A program made the position numbers and the translations under genes. From assembly GCA_036172245.1 (NCBI GenBank), contig JAYWIR010000164.1:1-51458 (forward strand): DNA of 51,458 nt. The letters run 5' to 3'. The stretch's first letter is position 1. Every line of letters starts with the position of its first letter. The notes beneath the pieces were generated by a model. It searched no databases. It saw only the letters and a list, made by a program, of their open reading frames with translations, and had not been told where the DNA came from. Below, one piece after another: positions 1-51,458 of the stretch. Source of the DNA: Raillietiella orientalis. Its lineage: Eukaryota.

Positions 1-1746
1 GATTGGGCAGTACTGGTTCTGGTGTACCACCCTCACGAAGTTGGTGAAGTGTTCCGGTAGGCCTGGCTTCTCCAGAACCTTCAGAAGCATCCCATGGTCG
101 ATGGAGTCGAAAGCCTTCTCCATGTCAATGCACACCAGCGCCAGGTTCTCTTCGACGTATCGGCTGAGACCGACAGTGGCCTGGGCACACTTGACATTGT
201 CCGACATGTGACGTCCAAGGACTGCACACGTTTGGACCGGAGAGATGAGCTTCGACATCACCATGCCTAAGCGGTTGGACCATATCGTCGCCAACCACTT
301 GGCATCGAAGTTCAGGATTGAGATTGGCCTCCATTGAGCGCTGTGGGTTGGGTCGCCTCCTTTGGGCAACAATAGCATCCTACTCTCGTAGAAGGAATCA
401 GGTAGTCTGCCTTCTTGACGGGTGCAGAGGGTCAACTAATGGAAAAAGCGCAGGTAGACATGCAGGTACCGCTGATAGTGCCTGATGGGTACACTGTCAG
501 GGCCCGCCGCCATTTCCTTGCGCAGTTGTCCAAAAGCAGTCTTCTCCTCGTCTTCCAAGAATTCCTCCTCCAGGCTGTTCCCCTGGAAGTCGTTGGTCCT
601 CTTCTCGAGATAGCTCAGAAAGGCTCGTTCACCAGAGCGACAGAGAAGTTGTCGCCTAAAGTGTTTCGTGCAATGACTGTGGAATGCATCCACAATATCC
701 TGGGATGACTGTCGCTCTTGACCGAAATACTGGATGCAGAAGTCATCTGTTGCCAGATTTCTCTTCTCCAGCACGCCGACTTCCCATTTTATGTTCATGA
801 AGAAGTACTGACTCTCGTACTGATCGAAGTACTTTGAGAGTGAGCGATCTTGGATTTTCAGCTCTCGGTACGCCTCCTGCCTCAAGCACCTATCCCCGAA
901 TTGCATATTTGCAAAAAGGTGTATCCTGTGTTCCAAGCTGTTCCAGTCGGCAAGTCTTCTGATTTTTGTGGTCTTCAGAATCGTCTCCAGGACCTCAGGA
1001 TGTCCAGGATGTGTGTCGAACCAGGCAGGCATGCTGATGAGCGTCGCCCTGGAGCCTTGCCTCCGCCGAGGATTCTCCGTTCTCAAAGAAAACCGCACCA
1101 ACGGGTGATCGGACAGAGTTGTCAATGTGTCTCGAAAACCCTAAATGCGATTCCCTAGTTCGGTGCTGTGGAGGACGTGATCGATGGGCTTGTGACTTGC
1201 TGTTCGCCACATCAGTCCGAGCTCGTCGGATAGCCGCCGATACGCTGTCCTTCCTATGGCGTCTTAGGAATCAGTGATCTCATCCGATATGTGGAGATCG
1301 CTAGCAACAATTACGACGTCCTTGGAACCAACCTTTTCACGGAGTGCTTCATGCAGCGCCTCCGCCCGACGATGTTTTACCCTGTGGGGCCCGTACACGT
1401 TCACCAGGATGAGGAGAACAGTAGCGGACCAGGCCAGTCTCACGCCGATGATTCGTCCGGGTTGACGACAGAACACTTCCAGAATAGTGGGGGCCAAGTG
1501 GTTCTTAATTGAGACCGTCACACCCTGCGTGTTCCGTTCTCCGTCGCTGACGAACATCTGCCCGTTGAATCGCTGTTCCAATTGCTGGCTTATCTCGAGA
1601 CCCATCCTGTGGGTCTCCTGCAGGCACACTATGTCTTCTTGTGCGATGGTCCGCAAAATCCTTTTTCTTTTTTCCTGATCGACCTCACCGTTTAGATTCC
1701 AGGAAGCGATGTTCAGCCTCCTGGCGGTCGATAGGGAAGTGTCCAT
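1..1746 (-). pseudogene. Family A ORF2 (APE endonuclease, linker, RT N-terminus), disrupted
   Basis: APE motifs WNLNG, LQE, NVYGP and SDH in 1264-1746 and 436-1125; KAFD motif near 110. Confidence 0.88.
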
Positions 1747-1759
1747 AAAAGGGAAAGAC

Positions 1760-3560
1760 CTATTTCTTGGCCTTTCTGAGCTTCTTCAGTCTGGGAGAGC
1801 GTGCTTTTTTAAACGACGAAGAAGCAGCGGGCTTCTTGCTGCCGGCGTCACTCTCCCTTCCTGTGAGGTCGGTGATTTCCGCCTCCTTCGTCGAGTGTTC
1901 GGCCCGCCCGATCAATTCTCGAGATAGCGCCTCTATCTCGACCTTGGCTAAGAAGTTCTCCTCTACGTCGAAAAGCTGTTCTTCTAGCGTCTCGCGATTG
2001 GTGACCTCCACAACCTGGTTCACCTTTTCTTGTGCATTGCAGATCTTCTGTAAGATTTTCTCTTGCTTAGGGATGCTTTGCACCTCCATCACTTTCTCCG
2101 CTAGTGTTGCCAACTCCTTTGTGGACTGCAGTGCCTCCTGCGACTCTTGAGTGGCTTACTGGTGTCCTTATTTCGCGCCTTTCTGCGCTACCTCCATCTC
2201 TTCGCCTTCCTGCGCTGCACCTTCTAGGATAAGAGGGATTTCTTGCTCCTTGACGAGCATCCTCCTCTCTCCTATCTTTCCTACCTCAATAAAGCCGTCC
2301 GTCGATACCTTGACGGCTACCTTCACCTTCTTCTTCCTTCTTGCCAACTTCTGAGGCCGTTCGGCCTCCTTGATGTTTCTCTGTCTTACGGTAGAGAGTC
2401 CTCGAATCCTTCTGCTATTGGCGAATTCTGGAAATCTTTACTTAGCATGTCCGTGCTTCTTGTAGAAAAAGCACACCTACGGCTGCGGGCAGTATCGGAC
2501 TTGATGTCCTACTTTGCCGCAGCGGAAGCATCGGCATGTTGGGCAAGTGCCTGCCCTGTATGCGAACTGCTTGTACCCGGTGTAGAATACGGGTTTTTGC
2601 CGGTAGCGCACGTTCACTCCCTGGGATTGTTCGTCAGTGAACGCCAACCCAGGTATAACAGCTCCCTCCTTCATCTTCACCTTGGCGATCATGTCGCCAG
2701 AAAATATATTTCCAGTGAAGTTCTGGAATTCAAGGTCCAGAACCTCCCCAAACTGCTCCAAAAAGTTCCACACCGTGAGTTGCGGTGTGAGGATGGAAAT
2801 GCTGTTGAAGAAGACGGTAGTGTACTGCATCTCGCCGATACCACAGACCATCCTTTCTTGAATATTAATCCCCTTCTGGATCAATCTCTCTCTGATGTTT
2901 TCACAGTCTGTAAATACTGTGAAACCGTTGCTACTTGGTATAATCGCCTGTATGCGATCAAAATTGATGTCTGTTTTATCCAGGGACATACACCTTCCTG
3001 ATATTGTTAAATTTTATTAGTCCAGTCTTGAAAATAATGGGCCTTACTTCCGGCCCTAGCTAGACGATAGGCCGATCTACCTGTTACACTTTTCCACATA
3101 GCGGCTTTCCAAATTTCCTTGGCAGGTGGACACACGCTTGTCCTGCCGCCACCGACGCATACGAAAGGGGCTGCAATGCCTCAGCCGAACAAGATGGCGT
3201 CACGCCCTGTACAGCGTGGACGCCCGCGGATCCAGCCTGGGACGTCGCCGCCGCGGGCACGATCGTCGGCGTCGCCGCCGCGGGCACAACCTTCACCGTC
3301 GACGCCGAGTTCACGACCCTTGGCATCGCTGCCGCCGCCGCAGCTAAGCCCGCCGCGGGCGCGATCCTCGGAATGCCTGCCGCCGACTCGCCGTTGCTGC
3401 ACGTTACCTCCATCTGCATGGGGGACGACGGCCTCTCCACTCCTCCTCCAGGTGCCTGCATCCTGGCAGCTGGTCTTGCTGCTCGGGACGACTGCTGTTC
3501 TTCCGCAGTGATCTCCTCGGCGCTTATTTTGTAGCTGTATGAGGAGATCCTATGCAGCAC
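1760..3560 (-). pseudogene. Family A ORF1 (Ala/Pro-rich N-terminus, RRM-like region, CCHC knuckle, basic/coiled C-terminus), disrupted
   Basis: ORF pieces 3084-3560, 2477-2989 and 1760-2113 are collinear; CX2CX4HX4C near 2490-2530. Confidence 0.8.
3241..3366. repeat. Short GC-rich coding repeat (about 27 bp period, encoding V/I-V-P-A-A-A-T) inside family A ORF1
   Basis: gtcgccgccgcgggcac at about 3244 and 3271, with a partial third copy near 3350. Confidence 0.7.
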
Positions 3561-3624
3561 ACTCTATTCCACACTCAGTTTCTTCAGGATACCTTCCCTT
3601 TTCCGGCACACACGATCACAATTA

Positions 3625-6600
3625 ACTGATTAACCGTTGTCGTGCGCGCAAGACAATGAACCTCGAAGCCAGGTCACCGACTCGGCGGAAGAGGAGCAAT
3701 CTCTCGACTGCCAAGAAAGTGAATCCGCTAACTCCTTTAAAAGGCGAGGCGAACGCAACTCCCTCAGTGTCGGTAGAGAAAACTCCTGAGGTTTCCGAGA
3801 CGAAAGTCGAGAAAGCATACAAAAATCGTGACGGAGAATGAAAGGTTGTCTCGAGGAGGAAAGGAAAATCTCCCAAGAAGGCTTCGCAACCACCATTCGC
3901 GAACTTTTTGAAGGCAAAGAACAGCTGTGTAAACAAGAAAACACGCGCGGAGGGTTTTTTGGCTTAGGAAAAAGCCAGCGCCGTCAACGCTTGCAATTTC
4001 GCCTCTATGACCGCCGAGAAGACGATTCCGGTGCGATCGGACGGATGCAAGCGCACGTCGATCGTGCGAGCATCAGACTCCGCAAAGGAGTCCGATAGCG
4101 CCTCTGAACGACGCGTTACTCGCGCGGGAGCGAGCGCCCGCAGGGCTGAAGCCCTTAGGCGTGACACACTCGCCGAGGAATGGGGAATGCTCACATCGAA
4201 ACCCACAGGTTCTGCACCCGGGGAGGAGCACTCGAATACGCTCAGAACGGTGAAGGCCGGTGACGACCGCGCCCTCCAGCCCGTCGTGCTGCTTAGTGCC
4301 CGCTCGCCGGGTGAGGCGAGCACCACAGCCTCGCTTTCCAAGCCGTGATGAGGGCAATCGCGTCTAGTCGTCGTGTTGCCGTGGCGTGTTGGAATATCAA
4401 CGGTCTCCAACACGACGAGAAGAGGCGACTAGTAGCTAACGCTGTGCGTGCCTTCGACTTGACGCTTCTGCAGGAGATTCACAGGATCTCCGAAGAGCAG
4501 GCTGCCGAAATCGAACAGCGCGCAAGCGGAACGCTACTTTATAAATGCGGCGTTGCCCGTACGTGCGGCGTCGCTTTCCTCGTACGAGGAACTTTGGCGG
4601 GAGCGTTGCGCGGCGTTCGCTTCGACACGCAAGGCCGAGTGGGACAGCTTGTACTCAAGTGGTCCAACTCGATCGGCCTTCTCGTAAGGAACGTGTACGC
4701 GCCGAGTGGTGCTAAACAATAAGCCGAAAGGATTGAGTTCTTCAGTACCGTTCAGAGCCAAAGGCTCTCTTGTTCTCACCCTGCTGTGGCGCATCTCATT
4801 ACGGGGGACTTTAATGTCCACCTGCTGACCGAGAATAGCGCACACAAAAAGGAAAAGTTGCTAGTGGAAGAGCTGTACGCGTTCGTGCACGCGTGCAACT
4901 TGTTCGCTAACGACTTTGTTATGGCGACATCACCGGATCATGTACTCCTCGATGAACACTTGCTCTCTCGAGTGGATCGGAGAGGTCCCATGCCGTCCGT
5001 GCTTTCAGACCACAACAGGCTCGAGTTCGAGTTGCTCTTGCCAAACAAGGGGCCTCCAAACTGTGTTTGGAGGATGCCGGCAGACTGGCTAAGCCACCCG
5101 GAGGCGGCTGAGCATCTTCGCCAGTACCTCTCCGGCTTTGCCATAAGTGAGCTCGCTGACTGGGACGATCTGTAAAGATCGGTCCGCGAGTTTTGCTGCC
5201 GGTTCCCCTCGCACCAGCTTCCGCGAGGCTTCGAGGATGGTGTAGCCAACAGCAGATATTTTCTGCAGGTCTGCTTTTATTCCAGGCTCACGGACGTTGG
5301 TCGATTATCCGAGTACAAGGCCAAGGCCGAGCGCCAGGTCTGGCAGTCTAGGGCGACAGTTCTGCTCGACGACCAGGACCGGGAATGCTCGGCTCCAGCC
5401 GACGTGCGACGGATAGTCAGGCGCTATTACTCTTCTCTGTATGCAGAGGCACTGACGGAACGCAGCCTCTCCCGGCTGCTTCTGCCGATAGATGCACCTG
5501 TTGTAGACGAGGAGGAACGCGCGCGTCTTGATGAGCCCTTCACGGCAGAGGAAATTTCCTCGGCCATCTCGGGGCTCAAGAGACGAGAAGCGCCAGGCGA
5601 AGATGGGCTCCCCGCGGAATTCTTTCAGTGTTTTGCGGCGGAGCTCATCCCCCTGGTGCTCCAACTCTCGTCGCTGATGCGAGACGCGGACGATGTCCCC
5701 GCCCCGTTGCGCTCAGTGCAGGTGCGTCTCCTGCCGAAAGGCGGAGATTTGCGCCTACTAAACACTTGGAGTCCGATCACATTTGTTTATTCGGACGTCA
5801 CGTTGTTCTCGAAACTTTGGGTGGCGCGGTAGGGGAATGTCGCGGAGTCTTTGTTAAGTGCACAGCAGACCTACTCTGTTCCTGGGCGGTTTATGGACGC
5901 TAACCTCTTATTCATGGGCACATGGCTGCAATCGCAGCATCGCGTGGCGATAGATCTTCGTGCGGAAGCAGCGCCTTCGATCTCTCACCGAAGAAGGCGC
6001 TGATCGCAAAGGGAAACCCCGGGAGTCTTGGCAATTGCATTCGATTTGCACAAAGCTTTCGATTGCGTGAACCAAAGAATTCTTTTTGAGCTTTTGGAAC
6101 GTCTGTGCCTCCCGGCATGAATGTTAGCATACTTGCGCTCCTGCTGTCGCCACGGGATTACATCCATTGTTTTCAGTGACTGTTACGTGTACGGCGTGCC
6201 AGTTAGGCGAGGAATTAGGCAGCACGATAGCTTAAGCCCGCTGCTGTTTTGCATCTATTTTGAAAGGGTGCTGGAGGCTTACAGGCTGACGCTAGCCAGT
6301 CTGCAGAGCTGCTGTCCAGATAAGCCTGCCGTGCCAGCCTATGCCGACGACCTCCTTCTCCTGTTGCCTATTTCCTCCCCGGCGACATCGCTTGAAGACT
6401 TCTTTGAGTTGATTTGTCGCGCTGCGGGCGTGAGCGTTAACAGGAGTAGGTGTATGGTTGTTCCGGTGGGTGCGACGTGGGAGGGGCAGTCCGACTGGAT
6501 CGACCTGGGGATCCTCAGGGGCAGGTACCTCAGGTACCTTGACGTGCCGTTGGGCGACATCTGCATCTTAGAAGCGTGGTCGGACTGCCTTCGGAAGGCA

Positions 6601-8266
6601 GAGCGTGCTCTTGGCCCGTTTTCAGGAGGCGAGTTCGTCTTGCCGGAACGGGCCTGCATCTGGAACACCTTTGTTGCCTCCCTCCTCTGCCCACTGTTTT
6701 TTGTTTGTCCACTTCCCCAGAGAGTCAAAGTAAGGGCACAGCGCCTTCTACGCATAACGTTGTTGGGCGCTGCAAGATCCCGCTTAAGACTTACAGACTT
6801 GGTGACACCGCGTCAGGATGCTGGCTTGGGCATCCTAGACTTGAAAACCATCGTGCTGAAGGTGCAGTTTTGAATGCTCCAGCTCTGTGCCAAGCTGTGG
6901 TGTATGCCGTGGTGCTCACCCGCTCGCCTCAGATCAAGGCTCTGCACGGGAAGAGAGGGACTCATTTCGTTGCTGCCCCACTTTCGGGACACCAGAAAAA
7001 AGTTTGGCTTTCCGCTGAGGCAGCTGTCCTCACTGCTGGAATCCGAATGCTGGATCTCCTGCCGCCTCATGAACATTAATGCATGGCGGCAGGAATCTTT
7101 TTCATCGTAGGCTGCTTCCGAAGGAACGCGCCCGGAAGATCTTCGGTCCCCGCGACTTCTCCTAAGTGATCCAATGAAGGAAGTCATGCGGGACAAGAGA
7201 ATTTCGTATCGTCTGTCCGCTACACCAGTCGCCGCAGCGCTGTCTGCCCTCAGGGCAAGTAACGACAGTTGCCTACCGGCGAAATGGGAGTTCTCCTGCT
7301 CAATAGCGGGAGTCAATCAGCTCCTCGGTAGCTGGACGACAAAGGAGATGGTGGAAACTGCCACTCCTCGTAATATGGCGAAGGGCCTGCTTTGGTGAAG
7401 TGAACATTTAGGTGTACCTCCCGAAGAGATAGTGGTCACCCCCGTTTGTTTCGACAGCACCGTGTTCCCCTTTAAGTGGAAACAAGATGTGCTGCTCTTT
7501 TTACACTGGGGCTTTTGCTGTAATCGGCAGCGAAGCATCGTTTCCGGGGGAGCTGCTTCGCCAAACTGTTTGAGGTGCGGTGATATCGAGTCTTTCCCGG
7601 ACCTCTTGATGGACTGCGGTGACCTCCGTGAACTGTGGCGAAGGCTGATTTCAGCCATCCGGCCGCAGCGAGGCACTGCCATTGATGTGCTGAGGCGCTT
7701 GTTCATCAGGAATGGATTTTCGGTAGGCGCGATTGTCGCAACCATGTGTTGCATTCGCGACATCGTGAAGGCCCGCTACGCCCTGGAGTTGTCAGCACAG
7801 CAAAAAGAGGCTCACCGGTTTGCAGCAGAATCCATGGAAAACGCTGCTAGATGGTCTCATCTTCGTGACGAGGTCAAAGAAGAAATCGCAGGCATCCACC
7901 TCCGATTTACAGACTTTTCGGAACGGCTTAATCCGGTGACCACTACGTCCTGAAGCTCACACATATTCCTTCTTCGCTCGCTCTGCTAAAATGCCGGTGC
8001 CATTAGTATTATTCCGGACAGAACCAGAGCGATCCCAAAGACCCTTGTCCCCGCGTCCTCCGTTGATTTCTTTTTCTTTTGTTTTTGTTTGTTTGTTTTC
8101 CCAGTTCCCACAAACCGTTCTGTGTAATTTTGACCTGCGTGCCAGCAATGTTCTCTTGATACTTGTGCCGTCATCGGTTGGGGCCATGGTCCCCAAATGG
8201 TTTATTTTATTTATTTATTTCTGTTGTATTTATATGAAATAAACCCTCCGTCGTGACCGGCTGAGA
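3625..8266 (+). mobile_element. Family B (lineage X) non-LTR element, 3' part: ORF1 C-terminus, complete but disrupted ORF2, T-rich 3'UTR, terminal hairpin
   Basis: WNING (4345 ORF), GDFN and SDH (4786 ORF), PGEDG (5404 ORF), YADD 6340-6351, CLRCGDIESFPDLLMDC; AATAAA 8238-8243. Confidence 0.93.
4348..7953 (+). pseudogene. ORF2 EN-RT-zinc finger polyprotein with multiple premature stops
   Basis: Collinear pieces 4345-4722, 4786-5175, 5404-5832, 6121-6873, 7174-7398 and 7432-7953. Confidence 0.92.
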
Positions 8267-9210
8267 AATCTTATGCGTTTGTTCTGCAGAGATTACGTGG
8301 ATCTCGTGCAGCAGCGTAAGGTCGCAGGACTGCAGAAAGGCCGCCTTGTTTCGTCTGCTGCCGGCGTCTGTCATGCCGTTCACGTTGCAAACGGCGATGC
8401 GCAGGCGACGTCGGGAGATTTCCGGCCTTACTGCTGAGGAGATAAAGGTGTATGGGAGCCCGTCTCTTGCGAGGCGGGCGGGATGTCAATGGGGGTTCCG
8501 GCCTTCTCAGGCACCTGAGGCATATGTTCGGCCTCCATCCCCTCCATCCCCTTCGTGTCCGTGCGTGGGAGTCTCTCGGGCGACGGGTCCCGCGAGTTTC
8601 TCACGCTCATGGCACCCTCACTTGCGGAAGCCATCCCTTCCCCCTCGACGGAGGATACGAGCTTCCTCGGCTTTGAGGACTTACGTCCAGCCTTTTTGCG
8701 GGGTGCCGTGGAAACGAATGCTGCGCTTGCGGCCTTCACCTCGGGGTCGGAAGTGATGGAGTCCTAAGGGGAGGCCGGACGCCTTACGGCCTTCTTGCTT
8801 GCCTTGAAGGGTTATGGCTGCAACGAGGCAGCCAGCTCCTGCGCGGCTCGCTACAAGGCTACGTCATCGATGGTGGTGTCGATGACGGACGGCGCCGCCG
8901 GCTCGCTCCCCTCGCTGTTGACAGAGTCAACAGAGGGGAGGTCGTCGGTAGCGGCGAGTTCTTTCTGGCAGCGTTCGGCAACATCGGGAAGGCGTTCGAC
9001 GACGACGCTGCACTCTTTAATTATCGCGCTAACCTGCTCTTTCTTCTTCTGCTGGTAGGCGATTTTTTTCTCCATCCTCCTCTCCTTGTTTGATTTTTTC
9101 GCCGTAGCCACCTGCCATCCAGGCTCCTGGATAGTTCCCTCGACTTGTTCGGCGCTGTTCGCCGGGGTCTCGGGTGCGACCTGAGCCTTGGACGCTGCTG
9201 GCGTAGGACA
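8267..9210 (-). mobile_element. Family B (lineage Y) fragment: ORF1 C-terminus and first ~50 codons of EN
   Basis: ORF1 piece KKIAYQQKKKEQVSAIIKECSVVVERLP; EN LLHEIHVISAEQTHKI ends at the 8266 junction. Confidence 0.85.
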
Positions 9211-12201
9211 AAAACACACATCATGATGGGAAAATTGAGATTCTTTTGATTAGTGCGCCTCGTAAAGAAATCAACTCAACTGAAGCTCTTCTTTGAGAGA
9301 GGATTTTTAAAGGTGAAATACAAATTTTCTTTTGACTATTTGTACAACTTTACACTTGAGGATTAAACACTCTCATTCGAAAGGAACTGCGAGACTCGAT
9401 ACCAAAAGCTCGATGGCCGGATGGAACCATCCAATAGCCACAGGCAAAGTGTTGAGAAGTTGATTACACTAATGCCACTTCGTTTTGTTCGGGAGTTTTC
9501 CGAGTCTTAATGTTTCCCGATGACGTTCCGCCTTTCGGGGGTGCAACCGTATCCTTTATCCTTAAGGACGAACCTTCTTCCACGGAAACTGAGGGATTTT
9601 CCAGGGCGGCGACACAAAGACTATCTTAATCGAAGTAATGCAAGCTAAAGGGTTCGAAGGCCGATTGTACAAATTCATTCCCTTCAGTATGTTCTCCAAG
9701 AAAAATCCTCATACTTCAAACCGGCAGTAGTCGGATCTTCACACCACGGAAGGAAAGTGTGCAGTCCAGGATTCGCTAAAGAACAGGAACATGTGTGTAT
9801 ACGTTGAGGGAAAATGACGAAGCCGTCGGTTAACGTGAGAATTATGTGTCAATACCAATTTGCTAGCTTTTATTGGGTTTTCAACGCAACGGTCCTCCAT
9901 GTACCTTTGCGAATGGAGCTGCCAGTGACTGTTATGACTATTGATCACAAGGGGTTTACAATCTCAGAAGGGCATCGCAAAATCCTCCGAGCTGGATGGG
10001 CGCATCAGAACAGATGCTGGCGGAGAGATCGAAGAGATTCATTCGATGCAGCGAGTTGCTAAGTGGATTCTACAAGCTTCCCCCTCCCCGCTCCCCTCTT
10101 CCCGGACTCGAGCCCAGTGCATATCGTTTCTCTGAGGACGACATCAGTTCTTATCCCTGCTATCTGGTGCGCGAACAGCATAAGAATCGCTGGATGAAAA
10201 AGCCTTGACTAAGAAAGCACAGTTTTTCTTTTTAACTTTCCCGGAACTTTTTTTTTTTCATGACATTTATTGTCGAATTTCTGTTCTATGCGGCCTTTGC
10301 TGAGGAACCGCTCAATCTCGAGCGAAACTCCTCAAAAGTGCATCTGCTGGAAACGCAAAATTTGCAAGATGTGTGTAAGATACTTCGGATGAAAAGCGAG
10401 ATGAGATGAAATGAGCTAAGCATGCGAATAGGCAGAACAGGAGCGATGAGCCTCGAAAACATCGAACTAAAACAGTTAACTGGGAGCCAGGAATTTAAAA
10501 TGCAGGGCGATTGATTCCACACTTCGACCAAGTGTGAACACAGTTGTATTTCCTTCTGATGAGGACGAACTATCGTTTGAAGGTCACTCGAAATATAGAC
10601 AGATTACCTAAACTTCCAGTGTTTCGGTTTCCCGAAGAAACTTTCACCCCAGGTTCTGAGGAACCCCAGGTGCTGTGTACAGGAACGAAAGAAACCGTGC
10701 AGATCCACCACATCGGTGGCAAAATAGGGATTCGAGAAAACTGAACATGGACGAACCTGAGATGTGCTGGTCTTCAGTAGCAGTCATTCCATCCGAGCTG
10801 GTCATGTGAATATCCAGTGACCGATTCCCGGAGCTTCCGGTGGAAGCCTTTTGCATGCTCACCATTCATCCCTGCAACCAGGTAATTTTTAGCGAAAGGC
10901 ACGTTGGTTTTGTAGCTCGGGTTGTCGTCTTCGAAATCCGATTGCAAAACATCGAGCCTGAATCGCTAAACCTACACAGTTGAGCAGCCTATTCGTTGTG
11001 AAATTGAGGTTTACGTGTTGCTCATGATCACGCAATGGTAGCAGGAGAGATTCAACCTTTGCTCTTCTCCTCACACTCTCTCGTAGCCACCACCTTGGTC
11101 CGGAATAGTGGAAGCACGTTCTCGCAAACTCCCAAAGTATCCCAAGAAACTTGGTTCTCATGTTTACGAAGATCTTGTAAGGCGAAAAGGTGCACCTAAC
11201 GCTGTCTAGGAAGACTTACTTACGCCAGCCTATATGAAAGCCTTTTACGACTCAACCACGATCTGCCTCCAAGGCTCGCTATGAAACTCAGGAAACCATG
11301 GTCAAGTCAGTAACGTCCCGAAGCTGATATTTCGTTCGAGGAAGATACCCAAGAACAGAAGGTTTCAGAAATGCAGATACCGATTCTCAGTATTCGAGAG
11401 AGGAAACAGAATTTTTCGTTTTCGATATTTCTTGCAGTGCCTCTTCGCTGCCCTCTTCGAGGCCTGAGCTGACTGCCCACTTGCAAAAAAATTCGGGCAC
11501 GTTAACGGCACTGGCAGTGCATAAGAGGCACTTGTTAGAAATTTCGACGACGAGGCGCAGACGCGCGAGACCATCAAACAGTCACGTAAAGAAAATACCG
11601 CATGGTAAAAAAAAAAACCGCCTCAGCCTTCTTCCTTTCAAGGCAGTGTTTCTTCCCTTCACAATGTTTTGAGATAAAAACTGCCAAAGCGAGAAAAACT
11701 GAGTTTTGCAGCGAAAAGGCAAACGGTGCTGGGCAGAATCCACGAAGCATTATCTTATCTGTAAACCCTAATCGCCACTTGGAAACTGACTACTTGCGCA
11801 TTATCACAAAGAAGAAAAATATGATGAGGGTCACGTTGAGGAATCGCACTCTTGAGAAACATCGTGTTTGCCCTTCTCACACATTACCTAAATTGGAATG
11901 ATAATTGAACGAATATATCAGACTAATGACAACAGCCGACTTAACCATGCTTCACTAACGTCTCTTTGCAGACGGAATGAACCACCGACGTGGTAGAAAA
12001 GCGAACAGAACTTCTGGAACGAACTGACGTTAGGAAGCGACAGCAAAATAGGAGGATTTGATGAGTAAAGACGAGAAGAAAAGGTGAGATGCGAAGGCGA
12101 CAGCAGCTGTGCATTTTTGGAGCTTCTGGTACTGCTTCGTATTAGGATGACTGCAGCGCATCAAGAGTTCAAGCAAGAACTTCGCAAATAGCAGAGTTGG
12201 C

Positions 12202-12990
12202 TTTATCTATTTATTTATTTTACAGGCCAGCCAGTCGCCTCATGGGGGGATCCCTTGGACTAGGATGATTATCATCCGGAAATGCCGGGGCAAATTTGGG
12301 TTAGGATAATGGAAATCCTTTTGGGTTCTTCCGTTTTCGCTGCTTTCCTTCGAGATTTTTCTTCTTTTTGCTCCCTAATTACTCGAGAACCGTCCTCGCC
12401 ACCTTGAGGGTGAGGAAGGGGGGAGTCTCACAAAGCTCTTTGAGCACCGTCCACGCTACCTGAGGGAGTAGGTTACTACACGCGCCCTCGTGTGGCGTGG
12501 AGCTTTGTGAAGCTTCCCAGGGTTATCTCTAACTTGAAGGAGTCGGGAGGAACACCGTATGAATCCGGGAAGGCTACGGAGGAAGGAGTCTGTTTCTCTC
12601 CCGCTTGGGGGGGAACCTTCCCGTTGGTTCTCTCCGGATGGACCCTCCTAAGAGGACCAATCCTCATTTCGTCTCCGAAAGGAACCCGGAAAAGATCTGC
12701 TCCTTGTAACTCCTCTGAAGGGAGCCCCGAAGGGAGTAGCACGCTTCTCACACTTTGGAGAGGCAACTCCAGATGGGGGAGGGTGGATTCATCTGCACAA
12801 CCGGAAGGGAACCCGGAAAGTTCCTTGATGTCCTGGCAAGACCCCGGAGGATCAACTTTCATCCCGCGGGGGGGTAACCGAAATCCACGACGCGCCCATT
12901 TCCCGGCACGTCGATCCTCCACGTGGGGACTCGAACCCGCAACGTTTGGTTCCGCGCGGCGCAGACCGCATCCACACGGTCTTCAAAGCG
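12202..12990 (-). mobile_element. Putative tRNA-derived SINE or Pol III structured RNA, about 790 bp
   Basis: Minus-strand B box GGTTCGAGTCC (12927-12937), A-box/D-arm-like hairpin (12963-12982) at tRNA-like spacing, GC-rich hairpin-rich body, (TAAA)n-type tail 12202-12222; no clear TSD. Confidence 0.55.
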
Positions 12991-13369
12991 GCCTTCCGCA
13001 AAAGTTTCTTTTGTATATCAGCTCAGAGACTTCAGAAACCACTTGTCAGTACATGCTTATGAGAGCAGCACCGGATCAAGCAGTGGATGGAAACATGCGA
13101 TACTAAGGCAAATTATTCAAAGATTCATCACATGCAAAGTGCAGATGCAAGACCGTGAAAGATAAAAAAAGAAAGGCAACAGAAGTTTGGTAGAAAGCCA
13201 GGGGACCCAATCTGGAGGGGGTTTGCGGATCTCGTTTTATCGCGAGACTCCAATACCCAAAGAAACGTAAGGAGGGACGAACCTACTCTTTTCTTACCAG
13301 GCGGTCACACGGGCTTCGAATTTTTGCTCAACAGCGATCGATATCAAGCATCTGAAGCTGAATCCTGCC

Positions 13370-16300
13370 TATCGACGTCTAGAAAAGTCCTCGAAAAGTG
13401 CCATCTTCGCAGGCGTTCTGCCTAACCCCAAATTTTGTCCAGCAGTGTTGCTGTCCAGATATTCCACTAGGGAAAACAGCATTGCATTGAAGGTAGTTTT
13501 CCTTGCCCTCGCTAGTTTTGGGGGATTCTCCAGGACCTCCCGGAGCGTCAGGCGGTCAATACGGGCGAAGAATTGTCTCTGTTCTTCTTGGGTGCGTTCC
13601 TGGTTGCTGCTTGCCCACGTCTGAGCCGTTTCCTGCAGCCATGCAGGTCCGTTAACGGGGCGACAGCAGAGCTATCCTGCGTTCTTCCTCATCAGATCAG
13701 CCACACTCCGCAACTGCAACCCGCAGTGACCAACTTGGCGGCGAAGACGGAGCGCAAGGAAGGATGACATTAACACCTTGCCTGTAGCCTTTTCAACGAG
13801 GAGACGTGCGGGCTCGCACTAGCTGCTATTCCAATATTTCGCCACTAGGGCCAGGAACCGAAACTGGAGCTAAAGCTCCAGCCGCTCTAGCGTCAGGAGG
13901 CCGATACCGCCGTCCCGACGCGGAGCACCCAAGTCCTCAAGCCGGATTCGCGCCCTCCCATTACCCCACAGGGCAATCCTTAGGAGGTCCTTTGTGCGCT
14001 TTTTAGTCTCTGTGCTGAAGGGGCAAACAAAAAGTAGTAAACGCAGAAGGGGAGCCGAAAACACGTTTTACACGGCGGCCGGTTCCGGAAGGAAAATCCT
14101 GCGGCCTTGGAACGGGCCGATCGCCGTCTCTACCTTCTGAAGAGAGCTGGACCACTCATCCGAAGGAAAATAATCCCCTATCGGTACACCGAGGTACTTG
14201 AAGTACCGTACCGTGGGGATCCCCAAACGGACCCAGTCCGGCTGCCCTACCCACGCCGCACCGATTGGCATGACGGACGACTTCGCACTGTGCACCTCAA
14301 TCCCGGTTCCCCGACTGAGCAGGTGGAAGAACTCCTCGAACGCCGATGTCGGGATGGACATAGGGAGCAGTAGCAGTAGGTCGTCTGCATATGCTGACAC
14401 CGCGGGCGTACTGGGATAGTCGCGTGGCAGGTGCGCTAGAGTTGTCCTGTACGCTCTCAGTACCAACACGAAGTAGCTACTGAAGAGCAAGGGACTCAGT
14501 CTGTCTCCCTGCCGTATGCCGCGTCGCACCGGTACGCCTTGCACGGTGTGTCCACTGAAAAAGATCCGGATAACCGCGTCGCGCCAGCAGGATCGCAGGT
14601 AGGTCAGCAAAGAGACCGGGAAACCCAAGCGTTCCAAGAGCTCCAGCAGGAGCTTCTGGTCGACACAGTCGAATGCTTTATGCAAATCGACGGCGACTGC
14701 GAGGGCTCCCTTCCACCCCCAACCATCCCGTTTTTTAAAATCGTAGATTCCGGAAGTCCGGTTGCCCATTCTGACCCTTTTCGGTTGGAGCGCGAAAAAG
14801 GTGCAGGCGAGGAACAGGTTGGCATTCATGCTCCGCCAGGGAACAGCATATGTCTGCTTCGGGCTGATGTAGCTTTCCGCTAATCGCCCCAGGCGTTCAG
14901 ACCTTAATTTCGCCAGCAACTTGGAGTCCGCGTTCATCACGGTAATCGGCCGTCATTGCTCATGCTTCGAAGTTCTCCTCCCTTAGGGAGGAGACGCACC
15001 TTTGCCGAACGTAACGAGGCTGGGACGTCGCCCGTTTCGCGGATCAGCAAGATGAGTTTTTTTATCAAGAGAGTGAGCTCTGCCGCAAAACCTTCAAAAA
15101 ATTCCGCTGGCAGGCCGTCCTTTCTTGAAGCCTTCCGCTTCTTAAGCTTTCTGATGGACGAGATGATCTCGCCCATCGTGAAAGGCTCGACGAGGCTCCT
15201 TTGATCTTAGTCCCCGATCGCCGGAGCGCCTTCCGGAAGAAGAAGTCGCGAGATGTCCCTTTCCGGTGGAGCGCGAGCCTAAAGGGAGAAGTAGAATTTT
15301 TTTAATAAGCCTTTCACCTGGGCGGAGGAGGAGTGCTCCGAGCCCTGGTCGTCCAGTAAGCTGCCCGACCCGGATTGCCACGCCTGCCACTTTGCTCTTG
15401 CAAGGTATTCGGCTAACCTGCATACATCTGGTGTTCGCGCGTAACATCGAGATTGTAAATACCATCTCTCGTTACGCACGCTTTCACAAAAGCCGGCAGG
15501 CAGGCGGTTCATAGGGAACTCGTTGCAAAACTCTTGGACCGAGCGCTTGAAACGGTCCCATTCCTGAAGCGTCTGCAAGCTGAAACCTCGTATGAATCCG
15601 CGGAGATGCTTCACGGCTTCCGGAAGTTTCAGCCAGTTTCGCGGTTAGCGCCACGCATATGACGGGGGACCCCTATCGCGTGGCCGTACCTCGAGTACGA
15701 TCCGGTCATGGTCCGAAAGTTCCTACGGTAACCTGCAGCGCCTGCCCACGCGTGAACATAGGTGCTGGTCAAGATACACGTGATCTATGCTGTCAGCGAT
15801 TTCCGGATCGCCGGCAAAAAAGTTGCGCGTATGTATCTCTGCTCACAGCTCGTTCACGCGGTCCCGAAGTGTGTGGGACGCATCCGACAGCAGGAGAAGG
15901 TTAAAGTCACCTTCGATTAGGTGCGCTTTGCGCACTCCCGCTTTGTCCAGATATTCGCGCCTCAGAGTAAGGAAGAAATCTCTCCTTGCCTTCTCCGCAA
16001 GCGCGTCGCTGCCGCATAAGCGCACAGGTTGGTAATGACCAGATCGATGGAGTCGGACCACCTGATGGTCAACTGGCGACGTGACCAGCACTATCGAACC
16101 TAACGCCTTTTGCCGCTACCTCGACCGCTGGACGAACCAGGAACGCGACACCGCAAGATTTAACGGTGCCGCAACGCCACATCAGCCGTCCACCCGAGAT
16201 ACGCTCGATCTCCGTTGCTTCGTCTGCGAAGATCACGTGGATCTCTTGCAGCAGCACCAGGTGAAACGATGTTAGGGTGGAGGCCACGTCTCGTCTCTTG

Positions 16301-18090
16301 CCGTCGTTGCTTAGTCCGTTGACGTTCCAACAGGCAATTCGCAGACGGCGGCAAGACGCGATTCTTGGCATTACGGCTGTGAACGTAGCGTTGCAGCAAC
16401 TGTCAAGGGACAGGTGGGAGGGACGAGTATGGGGACCAGGGCCATCTCAGGCACTTGAAGCACCTGGGGCACAGACTCTACCCTTTCCCTCCCTCCGGGG
16501 TCGCAGCGTGGGGTTAACTTTCGAGGAGAGTTCCCGGAGTTTCCCACTTCCTTCGCACCCTCGCTTTCCTCGATTATCTCTCCCTTTTCCACGGACGGAA
16601 TAATTTTGCGAGTAACCTTCTTTGTGCGACTTGCTTTCGAGCGGGAGGTTGCGATGCCGTAGGCTGTGTTTTCCGCCTGATCTTCAGAGATTGGAATCTC
16701 CGACTTCTTGATCGAGGTCGGACGCCTTAGGGCCTTTTTCGCGGATTTGGGGAAACGCTGCAAGGACACAGCGAGCTCCTGCGCCGCTCGCTAAAAGGCG
16801 ACGTCGTCGAGCATGCGTTCGTCGACGGACGCTACCGCCGGGTCGATAGCATCCGGCATTAATTTGCCGGAGGGCTGAAGGTCGGTAGCGACGAGTAGAA
16901 ATTTTGCCACTCTGTTCGACCGCATGAATGCGATTGATCACGACAGAGCAGCGTTTGTTCTTTTCGCTACGCTGGAAATTCTCGCTGCGTTTCGCGACTT
17001 TTTTTTTTGGTTCCTTGAGTTTTTTCTACTTACTGGATTTTACTACCTGCCATCCAAGTTTCTGGCCATTCTCCTCCACCATTTCCAAGTTTTCCGGGAT
17101 CTCGCAGCTGTCCTTTACCTGGGGCACGACAGTTGTTTTTTTAGTGGCTGCTCTATCTCGGACCTCCTGAACTTATAATTTTTTGGCCGCCTGCTTCTTT
17201 GCATTCCGTGCGGACGCGACGCGGACTTTATTTTGCGGGCACACCGGAAGAGTGTGCCTGGGTTGCTTACATTGCTTGCACTGCAAGTGGGGGCACCTTT
17301 TTTGCAGGTGACCTGAAGTGCTGCAATGCCCGCAGAAATACGGCTCATCAACATACCAGATGTCAATAGGTTCGCCGTTGACCTCCAGCTTGTTTGTTAA
17401 GGAGCAACCTTTGCGAACCGTTTATCGCGCGGAAGCCATACCGCAATTCAGGAGATCGTACTCCCAAAACGGAGTAGGCATTTTCCACAACGCGTGGACG
17501 GTTCCAAATTTAATTAATTCCTCTCTGACTGCCCCTTTGGCCTTTCGAAAGGTGAATCCGAGGAGGAAGATCACAATAGATCTATCCTTGTTGATTGGGA
17601 GGAGCCGGCGATTCCACAAAGGAACAGGTGAACGGAGCAGACACTGAGCAAGACTTGCTACTTTGGAAAACACCTCAACGTACTGTCCACTACTCCTGAT
17701 GGTCATCGCCAAGAGCTCCTTGTGGGGTACTTTGAGGGAGTGCATCGCTTTCGTGAAAGCGCACGCACTTTCAAAGGAGTAATGGTTCCCTACCTTATAG
17801 AGTAGAGGGGTATTGTAACCCTCCTAAAGGTAGGCTTTCAACTCTGCCGCAGCCGCTCGCGTTGGCCCTGAAGACACAGAAGTCTAGCTTGTCCCTAACA
17901 ATAGCTTATTTGGGGGCGGTTGCGTACACATCTATTAATTCTTGGGGCGAGATAGACGTGGATCCCTGCTTATCACAGGTGGTGGTCCCAGGCATTGCTG
18001 CCTTGCCATCACGGAATCCACTGAACACCAGAAAAGAAGAGAATAAAACCACAAACGCTCACGAGCGAAACAAAAACTGGTCCGCTCTCA
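13370..18090 (-). mobile_element. Family B (lineage Y) near full-length element: 5'UTR, ORF1, EN, RT; 3' end degraded
   Basis: 5' motif near 18075-18090; ORF1 pieces 17422-17745 and 16371-16769; EN WNVNG at 16069-16371; RT ORF 14068-14940 with DLHKAFD, RQGD, YADD and KYLG. Confidence 0.92.
14068..14940 (-). pseudogene. Reverse transcriptase core (uninterrupted 290 aa fragment of ORF2)
   Basis: AVDLHKAFD, GIRQGDRLSP, YADD, FKYLG. Confidence 0.93.
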
Positions 18091-18093
18091 AAC

Positions 18094-18490
18094 GCGGATT
18101 GGGACGATCTGAAAAGATCAGTCGGCGAGTTCTGTAGCCGGTTCCCCTTCCGCCTGCTCCCCCGTGGCTTCGGGGAAGGCGTGGCCAACAGCAGAAAGTT
18201 TCTGCAGGCCTGCTAATTCTTTCGATGCCCGGACTTTTGGAACCTTGCTGAGTTCAATGTCAAGGTCGAGCGCCAGGTCTGGCAGTCAGGAGCGGCTTGT
18301 CTGCTCGACGACCAAGGCCTGGAGTGCTCGGGCGCGGCCGACGTTCGCCGCCTACTAATGCTCTATTACTCCTCGTTGTATGCTAGGGAGTCAACAAAAC
18401 GCAGTCCTACGGAGCTCTGCAGGCGGATTCCTCTGCGTTCGAAGACGAGGAACGCGCCACTCTTGAATTGCCCTTCACGGAGGTAGAAGT
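18094..18490 (+). mobile_element. Family B (lineage X-like) ORF2 linker fragment
   Basis: Reads ADWDDLKRSV...LLDDQG...YYSSLYA...EERATLELPFT, matching 5155-5550. Confidence 0.8.
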
Positions 18491-21400
18491 GTCCCGCCGA
18501 GGAGGGCAAATCTCGAGCGGATCTCTGGACAGCATATGTGGTATAAATGTGGGAAATCTAGAAGTTGTGATGTTGCCTACCTGCTTCGGCCAGCCGTCGA
18601 GGCCGCGGCGCAAGGTGTGCGGTTCGACGATCACGGTCGTGTCGGCCAGCTGACTCTCAGGTGGACCGAATCTATCGATCCGATGGTCACGAACGTGTAC
18701 GCCACAAGCGGCGCGGACCTGACAAAAAGGAGGACGAGAAAAGAAACTTCACTTGCACTCCGGCGCGACTGGCTCACCCAAGCAGGCGTGCGAAATGCCC
18801 ATCTGGTTGCAGGGGATTTCAACGTTCGCCTGAAACCAGATGGGCAAAACCACGAGCGTGACCTGGTCAACGAGGTGCGCATGGCGGTGCACACCTGTAA
18901 TTTGCTGGCCGGTGCACCGGGGATGGAGGACAGTATCGACCAAGTGTTCCTTGATCAGCACCTGTGCCCTCGCGTGGGCAGGCGCGGCAAGTTACTGTGC
19001 GAGCTGTCCGACCAACGCCCGCTAATTCTCGAGATCCATCCGTGCCACAGGGGCAACCACTCTTCAGCGTGGCGTCTGCCAGGGGACTGGATGAAGCTTC
19101 TGGACGCGGCGGGACATCTCTGCACGTTCATACAGAGCACGAGACTGCGGACACTCCAGGATTGGGACCGCTTCAAGCGGTCGGTCAAGAAGTTCTAGGA
19201 CCAGTTCCATCTGAACCGACTACCTACGGGTTTCGGGACCGCGCTTCGCAACGAACGAGCTTATCTGCCGGCCCTTCGTTACGCCTGGAGCCTTGACATT
19301 CGCAGGCTGGCGCAATACAAAGCGGGAGGGAGAGGCAAGCCTCGCATTCCTGATCGGCCAGCATGCTGGCCGATCGGGGGTAAGAGCACTTGCACCCGCC
19401 CAAATCCGCAGCCTGCTACGGAGATTCCACTTCTCCCTGTACGCCAGGGAGTCTTCGGAGAGGAATCTCTCACGACTCCTGCTTCTGGAAGGTTCTCCTG
19501 CGATCGGAGAAAGGGGGAGAGAAAGACCCTCGACGAGCCTTTCACGATGAACGACATGCTCTCGGCCATCGGAAACCTCAAGAAGCTCAAGGCTACAGGG
19601 GTGCACGGCCTCCCTGCGGAGTTTTATTAAACTTTCGCGGCTGAGCTTACCTGCTTAATACAACTTCTCACCTTGCTGATACGCGAGAGAGGTTGTTCCC
19701 GCCTCGTTTCGTTCGTCCGAGGTGCGGCTCCTACGTAAGGGAGGAGACCTGAGCAGCATGAACTACTTGTGGCTCATCACACTAGTGATTGAGGACGCCA
19801 AGTTGCTAGCAAAGGTTTTGGCAGAGCGTCTAGTACGGTTTGGCAACATCTTCATGAGCCCGGAACAGACATATGCTGTTCCTGGGCGAATTATGGAGGG
19901 GAACCTGTTCCACTCTTCCACCTGGCTTGAGCTACAACATGAAAGGAGCTTGGTGCGCAGCAGGAATTCCGGTGCGTGTGCCGGCAAGGGGTTGGATGGT
20001 CGTGTGGGGGAGGGAGCCCTTGTTGTCGCAGTCGACTTGCGGAAAGCATTAGATTGTGTCGACCAGAATCTCCTCTGGAGCTTCTGAAACGCCTGACTTT
20101 CCCGGCCTTATTAGTAACCGATCTGAGCTCGAGCTGGCGTCACGTGCTCATCAGCGGTTTTTTCAGCGGGCATACCGTTCACGGCGTGCCAATGCGGAGA
20201 GGGATACGGCAGGGAGACATCCTGAGCCCCTTGCTCTTCAGAACCTACTTTGAGATGGTACTGTGAGCGTAGAGGGAATCTCTGGCTGACCTGATGCACG
20301 ACTATGCCGGTACGCCGGCCGTTTTAGCGTAGGCAAAATACCTTCTTCTGCTGCTTCCTATGTCCACCCCGGCTTCGGCAGTCGATGAGTTCCTCGACCT
20401 GCTGCATCGGAGAACCGGACTTACGTTGAACAGGGAGAAGTCGTATGTGATGCCAGTTGCTGCGGCTTGGGCAGGGTAGTAGGACTGGGTTCTTCCGGGA
20501 TCCTTACGGTGAGGTTCTTCCAGTACCTTCGTCTGCCGTTGATAAATTCCCCTCCTGCTAAATCCTGGTCCGGCTGCCTCCAGAATGTAAAGACGGCGAT
20601 CGGCCCGTTTTGAGAGGGCAGGTGTCTCCTGCCTGAACGAGGCGCGGTTTGGAACACGATCGTGGCTCCTCTTTCCCGCTCCTTGCTTGTTGTTTGCTCT
20701 TCCACAGAAAGAATTAAAGGACGGACAAAGGAACTTCTCCGTATCGCCCTTTGGGGCATCGGAAAAGCCAGACTCCGCTTAAAGGACTCTTGCGCTTCGC
20801 GTCGGGACGGTGGTCTCGGCCTCCTGACATTGGAGCTGCTGGAGCTTGAGCTCCAGTTCCTAATGTTGGCACTTGATCCAGAGTTGTGGTGCACCTGTAG
20901 GTGCGTCCCTGTACGTCTGCTACTCCAGCAGGCCGCCTGGAAGACGAGAGTCATGTCGTTTCTTGCAATCCGTCGCCGCGTCAACCGATGCGGTATCCAA
21001 GTGGCTGCGCTCAAACGAGAAAACCACGGATGGATCACCTGTCGTTCTACGAAAGGTAGTGCCTGGTTGTAAGAAAACCGTTCGCACGTGGGGACAGTGC
21101 GGCATGCATCGCTCCCAACAGGAACGAAGGTTCCTGTTTGGCGGTTACAGAAGTTTCACGCTCCGTGAGATTCTGGAGGATCCAAAGAAGATAGCGTGGG
21201 CAGGAAGAACTTCCCTTGATGCTGCGCTGCCCTGCTTGATGGAAGATCAGGACAGCGATTTTGCAACGAAGTGGGAGGTTAGGGTAACAATCTCTAAGAA
21301 GGAGAAGATGATAGAAGAGTGTAAGACTGGTCAGCTGACTGATGCTGCCACCCCGAATACGCCCTCCTATGGACTTGTACGCTCGGTTGCGCTGCTCGAC

Positions 21401-22138
21401 GTTCCCATTAAACGTCTGAAGTGGCCTATAATACTTATGAACACCTCCACCTTCCCCTTAAAATGGCAGGAGTGAGCTCTCTTGTTGCAGCACTTGGGAC
21501 TCCTCTGCAACTCCTGCAGACACCACATGACCTGGGGAGCGATGGACTCCAATTGTGTCAGGTGTGGGGAACGGGATTCTCTCCCTCACCTGCTAGTGGA
21601 TTGTGTTGCACTTCGACTATTTTGATTCCGCTTTAACGCGGCAATCGGAATATCTTGCGGCAACCCCAGGGACGTTCTGAAAGCCCACTTCGTGGCCGAT
21701 ACCCTTCAGCCAGCGGCCTCGTTAGCAGCCCTGTGCTGCTTACGCGTGATCCTCGCCGCCTGGAGCAAGGCAACGGGAGGACCACACAAACAGGTTGCCA
21801 TCCAACCAGCCTCTCAGTTCCTGAGGCGGGCGTCGCGATGGCCCCACCTGGGTCCATGCATGCAGCAACCGCTTGACGGCATTCTGCAGAGGATGCAAGT
21901 GCACCACCAGGTAAAGTGATCCCTTCCCGTACTCTCAAACTTTTTCTTTTCTTTTTTTGTTTTGTTCTTTGTCTTTCCCTCTCCCTCCTGCTGCCGTGGT
22001 GGCCCGTATTGGTCTGCAAACCGGTTACTCGGCAGTATCTGTGTTTATTCGTGCATGGATTGAGCAATGGTCCCGCAACTACACGTCTTTGTAAAAGTTA
22101 ATTGTTTTAATCAACGCCTTGCAAAAATCCGGGTAAAA
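18491..22138 (+). mobile_element. Family B (lineage Y) element, 3' part from mid-EN to 3' terminus
   Basis: EN ORF 18536-19198 (GDFN, SDQ); RT DLRKALD and RQGD; finger CVRCGERDSLPHLLVDC near 21555; terminal CCGGGTAAAA 22129-22138. Confidence 0.92.
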
Positions 22139-25100
22139 ATCGAATGCTTTATGCAAATTTACTGCTACTGGCAAGGCTGCCGGCCTTTTAGCCGTCCGTG
22201 CGCACCAGCGCTCGCAGTCGTCAGAAGGTGTTGCCGCTGTTCGGCTGTCCGCCGCAAAGCGCTCTTGCAGTTGCCACCAGGTTCGCGCGAAAAGAAGGTT
22301 CGCATCCATGGATCTGACCGGTACAGCGTAAGACTGCTCCAGGATTACCACGGAATCCGCGATTTTTCCTAAGCGCGTGACCCACAGCTTCGAAAAGTAC
22401 TTAAGGTCCGTATTGACTAACGTAATCGGACGCCAGTTGTTGAGTTGGCGCATATCTCCTCCTTTCGGAAGGAAACGCACCCTTGCTGAGCGGAAGGAAG
22501 AAGGGACATCGCCCGTCACCCTCATCAGCGTCGAGAGTCTAAGCACCAGTGGAGCGAGTTCAGCCGCGAAGCTCTGATAGAACAACGCGGGCAGCCCGTC
22601 CTCACCTGGCATCTTCCGTTTCTTGAGTCCTGCGATGGCGGAAGGAACTTCCTCCAACGAGAAGGGCTTGTCGAGACGGGCGCGTTCCTCCTCGCGGATG
22701 CCGTGTGCATTCCGCGGCACAAGCAGTTCCTAGAGGATTCCTTCCGTGGGGGATTTGGCGTAGAGCAAGGAGAAGTGACGCCTTAGTGTTCGCCGTTCTT
22801 CGGCAATAGGCGTGCATTCCCGTCCTTGGTCGTCGAGCAGAATAGCCGCTCCAGACTGTTAGATCTGATTCTCGGCTTTCGCCTTGTACTCTGCGAGGTG
22901 CCGGACTTCTGCAAGTCTAGAAAAGGTGCGCGCCTGCAGAAATTCTTTGCTATTGGCCACGCCTTCTCCAAAGCCGCTCGGGAGGAGGTGCAGGGGGAAC
23001 TGGTCGCAAAACTCGCGAACCGATCTTTGAAGATGTTCTTAGTGTGCGAAGTGCCGGAAGGCAAAGCCGCAAAAGAACTGGCAAAGATGCTCCGCCGCCT
23101 CCGGATAACTGAGCCAATCCGCGGGCATCCCTTGCTCGGCCGAAGTAGCTCGAACTCCAGCGTATCATGGTCCGAAAACGTGGACGGCACCCTGCCTCTC
23201 CTTACCACTCGTGTGAGTAGGTGTTCATCGAGGTAGACGTGATCCACGCACCTTTCAATTCCAGGCTCGTCGGCTATCATGTTACGCGCGAGCACTGATG
23301 CGTATGCCTCTTGCATCCGTGCAGGTTCCGCCAGCAAGCTCGTCTGGATGGAAAGCAGTTGGACGTTGAAGTCCTCTGCGACGAGATATGCAACTCTGAC
23401 TCCGTACATCCTGAGCCATTGGCTCTCCATCACGTCGAAGATGTTAATTTCGGTGCGCCGATGGAAGCCGCTCGGCGTGAAGACGTTCTTTAGGACATGG
23501 TGGAATGAATCTGACCATTTGAGTACAAGTTGGTCTTTTTCCCCCTCCTGGTCGTACGCTGCGCACTGCTCCCTCCATCCGACTATGAACGAGAGACCCG
23601 ACTCCGCACGATTGTGCAGCACCTTCTCGCCAGTACAGGGTGCTACCCGCGCGCAGTTAAATTTTGGAAACGTCCGCTTCGGACATGTAATGCAACTCTT
23701 GAAGGATCTCCAAGTCGAAGTGTCGCAGAGTGTCTGACACGCGACGCCTCTTTGCGTCCCAGCGCAGCCCGTTCACGTTCTAACAGGCTACGCTGAACCG
23801 ACCAAGAGAAGCGACTTCCTGCATCGAGGTTGGGAAGATGAGCACAGGTTTCTCGCTTTGTCAAGCGAGTGGTCTCGAGACAGAACGGAAGAACATGGAG
23901 ACTGGACATCTCCATTCGAAGCCGCCCTGCTTGTTGCCGGTAGCTCAGAGGTGAGGCCCATTCTCTTCTGTTTGCTCCCCGGCAACAGTTCCTATTCGGC
24001 AATTTCGCGCTTGCGGGTCTTCTGAAGGTGAATGCGCGGTTTCGAGCGGGATTCGCGCTGTGTGCTTATTCTGTCGGACTCTGCATTGGAATCCGACAGT
24101 CAGGCGCTTGCCAGGCGCTGCTTCTGTTTTTTGGAATCGGGGAAATCATTTGCTGCCTGTTTCCTAGCGCTTTCTGCTACTGCGGCTGGGACTTTCGTCC
24201 TTTTAGCCGCAGCAGCAGCTTCCTGCTCCATCCGCGAGAGGACGACTGCACAAGAGGAAAGAAGCGCAATCTTTATTTGGGATGGTTTTTTGGGTTTCTT
24301 CCGCACACTAACCTTCACACAGAGCTGCGAAGACATTGACGGTTTCTTTTAGATAACCTTTCTCACCAGCATTCAGCCGTCTTTCTTCGCGTCGCAGTTA
24401 TATTTGCTCTCCTGAGATGGCGCTGCGTCCGCGGATGTAAGAGGCGCTGCCTTGGCTGCCTCGTGAACTGCTGCCTCCGCGCAGGCGTAAGCAACTCCCT
24501 TAGCGATCGCGAGAGGCGCTGCCTCTTGCAGATCGGAGGATTCGCGCGTTTCCTTTGCGACCGCTTGAAGCACAGCTGTAGCGATTGTGCTCGCCCTAGC
24601 AGTTCCTTTCTTGGCCGCAGCAGGCGCTGCGTCTGCGCGCGAGGATTGCGGGTTATTAGGCTGTTTCGTCGCGTCACTCGGCGCCTGGGGCATCTTGGCC
24701 GCGGTAGGTTTAGCAGGCACGGATTTCTTTTTGGAGCGGGCGCGATTTTCCCCTATCGAGCGAGCGACCGCATTCCTACCACTTGCCGTGGCCTTCATAG
24801 GAGGCTTCGCGGTCGTGATGCCGACAGCAGGAGGCTTCTTGCCTTTCGGCGCACTCTGTCGTGCATTGCAAAATTCTCTGCGAGGTCTCGGTGAAATGTC
24901 GCATTTCACACGAGCTTCCGTCCGCTGGGAGGCCTGAGGCTTCGCCGAGACGCTTTTTTTCATGTTTTTCTCACCTTTCTTGTGGAGGGAAGAAAGGGTT
25001 TTCTGCGCACGTGCGCCCGCGGTTTTTGCAACGCTCTCCGAAGTTTTCAGGATTTTTTCCCTCGATTCGCAGCGTTTATTTCACGATGCGATACGCGCTT

Positions 25101-25984
25101 CGTTCTTTCGCTTTTCGATTTCCAAAAGGAGCTCCAGGCACGTCTCTTTTGTGTGCCCGGGCTCGTTGCAGTAACGTCACGCGGCCGTGGGACACTTCGT
25201 TAGGCGGTGACCCTCCTGTTCGCATTCTGAGCAGAGAAGCGTTTGCCTCGCAAACCACAGGTGGACTTTGATTCCATCCAACTGTAGTCGCGTGGGCATT
25301 TCCCGGCGAACCGCCATCGTCTGTCGCACCTGCGCGAACCCGCTGTGGTGTTGTTCGAAACGCTCAGCAGAATTTGGCAACCTCCAAAGCGCGTGAACGA
25401 AAGCAAATTTTTTAAGGGCCTCCACGTCCTGGCGGTTCGAAAGACCCTTGCTCACTCCACTCAGCCGGACAACGAACAACTGATCCGTAGTGGTGAGGAG
25501 TATTTCCTGCCCTCGAATGAGCAGCGGCGTGGACAGCAAACGCTGCCGAAGGAGAGCGTCCTTAGTGGACACCTCCCGGAAGCCGCACCCACTCATGGGC
25601 ATGTTAAACTCCAGCTGATCTCTCTGAACTTAAATCCGTCGGAGTTCCTGGCCAAACTCGCGCCCAATCCGCTCAGGCATAAGAACACTTACCTCATATC
25701 TGTGTGCAGGCGTGTAGCCATTTGCTACCTACGTCTGCGGCTCAGGGTTGTCGGGAGAAGGTCCCATTGTGGCCGCGAGGGCAGCGACCTGGGCGAACTT
25801 CCTCGCCGTCGGCGAGGACAGTGGCTCCTTGCAAGCAGCAGAAATTGCCATCTCAGGAGCAGGAACGGTTCCCTTCTTGCGGCTGATATACTTCTTTGCT
25901 CCCATTGCAGCACAGAAGCACAGCAGAACAGAAACACAAAAGATTCAGCCTACCGCGGAGCGACGCAAAGCACGTCCGCACGCG
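22139..25984 (-). mobile_element. Family B (lineage X-like) element, 5' part: 5'UTR, ORF1, EN, linker, RT up to LHKAFD
   Basis: ORF1 CSECEQEGHRLTKC (25177-25602); EN EDFN and SDH (22783-23622); RT PGEDG, WRPITL and NLHKAFD, cut at 22139. Confidence 0.92.
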
Positions 25985-25987
25985 ACC

Positions 25988-28434
25988 GGCGCGGATGCGG
26001 GAGAAGGGAGATGTTTTCGCATCTTTCCGCTTAGCAAAGGTGCGGCTCCTGCCGAAAGCCGGAGATTTGCGCCACCTCAGCAACCAGTATTCGATCATCT
26101 TAATGAATTCAAACGTCAAGTTGTCCTACAAACTTTGGGTCGCGCGGCTGGGGAGAATCGCAGCGTCCTTGGTAAGTCCGGTGCCGAAGTATGCTGTTCC
26201 TGGGCGGTCCATGGACGCGAATCTCTTCTTCGCGCGAACATGGTTCGAGTTGGAGCAGCGCGTTGAGCAGCAGAGTCAGGCAACCGAAATCGCCGCTGCC
26301 AAAGGTAAGCGGCGATGTTCAAGGCACGATGGAACCCCAAGGTCCTTAGCGGTCAACGTGGATCTCAGCAAATCGTTCGACAGCGTAAACCAGGACCTCC
26401 TTCTTGAGCTTCTGGGACGCCTAGGCATCTCGACCCACCTTATCGACTACTAATGCTCCTGCCGGCGCCACGCGTTCTGCTGTATCTCTTTCAGCGGGCG
26501 TCACGTGTACGGCGTCCCAATACGGCGGGGTATCATGCAGGGAGACAGCCTAAGTTCCCTGCTCTTTAGCATTTTCATTGAGTTGGTGCTGAGGTCGTAC
26601 AGGCTGACGTTGGCCAATCTGCCGAGCTCCTGCACGGGAATACCGGCCGTGGTCGACTATGCTGACGACCTTCTCCTGAAGCTGCCCATGTCTACCTTGT
26701 CGTCCAGGCTCGAGGACTTCTTCGAGCTCATTCGTCGTGGAGCAGGCTTGACCGTCAACAGGACGAAATCAACCTTTGTACCGGTTGGCTCTACGTGGGA
26801 GGGGCAGTCCGACTGGATCCGGCTGTGAATCTTCACGGACAGGTGCTTTAAGTACCTTGGCGTTCCGTTGGGCGCATTCTGTTTAGCATAAGCGTGGTAG
26901 GACTGCCTTTACAAGGCTGAGACTGCTCTCGGCCCGTTCCAAGGAGTCAGGTTCTTCCTGTCGGAACAAGCCTTCGTGTGGATCAATCTCGTTGCCCCCT
27001 TCTCCGTCCCCTCTTCTTTGTTTGTCTCCCTCCGTACTCGGCAGAGCGGCGGTCGCAACGCTTGTTGCGGAACGCCTTGTGGGGAACGCCGAGGTCTAGT
27101 ATCCGCCTTAAGGACTTGGCTGCTCCTCGTCGGGATGCAGGATTGGGCATCATGACGTTGGAGGGGATCAGACTGCTAGTGGAGTTCCGCATGCGGGCAC
27201 TTTGTGCGGAGCTCTGTACCACTCCCTGGTGTGCTGCAGCGCGGCTGCTGCTGCGGAGTTAAAAGATTGGTGACGCACTTCTTTAGCAGCACCTACGTAC
27301 GGAGCGCGTCAATGAGAGGATTTGGCATCACTGTGAGGCAGCTCGCCTAGCTTATAGGAACGTATTCATGGAAGTCCTGCCTGCCGACGAACATTAACTC
27401 TTATAGTTAGGAAGCTTTATCCTCCTGGGCAGCGCAACAGGATGTATGCCGTTTGGAACTCCGTTGCGTGAACCTTTCCCCATACTTTCCAGTGGGGGAG
27501 GTGCTGGAAGACCAGGACATGTGGACACGCCTAGCCGCTACGCCACTCGCCGAAGCACTGTCTGCACTGATGTTGCGAGACGACAGTGACCTGCCGGCGA
27601 GCAAGGAGGTCGCTTGCTACATCGCAGGCGAAACCCAACTTCTGGAAGGCTGGCGGACTTCCAAAGTGGCAGACGCTGCCACACTTCGCCTTCGTGCCAA
27701 GGGACTTCTCCGGTGGAACGAGCACCTCGGGGTGCCCACCGATAAACTTGCGGTCCCATCTGCGTGTTTGGACGCGACTCTCTTCCCCCTTTCGTTGGAA
27801 ACAGGACGCTTTTCTGCTTTTGCATTAGAGTTTGTACTGCAACGAGCGCGCGCAACTGGTTTCCGTTAAAGTTGCGTCCCCGAACTCTGCCAAGTATGGA
27901 GCGGTGGAATCGCTTCCGCATTTGCTGTTTGAATGCAATGCCTTCCAGGAGCTCTGGCGGTGGCCGTCTTCAGCTATCTCACCCTGGACACATCGCACTG
28001 GATTGGATGCGTTGCTTCTACACGCGTGGCGGTCTTTCTCTTGAAGCGGTCGTCGCACCCATCTGTTGCGTCCGCGCCGTTGTCAGGGCCTGCCATGCAT
28101 TGCACATGCGAGCAGTCCCATCATCGGTCCCCGACACAGCAGCCTGCAACCTGCAAATGTCTGCCGGGTGGCCAGAACTGGAGGCAGAGGTGAGGACGGA
28201 GATCGGCCGCATTTACCGCTGGTTCTCAGAATAGAAACGGTTGAACTGCATACCCCTTTACCCGGCCTCCCTCTCAATTTATTTATTCATTGTCCCTTCC
28301 CTCTCGTGTTCCGAACTCTCAGTATGCCCTGCCTGCGTTCCGGTAAATCTATACCCCATCTTCTGTTCCCCTTTCCTGGGAACACAGTTCCCAGATGAGA
28401 TTATAAATAAACGTCCCGGCGAAACCGGGTAATA
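25988..28434 (+). mobile_element. Family B element, 3' part from RT start to 3' terminus
   Basis: VRLLPK, DLSKSFD, MQGD, YADD (26505 ORF), ESLPHLLFEC; AATAAA 28406-28411 and perfect CCCGG-CGAAA-CCGGG 28415-28429. Confidence 0.92.
28406..28434 (+). promoter_or_regulatory. Conserved 3'-terminal signal of family B: AATAAA-CG-Y-CCCGG-N5/6-CCGGG-TRANA (best copy)
   Basis: Related copies at 8238-8266, 22109-22138, 31324-31352, 33745-33770 (+) and 45325-45354 (-). Confidence 0.8.
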
Positions 28435-29257
28435 AACGACAACGCTGCATTTTTTAATCTGTTTGCTTGCCTGCTCTTTTTTCTGGTGGTACGCGAGCTT
28501 TTTCTGCAATCTTATCTCCTTCTTACTCTTTTTGGCTGTTTTCACCTGTCATCCAGGGTCTTGGTCGTTTCCTTTGACCTTTTCGCCGGTTTCTCGTATA
28601 CGGCCTGAGCCTTGTGCGCTGCTGGCGTAGCCTTCGCGGCAGCTTTCGCCTCCAGCCTTTTCTGAAGCAACCGGTCGCGTTTTTTAAGTTTCCTTTTCGA
28701 AACCACACCCACTGCTACTTTTGGGCACACCTCTCGCGTGTTATCCATTTTCCCACATACTTGGCACTGCACGCTGGGGCACCTCTTTTCGAGGTGAACG
28801 GAATTATTGCAGAAGCCACAGTATTTGGTCTTCCCCACATACCAGAGGTCGATTCACTCTCTCCACCACCAGTTTGGATGGAGAGTGGAGCCCTTCCGAA
28901 CGTTTAGGCGTGCAGCTATGGGGTCGTGTTGCAATCTCGTGTAGTCCTCAGAAGGACTAACTTACCACCACTGCGCATGGACTGTTTTAAATTGCTCTAG
29001 CGCGGCGCGAGCCTGTTTTTCACGCAATTGGGCGGTAACGCCTCACAGACAAACTACCATGCTGCGATCCACCGAAATGAGGAGGAGCCGCATCCAGGCT
29101 CTCCATGGCCTCTGGTGGCGGCGCTGTTGCTGCCCACTGGGCATTCCTGGTGGTCGCGTCAGGCATCGCTTTCTGATCGATCACCAAACCACACGACGCT
29201 AGCACTAGGGGAGACTTCCTTGCAAAAGAAGCACCGAGAAAACATGTCCGCCCTACA
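28435..29257 (-). mobile_element. Family B (lineage Y) element, 5' part: 5'UTR and internally deleted ORF1 with two knuckles
   Basis: CGFCNNSVHLEKRC and CQVCGKMDNTREVC; KKLAYHQKKEQ...CSVVV cut at 28435; 5' motif near 29240-29257. Confidence 0.85.
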
Positions 29258-29258
29258 G

Positions 29259-31352
29259 CGCACAAGGCGTTCGACTGCATTATCCAGGAATTCTTTCTTG
29301 CGCTACTGTGACACCTAGGTCTCCCAGCGCATCTCGTCGACTACTTGCGATCCTGCTGGCACCACAAGTTATGCTGTATCTCTTTCGGCATTCGTCACGT
29401 GTACGGCGTTTCCATACCGCGGCACATCAGGCAGAAACAGTTCCAGCCCAATGATCTTCAACATCTTTGAGTTGCTGCTGAGGGTGTACGGTATTACGCT
29501 TACCAACTTGCCGAACTCCTGCCGTGGAACTCCGGCTGTGGCCGGCTATGCTTACGACCTAGTCCTTTTGTTCTCCATGTTTACTCTGACGTGCAGGCTC
29601 GAAGACTTCATCGAGCTCATCCGCGGAGGAACGGTCCTGAGCGCCAACTGCACGAAATACACCGTTAAACCGGGTGGCTCTACGTGAGTGGGGCAGTCCG
29701 ACTGGATTTTCCTGGGGATCCCCACGGCCTGGTGCTTTGAAAAGCTTTGTGTTTCCTTGGGTGCCTTCTATCCAGCAGAAGCGTGGTAGAACTGTCTATA
29801 CATGGACGAGACTACTTTGGGCCCGTACCAAGACGGAAGGATACTCCTATCGCAACGAGCCATCGTGTGGAACATTTTCGTTACCGCCCTCCTTCGTCCG
29901 TTATTTTTTGTATGTCCCTCTCTCTACCCGGCTAAGCGTGGGGCATAACGCTGTTTGCGGACCACCTTGTGGTGACCAGCAAGGTACAGGTTCCGCCACA
30001 AGAACTTGGTGGATTCTCGACGGGATGCCGGCTTGGGCATTCTGCTTCTGGAGTGCATCGGATTGTTAGTGCAGATCAGCATTCTGACACTTTCTTCCTA
30101 GCTTTGGACGACTTCCCGGTGTGCTTCAGCGCGTCTGCTGCTGCGGCGTTGCAAGTGTGGTGACGCACTTCTTTCGCAGCACCTACGTACGGAGCACGTC
30201 ATGAGAGGCTTCGGCTTTACTGTAAGGCAGCTCGCCTCGCTTCTGGGAACGCATTCATGGAACTCTTGCCTGCCGACGAACATTAACTCCTACAGTCAGG
30301 AAGCCATATCGTCCTGGGTAGCGCAACAGGATGTGTCCCGTTTGGAACTCCGTTGCGTCAACCTTTCCTTATTTTGTCCAGTGGGTAAGTGTTGAAAGTG
30401 TAAGCCAGGACAAGAGGATGCTCCCATCCGCTATGCCCCTAGCCGGAGCGCTGTCTGTCTTAATGGTGCGTGACGACTGTGACCTACCAACAAGGTGGGA
30501 GTCCGTTCGCGCTATCGCAGAGGTAATGCGGCTTCTGGGCGGAGGGAGGGCCTGCGAGCTTCGAGACGCTGCCACGCAACTTATTTGTGCCAAAGGACTT
30601 CTCCGGTAGAGCGAGGTCCTCGAGGTGCCCGCCGAAGAATTTTTGGTCCCTTCTCCGTGCATAGGGGCGATTGTGTTCCCTCTTCCGTGGAAGCAGGACG
30701 CTTTTCTGTTGGTGCATTGGGGTTTGTTTTGCAACCAGCGCGCGTACATGGTTTGCGGTAGAGTCGCGTCCCCGAACTGTGTAGACAACGGAGCGCTGGA
30801 ATCGCTACCGCATCTGCTATTTGAGTGTGGTGCACTCCAGGAGCTGTGGCGGTCGCTGGCCTTAACTCTCCTGCACCAAGGGGACACCGCAAGAGACCTG
30901 ATGCGCTGCTTCTTCACGCCAGGCGGCCGGTTTTTACGTTCCGTCATCGCAACGCTCTGTTGCACCCGCGCCATCGACAGGACCCACGGAGAGCTGAAGA
31001 AGCTCCATATTCTTCGTCAACCTACCGGAATAGCCAACACGATCATGTCGTCGGCTTCCGATAGGGCCCCTCTTTCAGTGGACGTTAGGAGCGAGATCGC
31101 CGGCATCCTTAGCAGGTTCTGAAAGAAAGGAACTGCCAAATCAAAGACCTCTGTCCTTAAGCTCTTAAATCTTTATTTATGTTTTTGATATGTATTTTTG
31201 TGGTCCCTTCCCTCCCATTCCAGACTTGCGGTATACCGACATGTTTATTATAGCGCGCCCGGGTTCCCCGCATCGTTTCTCCTGTATCTTTTGTTCGGGA
31301 ACTCTGTTCCTGGATAGTTTATACATAAACGACTAGGCGCATCCGGGTGACA
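29259..31352 (+). mobile_element. Family B element, 3' part from RT HKAFD to 3' terminus
   Basis: HKAFDC starts at 29261; degenerate YAYD near 29548; ESLPHLLFEC (30625 ORF); terminal CCGGGTGACA 31343-31352. Confidence 0.9.
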
Positions 31353-31955
31353 AACACCTGATTCCCCGCGATAGCTTCTATCTCCTTGTCGTCCACTGCG
31401 GTGATCGTGTGGATCTCCTGCAGCAGGGTCAGTTCGATGTCACGCATAATGTCGCCCTGAACTGTTCTGTTGCCGTCGTCGCGCAGCAAGTTGACATTCC
31501 ATTAGGCGACGAGGATCCAACGGCGACAGGAGAGTCCAGGTGTTGCTGCTGGGACATCATCGCTGCGGCGACTGCCACCAATTGGGGACGAACGCTGGGA
31601 GGAGGAAGGAGGTGCTTGGAGCACCTGGTTTCCCTCCCTCATCAGTGCAGGCTCGTCAGCCAGTTGCCCGAAGGTGGGGTCGCGCCTACCTGTGCGCCCC
31701 CATCCATGTCCGCGGGCTGTTCAGTATCGGCGTCTGCAGGGGGGATTCCGTCCCCCTGCTAACCCTCATTAATCGGGGTGGCCTGCTAGGCGGCTGCCGA
31801 GCGTGGAAGATCCCTCTCCGGGATTCCCACAATGGTGACGGATTCAGCTTTCCCCTTCTCGCTCGTCCACGGAAGGAGTGTTCTAGATTTTCGGGACTTG
31901 AGTCCCGCACGCTCGGTGGTGTCTCCGAGGAAGAGTGGCTGAAGGTAGGCAATGT
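31353..31955 (-). mobile_element. Family B fragment: ORF1 C-terminus and EN start
   Basis: WNVN near 31490-31501; LTLLQEIHTITAVDDKEIEAIAGNQV cut at 31353; TGATG at 31555-31559. Confidence 0.8.
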
Positions 31956-31959
31956 GCCG

Positions 31960-33770
31960 GTCTCCTGTCCTGGTATACCGGTCGAGGCAGCCTAGGCCGT
32001 CAACCTCCTTCTCCTGATACCAACGTCTAACCCGGCGGCAGCGCTTGAAATTTTCCTTGAGTTGAACCGTCGCGGAGCGGGCGTGAGCGTCAACAGGAGC
32101 AAGTGCATGGTTGTTCCGGTGGGAGCGACGTGGAAGGCGCACTTCGACTGGATATTCTGGGGGATCCCCACCTCATAGGCGCAGGTACATTAAGTACCTT
32201 GGCGTGCCTTCGGGCGTCTACTCCGTCGCTAAAGCGTTCTCAGACTGCCTTCGGAAGAAAGAGAGTGCACTTGTCCCGTTTGCCGGTAGCATGTTTGACA
32301 TGCCGGAACGGGACAGCATATATGACACCTTCGTTGTTTCCCTCCCATGCCCCGTGTTTTTTGTCTGTCCACCCCCCAAAAAGTCCAAGTCTGGGCGCAG
32401 AGACTTCTACTCAAAGCGTTGTGGGGCGGTGCAAGGTCTCGTATGAGACTTAAAGACTTGGTGGAGCCACGTCAGGTTCCAGGTTTGTGCACCCTCGACA
32501 TAAACAGCGTCAAGCTAGACGTGCAGTTTCAAATGCTGCGGCTCTGTGCAAAGCTGTGCTGTACACCATGATGCTCACCCGCTCGCCTTAAACTAAGGCT
32601 CTGCATGGGTAGCGAGGCACGGCTTTCGTTGCGGTTCCACTTTTGGCACATCAGAATAGGGTTTGGCCTCCCGTTGAGGCAGCTGTCCTCACTGCTGGAA
32701 GTACAATGTTGGATCTCCTGCCGCCCCATGTACATTGCTGCATATCGGCAGAAATTGTTTGAATCGTGAGCAGCTTCCGAAGAAACGCGGCCGGAAGATC
32801 TTCGGCGCCTGCGACTTCTCCACAGCCATTCAATGGACAAAGTCATGGAGGACACGAAGAAGTCGGATCGTCTGGCCGCCACACCACTCTCCGCGACGCT
32901 GTCTGCCCTCAGGACAATCAACGACAGTTGCCTGTCGGCGAAATTGGACTTCTCCAGTACAATAGCATGAGTCAGCAAGCACCTCGGCGGCAGGACAACT
33001 AAGGAGCTGGTGGAAACTTCCACTCCTCGGAATGGGGCGCAGGGCCTGCTTCTGTAAAGCGAACATTCAATTGTGCCCCCGAAGATACGGGGGTTCCCCC
33101 TGTTAGTTTGGATAGCTCCGTGTTCATCTTAAAGTGGAAACAAGATCTGCTACTCGTTTTACACTCGATCTTTCACTGTAATCGGCAGCGAAGCATCGTT
33201 TCCGGGGGAGCTGCTTTGCCAAACTGTTTGAGTGGCGGAGAGATCGAGTCTTTTCCGCACCTCTTGCTGGACCGCAGTGACCTATGTGAACTGTGGCGAG
33301 GGTCGATTTCAGCCATCCTGCCGCCGGGAGGCACTCCCATTGATGTGCTGCTACGCTTCTTCAGCAGGAATGGATTTTCGGTAGGCGCGATTGTAGCAGC
33401 CATGTGTTGCCTTCGCTGTATCGTAAAGACTTCCTACGCCCTGGAGTTCTCAGTGCAGAGAAGGGAGGCTCACCTGCTTGCAGGTGAATCCATAGGAAAG
33501 CCTGCAAGGTGTCATCATGTTCGTGCTGAGGTAAAGTAGGACATCACCGGCACGCACCCCTTGTTTACAGACTAGAGAACGGCGTAATCCGGTGAACCCT
33601 GCGACCTCTAGGCCAATTAGTATTTTATCCCGGGCTACGTACTAGGAGAAATCTCTTTATCATTTTCACGTCGTCAGTTGGGTGGCTGTTTCCGGACTGC
33701 TTTATTTTTTATAGTTGTTTTTTCGTGTTCATATTTTATGGAACCTAAGCCCCGGCTTCACCGGGTAAGA
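31960..33770 (+). mobile_element. Family B (lineage X) element, 3' part from the RT YADD region to 3' terminus; close relative of 6310-8266
   Basis: GVSVNRSKCMVVPVG and IKYLG; 33108 ORF closely resembles the 7432 ORF; CCCGG-CTTCA-CCGGG 33751-33765. Confidence 0.9.
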
Positions 33771-34795
33771 AATCTACCATGTGTGATCTAAGGAGATCAC
33801 GTGGATCTCCTACAGCAGCACTAGGTCGAAATATGCCAGGAAGGCGTTCCCGTCTCGACTCTTGCTCTCGTCCCTCCGCCCGTTTACGTTCCAACAGGAG
33901 ATAAGTAGACCACGGCGAGAGGCGATTCCCGGCATTATGGCTGGAAAAGTGGCGTCGCTTCACTTGCATTGTAGCAGGTGTTGTCGAAGTTCATGGATTG
34001 GACGGCCGCGTCAGACACTCTAGTAACCTGCAGCACGGCCTCAGCCCCCTCAATGTCCTCCGTTTTACGTTTGTCAGGTGGCAGGTCCCGGCAATTTCCT
34101 ACGCTCATTGCGCCCTCAGTTCTGGAAGCCATCTTTTCCATTTCTACGGATGAAGCGTTCTTCCGAGGATTCGTGGAATTCCGTTTGATTTTTCAGGGGG
34201 ATGCCGTGGCAATGGATGCTTGGAGTGCGAGATCTCAAAACTATTTTTACACGCGTGCCACCACAAGGTCTTTTGAGTCACGTTGGAAGGTCGCTACAAC
34301 AATGGAGCGAGCTCCTCGGTCGCTCGCTCCTGAGCAACGACATGGAGTTCACGTTTGATGATGAACGCCGCATCGCTACCCTCCTTGTTTACTTTGTCAT
34401 CGGTGGTTTGAACGCTGGCAGCAGCGAGTTCATGTGTGTCGCACTCGTCGATGCCTGTAATCTCCTCAGCTACCGCGCGGCAACTTCTAGTTATTTCACA
34501 TCGCGGCGCGTATTCGACCCGTTCCGCGACGTTGTCTACTTTTTTATATTTTTTGGAGTTGACCACAGATCAACCTGGCTTTTCGCTGTTGCCCAAATCC
34601 TGTTCGGCGTTTTCAGCCGGCGTCCCGGAGATGGACTCCGGCTTGGTGGCGGAGGTTGCCTCATTAGCTGAAGCTAGAGCTGCTAACTTTTTCCTTTTCC
34701 TTGCCGCGTGCTTCGTCGCGTTTCGAGCGGACAGGACAGTGACCGAATTTTGGGGCACATCCGCCGAGTGTGTGCGATTGGTTCTTTTCAAGTAA
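33771..34795 (-). mobile_element. Family B (lineage Y) fragment: ORF1 C-terminus and EN start
   Basis: TEGAMSVGNCRD resembles the 8428 and 16371 ORFs; TAATG 33933-33937; WNVNG and FDLVLL*EIHVIS. Confidence 0.85.
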
Positions 34796-37700
34796 ACCAG
34801 AATCTGAAGAATAGTTGCATATTTCGGTGTATTTCAGCAGATGCTCTCATAGTTAGCATAGAAAAATGCAGGTTAAGTTCAAACCTGCTCATCGCATCTT
34901 TCGTTGAAGCACACGGAATTTGGAAACAACGCCATTATTCGTTGGGTTGTGTGCAGATTAGGATCACAATTCGAATATGAGCTGCAACGCTAGCGCTTCT
35001 CATATCAGTCAATTGATTTTAGGACATGCATAGCAGCAGCCTAAAGCCGTGAATGCTTTCTCGTCGCGGGCGTTAACTCAACTGGTCCGTTGCTTTCTCT
35101 TCCGTCCATTGATCGCCATTGGGCTGCTTGATGCATTCTGGCAATTCTGGTAACCCACACATCGCCGTTTGTGCTTTCCAGCGGCGAAGTAGCGAGTTAG
35201 CTCCCTATCCATGAAGCAGCACGCCGTGTTTCTGCCGAGAGATATCCTTGTAGGGAGCCATCAATTGAACACATCTGCATGACTTTGAGCTACAGCACTG
35301 AAGCCGTGCATAAACAGGTCAGATGATCACATGAACTTTGACCCGGACGCACCGCACTCGCAACCTGGCTTGAATGTGTGCACTGCATTTAATGGGGACG
35401 CGAAACGAAAGACACGGATCTGGTGGTCTAACGTTGGATTCTCTGCGCATTGATGGGCTTCTTCAATGGTTCAGCTATCTTGGGAAATCAAATTAATAAA
35501 AAAGGTAAACGGTCTATTCCCTCACTACAAAGCAGGAAATGTTTTATTTTTCTCTCATTATGAACTGCTTGCAAGATAGTATTTGTCATGGAGTTTTTCG
35601 CCATCGACTCCATAAGGGGTGTAGAAACCTGGGGCGAATTCTAAATAGCATGAGGAGTTTACATGGAATTCGCATGCCACACTGAACGGGGTTGATATGT
35701 GTGCGAAATTTTCCAACCCTATAGAATTTCTGAAAAAGAATAGTTTCGGTTAAAATGGAGAACCAGATATTTGGAAGAGAAGGCGGTCGATCTGGATGTT
35801 ATCATTCCGTGAGTTCTGTAAACGCAATGATTGACTCTCAAGAAAACTTTGGATTTGCACCTTAACATTTGAATCTCAGAAACTATGTGCAGAACGAGAG
35901 AACCGTAACGTGCATTTTTCAGCTTCCAGCCACGCTGTCATGTCTTTAACTGTTGCGAGGCTTCATTTCCTCGCAAGTTTATCATAGGTGATAGGAAAAC
36001 CACAGAGAGACAGCATCGATCCTCATCCACATGCTTTCATGCCTTTCAAAATGCGAAAGTTGGCAAGAACTTAGTTGAACGTTTATCGTGTTAGCAAAAC
36101 CTCATAGAGACGAGAACAGAAGTCCCTATTTGAAATGCATGTCGTATACGTGAGGAAGTAACAATGCAATGGGAGCAAAGCAACGTGTATGCTTGGATGC
36201 GGAAATATTAAGGTCTCTTACCTGTTTTCAGGTTTTATTATGCAAATAGAAGTGCAGGGACCTCCGCTGAAATAGACGGTCAATACCCTCGGGATACCGC
36301 CAGTCTGTGGAAATTGAGATGTGATTTCCTAGGGCGTATTGTCATCTTACCGTGACACTGACAGAGCAGTCTTCTAAACGTTCCGCTGGCCGTGTATTCG
36401 GTCCCCATCCTAGCGTGCAAACATCGGGAAATTCATCCTGCTTATTTGGAATTTCCAAAAGAAACGAACAGTTTCCAGTGTATTTCCAAAATTGGTAGTG
36501 TCTCCAGGTCGGGTGGACCCTCAAAGCGTTGGCGGCAGACATGTTGATTCCCAAGAAAAGAATAAGCGCCTGCAAGAGCAGCTGGAACTTATGATTAATC
36601 TTTTTGCGGAATTTTCCTATGTAGTGCTTGATCCATGGAAGGATCCAGGATTTGAAGAAGAAAACGAATTGAATTTCCATGCACGCATTAAGATTTCTCA
36701 TGCGCGTGAGAGCCTTCTACAGAAACGAATTGTGCTTCTCGATATTATAGCGTTGCGCATTGCTTGCAATCACAATTGAACAACGCAAGGACTACAGCTG
36801 ATTTGTCCCGTTCCGTGTCCTTGCGCTCCCAATTGTCCTACGATGTTATCCCTAGATGCACCTTAAACTGAGAAGTCTTCTGAAGTTTTGCTCTTCACAT
36901 CTAAGGCATCCTCAGCATCGGATTGCTCTTCTAGGAGACTCCTGCTCATGATGTCATAACTAAGGAGTCTTAAGCTTTGCACCAGCAAGCGCATTTTTCG
37001 CATAAGCTAGAGAGTTTAACAGAAAACGTCGTTTTGTCATCTGCAAGAATCCTAGCACACTTCTATTCGTACTGATACAAGGTAGGAACAAACATCAGCT
37101 CAGCCCGCATCTTACAGTGCTGCTAACTTCGAGTAGTGGCCCGCTCGTATTGCATCCGACAGCGGTTCGAGAAAGGAATAAACGTCTCAATCCTCAAAGA
37201 AGGAATGAACTGTTAAATGTCGCGAATAGCGGTTGGCAGCCCTGAAAAACGAATACTCTGACTGCTCAAGAATGCTAAGCGTGCAATGCTTCACGGCTTG
37301 CATCCTAGCATGCAGGCCGAGGAACATTGTGTTGCCCTCATGGTTTCCTGAAGGAGGAGAGGAGGAGTAAAACAAGTCGACCAGTCGATCCTGATATTCT
37401 GATTGTTGTTCCTCTAAAGAGTGGCCAGGCAGGCTATTACCGTCCGCCTGACTAAAGTGTAAGGAATGCAAAAGACACTCACCATGTGCAACCTAGGAAG
37501 AATCATTTTGCCGGAGTTCTTGTGGACTGCTTAATGTTGCCTACAGCAGACTACGATTCGGCAACAAGACGCCACGTGAGTTGTAAGGGTGAATTGCGAA
37601 GTGAGCGCTCCTTCTCGAGAATAAATGCAGAATCCGCCATTGAACAAGTGTTTGCGGCTACACAATTAGGTCATCTAACATTAAGTTATCACGAAATGCC

Positions 37701-40700
37701 AAAACCTAAACGCAAGTGCTGGAAAAGAAAACCTGCATCATCTTCACGGATGCCAATCACATTTTCTAGCATGTATTCGTTCGTCGTTGTAGAGAATTCT
37801 CTCAAAGGTTTGAGTTTTCCTGCTACGTATTGTTTCATAGCTGGTCAACGTTTATCTGTGCGTGTCCTGAAAGCAACAATGCCCTCACATGTTCTATGAA
37901 AGCAGCAATTCATCAAAAGCACTTTTAAATAGAAGGTAATCTACGAAGCAGAAGATTTTCTGCATGACTTACAGAGATGATATGTTTTGAAGTTGTGCCT
38001 TTTACGCGATGCAACACATGGATTTTGAGGGAGCTACTGTTCGGGATCACTCGAGCACATTTGCTCCGCTGCCATGTGGTTGCAATAAAAAAGGCGAATC
38101 ACAGCTTTCATTGTTTCCTCATGCAGTATCCTTCAAAGAGATCAGAGTGTTCTTCGACGCGCACTGTTTAACAAGCAGCTTAATCTACTGTGGAGACTTA
38201 CGTTCAAAGAAGTGATTTGAACTTCTAGAGCTTGCAGTGGCACATCTCCATTCGACAGGAGCAGATCAAGCGCTGGGCACATCGTGGAGGCGGATGGCTT
38301 CTTCGTCAGGATTTACGTCGCTGGCTTGATGATTCTTCTGGACGACAACCAACCTCTCGAGTTTTTTTTTTTCCCTTACCACTCAGGCGAAATGTTCTCG
38401 CAGCCCTGTCTGCGATCAGCGGAAGATCTTCAGCCGGAGGGAAAGTAGTTCTTTCGAATGATGGAAGGTGTGGAAGCAGCTTACGTTCGCACAGCGAGCG
38501 AGGTGGCTAACGCTGCTACTCCACATTCACGTGCGAGGAGCATTGTTATCTCATTATGTTTGAGCAGTCAGGGTCTCCTAATTTCAGGGCTTCCAACCGC
38601 GATTCGCGACACCTGGCAGTTCGCTCCTTCTTTAAAGTTTGAGACTCCTATTCGTTTCTGGAACTGATGTCGGATGCAACACAAGCGTGCCACTACTCGG
38701 TGGTAGCAGCACCGTAAGATTTGTGCTGAGCTGATGTTTGTTCCTATTTTGCGTCAGTTCGAATAGAAGTGTGCTAGGATTCTTGCAGATGACAAAACCA
38801 CGTTTTGTGTTAAACTCTCTAGCTTATGCGCAAAATGCGCTTGCGATAGCAAAGCCTGAGACTTCTCAAGTGAGAAATCATGAGCAGGAGTCTCCTAGCA
38901 AAGCAGTCCGATGCTCAGGATGCCTTAGAGGTGAAAAGCAAAACTTTAGAAGGCTTCTGAGATTGAGGTGCGTCTCGGGATATCATCGTAGGTCAACTGG
39001 AAGCGCAAGGACACGGAAATGGACATGTTAACTGGAATCTTTCTCTTGTTTAAATGTAACCGCAAGCAATGCGCTGCACTGTAATATGGAGAACCGCCTG
39101 AAGAAAATGGCGCACGGAATTCAGAAAGCCAGAAGCCCACCGCAAAAAGCATCGTATGCGAAGAAAATGGTACAGCGAAGGGGTCGAAGGAAAAAAGTAC
39201 ACGGCGTGCAATGTCAACAGCAGTTATCTTCACGAACACGATGCCTAGGGAAGAAACCGGATTTTGGCAAATGAGAACACCAATGATACCATTAATGCTG
39301 TCTTTCGAAAACTTTCTCAAGGAAACGAATGCAGCAGTTACTAGATAGGGCACAGCCAACATTTCTTCCTTGCGTGCGCGCATTCCGCAGAATTTTGGAA
39401 ACACTTTGCTGCAGAGTTCGCTCACACGAATTGGCGATAATGATCGGGAGACAAACCAACTACCTAACTCCTACGCATCAGCCAAGTTTTCGCTGTTAGC
39501 CAAAAGAAATACCGAGAGTGCTTGAGCAACCACCGTTACACATCTCACTCGTTAACACTGAGAATTCCTGTCCTCTGTGCGAAGAGCGCTGTCATCATCA
39601 TAAAGCAGTCTTAGGACTTCTTCACGTTGTTTCTCTTGACTGTACAGAGAGGTCCTGAGCCCAATTTAAAGAATTGTGTTTTGCCCGCTGCAATGCCGGA
39701 CCATGCCTCTTTTACCTGGAGTGATAGGGATAGAAATCGAGTTCAAAGGTCGTGGTTCTGTGGGAAGATTATTCAGCACGCCTTGGTGAGCTGAGGGAGA
39801 AGTGGTATTCTGGAAAAGCGCTTGCATGAGAAGTGCTGTCTTCGATTGCCGAGAGGAACGAGATTAATCTGAGGGAATATGACCATTTGCCGCAACAATT
39901 GGTTTCTCTGATGCAAGAGAATACCTGGATATCACTAATGCTAACCAGTTGCACTGCCTAAGTCTAGAAAACATTTTCTGGGTGAATGAATATTTACTGC
40001 TGTAGCTAAGCGTAATGCGCGAAGCTCTGGAGAAACAAACGTCCACTACTGCCGCTTCAGGTGATACGTTGCGCAGTCAACGCAAGTGGCTTCAAATCAT
40101 GTTTACACCACATGTTGCAGAGCTGCTCTGCCTCACCTCAAGTGGTGTAGCTATCAGGAAATCGAAAACTAACCTGCGTTATTTAAGCATACAGATGCTG
40201 CATATTGAGGGAGGAAAGGCGTTTAAATTTGCATCGGCAGTGCGCTGATGGGGATGATCGGAGCTCTGTGGCATCCACTTTGCGACAAGAAGATAATATC
40301 GTGTGCCTGACGAACAGGCATCCTTCAACTTCGTCATCATGTACTGGCGGATAACCTTAAGATGGCTGCAAGTCAATCATGTATACAAGGAACATGTCCG
40401 TACACAAAGAAGCTATTTCTGTTAATAACCGTACTTTACAATCCATACTTTTCAGCAGATTATATTTTTAATTGGCATTACCTTCTATTGGTCTTTCTGA
40501 TCGACTTTCTCAGATCGATTTGAATTGGTGAGTTGATCATGAAATTCTCGATTAAGCTGTTCCTCCGAATTTCCCTGAACAGTTGAAAAGCACAAAGAAA
40601 TGTTCATGTACATCAAAAAGAATTCGATTCCTTCATCGGCTATACTGATGGACAACAGAATATTTGAAAGCAATCTCATGAAAGATGGACTGCAATTTAT

Positions 40701-41497
40701 TTCAATGAAAAGCACAAAGCTTACTGCGGGTTACGAGCGTTTCTCTTCTGGAGATCGGCTGTTTCGGAACTAAAAGCTGAAAAACTAACTGCCTTGGGAA
40801 GCTGCTCCTACGTCACTGGAAGTTTGTGTGTGAGACGTTCAAAATTGAACGATTCAAACGCCACCACTTTATTTCCCACCCCATTGCTTCCCTTCATGGA
40901 AAACACTTCTGAACATCTTTTCATTCCGCTTTATGAAATGGACATACTGCAAGAAATGATTGGGAGACTCATCGAACGCGAATGAAAAAGGGAAAATCCC
41001 AAAAAACGAGCTTTGTAATTTTCTCAAGCAGGAATTCGTTTGTACTAAAGTGCTGCTCGTCTGATTACACACAAGGTAAAAATGTGCTGCTTGTCTTATT
41101 ACACAGGAGGTAGAAACTTTGGTAATAATTTTTTTCTCTGCGATTTTGAATTGACTATTTGCATCAAGTAATGGTTCGTATGATGGGCTACGATTAGTCT
41201 TATCAGCCATGCCGTGCTGTAGGCCATTCTTTGATAGGTTGGGATAGACATAATCCTGAAGCTGCTAACTGTGTTGGCTAACTGTGTTGTGTCAATAACT
41301 GACTTCAACCGGTTGACTGTATCACAGAGACCGCTGGGCAGTTATGCACAGCTGATTCCAAAAGAAACGCGCAAGACAAGAAATCTCCACTGCCAGAGAA
41401 GTCTTCATCAGATACTGCATCAATCTCACTACAGTACCCATCAAAATCTTGCAAAAACGGAACATAATTTCCACGACTCAGATTTTGTTGACACTCA

Positions 41498-41600
41498 CAA
41501 ATGTGCACGTGGAAATACATTTCTCGAATGATCTCTTGAGGAACACATACAACTAGGTCTGTCTGCATTTTGTAAACAAATGTGCATTTTTTGCTGCACG
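41498..41600 (-). pseudogene. Possible degenerate SWIM zinc-finger remnant (MULE-type transposase or host gene relic)
   Basis: SCMCSSRDHSRNVFPRAH resembles CxC-x(n)-PCxH with the third Cys codon as CGT; motif only. Confidence 0.3.
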
Positions 41601-42269
41601 TGCCCACCTGTGAAGGTATAAGTGATTTGCACGCAAGAAGTACTATAAACGAAACACTCTGTCGTAAGTTTTAGCACATAGAAATACAGGATTCGAATTT
41701 GAGCAAAGAATATCAACCATGTGTTCATTGCATTGTTTGTTAATGTTTTCATAATTCGCGAATTGGTGTTTTTGAAGAAAAGAGTCATCAAGATTCCAAT
41801 AAAGTGCTCAGATGTGGTAGTCGGAATGAAGGTATATTCTGAAGGTTGAATTTCTATTTGATGGGTTTGAAATCACAACGAGGGAATCTTTAGCGGTAGA
41901 GCATTCGAGGTGACTGAAAATTTCAATTTTGGTGCTGCAAATAACTAAATACTTAGACCTGTGTGCAAAGATGCATTAGAACAAAAAAGGGTAGGAACAC
42001 ATGGATTTTAGGGCGATCTCCACGTAAACATTTCTTGTTAAAATAAAGACATCGTTCCAGAAGTACTTTGGTTTATTTCGAACATCAAATCCTTTATTGG
42101 TATCGATTTTATCACCTTGGAACTTCAAACGGCATGTGTAAAGGAAATTACAGACATCACAGCGTTTCGATGAATGCTAATAAGCACAAAGAAAGCAATC
42201 TTTCCACTGCCTTCAAGGTGGCCGCATTTAAAACATCAAGATGTAAAACAAGAGCGACGCCTCAAGAGG

Positions 42270-43620
42270 CCGTGACAGCTCTCCTTGAGTCTTCCGCGAA
42301 GAAAGTTGCGAATGCTCCAGGAAAATGGGAAGGCGATTGGGTGGTTGCTGAGCGCAGAAAACACAACTGTGCCTAAAATGGCACGCAAACTTCATCCGTG
42401 AGCACTTGCAAGACTGGGATCAGTCGTGCAGCAAAAGAAACAGCGAATCGGGTGTTCCTTTTTTAGCAAAACCCAGTCAAGTCAACGCGTTGCAGTCTAA
42501 CTTTTTGACAGTCGGAAATACAATTTTGGTGGAAGCAGGCGTAGACGAACGCACGACGCTTGCCCGAGGATTAAACGCCGTGAAGTTCGATAATGGCTCT
42601 GAACGGCGCGTTACGCATGCCGAAGAGCCAGCCCGCAGGTCTGAAGTCTACAGTCGTGATACGCCGCTGACAGGCGAGCGCTCAGCCCGGAATCCACAGG
42701 TTCGGTGCCAGAAGAGGAGTTCTCGATTGCGTGCAGCACGGTGAAGGCTGGTAGCGACTGCGCAGTCCATCCTGCCGTGATGCTCACTACCCGCTCGCTG
42801 AGTGAAACGTGCACCAAGGCCTCGCTTTCTTAGAGGTTTTGAAGGCAATCGCGTCTTCTCGTAGTGTTTCCGCGGCGTGCATAAAAGTGACAGCACTCCA
42901 GCAGGACGACAAGAGACGACAAGTAGCCACGGCTGTCGATTACCCACTCCTGCAGAAGATTCACAACGTCCCTGATTTATAGAATGGCGAAACCGTACAG
43001 CTCACATGCGGGGATCTACCAAGGCGGCGCCACGTCGCACCTACATTCGGCGTCGCTTTCTTCGTGGAACGAACTTTGAAAGTAGCGTTGTAAAAGCTCG
43101 CTAGGAAACGGAAGACAGCTTGTACTCGACAGGTACGACACCATCGAACTTTTATATGCGAAGGTGTTCGCGTTGAAGGGTTTTGTTCGCTGTGTCGATA
43201 AAATTGAGATCTTTGCTTGCGTTCTGAATTGGTTGCTTACTGGTGCAAACCCTGCGGTTGCGCATCTCACTTCTAGGGTTTTTAACGCCGAGCTGCCTTG
43301 CGAGAATAGTTCCTACAAAAGGGATACGGCGCTGGATGACCAGCAATGCGCGTCCTAGAATGCCTGCAACTTGCTTCTTATCGACCCTGATGTGACGGCA
43401 TTTTGGTAATATGTGTTCCTTGATGAACACCTACTATTTCGTGTGGGTCGGAGAGGTTCCCGATCGTCCGTTCTTTTCTACCATAAGAGACTCGATTCCG
43501 AGAATCTTCCACCTGTCAAGGCTCTCCAAAACGTGTTTGGAGGATGCCGGCTCAATGGCTTAGCCACCCGGAGGCGGCGAACAGTTTTCACCGTAAACTC
43601 CGCTGCTTCCTCATGAGAGA
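42270..43620 (+). mobile_element. Heavily decayed family B (lineage X) fragment: ORF1 C-terminus and EN
   Basis: ERRVTHAEEPARRSEV...RDT matches the 4007 ORF; VFLDEHLLFRVGRRG matches the EN end. Confidence 0.8.
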
Positions 43621-43859
43621 GCGCGCTTGTCAACTAAATGCGCAGAGGCGTTTATTCTTTCGAATTAAACATGGAGAATCTGAGGTTTAACCAGTAATCC
43701 GAAGAAACAGCGCAGGGTTTTTCAAGTCGTTGGATTCACGACCAGTTTGTAACAACACGACAGCAGAAATGGTGGAGAAAAAAAATTAAAATCTAGTTAA
43801 AATTTAAACAAACAGAAAACTATTATTTAGCAGGCACGGGATGGGATCACGGTAAGATG

Positions 43860-44640
43860 AGGCGCCGTAACATTCTTCTTAGGACTCCGGCAACCTCTTC
43901 TTTTATTTGGGTTTTCAGGTATGGACATTTCATCGCCGTCTCCAAGAATTCGACGGCACACAAGAAGGCACATTTATTACATGGGCCACGTTGCACTCCT
44001 CCAAACAGCAAATATCAGGTGAAAGCAGTAAAGGGCTGCTAACAGAGCCGCAGTCCGTAGAGCGTCGCAAGTGAAGAAGGTTTTAGTTCTGTCTGCGCGC
44101 ATACTGCTTGGGTTTCCAAGGGTCACGGCAACGCTGTTCCGAAGTAACCGCACACCAACACAATCCTCCTCGGACGCAAGGAAGAACTGGAGAAAGAGAA
44201 CGGCTGGATGGAATTCAGCCTCACCGACTCCAACGCATGGCTGGAGGAGACAACGGGTACGTCGGCGAAGTTGAACGTAGACAGAAGCGAGAAATCAAAC
44301 CGCCTGCGATTCAACCCATCGCCCGCATCATACTGCGGACATTTCACAGTGTACCGCCATGAGCACGTGGGCGCAGACTACCCCTTTAGTTACGGCGCTG
44401 CCCTTTCTACGGAGATTCTTCACCAGCGGCCGGACGCTGAATTGGCTAGTATCCTGCCGGATCTCAGGCAGAGAGAAGAAATTAAGCGGCAGGACCATGG
44501 GAGAACTGGTCGACGCTACGAACCCGAGTGCCTTCCCTCGTGGACTTGTAAGATGGGCCAAGTTGCTTGAAATCCCGACGGCAGACCAGAAGTGGCATCT
44601 AGTGATGAGCGGATCCAAGGTTTTTCCCCTGAAGTAGCAA
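43860..44640 (+). mobile_element. Divergent, decayed ORF2 C-terminal fragment
   Basis: AWLEETTGT and TMGELVDATNPSAFPRGLVRWAKLLEIP resemble AWLQETVRT and TGQLTDAATP..GL in other copies; left boundary uncertain. Confidence 0.5.
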
Positions 44641-44729
44641 CAGTTGGCAATGCTGCTATTGCACTTGGATCTACACTGCAAAGCTTTCCGCTTTCACTGG
44701 AAGAGGGTAGCTGTGAATCCTCAATGTAC

Positions 44730-45324
44730 CATTTCGCGCAGCGCCTGCTGAAGCATGGCGCTCCCGCAATCGAGCGGGAAGCTCGTTCCAGGTTAACGGA
44801 TCCGTTTACGATGGCAAAGATTGTCTCTGTCAACAGTAAATTGAAGAAAAGAAAGGCACCAGAGGAGGACGGCCAACCCGCGGAGCTTTACCAACGCTTC
44901 GCGCCAGAACTGGCTCCCCTGGTGCTCAGATTAACTACGCTGATCCGCGATCAAGAAGTTCCCGCCTCGTTCCGGTCAGCAAAAGTACATCTACAGACAA
45001 AATCAATAGACTTGAGCAACATTGGCTACTGGCCTTCCAACACAGTGGCAGATGCGGGCGCAAACTTGCGTGCCATGTTGTGGGCCGTGCGTTTGGGGCG
45101 AACAACCACTTCCGTGATCAGTCCAGAGCAGACCTAAACTGTTCCCGGACAAAACATTGAGGCCACACTCCTCTTCGTCAGCTCAGAATATTAGTTGCGA
45201 CAACGCGTTGCTCTGGAAGCTTAAGGGAGCATTTCCCTCGCTATTACCAGGAAGAAAGGGAAGAGGGTGGAATTTACTCCACGGAGCCTTCACCGTGAAA
45301 TCCGCCTTGCACAAAGCATTCGAT
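44730..45324 (+). mobile_element. Family B fragment: linker and RT N-terminus up to LHKAFD
   Basis: LKKRKAPEEDGQPAELY, FRSAKV, ISPEQT, ALHKAFD cut near 45324. Confidence 0.85.
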
Positions 45325-48300
45325 TTTCACCCGGATTTCGCCGGGGCGTTTATTGTTTAATGAACATTTACAAAGACGTGCAGTGGCTAAACCATTGCTC
45401 CAGCCACGCACAAAGAAACACAGAGACTGCCGGGTCAGCGGTTGGCAGACCGGCACGGTCCACCACGGCAGCAGGGGAAAGGGGGAAAAAAAAAAAAACA
45501 AAACAAAAAAAAAGAAAAAACTGGGAAGGTACGGGAAGGGATCAAAGTTGCTGGTGGGGCCGTTGCATCCTTTGCGGGATGCCGGCAAGCTCTTGCTGTA
45601 TGCTTGGATCCATGTGGGGCTATCGCGACGCTCTTCTCCGAAATTGGAAGGCTAGCAGGATGGCACCCTGGTCTTGTTGTCCTCCCGTAGCCTTGCTCCA
45701 GGCGGTGACGATCGCGCGAAGGAAGCACGTGGCTGCTAACGAGACCGCAGGCCGAAAAGCCTCGGCAACGAAGAGGGCTTTCACAACGTCCCTGGGGTTG
45801 CCGCAAGGGATTCCGATGGCCGCGGCAAAGCAAAACCAAAGGGGCCGAAGGGCAACACAATCCACTAGTAGGTGGGGGAGGGACTCCCGTTCCCCACACC
45901 TGACGCAATTGGGGTCCACCGCTCACCAGGTCCAGTGGTGACGGCGAGCGTTGCAAGAGTGTCCTCAGTGCTGCAACAGGAATGCCGACTCCTGTCAGTT
46001 TAAGGGGAGGGTCGAGGTGTTCATTAGTACCAAGGGACACTTCAAACGTTCAATGGGAACGTCAAGCAGCGCGCCTTAGCGAAAAAGGCCATGGAGAGGC
46101 GTCCTCGGGGTGGCAGCGTCAGTTAGCTGACCCGTCCTCCACTCTCCTATCTTCTTCTTCTTCCTGCAGATTGTAAATGTAACCTCCCACTTCGCCGCAA
46201 CATCGCTGTCCAGATCTTCCATCAGGGAGGGCAGCGCAGCAGCGAGGGGGGTTCTTCCTGCCAACGCTCTCTTCTTTGGATCCTCCAGGATCTCGTGGAG
46301 CGTGCAACTTGTGTGACCCCCAAACAGGAACCTTCGTTCCTGTTGAAAGCGTTGCATGCCGAACTGTCTCCACGTTCGAACGGTTTCCTGCAACCAGGCA
46401 CTACCGTTTAAAGGGCGACAGGTAACCAAGACTGCGTTTTTCCGGTACAGCGCAGCCACCCTTCGTAGCTGGAGTGAGCATCGGTTGACGCGGCGACGGA
46501 GTGCAAGCAACGACGTCAGTCCCGACTTACCGTTGGCTTGCTCGACAAGGAGACGTGCAGGAACGCACCAACAGGTGCACCACAACTCTGGAACAAGTGC
46601 CGATATTCGGAACTGGATCTGAAGCTCCAGCCGCTACAGCGTCAGGAGGTCCAAACCACTGTCCCGACGAGGAGCGCGCAAGTCCATTAAGCGGAATCGG
46701 GCACTCCCGTTGCCGCTTTGGGCAATACATAGGTAGTCCTTTGTCCGCTTCTTAATTCTCTCTGTGAAAAGGCAAACAAAAAGCAGCGGGCGGAGGAGAG
46801 GAGCCGCGAACGTGTTCCAAACCGCGGCACGTTCAGGCAGGAAAAACCTGCCGCCTCGGAACGGGCCGATCGCCGTCTCTACTTTCTGGAAACAGCAGGA
46901 CCACGCTTCCGCAGGGGAGTAGTCCCCCAACGGCACACCAAGGTACTTGAAGTACCTCACCGTGGGGATCCCCAAACGGACCCAGTCCTGCTGCCCTGCC
47001 CACGCCGCACCAACTGGCATCACGGACGATTTCGCCCTGTTCACCGTAAGTCCGGTTCCCCGATGAGGCAGGTCGAAGAACTCCTCGACCGCCGCAGCCG
47101 AAGTGGACATGAGAAGCAGCAGCAGAAGGTCGTCCGCGTATGCTGAAAAGGCCGGCGTACCAGCACAGTCGTGCGGCAGGTGCACCAGAGTTCCCCTGTA
47201 CGCTCTCAGTACCAACTCAAAGTAGGTTCTGAAGAGCAAGGGGATCAGGCTGTCTCCCTGCCGGATCCCACGCCTCACCGGCACGCCGTGCACGGTCTGC
47301 CCGCTGAAAGTAACATTGATGAGCGCGTCGCGCCAGCAGGAGCGCAGATACGCCACTAATGAGGCCGGGAAGCCGAAGCGTTCCAGAAGCTCCAGAAAGA
47401 GATTCTGGTAGACGCAATCGAATGCTTTTCGCAAGTCGATTGCGACCGCAAGGGCTCCCTCCCCCACCCGACCATCCAACTTCTTGCCGGCGCACGCACC
47501 GGAATTCCGGCTGCGCACCAAGCTCCTTTCATGTTGGAGCTCTAGCCAGGTGGACGCTTGGAACAGGTTCGCCTCCATGCTTCGCCCGGGAACAGCATAT
47601 GTCTGTTCCGGGCTGATGAAGATGTTGGCTACCCGTCCCAGACGCTCTGCCCAAACCTTAGCCAGCAACTTGGCGTCCGCTTTCACTATTGTGATGGGAC
47701 GCCAGTTGTTCATGCTCCTTAAATCTCCACCCTTAGGGAGGAGCCGCACCTATTTCCATTGAAACGAAGCGGGAACGTCACCTGTCTCGCGAATCAGCAA
47801 GGTGGGTTGCTGTACCAAAGGGGTAAGCTCATCCGCAAAAGTTCTGTATAACTCCGAGGGCAGGCTGTCCTCCCATGGAGCCTCGCTGCTCATGAGCTTT
47901 CCGATAGTTGAGAGGATCTCGTCTATCGTGAAAGGCTCCTCGAGGGTCTTTCTCTGCTCCTCCCCGATCGCTGGAGCGCCTTCCGGGAGCAGAAGTCGTG
48001 AGACGTTCCTCTGCGGAGGTGCCCTGGCATACAGGGAGGAGTAGTAACTCCGAAGCAGACCGCGGATTTGGGCAGGTGCTGATTGCTTTTGTCCCGGATC
48101 GTCCAGCAAGCTGGACGATCCGGGCTTCCAGGCTTGCCTCTCGGCTTCTGCTTTGTATTCCGCCAGCCTCCGGATGTCAAGGTTTCTGGCGTAACGACGG
48201 GTCTCTAGATAGGCTCGTTCGTCACGGTTCCCGGTCCCATAACTCGTAGGTAGGCGGTGCAGAGAGAACTGGTCGCAGAACTCCTGGACCGAATGCTTGA

Positions 48301-48970
48301 AGCGGTCTCAATCCTAGAGTGTCCGCAGCCTGAAGCTCCGTATGAACGTGCGCAGATGTTCCGCTGCGTCCGGGATCTTCAGCTAGTCCCCTAAGAGACG
48401 CCAAGCTGACTATGGGGTGCCCTTGTCGCGCAGATGGATCTCGAGGACTATCGGGTGATGGTCGGACAGCTCGCACGGTAACTTGCCGTGTCTGCTCACG
48501 CGAGGGCACAGGTGCTCGTCAAGAAACACGTGGTCAATGCTGTCTTCCATCCACGGTGCACTGGCCAACAGAGTACAGGTGTGCACCGCCATGCACACCT
48601 CGTTGACCAGGTCACGCTCGGGATTCTGACCATCTGGTTTCAGGCGAACGTTGAAATCTCCTGCAACCAGATGGGCATTCCGCACGCCTGCTTCGGTCAG
48701 CCAGTCGGGCCGGAGGGCAAGGAAAAACTTCTTTCTAGCCCTCCTGTTCATGAGGTGCGCGCTGCTCGGTGCGTACACGTTCGTGACGATCAGCTCGATC
48801 GACTGGGACCACCTGAAAGTCAGCTGGCCGACACGCCCGTGATTGTCAAAGCACACGCCCCAAGCCGCGGCCTCGACGTCTGGCCGAAGCAGGTAGGGAA
48901 CACCCCAAATTTTCGGTCTCCCACACCTGTACCATAGCCGCCCTGCGGAGATCTGTCCGATCTCTTGCGA
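45325..48970 (-). mobile_element. Family B (lineage Y) element, 3' part from mid-EN to 3' terminus; close relative of 18491-22138
   Basis: EN 48410-48856, RT 46634-47749, CVRCGERESLPHLLVDC; minus-strand AATAAA 45349-45354 and CCCGG-CGAAAT-CCGGG 45330-45345. Confidence 0.94.
46634..47749 (-). pseudogene. Reverse transcriptase domain, uninterrupted 371 aa fragment of ORF2
   Basis: NWRPITI, IDLRKAFD, GIRQGD, YADD, FKYLG; upstream codon is a stop. Confidence 0.93.
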
Positions 48971-48974
48971 TCGT

Positions 48975-48993
48975 ACAGTGCAGACGTGTTTCC
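48975..48993 (+). promoter_or_regulatory. Conserved 5'-terminal motif of family B (GNGCRGACNWGYTTT-like), candidate internal promoter/initiator
   Basis: GTGCAGACGTGTTTCC here; minus-strand GAGCGGACCAGTTTT (~18073-18087), GTGCGGACGTGCTTT (~25967-25981), GGGCGGACATGTTTT (~29239-29253). Confidence 0.6.
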
Positions 48994-50330
48994 GCGTCTA
49001 TCCGCGACAAGGATCGGCTAACTTTGTGCCTGCGTTTTTGCTCGCACTTGTGTGTTCCTGTGCAATCTGCCAAGTAGCATAGAGCAACATGGCCAGTACA
49101 CAGGATAGTGTGGAAGAGCAAGCCACTGGATGCACTTCAGCTGCACTTGAAGTGGCCGCATCCTCCGTAATGTTTTTCTCGCCCCCGGTGAGGAGTTACG
49201 CCGCCGTTACCTCCCAAAGACCAGGAACCTGCGATGCGGAGTTCCAGGCATATGTGTCATCAGGATACATGCCTGCACTCCGTTATAAGGTCAGTGGGCC
49301 ACTTAACGGAAAAATTAGTCGTGAGCTCAATGATGAGCTCGTCCGGATAGGCGTTCGCGAGGAGGAACTCCTTGCCATAATGCCAGCTCGCAGGATGGAA
49401 TATACGAAGATTCGGTGCAAGAACGCAGCACTTGTGCAGCGCCTTCTCCGTACGCCGTTGACCATCAATGGCAAGGAAGTCCTACCTACCGCGATGGACG
49501 ACTCTTCTGTCGTTCAATTATGCGACATCGAACCGGAAATCTCCGACCGCGATGTCGTAAGTGTGCTGGCGAAGTTCGCCACCGTGCACGCTCTGTGGAG
49601 GAGGCCAAATCCTCTAAAGGATTTCCCCTCTGTCCACATTGGACAAGCCTCCGCGCGGATCACCGTCGCGAACAGGCGTGTTGTGCCTGAGCAGCTTCAG
49701 GTGAACGGCACGGTCGTTCACCTGTGGTTCATAAGCCAGACTCGCGCGTGCGAGCAGTGCGGCAAGGAGGGGCACCGAATTAAAGAGTGCCCCTCTCCAA
49801 GATGCCGCTATTGCAAAGATTCCGGGCACGAAATCAAAAAGTGCCCGGTAATTGCAAGAAAAAGAGCCGCAGCGGAAATTCGTCAACTTCAAGAGACCAC
49901 TGCACGAAAAGCCGCAGCGGCAAATAAAAAACGTCGCCCGCGAAAACTCAAAAAAAACCACGAGCGATCCGCGGATAAAAAGAAAGCATCCCCACCCGCA
50001 ACGCCCCGAAAAGGGAAGGTCACGGCGGGGAAGCCAATTAAAAAGGGGCGCGAGGGTTTGACGCGTGCCGTGCCTTCCCTCTCTGCCGAACTCGCAGGCA
50101 CTTTTCCGAGCCTGGAACCAGGAAATCTCCGTAACACCCTGGAGGGAAAGGTAGGAAAACAGGAAGATCGCAACAGTGCGAACACTTCTTGCCCCGTTCC
50201 GTTGTCCCTTCGGAGTTCCGGACAGCCCCACTGCAACGCAGGCCCCACTGCAAAGGCTACGAAAGCCGTAAAAAGCAGCGTCGCGACGAGCAAAAGCACG
50301 CTGCATGCAGTCGCCCCATCGCGGAATCGG
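48975..50330 (+). mobile_element. Family B element, 5' part: 5'UTR and ORF1, interrupted by a family A element
   Basis: 5'UTR similar to the minus-strand 5'UTR at 25900-25984; ORF1 open from 49089. Confidence 0.88.
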
Positions 50331-50384
50331 CAGTTTTCCCCATGTCCAACTCCCGGGCGTCGTCCTCGATCCTCTTCAGGATGA
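49089..50384 (+). CDS. Non-LTR ORF1 (gag-like nucleic-acid binding protein: RRM-like region, two CCHC knuckles, basic tail); C-terminus truncated and reads into the family A antisense strand
   Basis: 431 aa ORF with CEQCGKEGHRIKEC and CRYCKDSGHEIKKC; homologous to the 25177 and 17422 ORF1 pieces. Confidence 0.8.
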   Translation: MASTQDSVEEQATGCTSAALEVAASSVMFFSPPVRSYAAVTSQRPGTCDAEFQAYVSSGYMPALRYKVSGPLNGKISRELNDELVRIGVREEELLAIMPARRMEYTKIRCKNAALVQRLLRTPLTINGKEVLPTAMDDSSVVQLCDIEPEISDRDVVSVLAKFATVHALWRRPNPLKDFPSVHIGQASARITVANRRVVPEQLQVNGTVVHLWFISQTRACEQCGKEGHRIKECPSPRCRYCKDSGHEIKKCPVIARKRAAAEIRQLQETTARKAAAANKKRRPRKLKKNHERSADKKKASPPATPRKGKVTAGKPIKKGREGLTRAVPSLSAELAGTFPSLEPGNLRNTLEGKVGKQEDRNSANTSCPVPLSLRSSGQPHCNAGPTAKATKAVKSSVATSKSTLHAVAPSRNRQFSPCPTPGRRPRSSSG

Positions 50385-51458
50385 ATCGGTACGTCCAGGC
50401 GTGGATCTTCCTGCAGTTCCTGATACCGATTTCACTCTTAAGGAGCCCTTGTAGGATCTCCATCGATGGTGAGGCTCTCCTGGCTCTCCTCATTTTCCAT
50501 CACCGCACAAGTATGGCGGTGATGAAGAGGGCAAAAGTCGTCCTCACCATGGGATTGTAACAGGGAACATTACCATCACCCTGAAACATCCCGGCGAGGA
50601 TCTCCATAACGGACTTGTTGGTAAGTCCTATGATCCTTCTCAGGATCAGCCAGTCATTCAGCAATGTGGGACACGTCCAGACGTGAAGTCTCGTGTCGGT
50701 GTCTCCACATGCTGCGCAGTCTCGGTCTTCACGTCTTCCGGTGAAGTCTTGCAATGAGGACCCACCCTGAATTCCTCCATGATAAAACATCAGGAGGTCG
50801 TATTGGGTCCCCGACTGAAGGTCACTCCTCCAGAGCGTCGTGCCGATCGCTAGCAGGTTGATGCGATCGCTCCCGTAGCGGTCGGCGGCTTCTTGGAGGG
50901 CACTGGTGTCTCTTTCGTCCTCCTTGATCGATCTACGGAGGTTCATTTTGGTTACCCTCGACCACGCGAAGTCGTTCTGGTTAATCCACACCTCGCGGGT
51001 GTAATGGGTGAACCTATCTAACATCATCTCTATGTACCGAAGTACACGAGAGTGATGTAAATATCCTCCTCGTCACCATTCCTGCATTCGTTGCAGGGCA
51101 ACTCTGGATCGCTGGTGGATCCAGCTTCCCGTGTCCGGCGGCAAAGGAAGCATCCAATAGATCACCAGGATGGACTCGTCCTGTTAGGGTTCATGACTTC
51201 TCGGTACGATCTTGATTTTGTGATTTCGCCCCAACCGTTGCTTCCTCGTCCAGGTTGGGTCGATTTTCTTCCATTCGCCTGCTCATCCTAGCAGCCCAGT
51301 CATTAGGCCTTTCGAGTTGTTCAACAAAAAAGCGTAGGCCCTGTCTGCCGCATACGGCCAGTCATGCCAGTAAGTGGCAATGTCCAGGATGTGTCGCGTA
51401 TCCATGATTTCTACGGAGTGTGCAAAGCGACTTCATCCTGGAACCGCCTTCTTCCCTG
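50331..51458 (-). mobile_element. Divergent (probably family A) ORF2 C-terminal part; runs off the right edge
   Basis: CAACGDTDTRLHVWTC finger in 50500-51027; REEGG motif at the window edge; unlike family B C-termini. Family assignment is inferred. Confidence 0.75.

Follow-up and report, generated by a model that had tools for sequence, protein, structure and literature searches.

Target-specific LINEs of the L1/Tx1 type include Tx1L, which resides in the Tx1D transposon, and Keno, Kibi, Koshi and Mutsu, which are found in RNA genes or microsatellites, while R1 and R2 elements target the 28S rDNA. The 5' inversion of L1 reportedly arises by twin priming, as Ostertag and Kazazian are said to have proposed in 2001. 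Insertion of LINEs into existing copies of themselves, giving dense local clusters, is described in the available portions of the reports on Zepp and ZeppL, L1 LINEs of green algae that form centromeric clusters in Coccomyxa and Chlamydomonas (PMC8226300; PMC9940879; bioRxiv 10.1101/2025.03.28.645958). Similarly, Cnl1, a non-LTR element of Cryptococcus, is described in the available part of its source as accumulating in subtelomeric arrays of its own copies (bioRxiv 10.1101/2021.08.11.455996).

Here we describe three clusters of decayed non-LTR retrotransposons (1–9230, 13291–34795 and 42194–51458), separated by stretches without LINE similarity, in a single window of 51 kb (the whole stretch of 51,458 nucleotides analysed), which is the evidence base of this study. 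The clusters suggest a mobile element that targets its own kind.

Results

Composition of the clusters

To map the pieces, ORF1 and ORF2 from the window itself were used as tblastn queries, and sensitive blastn was run on the window against itself and against a reference copy, R1 (13291–18089), in whose coordinates element positions are given. Gaps between pieces were probed by tblastx, and junctions by alignment. The elements are made up of a CCHC ORF1, an APE endonuclease and an RT; RVT_1, Exo_endo_phos and zf-CCHC were matched on the pieces (Pfam), and a C-terminal finger CxxC...H....C of L1 type is visible. Judging from these features, the clusters are best read as long-dead L1/Tx1-like non-LTR retrotransposons, where the label denotes likeness and not placement in the Tx1 clade. 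The pieces, with the target sites X, K, W, Y and Z referred to below, are as follows.

Cluster 1 (1–9230; strands −, +, −)
1–3694, minus: L, divergent LINE, 5' portion truncated by the window's left edge, with RT, APE and ORF1 zinc knuckle (RVT_1, Exo_endo_phos, zf-CCHC by Pfam; tblastn, ORF2 query 10–516 at 31–1590, ORF1 at 2240–2530)
3695–8267, plus: A, family A, with the same start position as T42; 5' end adjoins that of L at 3694/3695, 3' terminus 8267 joins e9 at site X
8268–9230, minus: e9, antisense 5' piece from site X to the ORF1 C-terminal region (blastn match to R1, 2078 down to 1222); outermost piece, with DNA without LINE similarity beyond

Cluster 2, the main cluster (13291–34795; eight alternating pieces, + to −, from 18507)
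13291–18089, minus: R1, near-complete element, ORF1 and ORF2 colinear, sites X and K both uncut, 5' motif at 18074–18085; about 740–900 nt of 3' region absent relative to family B; 3' end at 13291 tentative, adjoining DNA without LINE similarity
18090–18494, plus: fragment of family-A-like ORF2, reference coordinates about 2737–3140, left end at site W; followed by 12 unassigned bases (18495–18506)
18507–22139, plus: B1, family B, from site X (about 9 nt past the nick) to a 3' terminus joining P2 at site K
22140–25981, minus: P2, family-A-like, from site K to an authentic 5' terminus (motif 25968–25979)
25982–28435, plus: P3, from reference coordinate about 3253 (site Z) to 3' terminus 28435, joining P4 at site Y
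28436–29253, minus: P4, from site Y (ORF1 C-terminal region) to an authentic 5' terminus (motif 29240–29251); followed by a 5-nt filler (29254–29258)
29259–31353, plus: P5, starting 17 nt upstream of the site-K nick, KAFD codons kept; 3' terminus 31353 joins P6 about 25 nt from site X
31354–31577, minus: P6, short antisense APE N-terminal piece, reference coordinates 2108 down to 1896; 31578–31936 is assigned to no piece
31937–33771, plus: P7, family A (76–81% identity to A), from reference coordinate about 3860 to 3' terminus 33771, joining P8 at site X
33772 to about 34795, minus: P8, antisense, from site X to the ORF1 zinc knuckle; outermost piece, with DNA without LINE similarity beyond

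Cluster 3 (42194–51458; strands +, −, gap, +, −, +, −)
42194–43626, plus: T42, family-A-like 5' portion cut at site W; left flank without LINE similarity
43627–44190, minus: N43, 3' portion; decayed 3' terminus 43627 joins T42 at site W
44734–45324, plus: T44, RT fragment from reference coordinate about 3048 to site K; target of B2
45325–48977, minus: B2, best-preserved family-B copy; 3' terminus 45325 joins T44 at site K, other end 18 nt past the site-X nick (48960–48977)
48978–50185, plus: E49, 5' terminus (motif 48980–48991), then ORF1 with CCHC knuckle; adjoins B2 at site X and is broken close to the ORF1 C-terminus
50186–51458, minus: D, divergent family, ORF2 C-terminal zinc-finger region, running past the window end; 3' terminus 50186 tentative

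Termini and strand orientation

The 3' termini have in common the end motif ..AAACG..CCGGGT-R-A-R-A-A, without poly(A). An antisense relative adjoins all seven firm ones (8267, 22139, 28435, 31353 and 33771 on the plus strand, 43627 and 45325 on the minus strand). At five of the seven, A-T-C or A-C-C directly follows the A-rich tail; the A-T-C seen at other junctions is absent at site Y and at the site-W 3' junction. There are two tentative 3' termini, both on the minus strand, of which 50186 adjoins an antisense relative and 13291 DNA without LINE similarity. The 5' motif GCRGAC-N-W-G-Y-TT has four exact matches, at 18074–85, 25968–79 and 29240–51 (minus) and 48980–91 (plus), and each of these 5' termini is likewise adjoined by an antisense relative. 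Overall, the strand flips in 14 of the 15 directly adjacent LINE–LINE pairs, the exception being the plus fragment and B1.

The mapping thus bore out the alternation of eight pieces in the main cluster (18507–34795), the −,+,− order of cluster 1 (L, A, e9) and the +,−,+,− order from 44734 to 51458 (T44, B2, E49, D), as well as the joining of 3' and 5' termini to opposite-strand relatives, all of which had been put forward in the original prediction. The observation is therefore confirmed, and is stronger than first stated. Two stretches previously taken for 3' tails of plus elements, 8283–9206 and 28436–28630, are instead antisense 5' pieces. It should be noted that an obligate antisense placement cannot be claimed: it exceeds the evidence of one window, in which the possible terminus at 13291 adjoins DNA without LINE similarity.

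Alternation by luck, through random insertion in a dense LINE field, is strongly disfavoured. Although only one window was sampled and the numbers are small, the probability of at least 14 flips in 15 is about 0.0005 under a 50:50 null (hand arithmetic), and two pairs of independent junctions coincide with single-nucleotide precision in elements about 5 kb long. Very unlikely, too, is a later rearrangement, in which copies nested at random in a region rich in LINEs and the alternation then arose through inversions and deletions between inverted copies. The clusters are indeed old and decayed, and at least two deletions are needed under any model; however, recombination breakpoints would be expected within homologous stretches and not at authentic termini, whereas the strand switches exactly at the seven firm 3' termini and the four motif-bearing 5' termini, and independent copies use an identical target base.

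Recurring junction sites

Site K (sense context GAT^TG) lies directly past the D codon of the RT motif KAFD, and site X (GAT^CG) 11 codons past the APE motif LLQEIH; the contexts of sites W and Y are CGC^TG and CGT^CG. Both copies of family B, B1 and B2, join an antisense RT at the identical base of site K, and both copies of family A, A and P7, join their antisense hosts at the identical nucleotide of site X, so that target sites appear family-specific (A to X, 2/2; B to K, 2/2). At site W, the left end of the fragment at 18090 lies within 3–6 nt of the point where the 3' end of N43 meets T42. By hand count, elements are broken at or beside five of the nine X sites and three of the nine K sites present in the window. 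Two plus pieces begin at positions seen only once (reference coordinates about 3253 and 3860).

On the 5' side the overlaps vary (about 17, 18, 9 and 3–6 nt). The start of P5 lies 17 nt ahead of the K nick and directly beside the 5' terminus of P4; the end of B2 lies 18 nt past the X nick and directly beside that of E49. These 17–18 extra target bases at two 5' junctions are what would be expected from target-site duplication by a staggered endonuclease cut.

Independence of the paired junctions

B1 and B2 are 79–83% identical in all seven 500-nt blocks before their junction and 59% identical over 460–480 nt beyond it. Likewise, A and P7 are 76–81% identical in four of four blocks before their junction, beyond which their hosts, e9 and P8, are 60–66% identical. 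The drop in identity at each paired junction, from about 80% to about 60%, indicates separate events, not copies of one composite. The original prediction had named such a composite as a possible refutation, and for the testable pairs it is excluded.

That the units were copied from one rearranged block, or that repeats were mis-joined in assembly, is accordingly a scarcely credible account of the whole. B1 and B2 are indeed alike in being broken at site X on the 5' side and joined at site K on the 3' side, but identity falls exactly at the paired junctions, and on the X side the two have different neighbours, namely a same-strand fragment in the case of B1 and, for B2, the 5' terminus of E49. 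An assembly mis-join is ruled against by the pairwise identities of 56–83% among copies: with no pair above about 83%, the copies would be too divergent to be collapsed or wrongly joined during assembly.

Discussion

Structure and age of the nest

Serial antisense nesting, as originally proposed, is supported by the termini, by sites used more than once, by events that were separate and by overlaps of 17–18 nt, but two of its expected traces are missing in the window. A second arm of the nest at 18507–34795 was not found there: left of B1 lie the same-strand plus fragment of about 400 nt, the unbroken, near-complete minus element R1, and then DNA without LINE similarity, so that the nest requires at least one large deletion and a small one at 18494/18507. 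Nor did divergence fall toward the nest centre, as had been anticipated. By stops per aligned codon against P0060, a crude proxy for decay, B1 (10/582), P2 (2/278), P3 (8/512), P5 (6/371) and P7 (3/298) form no age gradient, and B1, supposedly the youngest, is no cleaner than the others.

The absence of a second arm, with a complete-looking minus element at the left edge beside DNA without LINE similarity, would also fit twin priming or serial template switching, in which a single retrotransposition or repair event gave rise to each (−,+) pair or to the whole array. The RT itself, or a second primer, would jump onto a LINE RNA and copy to its 5' end, giving inverted 5' pieces and a single apparent arm with no true nesting. 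Minus pieces do stop at authentic 5' termini and plus pieces at authentic 3' termini, which are template ends; A and L join 5' end to 5' end at 3694/3695; and identity between R1 and B2 climbs from 58–68% to 78–83% around site K, making a chimera conceivable. This climb, however, follows general conservation, as identity between R1 and A climbs in the same windows, and the mosaic predicted for P2 fails, since P2 is family-A-like (65–75% to A, 49–60% to R1) and the 3' part of R1 is B-like. Furthermore, classical twin priming requires one RNA whose parts meet at about the same position, whereas P2 and P3 have about 360 nt of element sequence in common, over which they are only 66–70% identical. 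The visible minus piece also ends about 2.2 kb (P4/P5) or 1.8 kb (P6/P7) short of the plus start, which is weaker evidence because the next insertion hides the original extent of the minus piece. Finally, overlaps of 17 and 18 nt exactly at sites used by other copies' 3' junctions fit a staggered cut and not a free cDNA end. On balance, we regard twin priming or template switching as unlikely.

Proposed mechanism

The clusters were probably built by TPRT (target-primed reverse transcription) directed at specific sites on the sense strand of older relatives; such insertion would fix the antisense orientation and produce nests. The endonuclease would nick the sense strand of a resident copy at a few short positions, and because the new cDNA would be primed from this nick, the insert would always lie antisense to its host. 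A second cut some 17–18 bp away would yield the target-site duplication, and repeated insertions, each into the previous insert, would give a strand-alternating arm. A sequence preference of the endonuclease could account for the sites. Base pairing between the nicked strand and either the 3' end of the RNA or a read-through tail could assist, as in the R1 elements of rDNA.

Comparison with known systems

As in L1 5' inversion, inverted 5' and direct 3' segments are here arranged head-to-head, the direct one reaching to the element tail; unlike in L1, the partners are not contiguous parts of one RNA, and the strand switches fall on the 3' insertion sites of other copies. With Cnl1 the elements have in common, as far as the available part of its description goes, that a non-LTR element piles up among its own copies. 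Antisense alternation and coding-motif targets, both seen here, are not reported in that part for the Cnl1 arrays.

Zepp elements end in poly(A), whereas those of the window end in ..CCGGGT-R-A-R-A-A. Insertion into resident copies and dense local clusters are also features of Zepp and ZeppL, from which the present elements differ, judging from the available portions of those reports, in strand alternation and in having their junctions at particular coding positions inside the element.

Like the Tx1-group and R1/R2 LINEs, these elements combine an APE-type endonuclease with an RT, have independent copies at one target nucleotide in fixed orientation, and lack a long poly(A), their 3' junction being precise and the 5' junction less so. 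Unlike in those LINEs, the targets are coding positions of related LINEs, including genes of their own family, read on the antisense strand, and there are several such sites (X, K, W and Y), apparently family-specific.

Layout of the LINE clusters

Some 20 LINE pieces were placed in the window by tblastn with a protein ruler, the best-preserved copy, composed of ORF2 (48997-45438, minus strand) and ORF1 (49083-50381, plus strand). Self-comparison of the window by sensitive blastn, and its comparison with the reference element (R1, reverse complement of 13300-18300), then supplied each piece with element coordinates; some gaps between pieces were filled by tblastx. Together the pieces make up three clusters, at 1-9230, 13291-34795 and 42194-51458.

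LINE pieces of the window, with strand
1-3694 (-): L
3695-8267 (+): A, copy of family A
8268-9230 (-): e9
13291-18089 (-): R1, the reference element
18090-18494 (+): fragment
18507-22139 (+): B1, copy of family B; main array begins
22140-25981 (-): P2
25982-28435 (+): P3
28436-29253 (-): P4
29259-31353 (+): P5
31354-31577 (-): P6
31578-31936: about 360 bases within the main array
31937-33771 (+): P7, copy of family A
33772-~34795 (-): P8; main array ends
42194-43626 (+): T42, family-A-like
43627-44190 (-): N43
44734-45324 (+): T44
45325-48977 (-): B2, copy of family B
48978-50185 (+): E49
50186-51458 (-): D

The eight consecutive pieces on alternating strands noted originally were confirmed between 18507 and 34795. 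A source piece could not be assigned to the roughly 360 bases at 31578-31936 (best z 3.5), and 44191-44733, inside the third cluster, matched no element piece. A like pattern had been described for the outer clusters and was recovered there, at 1-9230 (L-, A+, e9-) and in mirror form at 44734-51458 (T44+, B2-, E49+, D-); to these can be added the antisense pair T42(+) and N43(-), which meet at 43626/43627. Overall, the strand changes in 14 of the 15 directly adjacent LINE pairs, the exception being the 400-nt fragment 18090-18494 beside B1. By our own calculation, a 50:50 null would give such an outcome with probability about 0.0005; the strand alternation is real and well above chance.

No LINE similarity was detected by tblastx in the spacers 9231-13290 and 34796-42193, where G+C content is lower. 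Within the second spacer, two segments of about 560 nt (36736-37295 and 38534-39093) are inverted repeats of each other at 81-82% identity; they may be the termini of a further mobile element, or have arisen by inverted duplication. In the first, both strands of the G+C-rich segment 12444-13106 are open, for 220 aa on plus and 168 aa on minus, and neither Pfam nor comparison with the LINE pieces gave a match. Close by is a string resembling a tRNA T-arm; ARAGORN found no tRNA genes in the window.

Identity and relatives of the elements

The window has 40-58% G+C and looks eukaryotic. An ORF survey across it found no long open frames, but Pfam recognized RVT_1, Exo_endo_phos and zf-CCHC on stop-to-stop frames of both strands, including RVT_1 at 46637-47749(-) (E=6.7e-20) and zf-CCHC at 49083-50381(+) and 2480-3013(-). 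According to tblastn, ORF2 consists of an N-terminal APE endonuclease followed by RT, and in the reference element ORF1 lies upstream of ORF2 and colinear with it. A CxxC...H....C pattern is visible in translations of the ORF2 C-terminus; zf-RVT was not detected by Pfam on the pieces. By domain set and order, the pieces can be assigned to putative L1/Tx1-like non-LTR retrotransposons.

The closest named proteins in the protein database, from animals and plants, share the L1-like domain set at no more than 33% identity. The single close relative there is P0060, an uninterrupted RT of 619 aa encoded on a 2870-nt JGI contig and 72% identical to the family-B RT. All LINE families in the window are decayed; given an open-frame RT at this level of identity, living relatives probably exist. 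In a protein-alignment scan of metagenome contigs, 265 stretches matched the pattern and no relative was encoded by any of them. The 19-mer spanning the family-B tail and its junction at site K (see below) occurred exactly at 20 loci in metagenome contigs, against roughly 15 expected by chance on a rough estimate, and tblastn showed LINE ORF1 or ORF2 at 0 of the 20.

Termini of the elements

All families share the 3' end ..AAACG..CCGGGT-R-A-R-A-A, directly followed by target sequence and lacking poly(A). Four sequences in the window match a shared 5' end, G-N-GCRGAC-N-W-G-Y-TT, exactly.

Termini in the window
8267 (+): firm 3' terminus
22139 (+): firm 3' terminus
28435 (+): firm 3' terminus
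31353 (+): firm 3' terminus
33771 (+): firm 3' terminus
43627 (-): firm 3' terminus
45325 (-): firm 3' terminus
50186 (-): tentative 3' terminus
13291 (-): tentative 3' terminus
18074-85 (-): 5' end, exact match
25968-79 (-): 5' end, exact match
29240-51 (-): 5' end, exact match
48980-91 (+): 5' end, exact match

All seven firm 3' termini, and one of the two tentative ones, lie antisense to their host element. As had been noted, each plus piece of the main array runs to an authentic 3' terminus set against a minus piece; the corresponding statement for minus pieces, that an authentic 5' terminus adjoins a plus piece, holds for P2 and P4. A 5-bp stem, CCCGG/CCGGG, can fold in three of the seven 3' ends, none of which gave a significant z-score for a hairpin.

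A and T42 start at an identical element position (3695 and 42194, respectively), the former adjoining the 5' end of another LINE and the latter DNA without LINE similarity. Family A may therefore have a 5' terminus of its own and lack most of ORF1.

Recurring target sites

The junctions were aligned with uncut copies, all in antisense-strand reading, and four positions within host elements (sites X, K, W and Y) could be defined. At site K, the tails of B1 and B2 enter an antisense RT at one identical base, the one immediately following the D codon of KAFD. At site X, A and P7 enter an antisense APE 11 codons downstream of LLQEIH, and P5 enters an antisense APE about 25 nt away. Site W is the N43/T42 junction, which falls within 3-6 nt of the left end of the fragment 18090, while site Y, the P3/P4 junction in the C-terminal region of ORF1, occurs once. 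By our own count from the alignments, five of the nine X sites and three of the nine K sites in the window are broken at or beside the site. The tail is followed by A-T-C (or A-C-C) at five of the seven firm junctions.

Such recurrence might arise if the alternating units were copies of one duplicated composite, but for both pairs that can be tested this is excluded, as identity falls at the junction. Upstream of the terminus, B1 and B2 share 79-83% identity in every one of seven 500-nt blocks, against 59% over the 460-480 nt past it; A and P7 share 76-81% across four blocks, whereas their hosts e9 and P8 share 60-66%. Since host identity is far below insert identity, the hosts are members of different families and each junction had its own origin. 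Entry at the same nucleotide by independent copies, in a fixed orientation, points to target-site-specific insertion. Mis-joining by the assembler would likewise have no evident cause, because the copies are at most about 83% identical.

On the 5' side of the insertions, P5 includes the 17 nt that precede the K nick (29259-29275) and adjoins the 5' terminus of P4 across a 5-nt filler, and B2 extends 18 nt past the X nick (48960-48977), to the very 5' terminus of E49. Overlaps of 17 and 18 nt are predicted by a staggered cut of the second strand, which would yield a target-site duplication, and would not be expected of free cDNA ends. The break of B1 is also at X, about 9 nt past the nick. At the 5' junctions at reference-element coordinates ~3253 and ~2737, an antisense-strand A-T-C lies 15-19 nt upstream, a post hoc and weak observation; no A-T-C-like feature was seen at the start of P7 (coordinate ~3860). 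The fillers at 18495-18506 (12 nt) and 29254-29258 (5 nt) resemble neither neighbour.

Nesting and its alternatives

Twin priming would also join pieces in opposite orientation. Its strict form has the cleaved top strand prime on the LINE RNA by homologous annealing and predicts that the K-to-X part of P2 and the 3' part of the reference element come from one element; the former is family-A-like and the latter B-like, and the model fails. Classical twin priming from one RNA requires contiguous parts, but P2 and P3 overlap by about 360 nt at only 66-70% identity. For P4/P5 and P6/P7, where some 2 kb of the element separates the coordinates of the two partners, twin priming is disfavoured. E49, the partner of B2, is itself cut by D.

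It should be noted that serial nesting also leaves misfits. Where a second arm would be expected, to the left of B1, lie instead a same-strand fragment, the unbroken minus-strand reference element and DNA without LINE similarity, so that nesting requires one large and one small deletion. The large deletion could have occurred by recombination between two minus copies, leaving a chimeric reference element. The identity of this element to B2 does rise near K, from 58-68% to 78-83%; its identity to A rises in the same windows, however, and the increase may only reflect conservation. Its similarity to family B ends about 900 nt before the 3' end of B (13291-13450), and about 130 nt further on the 3' end motif is only weakly recognisable. 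Two explanations present themselves, an internal deletion or the breakpoint left when the other arm of the nest was deleted. Nor did age fall toward the centre of the nest, as had been anticipated: stop-codon density relative to P0060, a crude proxy, indicated that all copies in the window are old and showed no trend.

The nesting originally proposed is thus retained in the sharper form of site-specific antisense targeting, the best-supported interpretation, while the second arm and the age gradient that should accompany it are absent within the window. Being one-armed, without an age gradient and based on a single window, it is unproven.

A possible mechanism

Target-specific TPRT would be the simplest account of site-specific antisense nesting. 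The endonuclease would nick the sense strand of a resident copy (at GAT^CG for X, GAT^TG for K, CGC^TG for W and CGT^CG for Y), and the 3' OH of the nick would prime cDNA synthesis on the incoming RNA; an insert primed from a sense-strand 3' OH would necessarily be antisense to its host. The family addresses and the A-T-C after the tail could reflect the specificity of the endonuclease or, alternatively, pairing between the nicked strand and either the RNA 3' end or a read-through tail. Such pairing of the RNA 3' end or tail with the nicked target strand is known for R1 (the established target-specific LINE, not our reference element), and in R1, R2, TRAS/SART and Tx1L an asymmetric target sets insert orientation as a rule.

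More tentatively, and with considerable doubt on our part, these features may be read jointly as sense-strand homing on coding positions of the superfamily, with family addresses (A beside APE LLQEIH, B at the RT KAFD codons), partial guidance by RNA-DNA pairing and an obligatory antisense outcome. Guidance might be provided by pairing of a read-through 3' tail with the nicked sense strand, or by an R-loop of element RNA with the antisense strand of the resident copy. If such homing were true, each new copy would disable an older one, and the retrotransposon would parasitise and police its own kind through motifs that active elements cannot mutate away.

Comparison with known systems

Target-specific LINEs are known to use rDNA, snRNA genes, telomeric repeats, microsatellites and one DNA transposon, and the self-nesting LINEs Zepp and Cnl1 build centromeric or subtelomeric arrays. 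In their action the elements of the window resemble target-specific LINEs and, like Zepp/ZeppL and Cnl1, they accumulate in their own copies. We know of no earlier case in which the target is the coding sequence of the parasite's own catalytic domains. If a LINE group does insert into its relatives at set coding positions and always antisense to them, a further type of 'safe haven' would join those known. Such targeting would explain the compactness of the clusters, create dense convergent and antisense transcription units as natural small-RNA sources, and offer a simple, testable system of endonuclease/TPRT specificity with several addresses. If the pattern were random genome-wide, it would be merely an odd local cluster.

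Zepp and ZeppL carry a poly(A) 3' tail, in contrast to the ..CCGGGT-R-A-R-A-A end of the window elements, and form one cluster per chromosome, at the centromere. Full-text literature searches, whose coverage excludes the original Zepp paper (Higashiyama 1997), turned up no account of antisense, strand-alternating LINE self-insertion or of opposite-strand targeting of relatives' coding positions. Antisense alternation goes unmentioned in the available portions of the accounts of Chlamydomonas ZeppL (PMC9940879; bioRxiv 10.1101/2025.03.28.645958) and of the Cnl1 preprint (bioRxiv 10.1101/2021.08.11.455996). Zepp nests, in the available portion of their description, are tandem arrays of 3' ends (PMC8226300); the elements of the window also self-nest, but their strands alternate in 14 of 15 adjacent pairs.

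Follow-up and report, generated by a model that had tools for sequence, protein, structure and literature searches.

Two antisense insertions of one LINE lineage after the same reverse transcriptase codons of sibling LINEs point to a candidate codon-level target

Results

The window (the whole stretch of 51,458 nucleotides that was analysed) is a dense nest of related APE+RT non-LTR LINEs, with a zinc knuckle in ORF1 and a short A-rich tail after CCGGGT. The orientation of the elements alternates along the nest, 5' ends meet in head-to-head junctions, and full 5' termini (CCGCG) are present at 18096, 25994 and 49002. The tails of seven elements (C, G, E3, T, U, ins2 and R) were compared with their surroundings, and all seven abut the antisense strand of another LINE. 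As for the type of element, Exo_endo_phos and RVT_1 were matched on consecutive minus-strand ORFs of ins2, the same pair was matched in other elements, and the APE-then-RT order and the extent of ORF2 were supported by tblastn. The seven tails with CCGGGT and an A-rich end, the 5'-truncated copies and one twin-primed insertion are likewise LINE traits. As for a possible placement in the L1 clade, ORF1 has a zf-CCHC, and a CxxC...H...C arrangement is visible at the ORF2 C-terminus, which gave no Pfam zf-RVT match. Among named proteins, the closest matches are L1-type RTs of plants, Chara and arthropods, which contain PF13966 (zf-RVT) and reach 23–33% identity, and the protein database search returned no named algal matches other than Chara (29%). 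Rfam gave no match (0) in the window. Pfam gave nothing credible among 67 ORFs of the non-LINE stretches (9.2–13.4 kb and 34.6–42.8 kb) and of 2.0–4.3 kb, the last taking in parts of elements A and C and their surroundings.

This nest contains two copies of a single APE+RT lineage, hereafter the I lineage, at 18.5–22.1 kb and 45.3–49.0 kb, and it is from these two (n=2, both in the window) that the lineage is known. The first, G (18497..22138, + strand), is decayed, and what is left of it starts within the N-terminal APE region of ORF2 and reaches the 3' end. Its left boundary falls somewhere within 18497–18516 by boundary alignment, and tblastn matches to residues 9–1040 of the ORF2 reference from the second copy are found at 18500–21895. 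To the left of G are a plus-strand fragment, F, and then the 5' end of element E. The tail of G, CCGGGTAAAA (22129..22138, +), is short and A-rich, without a long poly(A). The second copy, ins2 (45325..49001, − strand), has an RT ORF of 371 aa at 47749–46637 and an APE at 48997–48413, with Pfam matches to RVT_1 (6.7e-20) and Exo_endo_phos (7.4e-05), and it ends in the tail CCGGGTGAAA (45334–45325, −). On its 5' side, ins2 is cut in the APE N-terminus, about the first 60 residues being absent, and adjoins the 5' end of a plus-strand LINE (P, from 49002). In a self-BLASTN comparison, 18548–22156 aligned with 48925–45307 at 80.9% identity over 3637 columns, and the alignment ends 18 bases past the junction. 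Over roughly their final 345 nt, the two copies are 78–79% conserved.

A reading of the sequence alone had reported that the two copies end in CCGGGTRAAA at 22138 (+) and 45325 (−), followed by host KAFD codons, and the junction sequences confirmed it. On the element strand, junction 1 (22138/22139, +) reads ...AAATCCGGGTAAAA followed by ATCGAATGCTTTATGCAA, and junction 2 (45325/45324, −) reads ...AAATCCGGGTGAAA followed by ATCGAATGCTTTGTGCAA. The 18 bases common to both junctions are, in reverse complement, TTGCAYAAAGCATTCGAT, which gives the codons L-H-K-A-F-D. In host 1 these codons (TTGCATAAAGCATTCGAT; 22139..22156, −) are the final host sequence before the insert, in frame with the N-terminal half of a LINE RT (...AALPVAVNLHKAFD). 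In host 2 they (TTGCACAAAGCATTCGAT; 45307..45324, +) stand immediately before the ins2 tail, again in frame with the N-terminal half of a LINE RT (...GAFTVKSALHKAFD). Cutting of the host directly after K-A-F-D, as proposed from the sequence, is thus what both junctions display, with the host RT split there in each. Both inserts are antisense to their hosts at one host nucleotide, and both I-lineage 3' ends present in the window (2/2) are at this site.

By its reading frame, the 18-mer belongs to the hosts and is not carried by the inserts, because each flank is an RT half whose frame runs through it unbroken. An origin of these bases as an insert-borne 3' transduction was ruled out, since the host reading frames continue in register beyond them. 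Host 1 is the 5' part of an H-like LINE (22139..25994, −), with ORF2 residues 6–583 at 23842–22139, ORF1 at 25815–25138 and the 5' terminus CCGCG at 25994; its portion downstream of KAFD is absent from the window. Host 2 (42812..45324, +) is a LINE whose ORF2 has diverged strongly; the 5' part of this ORF2 is present (reference residues 3–281 and 389–583) and is interrupted at 43626–44744 by a twin-primed insertion, R/Q. The downstream half of host 2 would fall past the window end. The middle nest lacks its reciprocal halves, and explaining this calls for a further deletion or an assembly join near 13400.

Eight occurrences of the motif AARGCNTTYGA were counted in the window, where 0.78 would be expected, and in none of 100 shuffles was the count as high. 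For two independent insertions of one lineage into a host of about 5.5 kb, simple arithmetic gives a prior of about 1 in 11,000 for the same nucleotide and strand being used twice.

The two junctions could be one event if a single ancestral insertion had been copied by segmental duplication. The junction text is identical and the host 18-mer is common to both places, as such a copy would have it. Duplicated junctions may also exist in this nest: in another pair of insertions (C into D and U into N), which share the same APE codon position, divergence is similar on both sides of the junction, with inserts 62–77% and hosts 65% identical. For that reason the APE-site pair was rejected as a second clean independent recurrence. 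A duplication predicts equal divergence of the insert and its flank, and at the KAFD junctions this is not what was found. In paired global alignments of 100–1000 nt, the insert sides are 76.8–79.7% identical and the host sides 47.0–53.8%, near the level of a control in which one sequence of 300 nt was shuffled 20 times (mean 41.9%, maximum 51.2%), though both hosts translate as RT N-terminal halves. Over the 385 nt up to KAFD, host 1 and host 2 are only 51.4% identical, as against 85.6% for G and ins2, and BLASTN gives no host-to-host alignment past the 18 bases. The hosts had been said to differ strongly just upstream, which would argue against one duplicated junction, and these figures bear that out. 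Because the hosts are 47–54% and the inserts 77–80% identical, the two junctions are, on sequence divergence, separate events that share their nucleotide and their orientation, and we regard duplication of a single insertion as highly improbable.

KAFD is one among several recurrent break sites in the nest. Besides the APE codon position shared by the C-into-D and U-into-N insertions, the insertion of R into host 2 (43625/43626) and the start of fragment F (18097) are both at codons before D-W-D-D-L. These break sites have no long common motif, and TCGA is near three only, in the contexts TTCGAT^TG (KAFD), GAAAT^CGAAC or GGAGAT^CGAG (APE domain) and GTCGT^CGAAC (ORF1). A 5-bp CCCGG/CCGGG stem was predicted in three of six tails and rejected as a significant structure, with z-scores of only −0.5 to −1.6.

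The 18-mer itself is kept at the DNA level across diverged families, with 17 of the 18 bases shared between the two junctions and perfect matches in two further elements. The perfect form, TTGCAYAAAGCWTTCGAY, has four copies in the window, two of them occupied by the I lineage and two empty. The empty copies are at 6046..6063 (+), in the near-intact element C/Href (ORF2 4315–7950), and at 14668..14685 (−), in element E, which is I-like and 73% identical to ins2. At its own KAFD codons (TTGCGAAAAGCATTCGAT; 47417..47434, −), ins2 encodes Arg (CGA) in place of the His (CAY) of the hosts. The corresponding codons of G (20037–20054) also have Arg (CGG), as does P0005, the sole relative outside the window (DLRKAFD). 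The Arg-for-His codon may shield I-lineage copies from insertion by their own lineage, and it is plausible that the KAFD site is too constrained for a host to mutate easily.

A loose nick preference (GAT^Y or TCGA) combined with a bias towards LINE chromatin would make the KAFD coincidence partly luck. Such a preference would fit the recurrent sites without a long common motif, three of them with TCGA by the nick, as well as the emptiness of two of the four perfect 18-mers and the sample of n=2. However, a motif of 4–5 bases would recur tens of times on each strand of an element, and among all these sites both I-lineage copies use one and the same, in the same orientation; a short motif found on both strands leaves without explanation that 7/7 tails are antisense to their hosts. 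We therefore consider loose preference unlikely.

The same site could also be reached by RNA guidance, if transcripts from copies that already occupy KAFD, reading through into the antisense flank of the host (AUCGAAUGCUUU...), paired with the KAFD sense strand of other LINEs. Pairing of this kind has been proposed for the rDNA-specific R1/R2 elements. Next to the tail, the 18 bases vary hardly at all among hosts and would make a usable duplex, and guidance would explain why a daughter copy inherits the site and orientation of its parent. The APE-site flanks of the two hosts there, however, share only about 3 bases by the nick, so pairing is not a general rule in this nest, and RNA guidance at KAFD seems to us doubtful, if worth keeping in mind.

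A third junction at KAFD had been proposed at about 29259, with the host resuming at 29261. Element T, an RT fragment (29261..31354, +), starts exactly at H-K-A-F-D-C (CAC AAG GCG TTC GAC TGC) and runs to its own tail (GGGTGACAAA), with its 3' end at 31354. Its neighbour is element K (28437..29259, −), which is part of the ORF1 of an antisense LINE (about residues 75–350 of the ORF1 reference) and meets T with its truncated 5' end. The proposal stands in part: a plus-strand, host-type RT does resume at H-K-A-F-D-C, but the minus-strand insert K is an ORF1 fragment only and is not assignable to the I lineage. Element T is a candidate for what remains, on the downstream side, of a third host broken at KAFD.

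A target-site duplication of about 15 bp (candidate CAYAARGCNTTYGAY) had also been suggested, and this part of the reading was not upheld. It was assembled from different events: junctions 1 and 2 supplied the nick, the fragment at 29261 supplied a start 15 nt upstream, and no insertion with KAFD on both sides exists in the window. The offset from the nick to the 5'-side boundary is 15 nt at KAFD, 0–3 nt at the D-W-D-D-L site, and 0–17 and 42 nt near the APE site. The sole complete insertion, R/Q in host 2, carries a target deletion of about 310 nt and no duplication. Because the offsets vary by site and the complete event carries a deletion, a fixed 15-bp duplication is unsupported.

R/Q (43626..44727, −) has a classic twin-priming layout. 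Its direct part, R, occupies 43626–44237 on the minus strand, from the tail to a position matching ins2 45907, and its inverted part, Q, occupies 44226–44727 on the plus strand and matches ins2 46408–45905. Host 2 resumes at 44745 after the loss noted above, and both host halves are kept. The twin-priming model accounts for 5'-inverted L1 insertions, and R/Q is like these, as the inverted segment ends at the equivalent of ins2 45905 and the direct one starts at the equivalent of 45907. R/Q is complete and antisense with both host halves in place, which shows that priming on host DNA is what sets a tail against an antisense host, and that LINE DNA in this window does receive target-primed insertions. 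Twin priming accounts for R/Q alone, the head-to-head partners at KAFD coming from different families.

The recurrent positions could instead be features of RNA, with host pieces being cDNAs that were primed internally or copied from RNAs cut at positions such as KAFD and the APE site. Twin priming or template jumping would have joined these pieces to other elements at a single reused place in the genome, leaving no reciprocal halves. Alternating orientation, head-to-head 5' junctions and full 5' termini would fit such an origin, as would a middle nest without the downstream halves of the minus-strand hosts, and twin priming does occur in the window. The head-to-head partners are not one RNA, however. 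Host 1 and E3 overlap by 128 codons at only 62.9% identity, for which reason these and the other head-to-head pairs were rejected as twin-primed halves of one RNA, and in the other pairs the two members do not follow on from each other in element coordinates. In addition, the tails (GGGTRAAA) show no complementarity to the RNA just 3' of KAFD (UGCGUG). KAFD, the APE position and D-W-D-D-L are both ends of upstream halves and starts of downstream halves, which a cut in duplex DNA explains directly, and in R/Q, where neither host half is missing, the tail is joined to host DNA. An origin of the break positions in RNA thus appears distinctly unlikely.

Relatives of these elements were sought beyond the window. 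With the insert RT, the protein database gave one close relative (P0005, 72%) among 17 matches; with the host-1/junction ORF, it gave one weak match at 30%. A longer protein search gave 41 matches, all at or below 33%. No chimeric proteins of the ...KAFD plus antisense-tail type were found in the protein database. An RT alignment profile yielded 242 pattern matches in metagenome contigs, 99 in viral contigs and 128 in genome contigs, of which none (0) was confirmed. The tail hairpin was found at 12 loci in metagenome contigs, all without an A-rich tail and LINE context, and these look unrelated. The exact junction 22-mer had 0 matches in viral contigs and 0 in genome contigs. In the protein, metagenome, viral and genome collections searched, no further I-lineage copies were found outside the window.

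Discussion

The I lineage, represented by G and ins2, probably integrates site-specifically and antisense into the RT gene of sibling LINEs. In the mechanism that we propose, the sense strand of the host would be nicked after the GAY codon of K-A-F-D, within TTGCAYAAAGCWTTCGAY^TG, a position uncertain by 1–2 nt because the tail is A-rich. From the 3'-OH at the nick, the I RNA would be reverse transcribed starting at its tail, and the LHKAFD end of host 1 is inferred to be such a primer end. Since priming would be on the sense strand, a new copy would always be antisense to its host, with its 3' end against ...KAFD. Such a copy would inactivate the host RT by separating the N-terminal half from what follows. 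The specificity would lie in the endonuclease of the element, or it would come from read-through RNA of the 3' flank pairing with the target, and the second-strand cut would be made about 15 nt upstream of the nick.

More tentatively, the nest as a whole might record an arms race among sibling LINE families, a hyperparasitism with target-site immunity in which each family would cleave conserved stretches of the others. The RT would be attacked at its LHKAFD codons by the I lineage, the APE codon position by the C/U family, and ORF1 and D-W-D-D-L by others, and insertion would always be antisense because the host sense strand is nicked. The attacker would escape by the His-to-Arg codon in its own target, 10–12 nt from the nick. 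Were this so, it would provide a self-feeding route to LINE-only chromosome domains, such as algal centromere clusters.

The best reading of the LINE-into-LINE insertion seen here is that it resembles Zepp-type self-targeting clusters but may have a defined codon-level target. According to the available portions of PMC3446292, PMC8226300 and bioRxiv 10.1101/2022.06.16.496473, the Zepp/ZeppL LINEs of green algae, of the L1 clade, form clusters of nested copies in which new copies target existing ones, and the same portions do not mention a codon-level target such as LHKAFD for them. Going by that described pattern, the window is alike, being a dense nest of APE+RT LINEs between non-LINE DNA with 7/7 tails within other LINEs. 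ZeppL forms tandem arrays mostly of 3' ends, as far as the available text of PMC8226300 describes them. Here, in contrast, orientation strictly alternates, every insert is antisense, and the hosts keep 5' parts that include full 5' termini.

Sequence-specific APE-type LINEs are known for rDNA (R1, in the 28S gene), for telomeric repeats (TRAS/SART), and, in the Tx1 group, for small RNA genes (snRNA and tRNA) and one DNA transposon (Tx1D). Their specificity is ascribed to the APE endonuclease; work on such elements includes that on R1Bm (PMC1919474) and Utopia (PMC4640811). The I lineage is like them in its single nucleotide position, its single orientation and its multicopy conserved target, the same nucleotide and orientation having been found in both independent copies (2/2). 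It differs in that those elements sit in host gene families, while here the target is the RT coding sequence of another LINE, and in that several families in one nest appear to use different sites.

If our reading is true, each KAFD insertion kills a competitor or relative LINE, and the nest offers a natural case of one retrotransposon disabling another, as well as a molecular rule for the growth of LINE-only clusters. It would also suggest that a stretch of about 18 bp is recognised by an APE-type endonuclease or RNP. Site-specific LINEs and the self-targeting clusters of Zepp would be connected by a LINE that aims at a conserved motif in the RT of other LINEs.

Two LINE 3′ ends at the LHKAFD codons

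Two copies of the I lineage, a LINE with endonuclease (APE) and reverse transcriptase (RT) domains, are present in the window: G (18497–22138, + strand) and ins2 (45325–49001, − strand). The sequence-only reading had placed their 3′ ends at the same RT codons of two different hosts, and this was confirmed: both abut antisense L-H-K-A-F-D codons, at 22138/22139 and 45325/45324, respectively. The + strand at 22129–22160 reads CCGGGTAAAA up to the junction of G with host 1 and ATCGAATGCTTTATGCAAATTT beyond it, while the − strand at 45334–45307 reads CCGGGTGAAA and ATCGAATGCTTTGTGCAA on the two sides of the junction of ins2 with host 2. At both junctions the LINE 3′ end occupies the left side, and to the right is the reverse complement of TTGCAYAAAGCATTCGAT, coding L-H-K-A-F-D. 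By self-BLASTN, 18548–22156 (+) and 48925–45307 (−) are 80.9% identical over 3637 columns, and ins2, the − strand copy, matches Pfam RVT_1 (6.7e-20) and Exo_endo_phos (7.4e-05). Upstream of KAFD, the frame of host 1 (22139–25994, −) is the N-terminal half of a LINE RT (...WRPITLVNTD...AALPVAVNLHKAFD), as is that of host 2 (42812–45324, +; ...GAFTVKSALHKAFD), in which the RT motifs farther upstream sit in a neighbouring frame. Because the RT reading frame runs on upstream in both hosts, the 18 common bases are host-derived, not insert-derived.

The two loci were aligned globally in pairs, outward from the junction, over 100, 200, 300, 600, and 1000 nt. Identity on the insert side was 76.8, 77.4, 76.8, 79.3, and 79.7%, respectively, and on the host side 47.0, 49.0, 50.7, 53.8, and 49.8%; shuffling one 300-nt flank (n = 20) gave 41.9% on average and 51.2% at most. 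In the last 385 nt up to and including the D codon, identity is 85.6% between G and ins2 and 51.4% between host 1 and host 2. A single event later duplicated would give equal divergence of insert and flank, and is therefore rejected by the 76.8–79.7% identity of the inserts against 47.0–53.8% for the host flanks; the hosts differ as strongly as had been noticed from the sequence. Within the window, site-specific antisense insertion at LHKAFD, on at least two independent occasions, is thus well supported. The accompanying target-site duplication of roughly 15 bp is putative, and the host element may be unable to mutate this conserved motif easily, as was argued from the sequence.

A third, 5′ junction had been suggested at about 29259, and here only part of the claim stands. 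The RT fragment T (+) does begin at H-K-A-F-D-C (29261: CAC AAG GCG TTC GAC TGC), beside an antisense LINE; it spans the remaining ORF2 (reference residues 579–1198) and ends in the tail GGGTGACAAA at 31354, and nothing upstream of its His codon is visibly homologous to other elements. To its left are the 823 bases of K (28437–29259, −), which resembles three other ORF1s of the window. An antisense insertion at KAFD would have a 5′ junction like this T/K boundary, where the host picks up again 15 nt upstream of the nick. K itself could not be assigned to the I lineage, since it is an ORF1 fragment only, from which lineage is not assignable, and its 3′ junction lies outside the window.

Recurrent break sites

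Seven elements have an ORF2 C-terminus and a tail, and all seven adjoin the antisense strand of another LINE. Besides G and ins2, C meets D at 8268/8269, in the APE domain, eleven codons past the I-H of L-L-Q-E-I-H; U meets N at the identical APE position (33772/33773); T meets M 27 nt downstream of that position (31354/31355); E3 meets K in ORF1, after C-S-V-V-V (28436/28437); and R meets host 2 immediately before D-W-D-D-L (43626/43625). Intact paralogues at the APE site of C and U read GAAAT^CGAAC or GGAGAT^CGAG, and these two elements are 77–79% identical in ORF2. The pair was not counted as a second clean independent recurrence, as the inserts (62–77% identical) and the hosts D and N (65%) have diverged alike; it could be one duplicated event. 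The D-W-D-D-L position is a third recurrent site, where the R tail is primed on host 2 and where F begins (18097), exactly at this motif and beside the full-length 5′ end of E (18096).

The 5′ sides of the I-lineage copies lie near the same places. G starts 0–17 nt upstream of its own equivalent of the APE site (nick equivalent 18513/18514), and ins2 ends 42 nt upstream of its own (48960/48959), beside the 5′ end of P (49002). Upstream halves end, and downstream halves start, at the same recurrent places, as expected from cuts of duplex DNA at preferred sites.

The tails have in common CCGGGT followed by 4–6 A-rich bases (last 20 nt, e.g., 45325–45345, 28416–28436, and 33752–33772). A 5-bp CCCGG/CCGGG stem, predicted in three of six tails, was no better than in shuffles (z −0.5 to −1.6) and was rejected as a significant structure. 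The hairpin pattern matched 12 loci in metagenome contigs, all of which look unrelated.

One complete event is preserved within host 2 (43626–44744). R (43626–44237, −) runs from the tail to the position matching ins2 45907, and Q (44226–44727, +) matches ins2 46408–45905. In L1 twin priming, the inverted segment ends where the direct segment begins, and R/Q is a textbook twin-primed (5′-inverted) insertion. Host 2 flanks it on either side, with reference residue about 286 at position 43625 and residue 389 at position 44745. The event shows that priming on host DNA is how a tail comes to lie against antisense host sequence here. Host 2 lost about 310 nt, so target deletions, and not only duplications, occur here.

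Target sequence

The perfect 18-mer coding the KAFD site, TTGCAYAAAGCWTTCGAY, has four copies in the window, two of them occupied (host 1 and host 2) and two intact (C, 6046–6063, and E, 14668–14685), the latter followed by TGCGTG or TGTGTC. The cDNA starts with TTTT or TTTC, which leaves three possible nick positions, after TTCGA, TTCGAT, or TTCGATT. At the I lineage's own site the His codon is replaced (CGA in ins2, CGG in G), and P0005, its sole outside relative, reads DLRKAFD. TCGA adjoins the nick at three recurrent sites, and no longer common motif was evident across them; the different LINE families of the window may have different target specificities.

At the ORF1 site, the uninterrupted paralogue D reads AAGGCGTTCGAC on the antisense strand (8989–9000). 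The entry point of E3 in K (28436/28437) corresponds in D (8989–9010) to GGGAAGGCGTTCGAC before the break and GACGAC after it. A KAFD-like nucleotide string thus lies on the antisense strand of ORF1 exactly at the break; relative to this motif, E3 is oriented opposite to the inserts at true KAFD sites.

Organization of the nest

The window was mapped with three references of its own: the ORF2s of C and ins2 and the 433-aa ORF1 at 49083–50381. The ORF2 of C (4315–7950, +) is near-intact, in one frame of 1212 codons with eight in-frame stops and no frameshift, which suggests decay by point mutation, possibly C-to-T, rather than by indels. LINE pieces form a chain in strictly alternating orientation, joined either where a tail meets an internal site of its neighbour or by a head-to-head 5′ junction. 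In the first block, A(−) is head-to-head with C(+), whose tail abuts D(−). In the middle block, E(−) is head-to-head with F(+), followed by G(+) with its tail on host 1(−); three similar pairs then succeed one another head-to-head, E3(+) on K(−), T(+) on M(−), and U(+) on N(−). In the last block, ins2(−) has its tail on host 2(+) and is head-to-head with P(+). Non-LINE DNA, with no domains found, splits the nest at about 9.2–13.4 kb and 34.7–42.5 kb; the low-GC, non-LINE centre of the window carries an inverted repeat of ~535 bp (36736–37269 and 38560–39093, 82.8% identity).

The families are related yet distinct. G and ins2 form the I family with the more distant E (68–73%); pairwise identities among host 1, E3, and C are about 62–64%, and those of host 2 with every other element 51–56%. 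A (31–1758, −) is a far more distant LINE, with protein identity to the others of only 24–25%; it retains an unbroken I-D-M-E-K-A-F-D motif and lies with its 5′ side toward that of C. P (+) has an intact ORF1 with a zinc knuckle, and at the expected place of ORF2 ~1 kb (50400–51458) without similarity to any LINE of the window. E (18096, −), host 1 (25994, −), and P (49002, +) have a common 5′ terminus starting CCGCG, each directly adjoining a broken end of the surrounding element, and look like full-length copies.

Under simple nesting, the downstream halves of − strand hosts would be found left of the innermost element. Those of host 1 (after KAFD), K, M, and N were absent from the window when mapped with the three references. 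Homology of E stops at ~13400 (13360–13405), short of the C-terminal Cys/His motif, and the adjoining 4.2 kb (9207–13400) is unrelated DNA of lower GC, which lacks domain hits and is not repeated elsewhere in the window. If one deletion or assembly join near 13400 is assumed, all the missing halves would be removed at once. F, between E and G, is left unexplained by simple nesting and joins G via a common ATCTCG. Alternatively, the recurrent positions would be features of RNA, with pieces joined by priming or template jumps, which requires no reciprocal host halves. However, head-to-head partners belong to different families (62.9% identity between host 1 and E3 in the 128 codons where they overlap), and no primer-template complementarity is visible.

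Comparison with known systems

Among 5.8 billion clusters, the I-lineage RT has one close protein relative, and the RT alignment gave no confirmed locus in three contig collections (metagenome, viral, and genome), nor did the exact junction 22-mer match in the viral and genome collections. As these searches gave no further copies, site specificity is claimed for the window. A literature search, not covering the 1997 and 2003 primary papers, found no paper on a LINE targeting another LINE's RT codons.

According to passages in PMC3446292 and PMC8226300, the Zepp and Zepp-like L1 elements of green algae build a single nested cluster on each chromosome by inserting into existing copies, which gives tandem arrays of 3′ ends; no target sequence is given in these passages or in those of two preprints (bioRxiv 10.1101/2022.06.16.496473 and 10.1101/2025.03.28.645958). 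As far as these accounts go, the window resembles such clusters in its nested copies, but its inserts are strictly antisense, its hosts keep their 5′ parts, and its I lineage has a codon-level target. In mechanism, the I lineage is nearest to the sequence-specific APE LINEs, namely R1, TRAS/SART, and the Tx1 group.
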